This document shows, piece after piece, positions 1 to 64,000 of a stretch of 64,000 nt of DNA (positions are counted from its first letter, which is position 1; every line of letters begins with the position of its first letter). This DNA is from Octopus sinensis. Lineage: Eukaryota. The notes below the pieces were generated by a model, which saw only the letters and a list, made by a program, of their open reading frames with translations, was not told the DNA's origin and ran no database searches. Made by a program: the position numbers and the translations under genes. Location: NCBI RefSeq assembly GCF_006345805.1, contig NC_043026.1, positions 10,168,001-10,232,000 on the forward strand, written 5' to 3'.

Positions 1-463
1 CTGTATAAGCATTTTTAGAGAGTTACTTCCCTTATAAATTCGGGCTTTCTTAGCCATTTTTGTTTTGGTGTCTTCAAGCCATGAAGTCGTTGTTCTAAAA
101 GAACGCTGGTTTCCTTCACAACGCATTACGACGTTGATTTCTTTACACTCCCTTCCCCCACAGCTTCACGAGGGAGGGAAGGGGGAGAAGCAAACAGGTG
201 CAGCTGTGAGCGTGGACGCCAACTCCGCCGCCATCGACACACGATGCATTTTATGCATTAAAATGGAATAAAAAATGATGTTAAATTATTTTTAAAATCG
301 TAGACTCATCGTTGACGCGCGCTAATAGTCAGACGGGCTTGATATGAATCACGACTATAAGATACCCGAATTTGGTTAAACTGCACCGCAAAATGTGGGA
401 GGAGTTAGGAATCTAAATCGAAGGGGACAGACACTCACACAACTAGAGTTTTATATATATAGA
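1..463 (-). mobile_element. Non-autonomous Helitron (family H1), partial at window edge
   Basis: Same element as 6374-6880; 5'-TC end at 463. Confidence 0.75.
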
Positions 464-733
464 TGTATTTTATTCAAACATGAACAGGATATTTCTACAA
501 AAACAGAAAGAGAGGGAAAAACATGTCTAGGTAATACCTTATTTTCATAGAATGATTTAAGGCAGATACCACGGATGAGTTAAAATATTTGGGCCAAGCT
601 GGCAATGAATGGACCAATCAAGAGAGAAATAGAAAGGGCATTGTGAGTAGCGACGTATAACAACATCCGAGACGATGATCAATACAGCCAGGTATAAATA
701 CTCACACAAACACAGAAAGACCTCCTAACAGCA

Positions 734-1124
734 GGTGGCGAACTGGCAGAATCGTTAGCACGGCCGGCGAAATGCTTAGCGGTATTTCGTCTGTCGAGGT
801 CGACTTTGCCTTTCATCCTTTCGGGGTCGATTAAATAAGTACCAGTGTACCACTGGGGTCGATATAATCGACTTAATCCGTTTGTCTGTCCTTGTTTGTC
901 TTCTCTGTGTTTAGCCCCTTGTGGGTAGTAAAGAAATAGGTATTTCGTCTGTCGTTACGTTCTGAGTTCAAATTCCGCCGAGGTCGACTTTGCCTTTCAT
1001 CCTTTCGGGGTCGATAAATTAAGTACCAGTTACGCACTGAGGTCGAAGCAATCGACTTAATACCTATGTCTGTCTTTGTTTGTCCCCTCTGTGTTTAGCC
1101 CCTTGTGGATAATAAAGAAATAGG
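734..1124 (+). mobile_element. tRNA-derived SINE (family A) with tandemly duplicated body
   Basis: Head GGTGGCGAACTGGCAGAATCGTTAG, followed by two copies of the GAGGTCGACTTTGCCTTTCATCCTTTCGGGGTCGAT...AAAGAAATAGG body. Confidence 0.7.
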
Positions 1125-1188
1125 TATACTGTTGATTAAAGGGAGGTAAAGCAGAGCAGGTGCCCTCAGTATTTTGGTGAAAGGGTTA

Positions 1189-1363
1189 GGCATGCGCATT
1201 GAGCGTACTTCTTACTTCATGTTCATATCTGGTTTGAATGTCCTGGGCTTTGATTTCTCTTAATCAACTGATTAATACGCTAATAATACTTATAATTCAT
1301 TTTCCAACTACCAGATAGATATATATATAACAATTCTATCCTTTGTGAAACATTTCCGTAAGT
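1189..1363 (+). promoter_or_regulatory. Putative promoter motif (GGCATGCGCA, NRF1-like) + non-coding exon 1 + donor TTCC|GTAAGT at 1358; repeated in every array unit (e.g. 7605-7779)
   Basis: Homologous block with the same motif and donor lies upstream of genes C, D and E. The NRF1 consensus is YGCGCAYGCGCR. Confidence 0.6.
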
Positions 1364-1889
1364 ATTAAACAAGGAAAATATTCGTTGTTTTTGATTCTGT
1401 AGACTTTCGGTTTTTCGCGCGTCGATTCTTTGAGTCTGATTTGTGCGGGATTTGGCTGCTATTTCTAGCGGAGAAAGCTATCTCGTACAATCTCCTTCGT
1501 TGCCAGGTCAGTTTGTAGTGTTTTAGTTTGAGAAATAGTCTGGAATACACTCCAACCACTGAAATGGTCAGAAAGCGGCATAACTACAGATGTGTACCCC
1601 ATTGACTTTGTTGGCGGATAACTTTGAGAAAAAGGGATACTTTTAAACGAAATTTTCAAAATATATCGCTTAAATGCTGTATATTCAGAATATGTAGGGA
1701 TTTATGGGAACGAATTTTCCCCCCTAATAACTTTCAGAAAAACGGGAATCTTTTAATGAAAGTTTATACCTTCGGAACGGCATGGATTACGATTATATGA
1801 AGAACTTTCTGGGGAAATTGTTTTCCAAGCGATGGGGACAAGAGTATCTGATCAAGAAAAACACATGTTGGGATTTCCTAGATCATATG

Positions 1890-2625
1890 AGCTTCATTTA
1901 TTTCAAGCTAATGCATGTCCTTGGCAGTCACCGCCCATGTTTCTCTGCCATGTAGCATAGCTGTTCGCACACACGTGTCATACACTCTACCTTTCACTCT
2001 GAGTGAGAGGCCCTTTGTTACCGGCAGAGACAGGAGCTCTCTGAACTTTGCCGAGGCTATTCTTATTCTAGCAGCTACGCTCTCAGAGCACCCACCCTAA
2101 CTGCTAAATTTGTCACCAAGGTAATGGAAGCTATTAGCTACTTCTAGTTTTTCCTCCTGGCTTGTGATGGAGGCTGTTCTCTGCTCATTTTCAGTGTTTA
2201 TTGCCCCTGTGCATCTGCCACACACAATAACTATCTTCCCAGTTAACCTTCTTTTGATATTACTGCACCACTTATGTATCGAAAGCTTACACTGGGTACA
2301 TCTTATGGAGTTTCTGCCTGCACCTTTCCTACACATCGAGCAGGGCCATCTACCTGAAGGGATTTGTGATTTGTCTGCCTTCCTACTTACTAAGACTTTG
2401 GCTTTTGCTAGGTTGACTCTAAGGCCCTTCGATTCTAGATCTTGCTTTCACACCTGAAACTTCTACAGTGGTACTTCTGGGAGTGACTCAGCTATTGGAG
2501 CAAGGTCATCAGCACAAAGGATCTCTCAGGGGCAGCCTGTCTTGAATTCCTATGTTATTTCCTGGAAGACTATGATAAATAAGAGGTGGCTGAGGACTGA
2601 TCCTTGGTGGACCCCTACTCCTACC
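1890..2625 (-). mobile_element. Degenerate RTE-clade LINE reverse-transcriptase fragment (intronic)
   Basis: Minus strand encodes GVHQGSVLS.LLF, CADDL, a Cys/His insert and FHYLGD, with stops. Homologous to 42480-42940. Confidence 0.8.
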
Positions 2626-3254
2626 CAGTATAGTGATGATTTATTTACATATCTTGAGCATGCACAGCAACACAAATTATGAGATTGGGAATAACTATTC
2701 ACGAATCTCGTTTCGTGCATCAATAACTCTTCTGTTTTCTCATAAATGTTATTATTTTCATCTTACATAAAATACTTGTACAGTTTCCCTGTTATATTAA
2801 ATATCTGTACATTTCTGTATTGGAAACATTTCTTATATTACATTCATTGTTTGCATGGAATCCTGGGATGTCACTTGTTGTCACTCCAGGTTTCAATCAC
2901 AGAACACTTTCATGTTTTTGGGGGCAATTTACTTTCACTATTTTATAAGACTAAACTACATGTTAACCCAATTCTCTTTCCCCTTTTCACTTGAAAATGC
3001 AACATAACTTTCTTTTCAACCTGTTTCCATTTTTATCCAGAGACAAAAAAAACTAAACGAATCTTCAATCATTAGTAGAACTATGAAATTTACCCTGAAA
3101 TTAAGATTACAGGGTGAACAGAAAATCATGGATATAAAATGATGTGATGTTAAATTTAATAAATCCAAATATTCTGTTGTTAAGGGAAATGTTTATTTCT
3201 ACAGTTTATCTCAATAGAAATGAATCTGTATTTTTTGAGTAGCCTCTACATCTT

Positions 3255-3615
3255 ACACTGTTGTTTCTATCTGATTTCAGGACATCAGATGACATTGACA
3301 TAACGGAAGGAACATCCTCAATATCTACCATGTTTTAAGGAATAAAGGAAATTATTATACAAGACAGATGTATAGCATTGTTTCTAGAAATCTGTGGAAG
3401 AATTCCTGTGAAACATTTCTGAACATCACTGACTGAAGCATGAAGAAGAGTGGTTCCTGTTCTGATGAAACTTGGATAAATTTATGTAATTGCTGCTAGA
3501 GAAAGGTAACCCTGGACAGAAATACAGCTGTAGTAGGAGCATTAGTAAGGAATAAAGTGTAAGAAGAAAGCAGGAAAAATATTTAAACTGGGATTTGTGA
3601 GGAAAAAGAGTGGAA
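3255..3615 (+). other. Putative splice acceptor (AG ending 3280) and uORF-rich 5' leader of coding exon 2; repeated in each unit
   Basis: ttgtttctatctgatttcag|GACATC is conserved at 35353 (B), 45444 (C), 51280 (D), 60699 (E) and 63838 (F). Confidence 0.65.
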
Positions 3616-4854
3616 ATGAGTGAGAAAGGTATAGAACTGATTTCCTCTGAACCCATGACGAAAGAGGGAAGGAAATTGTCATACGAGTGTGATGTCTGTA
3701 AAAAGGTCTTTTCCCTAAAATGTAAGCTAATTTCTCACAAACGCATTCATACAAGAGAGAAACCGTTTCATTGTGAGGTCTGTGGTAAATCTTTCACTTA
3801 CAGTAGTTACGTAATTAGACACAAACGTAGTCATACAGGTGAGAAACCATATCGCTGTGATGTCTGTGGTAAATCATTCTCTCGGAGTGGTCATTTAGCT
3901 ACACATATACGTATTCATACAGGTGAGAAACCATATCATTGTGATGTCTGTGGTAACTCATTCTCTGACAGTGGTCACTTAACTGATCACAAACGTATTC
4001 ATACAGGAGAGAAACCGTATCATTGTGATATCTGTGGTAAATCATTCTCTCAGAGGAGTAACCTAACTTCACACAGACGTATTCATATGGGAGAAACACC
4101 ATATCATTGTGATATTTGTGGTAAATCATTCTCTCAAAGTTATTCCTTAACATATCACAAACGTATTCATACAGGGGAGAAGCCATATCACTGTGACATC
4201 TGTGGTAAATCATTCTCTAAAAGTGAACCCTTAAGAAATCACAAGCGTATTCATACAGGAGAGAAGCCATATCGCTGTGACATCTGTGGTAAATCATTCT
4301 CTAACAGTAGTCACTTAACTAGACATAAACGTATTCATACAGGGGAGAAGCCATATCATTGTGATATGTGTGGTAAATCATTCTCTCAAAGTTTTCAATT
4401 TACTTTACATAAACGTGTTCATACAGGAGAGAACCCATATCCTTGTGATATCTGTGGTAAATCATTCTCTGGTAATTCATCGTTAGTTACTCACAAACGT
4501 ATTCATACAGGGGAGAAGCCATTTCAATGTGATATCTGTGGTAAATCATTCTCTCGGAGTACTCACTTAACTAGACATAAGTATACCCATACAGGCGAGA
4601 ACGCATGGAAGTGTGATATCTGTGGTAAATCATTCTCTCAAAATAGTGACTTAAGGATACACATACGTACTCATACAGGAGAGAAACCGTATCATTGTGA
4701 CATCTGTGGAAAGTCATTCTCTGACAATAGTGCCTTGATTTCGCACAAGCGTGTTCATACGAAGGAGAAGCCATATTGCTGTGATGTCTGTGGTAAATCA
4801 TTCTCTAGAAGTGATCATTTAACTAAACACCGTCGTACCCATGGAAAAAAGTGA
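3616..4854 (+). CDS. C2H2 zinc-finger protein, 14 tandem fingers (gene A, copy 1)
   Basis: 14 C-x2-C-x12-H-x3-H repeats with TGEKP-type linkers. The ORF opens at GTG 3610; first ATG is 3616. No KRAB/SCAN/BTB domain is visible. Confidence 0.93.
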
Positions 4855-5520
4855 CTGTATCATTGTGATATCTGGTAAATCATTCTCCAAGAGTGCTTCG
4901 TCAACTACACACATATGTATTCATACTGGAGAGACACTATATCACTATGGTAAATAATTTATTTTCAGTGGGGCCATGATATTGCACAAACAGCACTAGC
5001 AACAGCCACGCCCAAATGTTGTTCTTTTTTACGTGCCACCGGCGCAAGTGCCAGTAAGGCGACACTGGTAACGATCACGCTCAAATGGTGCTTTTTACAA
5101 GGCTTAAATTCCTCACGAGAAATAACTACAAGACCCACACCAGGAATTCCATTCATCTCCCAGCTCAAAGAGGCAAGCCCCACCCTGTGCTTGACTCAAG
5201 GAGAAAAAGCAACCCCCAATATCAGCAGCGGGGCCTAATAGCATTTGCTGGTTTATCCCCACCTTATCATGTGGGTTCCTTACCCTTTTTATTAACATCA
5301 ATTCACTCATCCATCCACAAACACTCTCCAAGCTTTCCTATCATTTATAAACTCTCTTGACTCTCTCACACCATCACTGCTAACCAGCAAAGCTTTCCTC
5401 ACTCCATCCATCCACCCAGACTAAGGTCTGCCTCTGGTTCTGTTGCCTACCACCTCTGTCTTCACCCCACCTTACCATATGCTCCTCATACATGTAGCCA
5501 AACCACCTCAAGATATATGC

Positions 5521-5529
5521 ATATATATA

Positions 5530-5621
<92 letters not shown>

Positions 5622-5650
5622 AACACACATGTATATATATATATATATAT
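5521..5650. repeat. Compound (AT)n/(AC)n microsatellite; length-variable counterparts at ~11937-12073, 18358-18488, 24772-24896, 31184-31307
   Basis: Read directly from the sequence. Confidence 0.95.
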
Positions 5651-6373
5651 AAGTAATTGAGTGATACTACACACTGACTGGTCAGAATACAGTTTGCAAA
5701 ACCTAGTAATCTGGAGCCTACACAGCTGTATTTAAGGCACAGATTTAATCATCTCGCTAAAGTCAAAAGTTGTGAAGCATGACTGTCACCACTACTACGT
5801 GAACCTGAAGATTGCAGAATTTAATGCATGAAAGTACTAATTCAATCACAATGAACATCTAACATTCTATTATTTTATTTTATTTTTTTATATTATATTA
5901 TCTTATATTATATCATTATAAGATTGTAAATAAAACATGAAAACCAGACAAGGTTGGAATTCTTTTCATTAATATATATATATACACATACATATATATA
6001 TATAAATATATATATTAACCCATGCTAGCATGGAAAACGGACGTTAAACGACGGTGATGAGGAGGAGGATTATATATATATATATATACATACATACACA
6101 AACACATATTTCAAGTGCCCTATATATCTTATTTACTGATCTGACAACCCTAGTTTTGACCCATCTGCAACCAGAAAAAGGTTAAGAGGTCAATTCCTTC
6201 TCATTCACTGCCAGGTGCTGAGAGAAGAGAACAATATACCATTAATTTGATTGAGAATTAATAAAAACGTGGATTCGGTTTCAAATACGCTATGCTATAC
6301 TGTAGCTGTTCGCTACCCATTCATACAATCACGTAATCATAAGTATACGAACATGTGTAGTTTGTATAAAATA

Positions 6374-6880
6374 CTAGCAGTATCGCCCGGCGTTGCTCGG
6401 GTTTGTAAGGGAAATAACTGTATAAGCATTTTTAGAGAGTTACTTCCCTTATAAATTCGGGCTTTCTTAGCCATTTTTGTTTTGGTGTCTTCAAGCCATG
6501 AAGTCGTTGTTCTAAAAGAACGCTGGTTTCCTTCACAACGCATTACGACGTTGATTTCTTTACACTCCCTTCCCCCACAGCTTCACGAGGGAGGGAAGGG
6601 GGAGAAGCAAACAGGTGCAGCTGTGAGCGTGGACGCCAACTCCGCCGCCATCGACACACGATGCATTTTATGCATTAAAATGGAATAAAAAATGATGTTA
6701 AATTATTTTTAAAATCGTAGACTCATCGTTGACGCGCGCTAATAGTCAGACGGGCTTGATATGAATCACGACTATAAGATACCCGAATTTGGTTAAACTG
6801 CACCGCAAAATGTGGGAGGAGTTAGGAATCTAAATCGAAGGGGACAGACACTCACACAACTAGAGTTTTATATATATAGA
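6374..6880 (-). mobile_element. Non-autonomous Helitron (family H1)
   Basis: Minus strand reads A|TCTATATATA...CCCGAGCAACGCCGGG hairpin...CTAG|T: 5'-TC, 3'-CTAG, subterminal hairpin, A^T target, no TSD. Confidence 0.8.
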
Positions 6881-7150
6881 TGTATTTTATTCAAACATGA
6901 ACAGGATATTTCTACAAAAACAGAAAGAGAGGGAAAAACATGTCTAGGTAATACCTTATTTTCATAGAATGATTTAAGGCAGATACCACGGATGAGTTAA
7001 AATATTTGGGCCAAGCTGGCAATGAATGGACCAATCAAGAGAGAAATAGAAAGGGCATTGTGAGTAGCGACGTATAACAACATCCGAGACGATGATCAAT
7101 ACAGCCAGGTATAAATACTCACACAAACACAGAAAGACCTCCTAACAGCA

Positions 7151-7540
7151 GGTGGCGAACTGGCAGAATCGTTAGCACGGCCGGCGAAATGCTTAGCGGT
7201 ATTTCGTCTGTCGAGGTCGACTTTGCCTTTCATCCTTTCGGGGTCGATTAAATAAGTACCAGTGTACCACTGGGGTCGATATAATCGACTTAATCCGTTT
7301 GTCTGTCCTTGTTTGTCTTCTCTGTGTTTAGCCCTTGTGGGTAGTAAAGAAATAGGTATTTCGTCTGTCGTTACGTTCTGAGTTCAAATTCCGCCGAGGT
7401 CGACTTTGCCTTTCATCCTTTCGGGGTCGATAAATTAAGTACCAGTTACGCACTGAGGTCGAAGCAATCGACTTAATACCTATGTCTGTCTTTGTTTGTC
7501 CCCTCTGTGTTTAGCCCCTTGTGGATAATAAAGAAATAGG
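7151..7540 (+). mobile_element. SINE family A (array copy)
   Basis: Copy of 734-1124. Confidence 0.7.
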
Positions 7541-8305
7541 TATACTGTTGATTAAAGGGAGGTAAAGCAGAGCAGGTGCCCTCAGTATTTTGGTGAAAGG
7601 GTTAGGCATGCGCATTGAGCGTACTTCTTACTTCATGTTCATATCTGGTTTGAATGTCCTGGGCTTTGATTTCTCTTAATCAACTGATTAATACGCTAAT
7701 AATACTTATAATTCATTTTCCAACTACCAGATAGATATATATATAACAATTCTATCCTTTGTGAAACATTTCCGTAAGTATTAAACAAGGAAAATATTCG
7801 TTGTTTTTGATTCTGTAGACTTTCGGTTTTTCGCGCGTCGATTCTTTGAGTCTGATTTGTGCGGGATTTGGCTGCTATTTCTAGCGGAGAAAGCTATCTC
7901 GTACAATCTCCTTCGTTGCCAGGTCAGTTTGTAGTGTTTTAGTTTGAGAAATAGTCTGGAATACACTCCAACCACTGAAATGGTCAGAAAGCGGCATAAC
8001 TACAGATGTGTACCCCATTGACTTTGTTGGCGGATAACTTTGAGAAAAAGGGATACTTTTAAACGAAATTTTCAAAATATATCGCTTAAATGCTGTATAT
8101 TCAGAATATGTAGGGATTTATGGGAACGAATTTTCCCCCCTAATAACTTTCAGAAAAACGGGAATCTTTTAATGAAAGTTTATACCTTCGGAACGGCATG
8201 GATTACGATTATATGAAGAACTTTCTGGGGAAATTGTTTTCCAAGCGATGGGGACAAGAGTATCTGATCAAGAAAAACACATGTTGGGATTTCCTAGATC
8301 ATATG

Positions 8306-9041
8306 AGCTTCATTTATTTCAAGCTAATGCATGTCCTTGGCAGTCACCGCCCATGTTTCTCTGCCATGTAGCATAGCTGTTCGCACACACGTGTCATACA
8401 CTCTACCTTTCACTCTGAGTGAGAGGCCCTTTGTTACCGGCAGAGACAGGAGCTCTCTGAACTTTGCCGAGGCTATTCTTATTCTAGCAGCTACGCTCTC
8501 AGAGCACCCACCCTAACTGCTAAATTTGTCACCAAGGTAATGGAAGCTATTAGCTACTTCTAGTTTTTCCTCCTGGCTTGTGATGGAGGCTGTTCTCTGC
8601 TCATTTTCAGTGTTTATTGCCCCTGTGCATCTGCCACACACAATAACTATCTTCCCAGTTAACCTTCTTTTGATATTACTGCACCACTTATGTATCGAAA
8701 GCTTACACTGGGTACATCTTATGGAGTTTCTGCCTGCACCTTTCCTACACATCGAGCAGGGCCATCTACCTGAAGGGATTTGTGATTTGTCTGCCTTCCT
8801 ACTTACTAAGACTTTGGCTTTTGCTAGGTTGACTCTAAGGCCCTTCGATTCTAGATCTTGCTTTCACACCTGAAACTTCTACAGTGGTACTTCTGGGAGT
8901 GACTCAGCTATTGGAGCAAGGTCATCAGCACAAAGGATCTCTCAGGGGCAGCCTGTCTTGAATTCCTATGTTATTTCCTGGAAGACTATGATAAATAAGA
9001 GGTGGCTGAGGACTGATCCTTGGTGGACCCCTACTCCTACC
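8306..9041 (-). mobile_element. RTE RT fragment (array copy)
   Basis: Copy of 1890-2625. Confidence 0.8.
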
Positions 9042-10031
9042 CAGTATAGTGATGATTTATTTACATATCTTGAGCATGCACAGCAACACAAATTATGAGA
9101 TTGGGAATAACTATTCACGAATCTCGTTTCGTGCATCAATAACTCTTCTGTTTTCTCATAAATGTTATTATTTTCATCTTACATAAAATACTTGTACAGT
9201 TTCCCTGTTATATTAAATATCTGTACATTTCTGTATTGGAAACATTTCTTATATTACATTCATTGTTTGCATGGAATCCTGGGATGTCACTTGTTGTCAC
9301 TCCAGGTTTCAATCACAGAACACTTTCATGTTTTTGGGGGCAATTTACTTTCACTATTTTATAAGACTAAACTACATGTTAACCCAATTCTCTTTCCCCT
9401 TTTCACTTGAAAATGCAACATAACTTTCTTTTCAACCTGTTTCCATTTTTATCCAGAGACAAAAAAAACTAAACGAATCTTCAATCATTAGTAGAACTAT
9501 GAAATTTACCCTGAAATTAAGATTACAGGGTGAACAGAAAATCATGGATATAAAATGATGTGATGTTAAATTTAATAAATCCAAATATTCTGTTGTTAAG
9601 GGAAATGTTTATTTCTACAGTTTATCTCAATAGAAATGAATCTGTATTTTTTGAGTAGCCTCTACATCTTACACTGTTGTTTCTATCTGATTTCAGGACA
9701 TCAGATGACATTGACATAACGGAAGGAACATCCTCAATATCTACCATGTTTTAAGGAATAAAGGAAATTATTATACAAGACAGATGTATAGCATTGTTTC
9801 TAGAAATCTGTGGAAGAATTCCTGTGAAACATTTCTGAACATCACTGACTGAAGCATGAAGAAGAGTGGTTCCTGTTCTGATGAAACTTGGATAAATTTA
9901 TGTAATTGCTGCTAGAGAAAGGTAACCCTGGACAGAAATACAGCTGTAGTAGGAGCATTAGTAAGGAATAAAGTGTAAGAAGAAAGCAGGAAAAATATTT
10001 AAACTGGGATTTGTGAGGAAAAAGAGTGGAA

Positions 10032-11270
10032 ATGAGTGAGAAAGGTATAGAACTGATTTCCTCTGAACCCATGACGAAAGAGGGAAGGAAATTGTCATAC
10101 GAGTGTGATGTCTGTAAAAAGGTCTTTTCCCTAAAATGTAAGCTAATTTCTCACAAACGCATTCATACAAGAGAGAAACCGTTTCATTGTGAGGTCTGTG
10201 GTAAATCTTTCACTTACAGTAGTTACGTAATTAGACACAAACGTAGTCATACAGGTGAGAAACCATATCGCTGTGATGTCTGTGGTAAATCATTCTCTCG
10301 GAGTGGTCATTTAGCTACACATATACGTATTCATACAGGTGAGAAACCATATCATTGTGATGTCTGTGGTAACTCATTCTCTGACAGTGGTCACTTAACT
10401 GATCACAAACGTATTCATACAGGAGAGAAACCGTATCATTGTGATATCTGTGGTAAATCATTCTCTCAGAGGAGTAACCTAACTTCACACAGACGTATTC
10501 ATATGGGAGAAACACCATATCATTGTGATATTTGTGGTAAATCATTCTCTCAAAGTTATTCCTTAACATATCACAAACGTATTCATACAGGGGAGAAGCC
10601 ATATCACTGTGACATCTGTGGTAAATCATTCTCTAAAAGTGAACCCTTAAGAAATCACAAGCGTATTCATACAGGAGAGAAGCCATATCGCTGTGACATC
10701 TGTGGTAAATCATTCTCTAACAGTAGTCACTTAACTAGACATAAACGTATTCATACAGGGGAGAAGCCATATCATTGTGATATGTGTGGTAAATCATTCT
10801 CTCAAAGTTTTCAATTTACTTTACATAAACGTGTTCATACAGGAGAGAACCCATATCCTTGTGATATCTGTGGTAAATCATTCTCTGGTAATTCATCGTT
10901 AGTTACTCACAAACGTATTCATACAGGGGAGAAGCCATTTCAATGTGATATCTGTGGTAAATCATTCTCTCGGAGTACTCACTTAACTAGACATAAGTAT
11001 ACCCATACAGGCGAGAACGCATGGAAGTGTGATATCTGTGGTAAATCATTCTCTCAAAATAGTGACTTAAGGATACACATACGTACTCATACAGGAGAGA
11101 AACCGTATCATTGTGACATCTGTGGAAAGTCATTCTCTGACAATAGTGCCTTGATTTCGCACAAGCGTGTTCATACGAAGGAGAAGCCATATTGCTGTGA
11201 TGTCTGTGGTAAATCATTCTCTAGAAGTGATCATTTAACTAAACACCGTCGTACCCATGGAAAAAAGTGA
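10032..11270 (+). CDS. C2H2 zinc-finger protein, 14 fingers (gene A, copy 2)
   Basis: Translation identical to copy 1 in the ORF track. Confidence 0.93.
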
Positions 11271-11943
11271 CTGTATCATTGTGATATCTGGTAAATCATT
11301 CTCCAAGAGTGCTTCGTCAACTACACACATATGTATTCATACTGGAGAGACACTATATCACTATGGTAAATAATTTATTTTCAGTGGGGCCATGATATTG
11401 CACAAACAGCACTAGCAACAGCCACGCCCAAATGTTGTTCTTTTTTACGTGCCACCGGCGCAAGTGCCAGTAAGGCGACACTGGTAACGATCACGCTCAA
11501 ATGGTGCTTTTTACAAGGCTTAAATTCCTCACGAGAAATAACTACAAGACCCACACCAGGAATTCCATTCATCTCCCAGCTCAAAGAGGCAAGCCCCACC
11601 CTGTGCTTGACTCAAGGAGAAAAAGCAACCCCCAATATCAGCAGCGGGGCCTAATAGCATTTGCTGGTTTATCCCCACCTTATCATGTGGGTTCCTTACC
11701 CTTTTTATTAACATCAATTCACTCATCCATCCACAAACACTCTCCAAGCTTTCCTATCATTTATAAACTCTCTTGACTCTCTCACACCATCACTGCTAAC
11801 CAGCAAAGCTTTCCTCACTCCATCCATCCACCCAGACTAAGGTCTGCCTCTGGTTCTGTTGCCTACCACCTCTGTCTTCACCCCACCTTACCATATGCTC
11901 CTCATACATGTAGCCAAACCACCTCAAGATATATGCATATATA

Positions 11944-12040
<97 letters not shown>

Positions 12041-12795
12041 AACACACATGTATATATATATATATAATATATAAGTAATTGAGTGATACTACACACTGAC
12101 TGGTCAGAATACAGTTTGCAAAACCTAGTAATCTGGAGCCTACACAGCTGTATTTAAGGCACAGATTTAATCATCTCGCTAAAGTCAAAAGTTGTGAAGC
12201 ATGACTGTCACCACTACTACGTGAACCTGAAGATTGCAGAATTTAATGCATGAAAGTACTAATTCAATCACAATGAACATCTAACATTCTATTATTTTAT
12301 TTTATTTTTTTATATTATATTATCTTATATTATATCATTATAAGATTGTAAATAAAACATGAAAACCAGACAAGGTTGGAATTCTTTTCATTAATATATA
12401 TATATACACATACATATATATATATAAATATATATATTAACCCATGCTAGCATGGAAAACGGACGTTAAACGACGGTGATGAGGAGGAGGATTATATATA
12501 TATATATATACATACATACACAAACACATATTTCAAGTGCCCTATATATCTTATTTACTGATCTGACAACCCTAGTTTTGACCCATCTGCAACCAGAAAA
12601 AGGTTAAGAGGTCAATTCCTTCTCATTCACTGCCAGGTGCTGAGAGAAGAGAACAATATACCATTAATTTGATTGAGAATTAATAAAAACGTGGATTCGG
12701 TTTCAAATACGCTATGCTATACTGTAGCTGTTCGCTACCCATTCATACAATCACGTAATCATAAGTATACGAACATGTGTAGTTTGTATAAAATA

Positions 12796-13302
12796 CTAGC
12801 AGTATCGCCCGGCGTTGCTCGGGTTTGTAAGGGAAATAACTGTATAAGCATTTTTAGAGAGTTACTTCCCTTATAAATTCGGGCTTTCTTAGCCATTTTT
12901 GTTTTGGTGTCTTCAAGCCATGAAGTCGTTGTTCTAAAAGAACGCTGGTTTCCTTCACAACGCATTACGACGTTGATTTCTTTACACTCCCTTCCCCCAC
13001 AGCTTCACGAGGGAGGGAAGGGGGAGAAGCAAACAGGTGCAGCTGTGAGCGTGGACGCCAACTCCGCCGCCATCGACACACGATGCATTTTATGCATTAA
13101 AATGGAATAAAAAATGATGTTAAATTATTTTTAAAATCGTAGACTCATCGTTGACGCGCGCTAATAGTCAGACGGGCTTGATATGAATCACGACTATAAG
13201 ATACCCGAATTTGGTTAAACTGCACCGCAAAATGTGGGAGGAGTTAGGAATCTAAATCGAAGGGGACAGACACTCACACAACTAGAGTTTTATATATATA
13301 GA
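12796..13302 (-). mobile_element. Non-autonomous Helitron H1 (array copy)
   Basis: Copy of 6374-6880. Confidence 0.8.
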
Positions 13303-13572
13303 TGTATTTTATTCAAACATGAACAGGATATTTCTACAAAAACAGAAAGAGAGGGAAAAACATGTCTAGGTAATACCTTATTTTCATAGAATGATTTAAG
13401 GCAGATACCACGGATGAGTTAAAATATTTGGGCCAAGCTGGCAATGAATGGACCAATCAAGAGAGAAATAGAAAGGGCATTGTGAGTAGCGACGTATAAC
13501 AACATCCGAGACGATGATCAATACAGCCAGGTATAAATACTCACACAAACACAGAAAGACCTCCTAACAGCA

Positions 13573-13962
13573 GGTGGCGAACTGGCAGAATCGTTAGCAC
13601 GGCCGGCGAAATGCTTAGCGGTATTTCGTCTGTCGAGGTCGACTTTGCCTTTCATCCTTTCGGGGTCGATTAAATAAGTACCAGTTACCACTGGGGTCGA
13701 TATAATCGACTTAATCCGTTTGTCTGTCCTTGTTTGTCTTCTCTGTGTTTAGCCCCTTGTGGGTAGTAAAGAAATAGGTATTTCGTCTGTCGTTACGTTC
13801 TGAGTTCAAATTCCGCCGAGGTCGACTTTGCCTTTCATCCTTTCGGGGTCGATAAATTAAGTACCAGTTACGCACTGAGGTCGAAGCAATCGACTTAATA
13901 CCTATGTCTGTCTTTGTTTGTCCCCTCTGTGTTTAGCCCCTTGTGGATAATAAAGAAATAGG
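13573..13962 (+). mobile_element. SINE family A (array copy)
   Basis: Copy of 734-1124. Confidence 0.7.
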
Positions 13963-14726
13963 TATACTGTTGATTAAAGGGAGGTAAAGCAGAGCAGGTG
14001 CCCTCAGTATTTTGGTGAAAGGGTTAGGCATGCGCATTGAGCGTACTTCTTACTTCATGTTCATATCTGGTTTGAATGTCCTGGGCTTTGATTTCTCTTA
14101 ATCAACTGATTAATACGCTAATAATACTTATAATTCATTTTCCAACTACCAGATATATATATATATAACAATTCTATCCTTTGTGAAACATTTCCGTAAG
14201 TATTAAACAAGGAAAATATTCGTTGTTTTTGATTCTGTAGACTTTCGGTTTTTCGCGCGTCGATTCTTTGAGTCTGATTTGTGCGGGATTTGGCTGCTAT
14301 TTCTAGCGGAGAAAGCTATCTCGTACAATCTCCTTCGTTGCCAGGTCAGTTTGTAGTGTTTTAGTTTGAGAAATAGTCTGGAATACACTCCAACCACTGA
14401 AATGGTCAGAAAGCGGCATAACTACAGATGTGTACCCCATTGACTTTGTTGGCGGATAACTTTGAGAAAAAGGGATACTTTTAAACGAAATTTTCAAAAT
14501 ATATCGCTTAAATGCTGTATATTCAGAATATGTAGGGATTTATGGGAACGAATTTTCCCCCCTAATAACTTTCAGAAAAACGGGAATCTTTTAATGAAAG
14601 TTTATACCTTCGGAACGGCATGGATTACGATTATATGAAGAACTTTCTGGGGAAATTGTTTTCCAAGCGATGGGGACAAGAGTATCTGATCAAAAAAACA
14701 CATGTTGGGATTTCCTAGATCATATG

Positions 14727-15462
14727 AGCTTCATTTATTTCAAGCTAATGCATGTCCTTGGCAGTCACCGCCCATGTTTCTCTGCCATGTAGCATAGCTG
14801 TTCGCACACACGTGTCATACACTCTACCTTTCACTCTGAGTGAGAGGCCCTTTGTTACCGGCAGAGACAGGAGCTCTCTGAACTTTGCCGAGGCTATTCT
14901 TATTCTAGCAGCTACGCTCTCAGAGCACCCACCCTAACTGCTAAATTTGTCACCAAGGTAATGGAAGCTATTAGCTACTTCTAGTTTTTCCTCCTGGCTT
15001 GTGATGGAGGCTGTTCTCTGCTCATTTTCAGTGTTTATTGCCCCTGTGCATCTGCCACACACAATAACTATCTTCCCAGTTAACCTTCTTTTGATATTAC
15101 TGCACCACTTATGTATCGAAAGCTTACACTGGGTACATCTTATGGAGTTTCTGCCTGCACCTTTCCTACACATCGAGCAGGGCCATCTACCTGAAGGGAT
15201 TTGTGATTTGTCTGCCTTCCTACTTACTAAGACTTTGGCTTTTGCTAGGTTGACTCTAAGGCCCTTCGATTCTAGATCTTGCTTTCACACCTGAAACTTC
15301 TACAGTGGTACTTCTGGGAGTGACTCAGCTATTGGAGCAAGGTCATCAGCACAAAGGATCTCTCAGGGGCAGCCTGTCTTGAATTCCTATGTTATTTCCT
15401 GGAAGACTATGATAAATAAGAGGTGGCTGAGGACTGATCCTTGGTGGACCCCTACTCCTACC
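14727..15462 (-). mobile_element. RTE RT fragment (array copy)
   Basis: Copy of 1890-2625. Confidence 0.8.
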
Positions 15463-16452
15463 CAGTATAGTGATGATTTATTTACATATCTTGAGCATGC
15501 ACAGCAACACAAATTATGAGATTGGGAATAACTATTCACGAATCTCGTTTCGTGCATCAATAACTCTTCTGTTTTCTCATAAATGTTATTATTTTCATCT
15601 TACATAAAATACTTGTACAGTTTCCCTGTTATATTAAATATCTGTACATTTCTGTATTGGAAACATTTCTTATATTACATTCATTGTTTGCATGGAATCC
15701 TGGGATGTCACTTGTTGTCACTCCAGGTTTCAATCACAGAACACTTTCATGTTTTTGGGGGCAATTTACTTTCACTATTTTATAAGACTAAACTACATGT
15801 TAACCCAATTCTCTTTCCCCTTTTCACTTGAAAATGCAACATAACTTTCTTTTCAACCTGTTTCCATTTTTATCCAGAGACAAAAAAAACTAAACGAATC
15901 TTCAATCATTAGTAGAACTATGAAATTTACCCTGAAATTAAGATTACAGGGTGAACAGAAAATCATGGATATAAAATGATGTGATGTTAAATTTAATAAA
16001 TCCAAATATTCTGTTGTTAAGGGAAATGTTTATTTCTACAGTTTATCTCAATAGAAATGAATCTGTATTTTTTGAGTAGCCTCTACATCTTACACTGTTG
16101 TTTCTATCTGATTTCAGGACATCAGATGACATTGACATAACGGAAGGAACATCCTCAATATCTACCATGTTTTAAGGAATAAAGGAAATTATTATACAAG
16201 ACAGATGTATAGCATTGTTTCTAGAAATCTGTGGAAGAATTCCTGTGAAACATTTCTGAACATCACTGACTGAAGCATGAAGAAGAGTGGTTCCTGTTCT
16301 GATGAAACTTGGATAAATTTATGTAATTGCTGCTAGAGAAAGGTAACCCTGGACAGAAATACAGCTGTAGTAGGAGCATTAGTAAGGAATAAAGTGTAAG
16401 AAGAAAGCAGGAAAAATATTTAAACTGGGATTTGTGAGGAAAAAGAGTGGAA

Positions 16453-17691
16453 ATGAGTGAGAAAGGTATAGAACTGATTTCCTCTGAACCCATGACGAAA
16501 GAGGGAAGGAAATTGTCATACGAGTGTGATGTCTGTAAAAAGGTCTTTTCCCTAAAATGTAAGCTAATTTCTCACAAACGCATTCATACAAGAGAGAAAC
16601 CGTTTCATTGTGAGGTCTGTGGTAAATCTTTCACTTACAGTAGTTACGTAATTAGACACAAACGTAGTCATACAGGTGAGAAACCATATCGCTGTGATGT
16701 CTGTGGTAAATCATTCTCTCGGAGTGGTCATTTAGCTACACATATACGTATTCATACAGGTGAGAAACCATATCATTGTGATGTCTGTGGTAACTCATTC
16801 TCTGACAGTGGTCACTTAACTGATCACAAACGTATTCATACAGGAGAGAAACCGTATCATTGTGATATCTGTGGTAAATCATTCTCTCAGAGGAGTAACC
16901 TAACTTCACACAGACGTATTCATATGGGAGAAACACCATATCATTGTGATATTTGTGGTAAATCATTCTCTCAAAGTTATTCCTTAACATATCACAAACG
17001 TATTCATACAGGGGAGAAGCCATATCACTGTGACATCTGTGGTAAATCATTCTCTAAAAGTGAACCCTTAAGAAATCACAAGCGTATTCATACAGGAGAG
17101 AAGCCATATCGCTGTGACATCTGTGGTAAATCATTCTCTAACAGTAGTCACTTAACTAGACATAAACGTATTCATACAGGGGAGAAGCCATATCATTGTG
17201 ATATGTGTGGTAAATCATTCTCTCAAAGTTTTCAATTTACTTTACATAAACGTGTTCATACAGGAGAGAACCCATATCCTTGTGATATCTGTGGTAAATC
17301 ATTCTCTGGTAATTCATCGTTAGTTACTCACAAACGTATTCATACAGGGGAGAAGCCATTTCAATGTGATATCTGTGGTAAATCATTCTCTCGGAGTACT
17401 CACTTAACTAGACATAAGTATACCCATACAGGCGAGAACGCATGGAAGTGTGATATCTGTGGTAAATCATTCTCTCAAAATAGTGACTTAAGGATACACA
17501 TACGTACTCATACAGGAGAGAAACCGTATCATTGTGACATCTGTGGAAAGTCATTCTCTGACAATAGTGCCTTGATTTCGCACAAGCGTGTTCATACGAA
17601 GGAGAAGCCATATTGCTGTGATGTCTGTGGTAAATCATTCTCTAGAAGTGATCATTTAACTAAACACCGTCGTACCCATGGAAAAAAGTGA
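16453..17691 (+). CDS. C2H2 zinc-finger protein, 14 fingers (gene A, copy 3)
   Basis: Translation identical to copy 1. Confidence 0.93.
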
Positions 17692-18354
17692 CTGTATCAT
17701 TGTGATATCTGGTAAATCATTCTCCAAGAGTGCTTCGTCAACTACACACATATGTATTCATACTGGAGAGACACTATATCACTATGGTAAATAATTTATT
17801 TTCAGTGGGGCCATGATATTGCACAAACAGCACTAGCAACAGCCACGCCCAAATGTTGTTCTTTTTTACGTGCCACCGGCGCAAGTGCCAGTAAGGCGAC
17901 ACTGGTAACGATCACGCTCAAATGGTGCTTTTTACAAGGCTTAAATTCCTCACGAGAAATAACTACAAGACCCACACCAGGAATTCCATTCATCTCCCAG
18001 CTCAAAGAGGCAAGCCCCACCCTGTGCTTGACTCAAGGAGAAAAAGCAACCCCCAATATCAGCAGCGGGGCCTAATAGCATTTGCTGGTTTATCCCCACC
18101 TTATCATGTGGGTTCCTTACCCTTTTTATTAACATCAATTCACTCATCCATCCACAAACACTCTCCAAGCTTTCCTATCATTTATAAACTCTCTTGACTC
18201 TCTCACACCATCACTGCTAACCAGCAAAGCTTTCCTCACTCCATCCATCCACCCAGACTAAGGTCTGCCTCTGGTTCTGTTGCCTACCACCTCTGTCTTC
18301 ACCCCACCTTACCATATGCTCCTCATACATGTAGCCAAACCACCTCAAGATATA

Positions 18355-18460
<106 letters not shown>

Positions 18461-19210
18461 AACACACATGTATATATATATAATATATAAGTAATTGAGT
18501 GATACTACACACTGACTGGTCAGAATACAGTTTGCAAAACCTAGTAATCTGGAGCCTACACAGCTGTATTTAAGGCACAGATTTAATCATCTCGCTAAAG
18601 TCAAAAGTTGTGAAGCATGACTGTCACCACTACTACGTGAACCTGAAGATTGCAGAATTTAATGCATGAAAGTACTAATTCAATCACAATGAACATCTAA
18701 CATTCTATTATTTTATTTTATTTTTTATATTATATTATCTTATATTATATCATTATAAGATTGTAAATAAAACATGAAAACCAGACAAGGTTGGAATTCT
18801 TTTCATTAATATATATATATACACATACATATATATATATAAATATATATATTAACCCATGCTAGCATGGAAAACGGACGTTAAACGACGGTGATGAGGA
18901 GGAGGATTATATATATATATATATACATACATACACAAACACATATTTCAAGTGCCCTATATATCTTATTTACTGATCTGACAACCCTAGTTTTGACCCA
19001 TCTGCAACCAGAAAAAGGTTAAGAGGTCAATTCCTTCTCATTCACTGCCAGGTGCTGAGAGAAGAGAACAATATACCATTAATTTGATTGAGAATTAATA
19101 AAAACGTGGATTCGGTTTCAAATACGCTATGCTATACTGTAGCTGTTCGCTACCCATTCATACAATCACGTAATCATAAGTATACGAACATGTGTAGTTT
19201 GTATAAAATA

Positions 19211-19717
19211 CTAGCAGTATCGCCCGGCGTTGCTCGGGTTTGTAAGGGAAATAACTGTATAAGCATTTTTAGAGAGTTACTTCCCTTATAAATTCGGGCT
19301 TTCTTAGCCATTTTTGTTTTGGTGTCTTCAAGCCATGAAGTCGTTGTTCTAAAAGAACGCTGGTTTCCTTCACAACGCATTACGACGTTGATTTCTTTAC
19401 ACTCCCTTCCCCCACAGCTTCACGAGGGAGGGAAGGGGGAGAAGCAAACAGGTGCAGCTGTGAGCGTGGACGCCAACTCCGCCGCCATCGACACACGATG
19501 CATTTTATGCATTAAAATGGAATAAAAAATGATGTTAAATTATTTTTAAAATCGTAGACTCATCGTTGACGCGCGCTAATAGTCAGACGGGCTTGATATG
19601 AATCACGACTATAAGATACCCGAATTTGGTTAAACTGCACCGCAAAATGTGGGAGGAGTTAGGAATCTAAATCGAAGGGGACAGACACTCACACAACTAG
19701 AGTTTTATATATATAGA
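19211..19717 (-). mobile_element. Non-autonomous Helitron H1 (array copy)
   Basis: Copy of 6374-6880. Confidence 0.8.
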
Positions 19718-19987
19718 TGTATTTTATTCAAACATGAACAGGATATTTCTACAAAAACAGAAAGAGAGGGAAAAACATGTCTAGGTAATACCTTATTTTC
19801 ATAGAATGATTTAAGGCAGATACCACGGATGAGTTAAAATATTTGGGCCAAGCTGGCAATGAATGGACCAATCAAGAGAGAAATAGAAAGGGCATTGTGA
19901 GTAGCGACGTATAACAACATCCGAGACGATGATCAATACAGCCAGGTATAAATACTCACACAAACACAGAAAGACCTCCTAACAGCA

Positions 19988-20378
19988 GGTGGCGAACTGG
20001 CAGAATCGTTAGCACGGCCGGCGAAATGCTTAGCGGTATTTCGTCTGTCGAGGTCGACTTTGCCTTTCATCCTTTCGGGGTCGATTAAATAAGTACCAGT
20101 GTACCACTGGGGTCGATATAATCGACTTAATCCGTTTGTCTGTCCTTGTTTGTCTTCTCTGTGTTTAGCCCCTTGTGGGTAGTAAAGAAATAGGTATTTC
20201 GTCTGTCGTTACGTTCTGAGTTCAAATTCCGCCGAGGTCGACTTTGCCTTTCATCCTTTCGGGGTCGATAAATTAAGTACCAGTTACGCACTGAGGTCGA
20301 AGCAATCGACTTAATACCTATGTCTGTCTTTGTTTGTCCCCTCTGTGTTTAGCCCCTTGTGGATAATAAAGAAATAGG
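19988..20378 (+). mobile_element. SINE family A (array copy)
   Basis: Copy of 734-1124. Confidence 0.7.
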
Positions 20379-21140
20379 TATACTGTTGATTAAAGGGAGG
20401 TAAAGCAGAGCAGGTGCCCTCAGTATTTTGGTGAAAGGGTTAGGCATGCGCATTGAGCGTACTTCTTACTTCATGTTCATATCTGGTTTGAATGTCCTGG
20501 GCTTTGATTTCTCTTAATCAACTGATTAATACGCTAATAATACTTATAATTCATTTTCCAACTACCAGATATATATATATAACAATTCTATCCTTTGTGA
20601 AACATTTCCGTAAGTATTAAACAAGGAAAATATTCGTTGTTTTTGATTCTGTAGACTTTCGGTTTTTCGCGCGTCGATTCTTTGAGTCTGATTTGTGCGG
20701 GATTTGGCTGCTATTTCTAGCGGAGAAAGCTATCTCGTACAATCTCCTTCGTTGCCAGGTCAGTTTGTAGTGTTTTAGTTTGAGAAATAGTCTGGAATAC
20801 ACTCCAACCACTGAAATGGTCAGAAAGCGGCATAACTACAGATGTGTACCCCATTGACTTTGTTGGCGGATAACTTTGAGAAAAAGGGATACTTTTAAAC
20901 GAAATTTTCAAAATATATCGCTTAAATGCTGTATATTCAGAATATGTAGGGATTTATGGGAACGAATTTTCCCCCCTAATAACTTTCAGAAAAACGGGAA
21001 TCTTTTAATGAAAGTTTATACCTTCGGAACGGCATGGATTACGATTATATGAAGAACTTTCTGGGGAAATTGTTTTCCAAGCGATGGGGACAAGAGTATC
21101 TGATCAAAAAAACACATGTTGGGATTTCCTAGATCATATG

Positions 21141-21876
21141 AGCTTCATTTATTTCAAGCTAATGCATGTCCTTGGCAGTCACCGCCCATGTTTCTCTGCC
21201 ATGTAGCATAGCTGTTCGCACACACGTGTCATACACTCTACCTTTCACTCTGAGTGAGAGGCCCTTTGTTACCGGCAGAGACAGGAGCTCTCTGAACTTT
21301 GCCGAGGCTATTCTTATTCTAGCAGCTACGCTCTCAGAGCACCCACCCTAACTGCTAAATTTGTCACCAAGGTAATGGAAGCTATTAGCTACTTCTAGTT
21401 TTTCCTCCTGGCTTGTGATGGAGGCTGTTCTCTGCTCATTTTCAGTGTTTATTGCCCCTGTGCATCTGCCACACACAATAACTATCTTCCCAGTTAACCT
21501 TCTTTTGATATTACTGCACCACTTATGTATCGAAAGCTTACACTGGGTACATCTTATGGAGTTTCTGCCTGCACCTTTCCTACACATCGAGCAGGGCCAT
21601 CTACCTGAAGGGATTTGTGATTTGTCTGCCTTCCTACTTACTAAGACTTTGGCTTTTGCTAGGTTGACTCTAAGGCCCTTCGATTCTAGATCTTGCTTTC
21701 ACACCTGAAACTTCTACAGTGGTACTTCTGGGAGTGACTCAGCTATTGGAGCAAGGTCATCAGCACAAAGGATCTCTCAGGGGCAGCCTGTCTTGAATTC
21801 CTATGTTATTTCCTGGAAGACTATGATAAATAAGAGGTGGCTGAGGACTGATCCTTGGTGGACCCCTACTCCTACC
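21141..21876 (-). mobile_element. RTE RT fragment (array copy)
   Basis: Copy of 1890-2625. Confidence 0.8.
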
Positions 21877-22866
21877 CAGTATAGTGATGATTTATTTACA
21901 TATCTTGAGCATGCACAGCAACACAAATTATGAGATTGGGAATAACTATTCACGAATCTCGTTTCGTGCATCAATAACTCTTCTGTTTTCTCATAAATGT
22001 TATTATTTTCATCTTACATAAAATACTTGTACAGTTTCCCTGTTATATTAAATATCTGTACATTTCTGTATTGGAAACATTTCTTATATTACATTCATTG
22101 TTTGCATGGAATCCTGGGATGTCACTTGTTGTCACTCCAGGTTTCAATCACAGAACACTTTCATGTTTTTGGGGGCAATTTACTTTCACTATTTTATAAG
22201 ACTAAACTACATGTTAACCCAATTCTCTTTCCCCTTTTCACTTGAAAATGCAACATAACTTTCTTTTCAACCTGTTTCCATTTTTATCCAGAGACAAAAA
22301 AAACTAAACGAATCTTCAATCATTAGTAGAACTATGAAATTTACCCTGAAATTAAGATTACAGGGTGAACAGAAAATCATGGATATAAAATGATGTGATG
22401 TTAAATTTAATAAATCCAAATATTCTGTTGTTAAGGGAAATGTTTATTTCTACAGTTTATCTCAATAGAAATGAATCTGTATTTTTTGAGTAGCCTCTAC
22501 ATCTTACACTGTTGTTTCTATCTGATTTCAGGACATCAGATGACATTGACATAACGGAAGGAACATCCTCAATATCTACCATGTTTTAAGGAATAAAGGA
22601 AATTATTATACAAGACAGATGTATAGCATTGTTTCTAGAAATCTGTGGAAGAATTCCTGTGAAACATTTCTGAACATCACTGACTGAAGCATGAAGAAGA
22701 GTGGTTCCTGTTCTGATGAAACTTGGATAAATTTATGTAATTGCTGCTAGAGAAAGGTAACCCTGGACAGAAATACAGCTGTAGTAGGAGCATTAGTAAG
22801 GAATAAAGTGTAAGAAGAAAGCAGGAAAAATATTTAAACTGGGATTTGTGAGGAAAAAGAGTGGAA

Positions 22867-24105
22867 ATGAGTGAGAAAGGTATAGAACTGATTTCCTCTG
22901 AACCCATGACGAAAGAGGGAAGGAAATTGTCATACGAGTGTGATGTCTGTAAAAAGGTCTTTTCCCTAAAATGTAAGCTAATTTCTCACAAACGCATTCA
23001 TACAAGAGAGAAACCGTTTCATTGTGAGGTCTGTGGTAAATCTTTCACTTACAGTAGTTACGTAATTAGACACAAACGTAGTCATACAGGTGAGAAACCA
23101 TATCGCTGTGATGTCTGTGGTAAATCATTCTCTCGGAGTGGTCATTTAGCTACACATATACGTATTCATACAGGTGAGAAACCATATCATTGTGATGTCT
23201 GTGGTAACTCATTCTCTGACAGTGGTCACTTAACTGATCACAAACGTATTCATACAGGAGAGAAACCGTATCATTGTGATATCTGTGGTAAATCATTCTC
23301 TCAGAGGAGTAACCTAACTTCACACAGACGTATTCATATGGGAGAAACACCATATCATTGTGATATTTGTGGTAAATCATTCTCTCAAAGTTATTCCTTA
23401 ACATATCACAAACGTATTCATACAGGGGAGAAGCCATATCACTGTGACATCTGTGGTAAATCATTCTCTAAAAGTGAACCCTTAAGAAATCACAAGCGTA
23501 TTCATACAGGAGAGAAGCCATATCGCTGTGACATCTGTGGTAAATCATTCTCTAACAGTAGTCACTTAACTAGACATAAACGTATTCATACAGGGGAGAA
23601 GCCATATCATTGTGATATGTGTGGTAAATCATTCTCTCAAAGTTTTCAATTTACTTTACATAAACGTGTTCATACAGGAGAGAACCCATATCCTTGTGAT
23701 ATCTGTGGTAAATCATTCTCTGGTAATTCATCGTTAGTTACTCACAAACGTATTCATACAGGGGAGAAGCCATTTCAATGTGATATCTGTGGTAAATCAT
23801 TCTCTCGGAGTACTCACTTAACTAGACATAAGTATACCCATACAGGCGAGAACGCATGGAAGTGTGATATCTGTGGTAAATCATTCTCTCAAAATAGTGA
23901 CTTAAGGATACACATACGTACTCATACAGGAGAGAAACCGTATCATTGTGACATCTGTGGAAAGTCATTCTCTGACAATAGTGCCTTGATTTCGCACAAG
24001 CGTGTTCATACGAAGGAGAAGCCATATTGCTGTGATGTCTGTGGTAAATCATTCTCTAGAAGTGATCATTTAACTAAACACCGTCGTACCCATGGAAAAA
24101 AGTGA
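22867..24105 (+). CDS. C2H2 zinc-finger protein, 14 fingers (gene A, copy 4)
   Basis: Translation identical to copy 1. Confidence 0.93.
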
Positions 24106-24778
24106 CTGTATCATTGTGATATCTGGTAAATCATTCTCCAAGAGTGCTTCGTCAACTACACACATATGTATTCATACTGGAGAGACACTATATCACTATG
24201 GTAAATAATTTATTTTCAGTGGGGCCATGATATTGCACAAACAGCACTAGCAACAGCCACGCCCAAATGTTGTTCTTTTTTACGTGCCACCGGCGCAAGT
24301 GCCAGTAAGGCGACACTGGTAACGATCACGCTCAAATGGTGCTTTTTACAAGGCTTAAATTCCTCACGAGAAATAACTACAAGACCCACACCAGGAATTC
24401 CATTCATCTCCCAGCTCAAAGAGGCAAGCCCCACCCTGTGCTTGACTCAAGGAGAAAAAGCAACCCCCAATATCAGCAGCGGGGCCTAATAGCATTTGCT
24501 GGTTTATCCCCACCTTATCATGTGGGTTCCTTACCCTTTTTATTAACATCAATTCACTCATCCATCCACAAACACTCTCCAAGCTTTCCTATCATTTATA
24601 AACTCTCTTGACTCTCTCACACCATCACTGCTAACCAGCAAAGCTTTCCTCACTCCATCCATCCACCCAGACTAAGGTCTGCCTCTGGTTCTGTTGCCTA
24701 CCACCTCTGTCTTCACCCCACCTTACCATATGCTCCTCATACATGTAGCCAAACCACCTCAAGATATATGCATATATA

Positions 24779-24865
<87 letters not shown>

Positions 24866-25618
24866 AACACACATGTATATATATATATAATATATAAGTA
24901 ATTGAGTGATACTACACACTGACTGGTCAGAATACAGTTTGCAAAACCTAGTAATCTGGAGCCTACACAGCTGTATTTAAGGCACAGATTTAATCATCTC
25001 GCTAAAGTCAAAAGTTGTGAAGCATGACTGTCACCACTACTACGTGAACCTGAAGATTGCAGAATTTAATGCATGAAAGTACTAATTCAATCACAATGAA
25101 CATCTAACATTCTATTATTTTATTTTATTTTTTTATATTATATTATCTTATATTATATCATTATAAGATTGTAAATAAAACATGAAAACCAGACAAGGTT
25201 GGAATTCTTTTCATTAATATATATATATACACATACATATATATATATAAATATATATATTAACCCATGCTAGCATGGAAAACGGACGTTAAACGACGGT
25301 GATGAGGAGGAGGATTATATATATATATATATACATACATACACAAACACATATTTCAAGTGCCCTATATATCTTATTTACTGATCTGACAACCCTAGTT
25401 TTGACCCATCTGCAACCAGAAAAAGGTTAAGAGGTCAATTCCTTCTCATTCACTGCCAGGTGCTGAGAGAAGAGAACAATATACCATTAATTTGATTGAG
25501 AATTAATAAAAACGTGGATTCGGTTTCAAATACGCTATGCTATACTGTAGCTGTTCGCTACCCATTCATACAATCACGTAATCATAAGTATACGAACATG
25601 TGTAGTTTGTATAAAATA

Positions 25619-26125
25619 CTAGCAGTATCGCCCGGCGTTGCTCGGGTTTGTAAGGGAAATAACTGTATAAGCATTTTTAGAGAGTTACTTCCCTTATAAA
25701 TTCGGGCTTTCTTAGCCATTTTTGTTTTGGTGTCTTCAAGCCATGAAGTCGTTGTTCTAAAAGAACGCTGGTTTCCTTCACAACGCATTACGACGTTGAT
25801 TTCTTTACACTCCCTTCCCCCACAGCTTCACGAGGGAGGGAAGGGGGAGAAGCAAACAGGTGCAGCTGTGAGCGTGGACGCCAACTCCGCCGCCATCGAC
25901 ACACGATGCATTTTATGCATTAAAATGGAATAAAAAATGATGTTAAATTATTTTTAAAATCGTAGACTCATCGTTGACGCGCGCTAATAGTCAGACGGGC
26001 TTGATATGAATCACGACTATAAGATACCCGAATTTGGTTAAACTGCACCGCAAAATGTGGGAGGAGTTAGGAATCTAAATCGAAGGGGACAGACACTCAC
26101 ACAACTAGAGTTTTATATATATAGA
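25619..26125 (-). mobile_element. Non-autonomous Helitron H1 (array copy)
   Basis: Copy of 6374-6880. Confidence 0.8.
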
Positions 26126-26395
26126 TGTATTTTATTCAAACATGAACAGGATATTTCTACAAAAACAGAAAGAGAGGGAAAAACATGTCTAGGTAATACC
26201 TTATTTTCATAGAATGATTTAAGGCAGATACCACGGATGAGTTAAAATATTTGGGCCAAGCTGGCAATGAATGGACCAATCAAGAGAGAAATAGAAAGGG
26301 CATTGTGAGTAGCGACGTATAACAACATCCGAGACGATGATCAATACAGCCAGGTATAAATACTCACACAAACACAGAAAGACCTCCTAACAGCA

Positions 26396-26787
26396 GGTGG
26401 CGAACTGGCAGAATCGTTAGCACGGCCGGCGAAATGCTTAGCGGTATTTCGTCTGTCGAGGTCGACTTTGCCTTTCATCCTTTCGGGGTCGATTAAATAA
26501 GTACCAGTTATGCACTGGAGGTCGATATAATCGACTTAATCCGTTTGTCTGTCCTTGTTTGTCTTCTCTGTGTTTAGCCCCTTGTGGGTAGTAAAGAAAT
26601 AGGTATTTCGTCTGTCGTTACGTTCTGAGTTCAAATTCCGCCGAGGTCGACTTTGCCTTTCATCCTTTCGGGGTCGATAAATTAAGTACCAGTTACGCAC
26701 TGAGGTCGAAGCAATCGACTTAATACCTATGTCTGTCTTTGTTTGTCCCCTCTGTGTTTAGCCCCTTGTGGATAATAAAGAAATAGG
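26396..26787 (+). mobile_element. SINE family A (array copy)
   Basis: Copy of 734-1124. Confidence 0.7.
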
Positions 26788-27552
26788 TATACTGTTGATT
26801 AAAGGGAGGTAAAGCAGAGCAGGTGCCCTCAGTATTTTGGTGAAAGGGTTAGGCATGCGCATTGAGCGTACTTCTTACTTCATGTTCATATCTGGTTTGA
26901 ATGTCCTGGGCTTTGATTTCTCTTAATCAACTGATTAATACGCTAATAATACTTATAATTCATTTTCCAACTACCAGATATATATATATATAACAATTCT
27001 ATCCTTTGTGAAACATTTCCGTAAGTATTAAACAAGGAAAATATTCGTTGTTTTTGATTCTGTAGACTTTCGGTTTTTCGCGCGTCGATTCTTTGAGTCT
27101 GATTTGTGCGGGATTTGGCTGCTATTTCTAGCGGAGAAAGCTATCTCGTACAATCTCCTTCGTTGCCAGGTCAGTTTGTAGTGTTTTAGTTTGAGAAATA
27201 GTCTGGAATACACTCCAACCACTGAAATGGTCAGAAAGCGGCATAACTACAGATGTGTACCCCATTGACTTTGTTGGCGGATAACTTTGAGAAAAAGGGA
27301 TACTTTTAAACGAAATTTTCAAAATATATCGCTTAAATGCTGTATATTCAGAATATGTAGGGATTTATGGGAACGAATTTTCCCCCCTAATAACTTTCAG
27401 AAAAACGGGAATCTTTTAATGAAAGTTTATACCTTCGGAACGGCATGGATTACGATTATATGAAGAACTTTCTGGGGAAATTGTTTTCCAAGCGATGGGG
27501 ACAAGAGTATCAGATCAAAAAGAACACATGTTGGGATTTCCTAGATCATATG

Positions 27553-28288
27553 AGCTTCATTTCTTTCAAGCTAATGCATGTCCTTGGCAGTCACCGCCCA
27601 TGTTTCTCTGCCATGTAGCATAGCTGTTCGCACACACGTGTCATACACTCTACCTTTCACTCTGAGTGAGAGGCCCTTTGTTACCGGCAGAGACAGGAGC
27701 TCTCTGAACTTTGCCGAGGCTATTCTTATTCTAGCAGCTACGCTCTCAGAGCACCCACCCTAACTGCTAAATTTGTCACCAAGGTAATGGAAGCTATTAG
27801 CTACTTCTAGTTTTTCCTCCTGGCTTGTGATGGAGGCTGTTCTCTGCTCATTTTCAGTGTTTATTGCCCCTGTGCATCTGCCACACACAATAACTATCTT
27901 CCCAGTTAACCTTCTTTTGATATTACTGCACCACTTATGTATCGAAAGCTTACACTGGGTACATCTTATGGAGTTTCTGCCTGCACCTTTCCTACACATC
28001 GAGCAGGGCCATCTACCTGAAGGGATTTGTGATTTGTCTGCCTTCCTACTTACTAAGACTTTGGCTTTTGCTAGGTTGACTCTAAGGCCCTTCGATTCTA
28101 GATCTTGCTTTCACACCTGAAACTTCTACAGTGGTACTTCTGGGAGTGACTCAGCTATTGGAGCAAGGTCATCAGCACAAAGGATCTCTCAGGGGCAGCC
28201 TGTCTTGAATTCCTATGTTATTTCCTGGAAGACTATGATAAATAAGAGGTGGCTGAGGACTGATCCTTGGTGGACCCCTACTCCTACC
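27553..28288 (-). mobile_element. RTE RT fragment (array copy)
   Basis: Copy of 1890-2625. Confidence 0.8.
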
Positions 28289-29278
28289 CAGTATAGTGAT
28301 GATTTATTTACATATCTTGAGCATGCACAGCAACACAAATTATGAGATTGGGAATAACTATTCACGAATCTCGTTTCGTGCATCAATAACTCTTCTGTTT
28401 TCTCATAAATGTTATTATTTTCATCTTACATAAAATACTTGTACAGTTTCCCTGTTATATTAAATATCTGTACATTTCTGTATTGGAAACATTTCTTATA
28501 TTACATTCATTGTTTGCATGGAATCCTGGGATGTCACTTGTTGTCACTCCAGGTTTCAATCACAGAACACTTTCATGTTTTTGGGGGCAATTTACTTTCA
28601 CTATTTTATAAGACTAAACTACATGTTAACCCAATTCTCTTTCCCCTTTTCACTTGAAAATGCAACATAACTTTCTTTTCAACCTGTTTCCATTTTTATC
28701 CAGAGACAAAAAAAACTAAACGAATCTTCAATCATTAGTAGAACTATGAAATTTACCCTGAAATTAAGATTACAGGGTGAACAGAAAATCATGGATATAA
28801 AATGATGTGATGTTAAATTTAATAAATCCAAATATTCTGTTGTTAAGGGAAATGTTTATTTCTACAGTTTATCTCAATAGAAATGAATCTGTATTTTTTG
28901 AGTAGCCTCTACATCTTACACTGTTGTTTCTATCTGATTTCAGGACATCAGATGACATTGACATAACGGAAGGAACATCCTCAATATCTACCATGTTTTA
29001 AGGAATAAAGGAAATTATTATACAAGACAGATGTATAGCATTGTTTCTAGAAATCTGTGGAAGAATTCCTGTGAAACATTTCTGAACATCACTGACTGAA
29101 GCATGAAGAAGAGTGGTTCCTGTTCTGATGAAACTTGGATAAATTTATGTAATTGCTGCTAGAGAAAGGTAACCCTGGACAGAAATACAGCTGTAGTAGG
29201 AGCATTAGTAAGGAATAAAGTGTAAGAAGAAAGCAGGAAAAATATTTAAACTGGGATTTGTGAGGAAAAAGAGTGGAA

Positions 29279-30517
29279 ATGAGTGAGAAAGGTATAGAAC
29301 TGATTTCCTCTGAACCCATGACGAAAGAGGGAAGGAAATTGTCATACGAGTGTGATGTCTGTAAAAAGGTCTTTTCCCTAAAATGTAAGCTAATTTCTCA
29401 CAAACGCATTCATACAAGAGAGAAACCGTTTCATTGTGAGGTCTGTGGTAAATCTTTCACTTACAGTAGTTACGTAATTAGACACAAACGTAGTCATACA
29501 GGTGAGAAACCATATCGCTGTGATGTCTGTGGTAAATCATTCTCTCGGAGTGGTCATTTAGCTACACATATACGTATTCATACAGGTGAGAAACCATATC
29601 ATTGTGATGTCTGTGGTAACTCATTCTCTGACAGTGGTCACTTAACTGATCACAAACGTATTCATACAGGAGAGAAACCGTATCATTGTGATATCTGTGG
29701 TAAATCATTCTCTCAGAGGAGTAACCTAACTTCACACAGACGTATTCATATGGGAGAAACACCATATCATTGTGATATTTGTGGTAAATCATTCTCTCAA
29801 AGTTATTCCTTAACATATCACAAACGTATTCATACAGGGGAGAAGCCATATCACTGTGACATCTGTGGTAAATCATTCTCTAAAAGTGAACCCTTAAGAA
29901 ATCACAAGCGTATTCATACAGGAGAGAAGCCATATCGCTGTGACATCTGTGGTAAATCATTCTCTAACAGTAGTCACTTAACTAGACATAAACGTATTCA
30001 TACAGGGGAGAAGCCATATCATTGTGATATGTGTGGTAAATCATTCTCTCAAAGTTTTCAATTTACTTTACATAAACGTGTTCATACAGGAGAGAACCCA
30101 TATCCTTGTGATATCTGTGGTAAATCATTCTCTGGTAATTCATCGTTAGTTACTCACAAACGTATTCATACAGGGGAGAAGCCATTTCAATGTGATATCT
30201 GTGGTAAATCATTCTCTCGGAGTACTCACTTAACTAGACATAAGTATACCCATACAGGCGAGAACGCATGGAAGTGTGATATCTGTGGTAAATCATTCTC
30301 TCAAAATAGTGACTTAAGGATACACATACGTACTCATACAGGAGAGAAACCGTATCATTGTGACATCTGTGGAAAGTCATTCTCTGACAATAGTGCCTTG
30401 ATTTCGCACAAGCGTGTTCATACGAAGGAGAAGCCATATTGCTGTGATGTCTGTGGTAAATCATTCTCTAGAAGTGATCATTTAACTAAACACCGTCGTA
30501 CCCATGGAAAAAAGTGA
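29279..30517 (+). CDS. C2H2 zinc-finger protein, 14 fingers (gene A, copy 5)
   Basis: Translation identical to copy 1. Confidence 0.93.
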
Positions 30518-31194
30518 CTGTATCATTGTGATATCTGGTAAATCATTCTCCAAGAGTGCTTCGTCAACTACACACATATGTATTCATACTGGAGAGACAC
30601 TATATCACTATGGTAAATAATTTATTTTCAGTGGGGCCATGATATTGCACAAACAGCACTAGCAACAGCCACGCCCAAATGTTGTTCTTTTTTACGTGCC
30701 ACCGGCGCAAGTGCCAGTAAGGCGACACTGGTAACGATCACGCTCAAATGGTGCTTTTTACAAGGCTTAAATTCCTCACGAGAAATAACTACAAGACCCA
30801 CACCAGGAATTCCATTCATCTCCCAGCTCAAAGAGGCAAGCCCCACCCTGTGCTTGACTCAAGGAGAAAAAGCAACCCCCAATATCAGCAGCGGGGCCTA
30901 ATAGCATTTGCTGGTTTATCCCCACCTTATCATGTGGGTTCCTTACCCTTTTTATTAACATCAATTCACTCATCCATCCACAAACACTCTCCAAGCTTTC
31001 CTATCATTTATAAACTCTCTTGACTCTCTCACACCATCACTGCTAACCAGCAAAGCTTTCCTCACTCCATCCATCCACCCAGACTAAGGTCTGCCTCTGG
31101 TTCTGTTGCCTACCACCTCTGTCTTCACCCCACCTTACCATATGCTCCTCATACATGTAGCCAAACCACCTCAAGATATATGCATATATATATA

Positions 31195-31268
<74 letters not shown>

Positions 31269-32031
31269 CACACAAACACACATGTATATATATATATATA
31301 ATATATAAGTAATTGAGTGATACTACACACTGACTGGTCAGAATACAGTTTGCAAAACCTAGTAATCTGGAGCCTACACAGCTGTATTTAAGGCACAGAT
31401 TTAATCATCTCGCTAAAGTCAAAAGTTGTGAAGCATGACTGTCACCACTACTACGTGAACCTGAAGATTGCAGAATTTAATGCATGAAAGTACTAATTCA
31501 ATCACAATGAACATCTAACATTCTATTATTTTATTTTATTTTTTTATATTATATTATCTTATATTATATCATTATAAGATTGTAAATAAAACATGAAAAC
31601 CAGACAAGGTTGGAATTCTTTTCATTAATATATATATATACACATACATATATATATATAAATATATATATTAACCCATGCTAGCATGGAAAACGGACGT
31701 TAAACGACGGTGATGAGGAGGAGGATTATATATATATATATATATACATACATACACAAACACATATTTCAAGTGCCCTATATATCTTATTTACTGATCT
31801 GACAACCCTAGTTTTGACCCATCTGCAACCAGAAAAAGGTTAAGAGGTCAATTCCTTCTCATTCACTGCCAGGTGCTGAGAGAAGAGAACAATATACCAT
31901 TAATTTGATTGAGAATTAATAAAAACGTGGATTCGGTTTCAAATACGCTATGCTATACTGTAGCTGTTCGCTACCCATTCATACAATCACGTAATCATAA
32001 GTATACGAACATGTGTAGTTTGTATAAAATA

Positions 32032-32537
32032 CTAGCAGTATCGCCCGGCGTTGCTCGGGTTTGTAAGGGAAATAACTGTATAAGCATTTTTAGAGAGTTA
32101 CTTCCCTTATAAATTCGGGCTTTCTTAGCCATTTTTGTTTTGGTGTCTTCAAGCCATGAAGTCGTTGTTCTAAAAGAACGCTGGTTTCCTTCACAACGCA
32201 TTACGACGTTGATTTCTTTACACTCCCTTCCCCCACAGCTTCACGAGGGAGGGAAGGGGGAGAAGCAAACAGGTGCAGCTGTGAGCGTGGACGCCAACTC
32301 CGCCGCCATCGACACACGATGCATTTTATGCATTAAAATGGAATAAAAAATGATGTTAAATTATTTTTAAAATCGTAGACTCATCGTTGACGCGCGCTAA
32401 TAGTCAGACGGGCTTGATATGAATCACGACTATAAGATACCCGAATTTGTTAAACTGCACCGCAAAATGTGGGAGGAGTTAGGAATCTAAATCGAAGGGG
32501 ACAGACACTCACACAACTAGAGTTTTATATATATAGA
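32032..32537 (-). mobile_element. Non-autonomous Helitron H1 (array copy)
   Basis: Copy of 6374-6880. Confidence 0.8.
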
Positions 32538-32807
32538 TGTATTTTATTCAAACATGAACAGGATATTTCTACAAAAACAGAAAGAGAGGGAAAAACATGT
32601 CTAGGTAATACCTTATTTTCATAGAATGATTTAAGGCAGATACCACGGATGAGTTAAAATATTTGGGCCAAGCTGGCAATGAATGGACCAATCAAGAGAG
32701 AAATAGAAAGGGCATTGTGAGTAGCGACGTATAACAACATCCGAGACGATGATCAATACAGCCAGGTATAAATACTCACACAAACACAGAAAGACCTCCT
32801 AACAGCA

Positions 32808-33198
32808 GGTGGCGAACTGGCAGAATCGTTAGCACGGCCGGCGAAATGCTTAGCGGTATTTCGTCTGTCGAGGTCGACTTTGCCTTTCATCCTTTCGGGG
32901 TCGATTAAATAAGTACCAGTGTACCACTGGGGTCGATATAATCGACTTAATCCGTTTGTCTGTCCTTGTTTGTCTTCTCTGTGTTTAGCTCCTTGTGGGT
33001 AGTAAAGAAATAGGTATTTCGTCTGTCGTTACGTTCTGAGTTCAAATTCCGCCGAGGTCGACTTTGCCTTTCATCCTTTCGGGGTCGATAAATTAAGTAC
33101 CAGTTACGCACTGAGGTCGAAGCAATCGACTTAATACCTATGTCTGTCTTTGTTTGTCCCCTCTGTGTTTAGCCCCTTGTGGATAATAAAGAAATAGG
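32808..33198 (+). mobile_element. SINE family A (array copy)
   Basis: Copy of 734-1124. Confidence 0.7.
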
Positions 33199-33963
33199 TA
33201 TACTGTTGATTAAAGGGAGGTAAAGCAGAGCAGGTGCCCTCAGTATTTTGGTGAAAGGGTTAGGCATGCGCATTGAGCGTACTTCTTACTTCATGTTCAT
33301 ATCTGGTTTGAATGTCCTGGGCTTTGATTTCTCTTAATCAACTGATTAATACGCTAATAATACTTATAATTCATTTTCCAACTACCAGATAGATATATAT
33401 ATAACAATTCTATCCTTTGTGAAACATTTCCGTAAGTATTAAACAAGGAAAATATTCGTTGTTTTTGATTCTGTAGACTTTCGGTTTTTCGCGCGTCGAT
33501 TCTTTGAGTCTGATTTGTGCGGGATTTGGCTGCTATTTCTAGCGGAGAAAGCTATCTCGTACAATCTCCTTCGTTGCCAGGTCAGTTTGTAGTGTTTTAG
33601 TTTGAGAAATAGTCTGGAATACACTCCAACCACTGAAATGGTCAGAAAGCGGCATAACTACAGATGTGTACCCCATTGACTTTGTTGGCGGATAACTTTG
33701 AGAAAAAGGGATACTTTTAAACGAAATTTTCAAAATATATCGCTTAAATGCTGTATATTCAGAATATGTAGGGATTTATGGGAACGAATTTTCCCCCCTA
33801 ATAACTTTCAGAAAAACGGGAATCTTTTAATGAAAGTTTATACCTTCGGAACGGCATGGATTACGATTATATGAAGAACTTTCTGGGGAAATTGTTTTCC
33901 AAGCGATGGGGACAAGAGTATCTGATCAAGAAAAACACATGTTGGGATTTCCTAGATCATATG

Positions 33964-34699
33964 AGCTTCATTTATTTCAAGCTAATGCATGTCCTTGGCA
34001 GTCACCGCCCATGTTTCTCTGCCATGTAGCATAGCTGTTCGCACACACGTGTCATACACTCTACCTTTCACTCTGAGTGAGAGGCCCTTTGTTACCGGCA
34101 GAGACAGGAGCTCTCTGAACTTTGCCGAGGCTATTCTTATTCTAGCAGCTACGCTCTCAGAGCACCCACCCTAACTGCTAAATTTGTCACCAAGGTAATG
34201 GAAGCTATTAGCTACTTCTAGTTTTTCCTCCTGGCTTGTGATGGAGGCTGTTCTCTGCTCATTTTCAGTGTTTATTGCCCCTGTGCATCTGCCACACACA
34301 ATAACTATCTTCCCAGTTAACCTTCTTTTGATATTACTGCACCACTTATGTATCGAAAGCTTACACTGGGTACATCTTATGGAGTTTCTGCCTGCACCTT
34401 TCCTACACATCGAGCAGGGCCATCTACCTGAAGGGATTTGTGATTTGTCTGCCTTCCTACTTACTAAGACTTTGGCTTTTGCTAGGTTGACTCTAAGGCC
34501 CTTCGATTCTAGATCTTGCTTTCACACCTGAAACTTCTACAGTGGTACTTCTGGGAGTGACTCAGCTATTGGAGCAAGGTCATCAGCACAAAGGATCTCT
34601 CAGGGGCAGCCTGTCTTGAATTCCTATGTTATTTCCTGGAAGACTATGATAAATAAGAGGTGGCTGAGGACTGATCCTTGGTGGACCCCTACTCCTACC
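33964..34699 (-). mobile_element. RTE RT fragment (array copy)
   Basis: Copy of 1890-2625. Confidence 0.8.
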
Positions 34700-35682
34700 C
34701 AGTATAGTGATGATTTATTTACATATCTTGAGCATGCACAGCAACACAAATTATGAGATTGGGAATAACTATTCACGAATCTCGTTTCGTGCATCAATAA
34801 CTCTTCTGTTTTCTCATAAATGTTATTATTTTCATCTTACATAAAATACTTGTACAGTTTCCCTGTTATATTAAATATCTGTACATTTCTGTATTGGAAA
34901 CATTTCTTATATTACATTCATTGTTTGCATGGAATCCTGGGATGTCACTTGTTGTCACTCCAGGTTTCAATCACAGAACACTTTCATGTTTTTGGGGGCA
35001 ATTTACTTTCACTATTTTATAAGACTAAACTACATGTTAACCCAATTCTCTTTCCCCTTTTCACTTGAAAATGCAACATAACTTTCTTTTCAACCTGTTT
35101 CCATTTTTATCCAGAGACAAAAAAAACTAAACGAATCTTCAATCATTAGTAGAACTATGAAATTTACCCTGAAATTAAGATTACAGGGTGAACAGAAAAT
35201 CATGGTATAAAATGATGTGATGTTAAATTTAATAAATCCAAATATTCTGTTGTTAAGGGAAATGTTTATTTCTACAGTTTATCGCAATAGAAATGAATCT
35301 GTATTTTTTGAGTAGCCTCTACATCTTACACTGTTGTTTCTATCTGATTTCAGGACATCAGATGACATTGACATAACAGAAACAACATCCTCAATATCTG
35401 CCATGTTTTAAGGAATAAAGGAAATTATTATACAAGACAGATGTATAGCATTGTTTCTAGAAATCTGTGGAAGAATTCCTGTGAAACATTTCTGAACATC
35501 ACTGACTGAAGCATGAAGAAGAGTGGTTCCTGTTCTGATGAAACTTGGATAAATTTATGTAATTGCTGCTAGAGAAAGGTAACCCTGGACAGAAATACAG
35601 CTGTAGTAGGAGCATTAGTAAGGAATAAAGTGTAAGAAGAAAGCAGGAAAAATATTTAAACTGGGGTTTGTGAGGAAAAAGA

Positions 35683-36588
35683 ATGGAAAAGAGTGAGAAA
35701 AGTATAGAACTGATTTCCTCTGAACCCATGACGAAAGAGAAAAGGAAATTGTCATATGAGTGTGATGTCTGTAAAAAGGTCTTCTCCCTAAAATGTAAGC
35801 TAATTTCTCACAAACGCATTCATACAGGAGAGAAACCGTTTCATTGTGAGGTCTGTGGTAAATCTTTCACTTACAGTAGTTGCATAATTAGACACAAACG
35901 TATTCATACAGGTGAGAAACCATATCGCTGTGATGTCTGTGGTAACTCATTCTCTACCAATGGTCACTTAACTGATCACAAACGTATTCATACAGGAGAG
36001 AAACCGTATCATTGTGATATCTGTGGTAATTCGTTCCCTCAGAGGAGTAACCTAACTTCACACAGACGTATTCATACGGGAGAAACACCATATCATTGTG
36101 ATATTTGTGGTAAATCATTCTCTCATAGTTATTCCTTAACATATCACAAACGTATTCATACAGGGGAGAAGCCATATCATTGTGATGTCTGTGGTAAATC
36201 ATTCTCTCATAGTTTTCAATATACTGTACATAAACGTGTTCATACAGGAGAGAACCCACATCCTTGTGATATCTGTGGTAAATCATTCTCTGGTAATTCA
36301 TCGTTAGTTACTCACAAACGTACCCATACAGGCGAGAAGCCATATCACTGTGACATCTGTGGTAAATCATTCTCTGAAAATAGTACCTTAAGGATACACA
36401 TACGTACTCATACAGGAGAGAAACCCTATCATTGTGACATCTGTGGAAAGTCATTCTCTGACAATAGTGCCTTGATTTCGCACAAGCGTGTTCATACGAT
36501 GGAGAAGCCATATTGCTGTGATGTCTGTGGTAAATCATTCTCTAGAAGTGATTATTTAACTAAACACCGTCGTACCCATGGAAAATAG
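35683..36588 (+). CDS. C2H2 zinc-finger protein, 10 fingers (gene B, close paralogue of A)
   Basis: 301-aa ORF with ATG start and 10 fingers collinear with A, lacking four 28-aa units. Confidence 0.92.
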
Positions 36589-36749
36589 TGACTGTATCAT
36601 TGTGATATCTGGTAAATCATTCTCCAAGAGTGCTTCGTCAACTACACACATATGTATTCATACTGGAGAGACACCATATCACTGTGGTAAATAATTTTTT
36701 TTCAGTAGTGCCATGATATTGCACAAACAAATCGAAATCAAATTCGATG

Positions 36750-37154
36750 ACTGACATCCGTGCTAGTGGAGCACTAAGAGCATGATCGGTGCCAGTGGCA
36801 CGTAAAAAGCACAATCTGAGTGTGATTATTACCAGCAGCACCTTACTGGCACTTGTACCTGTGGTACGTGAAAAAAAACATTTGAGCGAGGTTATTGCCA
36901 GTGCCACTAGATTGGCTCCTATGCAGATGGCACGTAAAAGACAACATTTGAGTGTGGCCGTTGCCAGTACTGCCTGACTGGCACATAAAAGCACCCACTA
37001 CACTCTCGGAGTGTTTGGCATGAGGAAGGGCGTCTAGCTGTAGAAACTCTCCCAGATCAGATTGGACCCTGGTGCAGCCATCTGGTTCACCAGCTCAGTC
37101 AAATCGTCCAACCCATGCCAGCATGGAAAGTGGACATTAAACGATGATGATGAT
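36750..37154 (+). mobile_element. RTE LINE 3'-UTR/tail fragment
   Basis: GGCACGTAAAAAGCAC subrepeats ending CCAACCCATGCCAGCATGG...AAACGATGATGATGAT. Confidence 0.7.
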
Positions 37155-37160
37155 ATCTAC

Positions 37161-37195
<35 letters not shown>

Positions 37196-37240
37196 CATAT
37201 ACACACACACGCATATATTATATATATATACATACATACA

Positions 37241-37289
<49 letters not shown>

Positions 37290-37312
37290 GTATATATATA
37301 CACATATGTATG
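37155..37312. repeat. Compound (AT)n/(AC)n microsatellite
   Basis: Read directly from the sequence. Confidence 0.9.
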
Positions 37313-38183
37313 TTTCATCATCTTTTAACGTCCGTTTTCTATGCTAGCATGGGTTGGACGGTTTTGACTGAGGGCTGGCAACCAGATGGCTGCACCAGGC
37401 TCCAGTCTTGATCTGGCAGAGTTTCTACAGCTGGATGCCCTTCCTAACGCCAACCACTCAGTGAGTGTAGTGGGTGCTTTTTACGTGCCACCCGCACAGG
37501 TGCCAGACAGGGCTGGCAAACGGCCACGGACAGACGGTGCTTTTTACGTGCCTCCGGCACGGGGGCCAGGCTTGGCTGGCAAACGTCCACGATCGGATGG
37601 TGCTTTTTACGTGCCACCGTCATGGAGGCCAGTCGGGGCGGCGCTTGCAACGGCCACGATCGGATGGTTCGCTTACTTGTCACCGGCACTGGTATCACAG
37701 CTGCAATTTCCATTGATGTTGATCGACTTCGATTTTGGTTCTGCTTTCTGATATCTGATTTCATTTTGATTTTCACTTGCCTCAACGGGTCTTCACAAGT
37801 GGAGTTTTGTGTCCCAAGAAGGAAAGGTATGTATAAGTCGACTGGCTACATACCAGGTAGAGGCCATGGGTTATGGTCTCACTAGTCTTGCCGGGTCTTC
37901 TCACGCTCAGCATATTTCCATAGGTCTCGGTCTCTAGTCATTTCCTCAGTGAGACATAAAGTTCGAAGATCGTGCTTCACCACCTCGTCCCAGGTTTTCC
38001 TGGGTCTTCCTCTTCCACAAGTTCCCTCAACAGCTAGGGTGTGGCACTTTTGCACACAACTATCTTCATCCATTCTCGTCACATGACCATACCAGCGCAA
38101 ACATCTCTCTTGCACACCATAACTGATGCTTCTTAGGTCCAGCTTTTCTCTCAAGGCACTTAAACTCTGTCGAGTAGACACAA
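37313..38183 (-). mobile_element. 5'-truncated RTE LINE (end of ORF + 3' UTR + (GAT)n tail)
   Basis: ORF 37882-38274 ends LRWYGHV.RMDEDS...GRGRPRKTW...; 3' UTR subrepeats; same family as 41562-42940. Confidence 0.85.
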
Positions 38184-38514
38184 CTAGACTCAACACTACC
38201 TGAGCATGTTCTTTTTCATCTTTCATAATCATATTCTGAATATCCGAATGAGTTGTGTGACGCAGACTCCACATAGTTCTGTAACAACAATATTCTTCTG
38301 ATGTATTCTTCCATTTTGCACCGATGAGAGTAGTAATATGTAATTAAATTAATTCAATTTTTTTCCATGTTTTCTTACATGTTAATGTTACCATTGAAAA
38401 CGATCGTATGAATGGATTAAAATTTAATAAAACTTTTAACATTTCTTCTCTGTCTTTGTTGATTTTTATATAGGATACGTGTTCTATAAATACTCATAAC
38501 ACACCTTATATGTA

Positions 38515-38760
38515 TATATATGAATAGGGCATATAATGCCTTCCTTTAGTTTTTTGGGATGCTGCCCTGTTGTGAGGAAGCTCTGAAAGAGAATCTGAAA
38601 TGGTCTAGCTAGAGCCTCCTTGCATTTCTTTAGGATTGCTGGGAATCCGTCGGGGCCTGTTGTCGTGTTTGAACTCATCTAATCAATGGCTGATGTTGCC
38701 TTAGTTTCCTCTATGTTGATGCTGTCAATAATTGCCATTTTGTTGTGTAGGTCTGTGGAG
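38515..38760 (-). mobile_element. CR1/L2-like LINE RT N-terminal fragment
   Basis: TGPDGFPAIL..CKEALARPFQILFQSFL.TG..P..LKEGIICPIH. Confidence 0.65.
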
Positions 38761-38764
38761 CCAA

Positions 38765-38960
38765 AGACTGGCTGAAGCTCCTCTCCTTCTTACCTCTTGT
38801 ATGCAACATACATCTACATGTCTCCGTTCGAGCTTCTCTACAATCTCGCTAGACCTACATTTAGAGTGTCAACTCTGAAAACTGGGAAAGAGATGTGGGA
38901 GTGAACACAGGAAAGAGGGATGTTATTCAGCACCTGAAAAGGATCCCATGAATGTTTTGT
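38765..38960 (-). mobile_element. RTE LINE APE-endonuclease N-terminal fragment
   Basis: Minus strand reads TLNVG...EIVEKLERRHVDVCCIQEVR. Confidence 0.6.
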
Positions 38961-39836
38961 AACAGATGTCATAATAGTTGTTCTTGCTTTTAACCTACTG
39001 TCATTCAGACATGTTAGAGTTTTCTGTATTTATACATATCTATATATGTGTATATGTATACATATATATATATATATATGTTCACACACACATCATTATT
39101 TGGCATGGGTTGGACGGTTTGTCCAGGGCTGGCAAGCTGCATCCATCTGATTATATACAGGAGGAGGTGAATAAATTGTCTCAGAACAAGCCAATGGTTG
39201 TTGTGTGTTCATGATGTTTGTATCAGAGCAACCTGTATATATATATATATCTTTTATATTAAAAGGCAACTTGTCTTTCTGTGTGTTGTGTGAACCACTT
39301 CTACTTCTACAATTTTCAACCGAATTTCACCAAATTTGACATGTGTGCTCTCTTTGACTTGGGATGTTATTTCTTATAAAATTTTTCCTCGAAATTCTGC
39401 GTCCCCAACATAAATAGACTACTCTCAATGCACCTAGGATTTGGCTGAGCCAGCGAAAAAACGTGACACACACCCAGCTGGAAAAAATCGATACTTTACT
39501 TTGTCATCTGTGGGAAGCTCTTATTGACTGCTTGCACAGTACTGCCAGCAAGTTATGATCTGCCTTGTTTTCATGTGAGTGCTCTTTTTCATATAATTAT
39601 TCCAACTTAAATTAGCCACTTCAAAACTCTTACCCAAAATTTAAAATCCTTAGTTTAGTCTGTTTGATTAACATTTTTGCCAACTACATTTTACTATTTT
39701 TTTCGGAGCTACACGTTCACCGCTTTTTCCTTGGGACTTTTTCTATTGAGTAAACTGATAATTTTCCACCATGCCCCAATGCAAAAGATCCAAAATAGGT
39801 CGGCAAACAAATGCTACAAGAAAATTAAATGTATGT

Positions 39837-40240
39837 GTGCAGGAGTGGCTGTGTGGTAAGTAGCTTGCTAACCAACCACATGGTTCCGGGTTCAATCCCA
39901 CTTCGTGGCATCTTGGGCAAGTGTCTTCTGCTATAGCCTCGGGCCGACCAATGCCTTGTGAGTGGATTTGGTAGACGGAAACTGAAAGAAACCTGTCGTA
40001 TATATATATTTATATATGTGTTTGTGTGTGTGTTTGTCTCCCTAGCATTGCTTGACAACCGATGCTGGTGTGTTTACGTCCCCGTCACTTAGCGGTTCGG
40101 CAAAAAGAGACCGACAGAATAAGTACTGGGCTTACAAAGAATAAGTCCCGGGGTCGAGTTGCTCGACTAAAGGCGGTGCTCCAGCATGGCCACAGTCAAA
40201 TGACTGAAACAAGTAAAAGAGGAAAAGAGAGTAAAAGAGT
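39837..40240 (+). mobile_element. tRNA-derived SINE (family B)
   Basis: AGGAGTGGCTGTGTGGTAAG...GGTTCAATCCC head (A/B-box-like), internal (AT/GT)n tract, AGTAAAAGAG tail. Confidence 0.8.
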
Positions 40241-40496
40241 AAATGAATCTAGTGCGGTCGCCGCCAGGAGGAACGCTCTCAGTGCACTTGGAATGGCTTC
40301 AGCACGAAGAAGGGAAAGTGAAGAGCAGTGTTGTCATCGGTTTGCATGGATTACTGCGCAACGAGTCACCCATAGCAACAAGCATCATTCAGCATGCTGA
40401 ACAAGAAATGCTTCCTCTACAGCTGTTGCACAATCTGCAGGGATTGCAGCACAACACGCAGATTGACTTACAATCTAGCGACCGCGCTAGATTCAT

Positions 40497-40884
40497 TTAC
40501 TCTTTTACTTGTTTCAGTCATTTGACTGCGGCCATGCTGGAGCACCGCCTTTAGTCGAGCAACTCGACCCCGGGACTTATTCTTTTTGTAAGCCCAGTAC
40601 TTATTCTATTGGTCTCTTTTTGCCGAACCGCTATGTGACGGGGACGTAAACACACCAGCATCGGTTGTCAAGCAATGCTAGGGGAACAAACACAGACACA
40701 CACACACATACGTACATATATACGACAGGCTTCTTTCAGTTTCCGTCTACCAAATCCACTCACAAGGCATTGGTCGGCCCGGGGCTATAGCAGAAGACAC
40801 TTGCCCAAGATGCCACGCAGTGGGATTGAACCCGGAACCATGTGGTTGGTTAGCAAGCTACTTACCACACAGCCACTCCTGCAC
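40497..40884 (-). mobile_element. SINE family B (part of inverted duplication)
   Basis: Reverse complement of 39837-40240, with the same flanking junction. Confidence 0.8.
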
Positions 40885-41561
40885 ACATACATTTAATTTT
40901 CTTGTAGCAATTGTTTGCCGACCTATTTTGGATCTTTTGCATTGAGGCATGGTGGAAAATTATCAGTTTACTCAATAGAAAACGTCCCAAGGAAAAATCG
41001 GTGAATGTGTAGTTCCCAAAAAATAGTAAAATGTAGTTGGCAAAAATGTTAATCAAACAGACTAAACTAAGGATTTTAAATTTTGGGTAAGAGTTTTGAA
41101 GTGGCTAATTTAAGTTGGAATAATTATATGAAAAAGGGGGCTCACGTGAAAACAGAGGTAAATTGTAACTTGCAAATAAATACTACAGGGGAAAGACAAC
41201 GACTGGAGGCTACAACGCAGCGAAAGGCTTCACGACATTTCTACTCAAGGCCATGGTCCTCGCGTTGGTCAACGACAGCATTCAGCTGCAATCCTACAAT
41301 TGACTGCAGTAATCACCCTGACGTTCAAATACGCTGCATGTCCACACTCTGCCAATTTTGCGGAACTAAAAAGTGGCCTGGAGAAACTCCCGGCATGGGC
41401 TGCTTCAACGGTAAGATTACTGTACCCCTTCTACAAAATCCTGAAACCCTTTTGACAGAGGCGTCTCCTTATTCTCATGACTTTCTCAAGCAGATTCCTG
41501 CCTACAACTGCGCATTGCAAATTACTTCTTTCGGCGGCAACATTATCCAAGAAGGGCATTT

Positions 41562-42940
41562 CATCATCATCATCATCATTTAGCGTCCGCTTTCCATACT
41601 AGCATGGGTTGGACGGTTCAACTGGGGTCTGTGAAGCCAGAAGGCTGCATCAGGCCCAGTCTGATCTGGCAGTGTTTCTACGGCTGGATGCCCTTCCTAA
41701 TGCCAAACACTCCGTGAGTGTAGTGGGTGCTTTTTACGTGCCACCCGCACATGTGCCAGACGGAGCTGGCAACGGCCACGAACAGATGGTGCTTTTTACG
41801 TGCCACCAGCACGAGGCCGGTCGGGGCGGCGCTGGCAACGGCCACAAATGGATGGTGCTTTTTATGTGCCACCGGCACGAGGCCAGTCTGGGCAGCGCTG
41901 GCAATGGCCACAAATGGACGGTGCTTTTTATGTGCCACCGGCACGAGGCCAGTCGGCGCGCCGCTGGCAACGGCCACATTCAGATGGTTCTCTTACATGC
42001 CACCGGCACTGGTAACTCAGCTGCAATTTCCATTGATCGATTTCGATTCTGATTCTCACTTGCCTCAACAGGTCTTCACAAGTAGAGTTTTGTGTCCCAA
42101 GAAGGGAAGGTATGCATAAGTGGGCTGGCTACATCCCATGTAGAAGGCCACGGGTTATGGTCTCACTTGTCCTGCCGGGTCTTCTCGTGCACAGCATACT
42201 TCCAGAGGTCTCGGTCTCTAGTCATTTCCTCAGTGAGACCTAAAGTTCGAAGATCGTGCTTCACCACCTCGTCCCAAGTTTTCCTGGGTCTGCCTCTTCC
42301 ACAGGTTCCCTCAACCGCTAGGGTGTGGCACTTTTTCACACAACTATCTTCATCCATTCTCGCCACATGCCCATACCAGCGCAAACATTTCTCTTGCACA
42401 CTACATCTGATGCTTCTTAGGTCCAGCTTTTCTCTCAAGGTACTTACACTCTGTCGAGTATGAACACTGACATTACACATCCATCGGAGCATACCGGCTT
42501 CATTTCTTACGAGCTTACGCATATCCTCAGCAGTCACGGCCCATGTTTCACTGCCATGTAGCATGGCTGTTCGTACACACGCGTCATACAGTCTGCCTTT
42601 TGTCACCAGCAGAGGTAAGAGCTCTCTGAACTTTGTCCAAGCTATTCTTACTCTAGCAGTTACACTTTCAGCACACCCACCACCGCTACTGATTTGGTCA
42701 CCTAGGTAGCGGAAGCTATCAACTATTTCTAGTTTTTCTCCCTGGAAAGTGACAGAAGTTGGTCTCAGAGCATTTTCAGTGTTTATTGTCCCTGAGCATC
42801 TGCCACATACAAAAACCATCTTCCTAGTTAGCCTTCCCTTGACATTGCTGCACCTCTTATGTGTCCATAGCTTACACTTGGTGCATCTTATAGAGTTTCT
42901 ACCAACACCTTTTCTACAGATCGAGCAGAGCCATCTACCT
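41562..42940 (-). mobile_element. 5'-truncated RTE LINE (RT C-terminus, 3' UTR, (GAT)n tail)
   Basis: 218-aa ORF 42163-42819 (FRYLGD...LHGSETW...LRWYGHV...GRGRPRKTW); (CAT)n at 41562. Confidence 0.9.
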
Positions 42941-42974
42941 CATGCATTCCTTTAAAGTGCAGGGGCAGATTTAC

Positions 42975-43066
42975 CATAGAACTGGTTCGCCAGTCCTCAG
43001 TCAAATCGTCCAGCCCATGCTAGCATGGAAAGCAGATGTTAAATGATGATGATGATGATGATGATG
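42975..43066 (+). mobile_element. Short RTE 3' tail
   Basis: CCCATGCTAGCATGGAAAG...AAATGATGATGATG. Confidence 0.65.
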
Positions 43067-43153
43067 AGAGAAGGGAAGTTTATCATGAGAACTGCGAAAA
43101 TTGAAAGAGACAAATAGAGAGTTTTTTTCTGTTGTTACCACAGATTTCGAAAA

Positions 43154-43598
43154 CTAGCAGCATAGCCCGGCGTTGCCCGGGTATATAAGAGCCCCTAGTA
43201 GGCAACGACTAATCCCAATCTAGTCCTTTCCCTCTAGGGAACAAAGGCGCATGTATAGGTTGCAATGTCTTCTCTTCACTCGAATACTTCTGTGTATACG
43301 ATGTTCCTAGCTGTCCCTTTGGGCGATAAAATGGTTGAGTTGTGTCCCCTAGACAGAAAATGTGTTGCATATAAAAAGCTTAGATTCTCGAGCCAATGTC
43401 GAATTTATTGATTTTTTTCAGAACTGGGGGAACTTTTCAAAATTTTCGCTCCGTTAGTTTTGAATTATGACATTGGGCTATGTGTGTGTCAAGTTTCATC
43501 AGAATCGGTTGAAAGCCGTGGTCAGGGTGAGGGTACAACCTGACAGACACATAGACACACAGACAGACAAACTGCCGTTTATATATAGAGAGAAGAGA
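43154..43598 (-). mobile_element. Non-autonomous Helitron (family H2)
   Basis: TC...CCCGGGCAACGCCGGG hairpin...CTAG, inserted between A and T. Confidence 0.75.
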
Positions 43599-43853
43599 TT
43601 TTCAGACTTGGTATCCTGACTGATGTATGTTCTCACTGAATCCAAGGGAGGTGAAGAGTGCAGACAAAACAAAAGAAATCTAAAATTTTTTGAAATAATT
43701 TAATCTCAAGGCAATACTGACAAGGAATGATATGGTGTCTCTTCTGTATGAATACCTTTCTGTCTAGTCAAGGGACTACTTTCAGAGAATGACTTGATAT
43801 GGTTTCTACTTTGTAGGAGGTCAAGGTACTACAGACTGCAGTGAAGTGATTTA

Positions 43854-45119
43854 CTACACACTGAAATGATATGGTGCTTCCCCTGAATGAATACGTTTGT
43901 GTCTAGTTAACAAACCACTTACAGAGAACGATTTACCACAGAAATCACAATGATATGGCTTTTCACCTGTATGAATACGTTTGTGCGATGTCAAGGCACT
44001 ATTTTGAGAAAATGATTTACCACAGACATCACAGGGAAATGGCTTCTCACCTGTATGAATACGATAGTGTCTTGTTAAGGTAGCATTTTCAGGGAATGAT
44101 TTACCACAGAAATCACAATGATATAGATTTTCTCCTGTATGAATACGTTTGTGCGAAATCAAGGTACTATTTTCAGAGAATGATTTACCACAGACATCAC
44201 AGTGATATGGTTTCTCTCCTGTGTGAATACGATAATGTCTCGTTAAGGTAGCATTTTCAGGGAATGATTTACCACACACATCACATGAATACAGTTTCTC
44301 TCCTGTATGAATACGTTCGTGTCGAGTTAAGTGACTATTTCGAGAGAACGATTTACCACAGATATCACAATGGTATGGCTTCTCTCCTGTATGAATACGT
44401 ATGTGCGTCGTTAAGTCACTATCTTCAGAGAATGATTTACCACAGACCTCACAAGGATATGGTTTTTCTCCTGTATGAATGCGACAGTGTTTTATCAATG
44501 TAGAATTTTCAGGGAATGATTTACCACACACCTCACACAGATAAAGTTTCTCTCCTGTATGAACATGTTTGTGCCTAGTTAAGTGAGTATTTCGAGAGAA
44601 AGATTTACCACAGACCTCACAGTGATATGGCTTCTCTCCTGTATGAATACGTTTGTGTTTTGTGAAGTTACTATTTTCAGTGAATGATTTACCACAAACC
44701 TCACACGAATACATTTTTTCTCCTGTATGAATACGTTTATGTCTAGTTAATGAAACGCTCCGAAAGAATGATTTATCACAAATATCACAATGATATGATT
44801 CCTCTCCTGCATGAATATGTTTATGTGTAGTTAAGCTACTACTTTGAGAGAAAGATTCACTGCATATATCACAATGATACAGTTTCTTTCCTGCGTGAGT
44901 AAACCTATGGGCAGTTAAGTGACTACTTTGAGAGAAAGATTTACCACAGACCTCACAATGAAACGGTTTCTCTCCTGTATGAATGCGTTTGTGAGAAATT
45001 AGCTTACATTTTAGGGAGAAGACCTTTTTACAGACATCACACTCATATGACAATTTCCTTTTCTCTTTCGTCATGGGTTCAGAGGAAATCAGTTCTATAC
45101 TTTTCTCACTCTTTTCCAT
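43854..45119 (-). CDS. C2H2 zinc-finger protein, 14 fingers (gene C)
   Basis: ORF 43854-45134; the ATG homologous to gene B ([10 protein letters not shown]...) is at 45119. 14 canonical fingers. Confidence 0.92.
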
Positions 45120-45856
45120 TCTTTTTCCTCTCAAATCCCAGTTTAAATATTTTTCCTGCTTTCTTCTTACACTTTATTCCTTGCTAATGCTCCTACTACA
45201 GCTGTATTTCTGTCCAGGGTTACCTTTCCCTAGCAGCAATTACATAAATTTATCCAAGTTTCATCAGCTCAGGAGCCACTCTTCTTCATGCTTCAGTCAG
45301 TGATGTTCAGAAATGTTTCACAGGAATTCTTCCACAGATTTCTAGAAACAATGCTATACATCTGTCTTGTATAATGATTTCCTTTATTCCTTAAAACATG
45401 GTAGATATAGTTTTTTTCTGTTATGTCAATGTCATCTGATGTCCTGAAATCAGATAGAAACAACAGTGTAAGATGTAGAGGCTACTCAAAAAAATACAGA
45501 TTCAATTCTATTGAGATAAACTGTAGAAATAAACATTTCCCTTAACAACAGAATATTTGGATTTATTAAAATTAACATCACATCATTTTGATAATGACCA
45601 GGTTAAACGCTGTAGTTTAACCAAACTATCCCTAACCCCCATTCAATTGTATTTTTCGTGTCCCACAAATCCCTTATCTGCATCATCTGAAATGTCCTTT
45701 CAGAAATTTCTATTTAATATTATCCATTTTGTAGAAAGTTATGAAAAAAGAAATTGCTAGATGAGTGGGAACGCATCATTAGTTATACAAAGAAACAAGC
45801 ATTCCATAAATTAACTAACGTGTCAACGATGAAGCATGGAGTGTTTAGAAGGTGCC

Positions 45857-47640
45857 TTCCATAGCTAGAAATAACAGCTAAATCACACACAGATCATAGA
45901 ATCTCTCTTCCATAGCTAGAAATAACAGCTAAATCACACACAGATCATAGAATCTCTCTTCCATAGCTAGAAATAGCAGCTAAATCACACACAGATCATG
46001 GAATCTCTCTTCCATAGCTAGAAATAGCAGCCAAATCACGCACAGATCATAGAATCTCTCTTCCATAGCTAGAAATAGCAGCCAAATTACGCACAGATCA
46101 TAGAATCTCTCTTCCATAGCTAGAAATAGCAGCCAAATCACACACAAATCATAGAATCTCTCTTCCATAGCTAGAAATAGCAGCCAAATCACACACAGAT
46201 CATAGAATCTCTCTTCCATAGCTAGAAATAGCAGCCAAATCACACACAGATCATAGAATCTCTCTTCCATAGCTAGAAATAGCAGCCAAATCACACACAG
46301 ATCATAGAATCTCTCTTCCATAGCTAGAAATAGCAGCCAAATCACACACAGATCATGGAATCTCTCTTCCATAGCTAGAAATAGCAGCCATGTCACACAC
46401 AAATCATAGAATCTCTCTTCCATAGCTAGAAATAGCAGCCAAATCACACACAGATCATAGAATCTCTCTTCCATAGCTAGAAATAGCAGCCAAAATACGC
46501 ACAAATCATAGAATCTCTCTTCCATAGCTAGAAATAGCAGCCAAATCACACACAGATCATGGAATCTCTCTTCCATAGCTAGAAATAGCAGCCAAATCAC
46601 ACACAGATCAGGGAATCTCTCTTCCATAGCTAGAAATAGCAGCCAAATCACACACAGATCAGGGAATCTCTCTTCCATAGCTAGAAATAGCAGCCAAATC
46701 ACACACAGATCATAGAATCTCTCTTCCATAGCTAGAAATAGCAGCCAAATCACACACAGATCATGGAATCTCTCTTCCATAGCTAGAAATAGCAGCCAAA
46801 TCACACACAGATCATGGAATCTCTCTTCCATAGCTAGAAATAGCAGCCAAATCACACACAGATCAGGGAATCTCTCTTCCATAGCTAGAAATAGCAGCCA
46901 AATCACACACAGATCATAGAATCTCTCTTCCATAGCTAGAAATAGCAGCCAAATCACACACAGATCATGGAATCTCTCTTCCATAGATAGAAATAGCAGC
47001 CAAATCACACACAGATCAGGGAATCTCTCTTCCATAGCTAGAAATAGCAGCCAAATCACACACAGATCATAGAATCTCTCTTCCATAGCTAGAAATAGCA
47101 GCCAAATCACACACAGATCATGGAATCTCTCTTCCATAGATAGAAATAGCAGCCAAATCACACACAGATCAGGGAATCTCTCTTCCATAGCTAGAAATAG
47201 CAGCCAAATCACACACAGATCAGGGAATCTCTCTTCCATAGCTAGAAATAGCAGCCAAATCACACACAGATCATAGAATCTCTCTTCCATAGCTAGAAAT
47301 AGCAGCCAAATCACACACAGATCATGGAATCTCTCTTCCATAGATAGAAATAGCAGCCAAATCACACACAGATCAGGGAATCTCTCTTCCATAGCTAGAA
47401 ATAGCAGCCAAATCACACACAGATCATGGAATCTCTCTTCCATAGATAGAAATAGCAGCCAAATCACACACAGATCAGGGAATCTCTCTTCCATAGCTAG
47501 AAATAGCAGCCAAATCACACACAGATCATAGAATCTCTCTTCCATAGCTAGAAATAGCAGCCAAATCACACACAGATCATGGAATCTCTCTTCCATAGCT
47601 AGAAATAGCAGCCAAATCACGCACAAATCAGTGACATCTC
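45857..47640 (-). repeat. 51-bp minisatellite, ~35 copies, in the putative intron of gene C
   Basis: Unit CATAGCTAGAAATAGCAGCCAAATCACACACAGATCAT(A/G)GAATCTCTCTTC. Translates on the minus strand as (MEERF[Y/H/P]DLCVIWLLFLA)n, 17 aa = 51 nt. Confidence 0.95.
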
Positions 47641-47742
47641 TCGTTCATAAAAAACATAGAAGAGAAACAAAGAATCGACGCACCAAATACCGAACGTCTA
47701 CAGAATTAAACACATCGAATATTTTCATTGCTTAATACTTAC

Positions 47743-48268
47743 GGAAATGTTTCATAAAGGATTGTATTGTTATATATATGTGTATATCTGGTAGGTGAGA
47801 AATAAATTATTAGTATTACACATGAATTAATCAGCTGATTAAGAGAAATTCACGCACCTGGACAATTAACCAGAAATCAGAATGGATTGGGAAGTGTTTT
47901 CAATGCGCATGCGTTTCTCCTCTGTTACTATTTAAGGCAGCCAAAAGTCTAATTCTTTCGCCTTTTGTATACTCTACTGTATTCGGCCTTTTAGGCTGCC
48001 GGGTCTCGATCTTTTAAACTTTTATTCGTTTTCCTTCTTTGTTGTATTTTTATTAATTAAGCTTATGTGGTAAATATTTCAAGAAAAGAGATACGCATGC
48101 GCATTGAAAATCCTTCTTTCTTTGTGTTGATATCCGGTTAAATGTCCTGTGCGTGTGTCTCTCTTAATTAGTTGGTAAATCCAATTATATGTACTGATAA
48201 CGCATATTTCGACTACCAAATACTCACACATATAACAGCATTATCGTTTATGAAAAATTTCCGTAAGT
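47743..48268. promoter_or_regulatory. Bidirectional promoter between genes C (-) and D (+): two inverted homologous promoter/exon-1 modules
   Basis: TGCGCATGCGT at 47904-47914 and ACGCATGCGCA at 48093-48103. Flanks are reverse-complement homologues. Donors at 47742 (-) and 48263 (+). Confidence 0.65.
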
Positions 48269-48299
48269 ATTCAGCAATGAAATTATTCTATTTGGTTTG

Positions 48300-49350
48300 C
48301 AAGATTCTTTACAGCTATGGTACGACCACACTTGGAATTCGCATCATCAGTTCGGAACCCCTATCTTGCTCAGAACATTGGGCAATCTTTCGTCTCTAGT
48401 AGACCTTTCCGTCGATTTCCGTAAAAAAATTTTTTTTTTTACATATGGGCTTGCGGGAACTTTTGAAGTAATGAGAGCGAAAGAGACTAAGAGAAAGCGA
48501 TTGTATGACGAGGGAAGTTCTTTTGAAGTTACCGTGCATGGGAAGCATTGATGGACATGTGTGTGTGTGTGTGTTTGATGGGGTGTGGGAGACAGACAGT
48601 ATGTTGTGTAAGTGAAGTGCTTCTGTTAGTATGTGTGAAGAGACAGAGTAATGTGTGAAAGAAAGAGATAACTGAAATTTTTTACTCGGTGTATGTGTAT
48701 ATGTATGTATATTACTTCAAAAGTTCCCGCAAGCCCATATGTAAAAAAAAAAATTTTTTACGGAAATCGACGGAAAGGTCTACTAGAGACGAAAGATCGC
48801 CGAACATTGACCTCCTGGAATCTGTTCAGAGACGTGCAACCAAACGCATACCCTCCATCAGACACCTACCATACTCTGAGCGCCTTGTTTCCCTGGGCAT
48901 GGATTCACTGAAGCTCCGGCGTCTGGCGATGGACTTGGTAAACACCCACAAAGTTATCAACCACCTCACCAACAACAACACTGAACACCTTTTTGTTCTC
49001 CATGTGTCCAACACACGTGGACATGCCTACAAAGTCAGAAAGCAGCACAGCTCCCATGACTTTCGGAAACATTTTTTCACGCTCAGAGTTGCTGAAGCAT
49101 GGAACAAACTGCCTGCATCAGTTGACTGCCATGACACTGCATCATTTAAGGCCCTCATGCTTTCCGAAATCCGCCGAAACTACACCTGATTGCCCCCCTT
49201 CCATACTCATACACATATGTGTATGTCATGACTCATGCACTGTTCTTTTCCTGACGCTTGTACATTACCCTATGTACTATACATACACTTTAGATGAGTT
49301 ATAGTGCACCTGAGCACTGTACACAATGTTCTTCTTATTATTATTATTTA
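48300..49350 (+). mobile_element. CR1-like LINE 3' fragment interrupted by a MITE
   Basis: TAMVRPHLEFASSV.NPYLAQNI (48320-48380) continues as DLLESVQRRATK...LRRL..DL after 48802; (TTA)n tail at ~49335-49350. Confidence 0.8.
48381..48801. mobile_element. MITE with ~90-bp TIRs and 8-bp TSD GAACATTG
   Basis: TIRs GGCAATCTTTCGTCTCTAGTAGACC... / ...GGTCTACTAGAGACGAAAGATCGCC; TSD at 48373-48380 and 48802-48809. Confidence 0.9.
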
Positions 49351-49377
49351 TATGAGTTCGTGTGTTGAAGCATATTA

Positions 49378-49640
49378 AAATGATAATAATGAAATTATTG
49401 CATACAGTGCTCAGATGCACCACAACTTGTCAGAAAGTGCGTATAAAGCATATGCAGTAAAGTACGAATGTCTGGGAAGTGAACAGTGTATGAGTCAGAT
49501 ACATGCTTGCGTGTGTATGGAGGGGAGAAGATCAGGTGTAGTGTTGGCGAATCCCAGGAAGCATGGAAGTTTTGAACGATGCAGTGATCCGACAACTAAC
49601 AACTGATGCCGGCAGTTTGTTCCATGCTTCAACAATATTC
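49378..49640 (-). mobile_element. CR1-like LINE 3' end
   Basis: Reverse-complement homologue of 49080-49345 and of 58690-58960. Confidence 0.75.
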
Positions 49641-49671
49641 TGTTGTGTCTGGGGAGAGTCATTTTCTTTTT

Positions 49672-49877
49672 GTGCCTTATTATTTAACACACTCACCGGT
49701 AAAATTTCCACTTATTTCTTATTTTTATTGTCCTAAAATTTTCGTTGCGTCTTGCAACCTTTTCAATAGTCTTAAAACTAGTGAAAAGGTTGCAAGACGC
49801 AACGAAACTTTTAGAATAATAAAAAAGAAATAAGTGGAAATTTTACCGGTGAGGGTATTAAATTAATTATAAGGCAC
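49672..49877. mobile_element. Palindromic (fold-back) MITE-like element
   Basis: CTCACCGGTAAAATTTCCACTTATTTC...TTGCAACCTTTTCA, then a 16-nt loop, then the reverse complement. Confidence 0.7.
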
Positions 49878-50359
49878 TCTCCTCATACACAACAAAATTA
49901 TTTAATGTTTTTAACTCTGTAGACGTTCGGTTTTTGACGCGTTGATTCTTTGTGTTTCTTTTATTTTGTGTGTGAGAGATGTCCTTGATTTGGCAACGTT
50001 TGGCTGCTATTTCTAGCTCTGGATGAGAGATGTTCATGATTTGCTCAGGACTTGGTCGCTATATCTAACGATGGAAGAAAGATTCTATAAGTTGTGGGAG
50101 ATTTCGCTGCTGTTTCTAGCTATGGAAGATACCTTGCCAGGTTATTTCGGGGGTTAATGCAGAATCGCACCTCTCTTTGAATCTCAATTTATGTGGAACC
50201 CAAATATCGAACTTCTTAACGAGACCGAAGCATTTTAAGTGACTTTCAATTGTGTGTGATACATCTGACCTCACTGCAATCTCTCACACTGTTATATAAG
50301 TCAGATTCAATTATAGCTATGATTCGGTCATCATCAACTTCAGTAGGTTGACCAGTTCT

Positions 50360-50746
50360 CTCTCTTTACTCTTTTACTTGTTTCAGTCATTTGACTGCGG
50401 CCATGCTGGAGCACCACCTTTAATCGAGCAACTCGACCCCGGGACTTATTCTTTGTAAGCCCAGTACTTATTCTATCGGTCTCTTTTTGCCGAACCACTA
50501 AGTGACGGGGACATAAACACACCAGCATCGGTTGTCAAGCAATGCTAGGGGGACAAACACACACACATACATATATATATATACATATATACGACAGGCT
50601 TCTTTCAGTTTCCGTCTACCAAATCCACTCAGAAGGCTTTGGTCGGCCCGAGGCTATAGTAGAAGACACTTGCCCAAGGTGCCACGCAGTGGGACTGAAT
50701 CCGGAACCATGTGGTTGGTAAACAAGCTACTTACCACACAGCCACT
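50360..50746 (-). mobile_element. SINE family B
   Basis: Full-length match to 39837-40240 in reverse orientation. Confidence 0.8.
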
Positions 50747-50924
50747 GTTGATTATCTTTGAGCGAAAACTCTCCAGAACGGAATTTCTTAAGCCATTTCT
50801 GACATGTGCGTTCTGTTAAATAATCGGTCAAACTAAAGCGTTTGACCCGGTAATAAAAACAAAAAAGAAAATACTGTAATAGGTGTAAAACAACTTCGTC
50901 TAAACGAATATGACAAAATGAAAA

Positions 50925-51145
50925 CGTGGCCGATGCCAGACCCCTCTGGCACCTGTGCAGGTGGCACATAAAAAGCACCCACTACACTCGCGGAGTGGTT
51001 GGCGTTAGGAAGGGCATCCGGCTGTAGAAACACTGCCAGATCAGACTGGAGCCTGGAGCAGCCCCTGGCTCCCCAGACCCCGGTCGAACCGTCCAACCCA
51101 TGCCAGCATGGAAAACGGATGTTAAACGATGATGATGATGATGAC
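50925..51145 (+). mobile_element. RTE 3' tail fragment
   Basis: AAAAAGCACCCACTACACTC...AAACGATGATGATG. Confidence 0.75.
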
Positions 51146-51639
51146 TTCTTTATGGAGCTATTGCAATCCAGCTCAGTTGTTAAAGTAAATGTTTATTTCT
51201 ACAGTTTATCTCAACAGAAATGAATCTGTATATGTTAAGTAGCTTCTACATCTTACACTGTTGTTTCTTTATAATTTCAGAACATCAAATGACATTGACA
51301 TAACAGAAGAAACATCCTTAATCTCTACCGTGTTTTAAAGACTAAAAGAAAATATTATACAAAACAGATGTATGAGATTGTTTCTACAAATCTGTGGAAG
51401 AATTCCCATGAAATGTTTGCTCTGAAATAATATCATTAGCCAAATTTATGAACATCTCTGACTGGAGTGTGAAGAAGAGGAGCCAATGTGCTGATTAACA
51501 TTGGATAGATTTATGGAAGTGTTGCTATGCAAAGGTAACACTGGACATGTTTGTAAGGAATAAAGTATAAAAACAAAAGCAAGAAAAATATATAAATAGG
51601 AATTTGAGATAAAAAAAAGCAACGGAAAACACATGGTAA

Positions 51640-52917
<1,278 letters not shown>

Positions 52918-53138
52918 TTTGTTGTTTGTTATATATTTTTTATGCAATGGAAGTTCTAACTAAAATTTTCCCAAAATTTAAAATCTTTTTGTTTTCTTTT
53001 ATGCATTTCTCTCCTATCCATGCTGTAAGGACATACCAAAACTCCTCCTGACATCCCTGTGCATTATTCCTTATTGAATATCACATCCTTATAATTTCTG
53101 TATATTGTTTATTATCTTTTAAATGGTTCACTCATTAA

Positions 53139-53566
53139 CCCTTTAGTATTTAAACCGGCCATATCCGGCCAAAATATTTAATCTGTTTTATGTTCAAACT
53201 GACCAGATCCAGGCTCTCACACCTACCCTACAATGTTATTCTACATTAAGTAATTACACCATCAAGATCTTGAAGATATGAGATAATGCATGATCGATTC
53301 AAATCAATGGGAATCAATAGGTATTATGTTTGATAGAATAATCTGAACACTAAAGGGTTAAACTGGCCATATCCGGCCAAAGTTTTCTCCCTATTTTATG
53401 TTTAAACTGACCAGATCAGGGCTCTCACACCTAACCTACATTGACATTCTAAAAATGAACAATCACGTCATTGAAACCCCAAAGTTGTAAGATAATGAAT
53501 GATTAATTAAAAACAATTTGAGTAAAAAAATATTACATTTAACAGAGTAATCTGAACACTAAAGGG
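53139..53566. mobile_element. piggyBac-type MITE plus tandem, 5'-clipped second copy
   Basis: TTAA|CCCTTTAG...CTAAAGGG|TTAA (53139-53357); a second ~210-bp copy ends CTAAAGGG|TTAA at 53566. Confidence 0.7.
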
Positions 53567-54034
53567 TTAAATATGTTATACAATAACATAAGTTACTTGT
53601 GTATATATAAAAGTTTCTATAGTGTATTGTGGCAAGCTTTTGGATTGCAATCTTCATCATCATATGTTCCCTTCAAAAGCTGGAAATGAGGTTATTAAAG
53701 ATCCTCCTGGAATAATAAATAGATAGAACACTTTGCAGATCATTAAGGAGTTACTGGTGAATGACATCAAGAACCAGTATAATTTATTTCTTTTTCTTCA
53801 AAAGTCCTCTTTTCACCCCCTTGGAAAAAAATTTCCCCCCAAAATTTCTTTATGATTAATTTGTTGGTGCAAATTTTTGTTCTTATATTCATTTAATAAA
53901 CATTTTTTTTTACACCTATTACACTTTTTTGTTTTGATTTGGTAGCCGGGTGTTATAGTAAACATTAAGCTTTTGGTATGTATTTGAGTATGAGTGAGCA
54001 CCACTTAGACACATGCAAAAAAAATAAATTACAT

Positions 54035-54337
54035 GATACCAGTGCAGGTGGCACTTAAGAGAACTATCCAAACGTGGCCGTAGCCAGCGCTGCCCTGATT
54101 GGCCTCCGTGCTGGTGGCACGTAAAAAGCACCATCCGATTGTGGCCGTTTGCCAGACTCGTCTGGCACGTAAAAAGCACCCACTACACTCACGGAGTGGT
54201 TGGCGTTAGGAAGGGCATCCAGCTGTAGAAACACTGCCAGATCAGACTGGTGCAGCCTCCTGGTTTCCCAGATCCCAGTTGAACCGTCCAACCCATGCTA
54301 GCACGGAAAACGGATGTTAAACGATGATGATGATGAG
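54035..54337 (+). mobile_element. RTE 3' UTR/tail fragment
   Basis: Family subrepeats and (GAT)n tail. Confidence 0.75.
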
Positions 54338-54376
54338 AACACACCTTCACTCACTCACTCACTATCTTTCTCACAC

Positions 54377-54760
54377 ACATCATCATCATCATCATCATCG
54401 TTTAACGTCTGTTCTCCATGCTAGCATGGGTTGGACGGTTCGACCGGGGATCTGGGAAGCCAGAAGGCTGCACCAGGCTCCAGTCTTATCTGGCAATGTT
54501 TCTACAGCTGGATGCTCTTCCTAACGCCAACCACTCCGTGAGTGTAGTGGGTGCTTTTTACGTGCCACCTGCACAGGTGCCAGGCGAGCCTGGCAACGGC
54601 CACGGTCGGATTGGTGTATTTTACGTGACATCGGCATGGAGGCCAGTCGAGGCAGCGCTGGCATCTGCCACGAGTCGGATAGTGCTTTTTACGTACCACC
54701 AGACCAGGGATCCTGGCTGGTTCAATTCGATTTCGATTTCGCTTGCCCCAACATGTCTTC
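54377..54760 (-). mobile_element. RTE 3' UTR/tail fragment
   Basis: (CAT)n followed by the reverse-complement family sequence. Confidence 0.75.
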
Positions 54761-55589
54761 GCAAGCAATGAAAATACTCACATGTACCTATAAAAGAGAT
54801 GTATGCATAAGTATTTATGTATGTACGTATACATGACAATTTATCCCTTCACTTCCTCTCTCACACACACACAAAAATCCATTTCATATACACATACATA
54901 CATTTTCACTTTCTCTTCTCCTTCACTTTACAACAAAAGTAAATAAATAAAATTCTTTTACGGAAATTAATGAGAAAAGCAAGTCAAAACGAAAGATTGC
55001 CAAAAAGAGATATCCAAGCGGGGAAAGTGTTTGCAGTAACCCCTCTCTAATTTCACTAAAATGACAGATTCTAATGCTTACAACCCATGGTATGTTTATA
55101 ACTTTAATCACATGGAACATTGATGATTGTAAGGTAAATGTACCTATATAATGTAGAGGAAGAGAACATGGAACTGTGTAAGGGGTATAAAAATGTAAAA
55201 ACACTAATTGCAGGTTTGGGAAATACAATCATTTTTCAGAGCCTACATTCTATACAGAAAGCAGGACAGGCATAGTTGAGATGTTGAGATACTTGCAAGG
55301 TCATTACCTGATAAGGAATAAACTTCACAACATAGGTTAGCAGTTAGTTATTTGAGACCTAGAACTTGAAGGTGTGAGGGATTTCAGCCAATCTGGAAGA
55401 GGAAGTCCTAGAAACTTATGCATCCTTAAAATGGTTGGAGATGCGATGTACTAATTAAAGCATTTAATATATGAATATTCTGCAAAATGTGAATGAAATT
55501 TCGGAGAAGTCATAATTTCTGAAGACTATTAGCAAGTACTCACAAGTAGTTGATTGTCTACATTCCACTTCCTCTTCTTGTTCGAGAAC

Positions 55590-55920
55590 TGCATCAATGG
55601 AATTTGTAGTTGTACCAGTGCCGGTGGCACATAAGAGGACCATCCAAATGTGGCCGTAGCCAGCGCCGCCCTGACTGGCCCCTGTGCCGGTGGCACGTAA
55701 AAAGCACCATCCAATTGTAGCCATTTGCCAGCCTCGCCTGGCACGTAAAAAGCACCCACTACACTCATGGAGTGGTTGGTGTTAGGAAGGGCATCCAGCT
55801 GTAGAAACACTGCCAAATCAGACTGGAGCCTGGTGCAGCCTTCTGGCTTCCCAGACCCCAGTTGAACTGTCCAACCCATGCTAGCATGGAAAGCGGACGT
55901 TAAACGATGATGTTGATGCT
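55590..55920 (+). mobile_element. RTE 3' UTR/tail fragment
   Basis: Family subrepeats and (GAT)n tail. Confidence 0.75.
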
Positions 55921-56119
55921 TGATTAAGTTTGCCAAAAATAGTTTTCACAATATAATTAAGAAGGCAGAGGACTGGTGTGAAAATATACACAAACAACTG
56001 CTGAGTGCGTTTATAACAGAGTGTCAATAGTGCTTCTCTGCAGCATGAAGCTAAATTGCATCTCATCAAGGTTCAGTCTCTCTTTAATTAACCGGACTGA
56101 CTCTTTCAATGGCTTCCAT

Positions 56120-56514
56120 AGGAGTGGCTGTGTGGTAAGTAGCTTGCTAACCAACCACATGGTTCCGGGTTCAGTCCCACTGCGTGGCATCTTGGGCAAG
56201 TGTCTTCTGCTATAGCCCCGGGCCGACCAATGCCTTGTGAGTGGATTTGGTAGACGGAAACTGAAAGAAGCCTGTCGTATATATGTATATATATATGTAT
56301 GTGTGTGTGTTTGTCCCCCTAGCATTGCTTGACAACCGATGCTGGTGTGTTTATGTCCCCGTCACTTAACGGTTCGGCAAAAAGAGACCAATAGAATATG
56401 TACTGGGCTTACAAAAAGAATAAGTCCCGGGGTCGAGTTGCTCGACTAAAGGCGGTGCTCCAGCATGGCCGCAGTCAAATGACTGAAACAAGTAAAAGAG
56501 AGAGAGAGAGAGAG
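56120..56514 (+). mobile_element. SINE family B
   Basis: Full-length match to 39837-40240, with (AG)n tail. Confidence 0.8.
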
Positions 56515-56700
56515 CCTGGTCCTATAATCTGAAATCTCTGCTTTTACTTCTGTCTAAGGCATCTCCTTTACCCTTGAAACATTTTGACTATAATCCTGTT
56601 ACACTAAGCATTGTTTATACCTTCCTGGACAACCTTATTAATTGAATGGAGAGAAGGCAGTATCCAAATATGCCACATAATTTATGCACTTTAGAAGTAA

Positions 56701-57063
56701 CTAGCAGTATCGCCCGGCGTTGCTCGGGTTTGTAAGGGAAATAACTATAAAGCATTTTTAGAGAGTTATAGCCAAAAAAATGGAAAAAAATGATGGTAAA
56801 TTTTTGTTTGAGAGTTAAAAAGGTCGAGCTGCGTCCCCTAGACAGTCTGTGGTTTGGGTTTCTGATTCTCGACCCCATATCGAATTTATCGATTTTTTTC
56901 AGAACTGGGGGAACTTTTCAAAATTTTTGCTGCGTTAGTTTTGAATTATGACATTGGGCGATGTGTGTGTCAAGTTTCATCAGAATCGGTTGAAAGCCGT
57001 GGTCAGGGTGAGGGTACAACCTAACAGACACACAGATAAACTGCCGTTTATATATAGAGAAGA
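56701..57063 (-). mobile_element. Non-autonomous Helitron, chimeric (H2-type 5' half, H1-type 3' end)
   Basis: Canonical termini. Right part matches 43380-43598; left part matches 6374-6440. Confidence 0.75.
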
Positions 57064-57544
57064 TTCCTGGTGGACAAGGGGCTTTCGCAGTCTTCGAATT
57101 CTTAACAGCCACCAGTAAGAATGGCTGGGCCCTCATGTTCCCATTAGGACAGCTCTCTCACATTTAGTCGCCTTTCATATTTGCACTTCCATCCTTGTAT
57201 CTTTTAAGAATCAGTGAATGCAAGTCTGCACACACCTCCCACACTTCAATTTTTACAACCCAGAATGCTTCATAATTTTGATCCTCAAACAATAGAATAT
57301 TAGCATACCTGTTTTGTTTATTTTTCCCCTTGGTAAATAAAGCTGTTTCCTAGCTTCTCTTCCAGCTACCTCCATTCTTCCATATCTTCCTCTTTGCTTT
57401 TATTGCTCGGGATGCTTCCCTGTTCCACCATCATGTCTCCTTTCAGCTGAATGGCATTTTAGCTACAGATTCCTTCCACAGTTCTATATCAGTTGTCTCC
57501 TAAGAAGCTCCAGTTGCACTATATGCTATATATCCCCACCTACT

Positions 57545-58140
57545 CTTTTTACTTGTTTCAGTCATTTGACTGCGGCCATGCTGGAGCACCACCTTTAGTC
57601 GAGCAACTCGACCCCGGGACTTATTCTTTGTAAGCCTAGTACTTATTCTATCGGTCTCTTTTACTTGTTTCAGTCATTTGACTGCAGCCATGCTGGAGCA
57701 CCACCTTTAGTCAAGCAACTCGACCCCGGGACTTATTCTTTGTAAGCCTAGTACTTATTCTATCGGTCTCTTTTACTTGTTTCAGTCATCTGACTGCGGC
57801 CATGCTGGAGCACTGCCTTTAGTCGAGCAAATCGACCCCGGGACTTATTCTTTGTAAGCCCAGTACTTATTCTATCAGTCTCTTTTGCCAAACCGCTAAG
57901 TGACGGGGACGTAAACACACCAGCATCGGTTGTCAAGCAATGCTAGGGGGACAAACACAGACACACAAACACACATATATATATACATATATACGACAGG
58001 CTTCTTTCAGTTTCCGTCTACAAAATCCACTCACAAGGGCTATAGCAGAAGATACTTGCCCAAGATGCCATGCAGTGGGACTGAACCCAGAACCATGTGG
58101 TTGGTTAGCAAGCTACTTACCACACAGCCACTCCTGTGCC
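57545..58140 (-). mobile_element. SINE family B with triplicated 3' ~112-bp segment
   Basis: CTTTTACTTGTTTCAGTCAT... recurs at ~57547, ~57658 and ~57770. Confidence 0.8.
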
Positions 58141-58689
58141 TAAAGGTTCTAATTCATAGATCACATCTGCAACTGTCTTAAGCATCTCTAAGCTTCTGGG
58201 ACTTCCTCTTACACATTGGTTGATATTTCTCACACCTTTAAGCTCTGAATCTCAAATCATTAACTACTTATGTACCTATGTGGCTCTTATGTCTGTTTTT
58301 GTATGATGGTTGTCCCTCTGATAGATATTGTCATAGACCAAAGTCATCGATGGGATGTTTCAACCTGGTACTGTACGACCCCCCCCCCCCAGGCATAAAC
58401 TCTAATCATCCTCAAAACATTGGATTGTTATCCATCCACTCAGTATTGCAGTGTAATTACTACATCAGCACAGACAACTATCGACACATACTCTCTCAAT
58501 ACTGGCTGACATCACCTTATTCATAGTGACTTAGGAATTTCTTATGCTTCATGTTCTTCCTTTGGGGTCTCTTCTGTTTTGTACTTGGGGTCATTATTTA
58601 TGTACACATTTGAGAACTTGTGTATGAAAGAGTCATAACAAATTGTATCACGTAACATATTTAATGAGTGAAGTATTTAAAAGATAATA

Positions 58690-59120
58690 AACAATAATAA
58701 TAATAATAATGAAATTATTGTATACAGTGCTCAGGTGCACCACAACTTGTCAGAAAGTGCATATAAAGTACATGCAGTAATGTAGAAATGTCTGGAAAGC
58801 GAACAATGTATGAGTCAGATACATGCTTGTGTGTGTATGGAGGGGAGAAAATCAAGTGTAGTGTTGGCGAATCTCAGGAAGCATGGAAGTTTTGAAGGAT
58901 GCAGTGCTCCGACAACTAACAACTGATGCCGGCAGTTTGTTCCATGCTTCAGCAACTCTCAGCGTGAAAAAATGTTTCCTGAAGTCATGGGAGCTGTGCT
59001 GTTTTCTTACTTTGTAAATATGTCCACGGGTGTTAGACGGGTGGAGTTTGAAGAGGTGCTCAGAGTTATTGTTTGTGCGATGGTTGATAATTTTATGGGT
59101 GTCTGCCAAGTCAGCTACCG
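58690..59120 (-). mobile_element. CR1-like LINE 3' fragment
   Basis: HKIIN...HLF.L..SNTRGH.YKVRKQHS..DFRKHFFTLRV..AWNKLP; (AAT)n tail. Confidence 0.8.
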
Positions 59121-59317
59121 ATGCAATATTCAAGAAAGAATTATGTGTAAGGTTGTTAGGAAGAGGAAGAGTGTTGGGATGGGGGTCCATTCATCAAAAA
59201 AAGAAAGATGAATGTTACAAAAACGAACCAAAAAAAATCTAAAAGATTTGAATATACTTTAATTACAGAAAAAAAGAGGAATATTAAAAATATATAGCCA
59301 ACACAAAACTATAGAAA

Positions 59318-60403
59318 CTACTTTTTTCCTTTCTTCCCTGTATGATGAATATGTTTGTGTTTCATTAAATGACTACCATTAGAGAATGATTTACCACAGA
59401 TATCACAGTGATAAGGCTTCTCTCCTGTATGAATACGTCTGTGTACAGTTAAGACACTACTGAAAGAAAATGATTTACCACAGATATCACAAGGATATGG
59501 TTTCTCTCCTGTATGAGTAAATTTGTGTTGTTTTAAGCAAAAATTTCGAGAGAATGACTTACCACAGATATCACAATGATGTGGTTTCTCTCCAGTATGA
59601 ATACGTCTATGTGCATTTCTGTTACGATTCTGAGAGATTGATTTACCACAGATATCACAATGATATGGTTTCTCTCCTGCATGAGTACGTTTGTGATGCA
59701 TTAAGTTACTATTATGAGAGAATGATTTACCACAGATATCACAGTGATATGGTTTCTCTCCTGTATGAGTATGTTTGTGCAGTATAACATAGCCACTCGT
59801 AGAGAATGATTTACCACAGATATCACAATGATATGGCTTTTCACCTGTATGAGAACGTTTATGTGTAGTTAAGGCACTATTTTGAGAGAAAGATTTACCA
59901 CAAACTTCACAATGATGTGGCTTCTCCCCTGTATGAATACTTTTGTGTGTAGATAAGTTACAACTAAGAGAGAATGATTTACCACAGATATCACAATGAT
60001 ACGGTTTCTCTCCTGTATGAATACGTTTATGCTTAGTTAAGACACTATTTTGAGAGAATGATTTACCACAGATATCACAATGATATGGTTTTTCGCTTGT
60101 ATGAATCAGTTTGTGATTCATTAAGTTTCTATTGTCAGAGAATGATTTACCACAGATATCACAATGATATGGTTTCTCTCCTGAATGAAGACGTTTGTGT
60201 TTAGTTAAGACACTATTTTGAGAGAATGATTTACCACAGATATCACAATGATATGGTTTTTTGCTTGTATGAATACGTTTGTGCAAAAGTAGGTTACTTT
60301 TTTGCAGGAAGGACTTTGTACAGATATTACAGTCATATGATTTTGTCTCCTTTACCATGGGTTCAGGGGAAATCAATTCTAAAATTTTCTCACTCGTTTC
60401 CAT
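59318..60403 (-). CDS. C2H2 zinc-finger protein, 12 fingers (gene E)
   Basis: 361-aa ORF with ATG start, leader [19 protein letters not shown] and 12 fingers. Confidence 0.92.
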
Positions 60404-61463
60404 TGCTTTTTCTCACAAATCCCAGTATATATATATTTTCCTTGCTTTTATACTTTGTTTTTACAAACACGTCCAGTTTTACCTTTGTTTAGCAACACTT
60501 CTATAATTTTATCCAGTCAGTGATGTCCAGAAACTTGGCCAACGATATTATTCCAGAGCAAATGTTTCACAAGAATTCTTCCACAGATTTGTAAAATACA
60601 ATCTGATACATCTGTTTTGTATAATATTTTCTTTCAGTCTTTAAAACACGGTAGATATTGAGGATGTTTCTTCCGTTATGTCAATGTCATTTGATGTTCT
60701 GAAATTATATAGAAACGACAGTGTAAGATGTAGAAGCTGCTTAAAAATATAAGTTTTTATTTCTGTTGAGTTAAACTCTAGGAATAAACATTTAAATTAA
60801 GATTTGAGCAATAAATAAGAGGGGACGGGTGAGAACCTAAACCTGGTCAACTCCAACCTGCATACCAAATACATCAAAGTACTCATTGTTAAGTCTCACC
60901 AGCCATTCATCTCTTAGCTTTTGCAGCAGCTACCATATAAGGGAGTGAGTCTCCCAGCCAAACGCTTCCTCTGGCTAAATACAGTGGTTTACTTCTTGTT
61001 CAATACTTCTGAAATTGCCAAACTACAAACAGAGTATCAATAGTGCTTCTCTACAGCAAAAAGGGGCTTTCAGTCTTTGTATTCTTAACTGATTCCGGGA
61101 CCTGTGTGTGGGGTTCCTTCACTTTTTCACCCGTCAAAAAAAGGGGGGTTGCAGCATATTAGGTCAGGGTATTTGATTCCACGCAAAAAAAATCTGAATA
61201 TTTTTTTCTTTTTTTTTAGTGAAAATCGTACAGGTGAAAAGATCAAAATTTACCCAAAATTATCCATTTACCTACAATATTTTACGTTACGCAAAAATTG
61301 AAATGGCGCTTAGCGTAGTAAAAGCTAGAAGAAATCATATTTTCGTATCTTCATTAAAGTGTTCCCCATCCCTAGCATTTTGAAATTCGTGGAGATAGTT
61401 TGAAAAAATCCCCCCTCAAAACGGATATTATCCAACTTACGTGGTTGATCTATTCCAAACTCC

Positions 61464-61875
61464 GGATCTTTTCAGTTTGAACGGCAGTTTTTAACATAAT
61501 TTCTAGGTAACTAAAAAATTTTAAACTTCGTATCCTGGTAGAATGTGTTTATAAAACATCTTTTTCTCTTGGCTTTATTGAGAAAATTCTATAATTTGTA
61601 AGATATTTGTTGGTTTTTTTCTTCAATTTCTGCAATTTCAACCAATCAAGGATGTCTATTGAGGTAAAAAAACATTTTGTGCCGTATGAATATGTCCCTC
61701 GTTTAAGAAACAGATTGGGTTTATTTACATTTGTGAAGAAAAAAAAGATACCCTTCCCCCACCCCTAACCCTAAAACAGATTGAAATGCAATAGATCGAT
61801 ACTAGGGTCATAATTATGGGTGACAATTTCATATGACACCGCTAGAAAAAACTGCTGTTCAAACCGAAATGATCC
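61464..61875. mobile_element. MITE with ~29-bp TIRs and 8-bp TSD CAAACTCC
   Basis: GGATCTTTTCAGTTTGAACGGCAGTTTTT / AAAAACTGCTGTTCAAACCGAAATGATCC; TSD at 61456-61463 and 61876-61883. Confidence 0.85.
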
Positions 61876-62059
61876 CAAACTCCACCTTATTTATTTATTT
61901 AGTTGCATAATTGTAAACCTACAAGCATGAGGAAACAAAGTCGAATGTACAAACTATCCATAATCCCCATTCAATTGTACTTTTCTCTTCTCAACAAATT
62001 CCTACATAATCCTTGTTTCCATTATCTGAAATGTACTTTCAGAAACTTTATATTCAATA

Positions 62060-62442
62060 CTAGCAGTATCGCCCGGCGTTGCTCGGGTTTCTAAGGGAAA
62101 TAACTATATAAGCATTTTTAGAGAGTTATAGCCAAAAAATGCATTAAAAATGGAAAAAAAATTATGGTAAATTTTTTTTTAAATCGTTGACTCATCGTAG
62201 ACATTTTTAGAGAGTTACTTCCCTTATATAATAGCGAAAAATGCATTAAAATGGAAAAAAATGGTAAATTTTTTTTAAAATCGTAGACTCATCGTAGACG
62301 CGCGCTAATACCCAGAAGGGCTCGATATGAATCACGACTATAAGATACCCGGTTTTGGTTAAACTGCACCGCAAAATGTGGGAGTAGTTAGGAATCTAAA
62401 TCGTAGGAGACAGACACACAACTTCTCTTTTATATATAAAGA
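62060..62442 (-). mobile_element. Non-autonomous Helitron H1 with internal ~100-bp tandem duplication
   Basis: Canonical termini and hairpin; shares both ends with 6374-6880. Confidence 0.75.
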
Positions 62443-63127
62443 TTAGGAGGAAAGAAATTGCTAGTAGAATGGGCAGACATCGTTAGCTATACAAAGAAAC
62501 AAACATTCGATAAACTATAAAAGAATGTTGGTTTCTGAACATTTCAGTGGTTGGAGTGTATTTCAGAATATTTCTTAAACGAAAGAAAAAAGAAGGAGAA
62601 CGTGTCAACGATGGAATGTGTAGAAGGCAGATTTCGCAGCGAGAAATAGCAGCCAAATCTTGCACATACCAGACACCTCTCATCCGTAGCTAGAGATAGC
62701 AGTCAAATGCCGCAAAAATCAAGGACATCATTCGTTAATAAAACATAGAATAGAAACAAAGAATCGATGCGCGGCATTCTTTCGATATAACTCGACAAAA
62801 TCAATACGTTTCACTTCGGGTATTTCCGTGGAAGCAAATGACAGTTCGATTCTGTTTCTGCTTGGAAACAAATATGCAAGGCTTTTTTTTTCTTCAAGTT
62901 TAAAACGAGACATTGCTGGCATAATTCCGTTATATCTATACTCCACAACCCACGGAGATACCCGAAGCGAAATGTTTCGATTTTGTCGAGTTATATGTAG
63001 AAAGGAGCTTGCATAGCTAGAAATAGCAGCCAAACCCCGCACAAATCACGGACATCTCTCATTTATTCATAAAACAGAAAGACACAGGGAATCAACGCGT
63101 CTACATTGAATATTTTCATTGTTTAAT

Positions 63128-63302
63128 ACTTACGGAAATCTTTCAGAAAGGATAGTGTTGTTATATACGTGTGCAGCTGGCAGTTGAGAAATAAATTATA
63201 AGCATTACAAATGAATTATCAGCTGAGTAAGAGAAATTCACGCACCTGGACATTTAACCAGAAACCAACATGAAGAAGGAGGTATGGCCAGTGCGCATGC
63301 GT
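63128..63302 (-). promoter_or_regulatory. Putative promoter/exon 1 of gene E
   Basis: TGCGCATGCGT at 63292-63302, homologous exon-1 block, donor GTAAGT at 63133-63128. Confidence 0.6.
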
Positions 63303-63391
63303 ATTTCCTCTCTTGCAATATATTACAGCAAAGCGTACTTCTCTCCCATTGCATATCTGTATATTGCCTATTTCTTTACTACCCACAAGGT

Positions 63392-63777
63392 GTGGAGGCG
63401 CAATGGCCCAGTGGTTAGAGCAGCGGACTTGCAGTCATAGGATCGCGGTTTCGATTCCCAGACCGGGCGTTGTGAGTGTTTATTGAACGAAAACACCTAA
63501 AGCTCCACGAGGCTCCGGCAGGGGATGGTGATGATCCCTGCTGTACTCTTTCACCACAACTTTCTCTCACTCTTACTTCCTGTTTCTGTTGTACCTGTAT
63601 TTCAAAGGGCCAGCCTTGTCACTCTCTGTGTCACGCTGAGTATCCCCGTGAACTGCGTTAAGGGTACACGTGTCTGTGGAGTGCTAAGCCACTTACACGT
63701 TAATTTCACGAGCAGGCTGTTTCGTTGATCGGATCAACCGGAAGCCTCATCGTCGTAACCGACGGAGTGCTTCCACC
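63392..63777 (+). mobile_element. tRNA-derived SINE (family C), full length, 14-bp TSD ACTACCCACAAGGT
   Basis: Head GGAGGCGCAATGGCCCAGTGGTTAG...GGTTTCGATTCCC; TSD at 63378-63391 and 63778-63791. Confidence 0.88.
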
Positions 63778-63789
63778 ACTACCCACAAG

Positions 63790-64000
63790 GTAGATGTTGA
63801 GGATGTTTCTTCTGTTATGTCAATGTCATCTGATGTTCTGGAATTATAGAGAAACAACAGTGTAAGATGTAGAAGCTGCTTAAAAATATAAGGTTTTATT
63901 TCTGTTGAGTTAAACTCTAGGAATAAACATTTAAATTAAGGTTTTGAGCAATAAATAGGAGGGGACGGGTGAGAACCTAAACCTGGTCAACTCCAACCTG
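63790..64000 (-). pseudogene. Truncated ZNF cassette F: intron end, acceptor and ~50 nt of exon-2 leader, no ZNF CDS
   Basis: Closely matches 60650-60860 (gene E intron end/exon-2 start, incl. ttccag|AACATC and ATGACATTGACATAA). Homology stops at ~63790. Confidence 0.7.

What the first reader, a model, noticed from the sequence alone, without database searches (positions are those of the whole stretch)
1..35200. A whole zinc-finger transcription-factor gene amplified as a near-identical 6.4-kb macrosatellite
Seen: at least 5 complete, protein-identical copies of a 14-finger gene, each with its own promoter module, intron and TE cargo, head-to-tail and differing mainly in microsatellite length. 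Established: coleoid cephalopods have very large clustered C2H2 expansions, and gene-bearing macrosatellites (e.g. D4Z4/DUX4) show copy-number variation and array-level silencing. Inference: this is a ZNF cluster caught at the birth step, with gene dosage as a likely polymorphic trait.
Basis: partly seen in the sequence, partly recalled or inferred. Interest (0 to 1): 0.82.

Follow-up and report, generated by a model that had tools for sequence, protein, structure and literature searches.

The report
Young tandem array of octopus zinc-finger gene
An octopus zinc-finger gene cluster contains one complete gene repeated at least five times head-to-tail in almost identical 6.4-kb copies, an ordinary but clean example of how such gene families grow by unequal recombination between neighbouring copies.

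Summary
Window 1 to about 35,208 holds at least 5.5 head-to-tail units of 6,410-6,421 bp, and the array runs off the left edge. Each unit carries an identical, intact 412-aa, 14-finger C2H2 ORF. Each also has a conserved upstream promoter-like module, a putative 1.77-kb intron with an antisense LINE fragment, and other repeats. Outside microsatellites and homopolymers, four of the five full units (and the partial unit at the window's left edge) differ by 0-1 substitutions in 5.8 kb.

TE-protein similarity places the window in an octopod. The "birth of a cluster" reading is only partly right. The array sits in an established cluster with older paralogs: B (10 fingers, dS 0.048 to the array gene), C, D and E.

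The array has the form (spacer + gene module A) x N + spacer + gene module B. Near-identity ends at 35,205, essentially where the ancient paralog-shared gene module begins (35,209). So the repeat period equals the A-to-B paralog spacing. This points to unequal crossing-over between two older tandem paralogs, followed by expansion.

Copy number, polymorphism, expression and silencing cannot be tested here. This is a new member of a known kind and of moderate interest.

The parts
1..35208 (+). High-identity tandem array, at least 5.5 units of 6,410-6,421 bp. It is open at the window's left edge. Structure: (spacer S + gene module A) repeated.
   Evidence: 99.7-100% identity between units. No variable column among the six copies from 33,975 to 35,204.
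3136..4992 (+). Gene module A, copy 1: the last ~145 bp of the intron, exon 2 with its 5'UTR, the ORF and a decayed 15th finger. Further copies lie at 9552-11408, 15973-17829, 22387-24243 and 28799-30655. This is the only part of the unit shared with all older paralogs.
   Evidence: Homology to C starts at 3136, to D at 3173 and to E at 3187. Homology to B ends at 4992/36729.
3616..4854 (+). ORF of array gene A, copy 1: 412 aa with 14 C2H2 fingers and TGEKP-type linkers. The ancestral start codon position (3610) is GTG, and a new ATG lies two codons downstream.
   Evidence: (Pfam zf-C2H2, 14 stretches, no KRAB/SCAN/BTB).
10032..11270 (+). ORF of gene A, copy 2, identical to copy 1.
16453..17691 (+). 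ORF of gene A, copy 3, identical.
22867..24105 (+). ORF of gene A, copy 4, identical.
29279..30517 (+). ORF of gene A, copy 5, identical.
1180..1506 (+). Promoter-like module plus putative non-coding exon 1. Landmarks are a GCATGCGC palindrome at 1190, CAGCTG, a TATATAA box at about 1321, ATTTCCGTAAGT, and GATTTGGCTGCTATTTCTAGC at 1449. A CAG|GTCAGT donor follows, with the intron starting at 1507. Copies lie at 7596-7922, 14018-14344, 20434-20758, 26843-27169 and 33254-33580.
   Evidence: the module is conserved upstream of paralogs C, D and E. One search gives the coordinates. CpG o/e is 1.07. The exon boundaries are inferred, with no RNA evidence.
1507..3280 (+). Putative intron (1,774 bp) ending in the acceptor TTTCAG|G, with exon 2 starting at 3281. 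The acceptor recurs in every unit, so that exon 2 starts at 9697, 16118, 22532, 28944 and 35354.
   Evidence: the acceptor and polypyrimidine tract are conserved in A, C, D, E and F..
1881..2234 (-). LINE reverse-transcriptase C-terminal fragment, antisense, inside the putative intron. The same fragment lies at 8297-8650 and in the later units.
   Evidence: tblastn of the RT tail, aa 1-111, 64% identity, E = 1e-44; 78% nucleotide identity to 42497-42940.
795..1127 (+). 184-bp tandem dimer (1.8 copies, 89% identity) upstream of the promoter module, repeated in every unit. It was called a SINE at first sight, but its class is unverified.
   Evidence: No tRNA gene and no Rfam match. No other copy in the non-array part of the window.
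4993..6110 (+). Start of spacer S. It holds fragments of an interspersed repeat family with 63-66-bp internal repeats (4993-5098, 6017-6070) and TA/CA microsatellites (5510-5657, 5968-6015, 6071-6109). These microsatellites carry most of the variation between units. AATAAA signals lie at 5929 and 6260.
35209..36729 (+). Terminal gene module B, an older paralog that ends the array. Its ORF (35683-36588) encodes 301 aa with 10 fingers and keeps the ancestral ATG. Its fingers correspond to A fingers 1, 2, 3/4, 5, 6, 9, 10, (11/)12, 13 and 14.
   Evidence: There are 16 differences in 760 bp from 35,075 on, all at or after 35,205. Matched fingers are 89-99% identical, and dS is 0.048.

Best explanation
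This is a real, very young tandem gene array inside an older octopod C2H2 zinc-finger cluster.

Shown: the array reads (spacer S + gene module A) x at least 5, then one more S, then the diverged gene module B, then unique flank. S is about 4.56 kb and holds repeats, microsatellites, the promoter-like module, putative exon 1 and most of the intron. All six S copies are essentially identical. The A modules are identical to each other. B differs from A by about 2% in the 5'UTR, about 4.5% in matched fingers and four whole-finger indels.

Shown: the switch from identity to divergence falls at 35,205. Within 5 bp of this point, the gene module shared by all paralogs begins (unit coordinate 3136, equal to 35,209). 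So the period of the young array equals the spacing of two older tandem paralogs.

Inferred mechanism: misaligned pairing of module B with module A on sister chromatids or homologues, with a crossover at the extreme 5' end of the module, gave A-S-A-S-B. The resulting 6.4-kb perfect repeats then expanded quickly by further unequal exchange.

Inferred function: each unit is a self-contained gene encoding a Krueppel-type, sequence-specific DNA-binding protein. It has a short acidic N-terminal motif and no KRAB, SCAN or BTB domain. Amplification therefore multiplies the dose of one binding specificity rather than creating new ones. Diversification would come later, as seen between A and B, where changes concentrate at DNA-contact residues and in finger number.
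For: Tandem structure and identity. ORF identity and finger count. Boundary: no variable column among the six copies from 33,975 to 35,204; differences private to the terminal copy start at 35,205; A-C, A-D and A-E homology starts at 3136, 3173 and 3187.

The array ends at 36,729, where homology to the unit (4992) stops. B maps finger by finger onto A, with in-frame losses or gains of whole fingers.

A versus B: dS 0.048, dN 0.047. At contact positions -1, 2, 3 and 6 there are 10 nonsynonymous and 0 synonymous changes in 40 codons, against pN 0.031 at other positions. Fisher's test gives p = 0.004.

Multi-base unit-specific variants define at least three distinguishable unit types, which argues against a simple single-copy artefact. 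They are the 10-bp CATACATGTA indel shared by units 1-3 but absent from units 4-5, and the 5-7 substitutions of unit 4.

The promoter-like module and acceptor are conserved across paralogs, and CpG is undepleted at the promoters. Precedents: tandem duplication and clustering of octopod C2H2 genes (PMC9795677; PMC12513265), and nearly identical (>98%) ~40-kb segments in a mouse KZFP cluster (PMC5363842).
Against: No reads, depth data or second assembly were available, so copy number is unverified. Most differences between units 0, 1, 2, 3 and 5 are of the kind long-read consensus errors produce (microsatellite length, 1-bp indels), so few true paralog-specific variants anchor the copies.

The left end of the array lies outside the window, so the predicted original A promoter and left breakpoint cannot be checked. 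A crossover at the very 5' edge of the module is required and is a mild coincidence. Continuous unequal exchange in an older array, with the edge copy escaping, would leave a similar picture.

Exon structure, expression and protein function are inferred from sequence only. No identical gene product is on record, and no protein sharing the N-terminal region was retrievable from the public protein collections.
Confidence: 0.62

Rival explanations
1. An old tandem array is kept homogeneous by concerted evolution, through continuing unequal exchange and/or gene conversion. The last gene module (B) escapes only because it sits at the array edge. On this view the array is not newly born; only the coalescence of its units is recent.
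For: Edge copies of tandem arrays are expected to stay unhomogenised, because crossovers never replace the most distal segment (established population-genetic reasoning). B is about 2-5% diverged while everything proximal is identical. The A/B tandem arrangement is clearly much older than the coalescence of the units.
Against: Identity is uninterrupted across entire 6.4-kb units, including TE debris and intron sequence (0-1 substitutions per 5.8 kb). Patchy identity would be expected from short conversion tracts. The identity boundary coincides with the start of the ancient gene module, which edge escape does not predict. The data cannot formally separate a recent origin from recent turnover.
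Confidence: 0.2
2. The copy number is an assembly artefact. The true locus has fewer units, for example 2-3 per haplotype, and the assembler over-expanded the array or concatenated two haplotypes in series.
For: Units are nearly indistinguishable. Many differences are 1-bp indels or microsatellite-length changes typical of consensus error. The 35-kb array exceeds the span of ordinary long reads. No independent record of the gene product exists.
Against: A unit-to-unit junction cannot be produced from a single-copy locus, so at least a duplication must exist. At least three unit types are distinguished by multi-base variants (the 10-bp indel and the unit-4 substitutions). Haplotype false duplications usually give two copies, not five or more in perfect phase. 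The array joins cleanly to a unique flank through paralog B.
Confidence: 0.15
3. The array was produced by a mobile-element or rolling-circle process, such as Helitron-like capture or re-integration of a circular 6.4-kb DNA as a concatemer, rather than by homologous unequal exchange.
For: The unit is full of repeat debris. A repeat-family member sits exactly at the 3' end of the gene module, both in the units and beside B.
Against: The period equals the spacing of two pre-existing paralogs, and the array ends in phase with paralog B. A concatemer insertion would not produce this. No terminal repeats, transposase or Rep/helicase ORF is present in the unit. No other copy of the unit lies elsewhere in the window.
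Confidence: 0.03

Closest known systems
Recent segmental and tandem amplifications within vertebrate poly-ZNF clusters, for example mouse KZFP clusters (PMC5363842) and zebrafish chromosome-4 FiNZ-ZNFs (PMC10547256)
   Same: These are clustered Krueppel-type poly-zinc-finger genes that grow by local duplication. Young copies are nearly identical. Later divergence concentrates in DNA-contact residues and in finger number. TE-rich surroundings are shared. A short acidic N-terminal motif replaces a large effector domain, as FiNZ does in cyprinids.
   Different: There is no KRAB or FiNZ domain. The host is an octopod. The duplicated unit is small (6.4 kb, exactly one gene) and strictly periodic with at least 5 copies, rather than a few large multi-gene segments.
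Cephalopod lineage-specific C2H2 ZNF expansions (PMC12513265; PMC9795677; Albertin et al. 2015, Nature 524:220, cited from those papers)
   Same: Same gene superfamily, same clade, and the same clustered, tandem-duplication mode. The window's older paralogs B-E fit that picture.
   Different: Published dating puts the bulk of the octopod expansion at about 41 Ma (PMC9795677). The units here are effectively undiverged (at most about 2e-4), so this is ongoing rather than ancient expansion. I found no paper that describes such a near-identical array in a cephalopod.
Gene-bearing human macrosatellites such as D4Z4/DUX4 (PMC3018141, PMC4063668; D4Z4 details from my own knowledge)
   Same: Kilobase-scale head-to-tail units, very high identity between units, and a transcription-factor ORF in every unit. 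Copy-number variation is expected.
   Different: Only 5.5 or more copies are seen, against tens to hundreds. The sequence is AT-rich (38% GC) and not a CpG-rich block. Each unit carries its own promoter-like module, intron and AATAAA signals, whereas in D4Z4 only the last unit is polyadenylated. No evidence exists for polymorphism or array-level silencing. The origin is traceable to two ordinary paralogs.

Membership tests
C2H2 (Krueppel-type) poly-zinc-finger transcription factor | Tandem C-X2-C-X12-H-X3-H fingers joined by TGEKP-like linkers | tested here: met
   Regular expression finds 14 fingers. Pfam zf-C2H2 has E = 2.8e-88 with 14 stretches, and zf-H2C2_2 has E = 4.9e-121.
KRAB-/SCAN-/BTB-ZNF subfamilies | N-terminal KRAB (PF01352), SCAN (PF02023) or BTB effector domain | tested here: not met
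   Pfam reports only finger families for A, B, C and E. The N-terminus is a ~24-aa motif, (M)SEK-IELIS-EPM-KE. An effector domain encoded on a separate, unseen coding exon cannot be excluded without RNA data.
Macrosatellite (gene-bearing, D4Z4 type) | Head-to-tail units of kilobase size with very high identity between units | tested here: met
   Units of 6,410-6,421 bp at 99.7-100% identity.
Macrosatellite (gene-bearing, D4Z4 type) | Large copy number (tens or more) | tested here: inconclusive
   At least 5.5 units are in the window, and the array continues beyond the left edge.
Macrosatellite (gene-bearing, D4Z4 type) | Copy-number polymorphism among individuals | not testable with these tools
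   Only a single assembly window is available, with no reads or population data.
Macrosatellite (gene-bearing, D4Z4 type) | Array-level heterochromatin or DNA-methylation silencing | not testable with these tools
   There is only an indirect proxy. CpG o/e is about 1.1 over 6191-8190 including the promoter, against 0.1-0.6 elsewhere. This argues against long-term germline methylation of the promoter. Because the units are so young, it reflects the ancestor rather than the array.
Tandem duplicates generated by non-allelic homologous recombination between paralogs | Repeat period equals the spacing of pre-existing homologous segments, and the identity boundary lies at the edge of that homology | tested here: met
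   The identity-to-divergence switch is at 35,205. The paralog-shared module starts at 35,209 (unit 3136). The array ends in phase with paralog B at 36,729.
Tandem duplicates generated by non-allelic homologous recombination between paralogs | The proximal (left) boundary lies at the homologous position, with the original upstream sequence of the first copy | not testable with these tools
   The left end of the array lies outside the window.

The most novel reading that the evidence does not exclude
The array may be an actively expanding, copy-number-polymorphic dosage locus. In this reading, an octopod population is currently amplifying one zinc-finger binding specificity, for example against a newly active transposon. 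This dose-first stage would precede the diversification seen in older cluster members. If so, it would give a natural system for watching ZNF family growth in real time outside vertebrates.
Probability: 0.2. Interest if true: 0.55.

Novelty: new member of a known kind. Interest (0 to 1): 0.35.

Why it matters
Cephalopod C2H2 expansions are usually discussed as ancient bursts dated to tens of millions of years ago. This locus shows the process still operating, and its anatomy records the mechanism. A 6.4-kb period is inherited from two older tandem paralogs. The identity boundary lies at the edge of the shared gene module. The neighbouring older copy has already changed finger number and DNA-contact residues.

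If the copy number is real and variable, the locus offers a tractable marker for gene-dosage variation of a transcription factor in octopus. It also gives a clean dose-versus-diversification comparison (A x N against B). For genome builders, it is a region where copy number should be validated before ZNF genes are counted.

Tried and rejected
1. A full-length protein search was saturated by vertebrate KRAB/SCAN ZNFs with more fingers. It gave no cephalopod hit and no organism information.
2. An N-terminus-only word search found no candidate at all.
3. The exhaustive profile search with the N-terminal alignment was swamped by generic poly-ZNFs. No listed best-scoring stretch starts before profile position 11, and nearly all start at positions 17-27. 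It says nothing about the motif's distribution.
4. Exact-product look-ups for A (ATG and GTG starts), B, C and E found nothing on record. Orthologous loci, other assemblies and read-derived contigs could therefore not be retrieved.
5. Rfam (gathering threshold on the whole window; permissive threshold on 650-1200) and ARAGORN found nothing. I dropped the 'SINE' label for the 184-bp dimer.
6. The Albertin 2015 paper is not held in the library, and the substitution rate used for published dating could not be retrieved. Absolute ages are therefore given only under an explicit assumed rate.
7. I first read the sixth copy as uniformly 90% diverged. That was rejected. It is near-identical in matched parts and lacks four fingers.
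8. Helitron or concatemer origin was considered and rejected, because the array is in phase with paralog B.
9. The bacterial promoter/terminator scanner and the phage, plasmid and E. coli collections were not used, as they are irrelevant to an animal genome.


Full report
OBSERVATION. Tandem Repeats Finder shows the 84-bp zinc-finger periodicity recurring at 3736, 10152, 16573, 22987 and 29399, each time with the same score. A shorter array follows at 35809, and three more lie further right. A self-BLAST with a 6,416-bp query (3001-9416) gives contiguous + strand matches at 1-3000, 9417-15837, 15838-22251, 22252-28663 and 28664-35074, with 99.70-99.97% identity. The window therefore holds five full units and a 3-kb partial unit that runs off the left edge.

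A MAFFT alignment of the units has 41 variable columns in 20 groups. Nearly all lie in TA/CA microsatellites (5510-5657, 5968-6109, 7733) or are single-base indels. After masking microsatellites and homopolymers, only 10 variable columns remain. Units 0, 1, 2, 3 and 5 then differ pairwise by 0-1 substitutions in about 5,800 bp. Unit 4 differs from the others by 5-7 substitutions, four of them in one 4-bp patch. The stop-to-stop open frame at 3601-4851 (coding ORF 3616-4854) has 14 fingers and is identical in all five copies.

ORGANISM. The ZNF proteins could not be used for placement. A LINE reverse-transcriptase tail at 42163-42819 (-) has its best named relatives in Octopus vulgaris (87% over the aligned part) and O. 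bimaculoides (63-76%). The window is therefore from an octopod, and the species is not determined. No identical gene product is on record in the public gene-position collection.

ANATOMY OF THE UNIT. Coordinates refer to the first instance of each feature.
- An upstream module of about 300 bp (1180-1506) is conserved upstream of paralog C (47930-47650, -) and of paralog E (63310-62980 and 62700-62500, -). A further copy lies at 48060-48300 (+), placed to serve gene D. The module contains a GCATGCGC palindrome, CAGCTG, a TATATAA box and ATTTCCGTAAGT.
- A CAG|GTCAGT donor lies at 1506|1507.
- A strong acceptor, TGTTGTTTCTATCTGATTTCAG|G, lies at 3280|3281 and is conserved in A, C, D, E and a remnant F. 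An invariant GGTA at 3505-3508 may mark a further small intron.
- The putative 1.77-kb intron carries an antisense LINE fragment at 1881-2234. RT residues 1-111 match at 64% identity with E = 1e-44.
- The ORF (3616-4854) encodes 412 aa. It has a ~22-aa N-terminal motif shared with B, C and E, then 14 fingers. Pfam finds no KRAB, SCAN or BTB domain.
- At the ancestral start position, B, C and E have ATG but the array gene has GTG. An AAG-to-ATG change two codons downstream supplies a new start.
- A frameshifted relic of a 15th finger follows the stop codon.
- The remaining ~4.56 kb is spacer. It holds members of an interspersed repeat family with 63-66-bp internal repeats, microsatellites, another interspersed repeat (6361-6881, also at 62047-62443) and a 184-bp dimer of unknown class.
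- CpG observed/expected is about 1.1 across 6191-8190, which includes the promoter module, and 0.1-0.6 elsewhere. The promoter modules of C/D and E show 1.24 and 1.15.

All exon assignments are inferences from conservation. No transcript evidence was available.

RIGHT EDGE AND ORIGIN. The sixth copy is not uniformly diverged. From 33,975 to 35,204 there is no variable column among the six copies. From 35,205 on, the terminal copy carries private differences at 35205, 35284, 35378, 35382, 35383, 35400, 35666, 35683 and 35690. That is 16 differences in the 760 bp from 35,075 on, all at or after 35,205.

Independently, homology between the unit and the older paralogs begins at unit coordinate 3136 for C, 3173 for D and 3187 for E. 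Unit coordinate 3136 corresponds to 35,209 in the terminal copy. Homology between the unit and the terminal copy stops at 4992/36,729, after which the flanks differ.

The locus therefore reads (S + A) x N + S + B, where the gene module (1.86 kb in A, 1.52 kb in B) is the ancient duplicon. The young array's period equals the A-to-B spacing, and near-identity ends at the 5' edge of module B.

The most economical explanation is unequal crossing-over between modules A and B of misaligned chromatids, close to the module's 5' end. This would produce A-S-A-S-B, and further unequal exchange between the new perfect repeats would expand it. This is an inference. The left end, where the model predicts the original upstream sequence of A, is outside the window.

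A VERSUS B. B's ten fingers match A's fingers 1, 2, 3/4 (a hybrid), 5, 6, 9, 10, (11/)12, 13 and 14 at 89-99% nucleotide identity. The two genes therefore differ by four in-frame whole-finger indels. Nei-Gojobori estimates over 301 aligned codons give dS 0.048, dN 0.047 and dN/dS 0.96.

All 10 changes in the 40 codons for contact positions -1, 2, 3 and 6 are nonsynonymous (pN 0.103). The other finger positions have pN 0.031 and pS 0.059. Fisher's test for contact versus non-contact gives p = 0.004. Contact N versus all S gives p = 0.13, which is not significant. This is the usual ZNF pattern of relaxed or diversifying change at specificity residues.

AGE. Divergence between units outside microsatellites is at most about 1.7e-4 (0-1 substitutions in 5.8 kb). 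That is roughly 280-fold less than the A-B dS. If I assume 1-5e-9 substitutions per site per year (my assumption, not a measured octopod rate), the units coalesce within roughly the last 20-90 thousand years, and A/B split about 5-24 million years ago. Published dating places the bulk of the octopod C2H2 expansion at about 41 Ma (PMC9795677).

ARTEFACT QUESTION. Depth and spanning reads cannot be examined here. A unit-to-unit junction cannot arise from a single-copy locus. Multi-base variants define at least three unit types: the 10-bp CATACATGTA indel, present in units 1-3 and absent from units 4-5, and unit 4's substitutions. A tandem array therefore certainly exists.

The exact number of units is weakly anchored. 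The other differences are of the kind that consensus errors produce. Serial concatenation of two haplotypes cannot be excluded.

COMPARISON WITH KNOWN SYSTEMS. Clustered, tandemly duplicating C2H2 genes are established for cephalopods (PMC12513265; PMC9795677). Nearly identical recent duplicates occur within mouse KZFP clusters (PMC5363842). Short acidic N-terminal ZNF-associated motifs are known from cyprinid FiNZ genes (PMC10547256). Gene-bearing macrosatellites are a recognised class in humans (PMC3018141, PMC4063668).

The array meets the structural definition of a macrosatellite: kilobase units, head-to-tail arrangement and near-identity. Polymorphism, large copy number and array-level silencing are untested. 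Unlike D4Z4 (from my own knowledge), the sequence is AT-rich, and each unit has its own promoter-like module, intron and AATAAA signals. I found no cephalopod paper that uses the term macrosatellite for such a locus.

VERDICT. The locus is a young amplification of one member inside an established octopod ZNF cluster, not the birth of a cluster. Its anatomy points to unequal crossing-over between two older tandem paralogs. It is a new member of a known kind and of moderate interest, mainly as a clean mechanistic snapshot and a candidate copy-number-variable transcription-factor locus. No step needed referral.

Noticed in passing
window 45856-47649: A 51-bp minisatellite with 35 copies at 96% identity. 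Its unit derives from the exon-1-like sequence GATTTGGCTGCTATTTCTAGC of the promoter module (unit 7852-7885). It lies between paralog C's promoter module (47930-47650, -) and its coding exon. Because 51 is a multiple of 3, it produces a spurious 548-aa ORF.
   Followed up: partly
window 47650-48300: Two copies of the promoter-like module lie head-to-head about 130 bp apart: 47930-47650 on the - strand for gene C, and 48060-48300 on the + strand, apparently for gene D. This suggests a divergent promoter pair. CpG o/e here is 1.24.
   Followed up: partly
window 43854-45589 (-): Paralog C is a mosaic. Its 5'UTR, N-terminus and finger 1 are 95-96% identical to A and B, and its N-terminal 62 aa are identical to B. 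Fingers 2-14 are only 74-83% identical to any A finger. This suggests a past recombination or conversion event between inverted paralogs.
   Followed up: partly
window 51165-52917 (+): Paralog D has ACG at the position of the family's start codon and a frame disruption in the first finger. The long ORF begins in a different frame. D may be a pseudogene or N-terminally truncated.
   Followed up: no
window 63785-63932 (-): A truncated copy (F) of the intron-end/exon-2-start segment lies immediately upstream of paralog E's promoter module (63303-63016). It may be a remnant of an earlier tandem arrangement on the minus strand.
   Followed up: no
window 36730-37700; also 41726-42009, 54555-54624, 55660-55703, and in the unit 4993-5098 and 6017-6070: An interspersed repeat family with inverted arms around a TA/CA microsatellite and internal 63-66-bp tandem repeats (GGTGCTTTTTACGTGCCACCGGCAC...). 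A member abuts the 3' end of the gene module both in the array units and beside B, but in opposite orientation.
   Followed up: partly
window 26500-26530 (unit 4; equivalent to 7264-7273 in unit 1): A 4-bp substitution patch plus a 1-bp insertion in the first monomer of the 184-bp dimer makes it resemble the second monomer (GTGTACC to GTTATGC, against GTTACGC). It looks like a micro-conversion or a polishing artefact. It accounts for most of unit 4's extra divergence.
   Followed up: partly
window 3610-3618 and equivalents; 35683: All array copies have GTG where B, C and E have the start ATG. A new ATG was created two codons downstream (AAG to ATG), so the start shifted and the protein is 2 aa shorter. 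Several short upstream ORFs lie in the putative 5'UTR (3281-3615).
   Followed up: partly
window 4855-4945 and 36589-36680: A frameshifted relic of a 15th zinc finger lies directly after the stop codon. It is shared by A and B.
   Followed up: no
window 57547-57886: A 112-bp tandem repeat with 3 copies at 95% identity. It is unrelated to the ZNF genes.
   Followed up: no
window 6191-8190 and equivalents: A ~2-kb stretch has undepleted CpG (o/e about 1.1) despite only 38-44% GC. It covers the 184-bp dimer, the promoter module and exon 1. The intron, TEs and gene body are CpG-depleted. This is a signature of long-term germline hypomethylation of the promoter region.
   Followed up: partly
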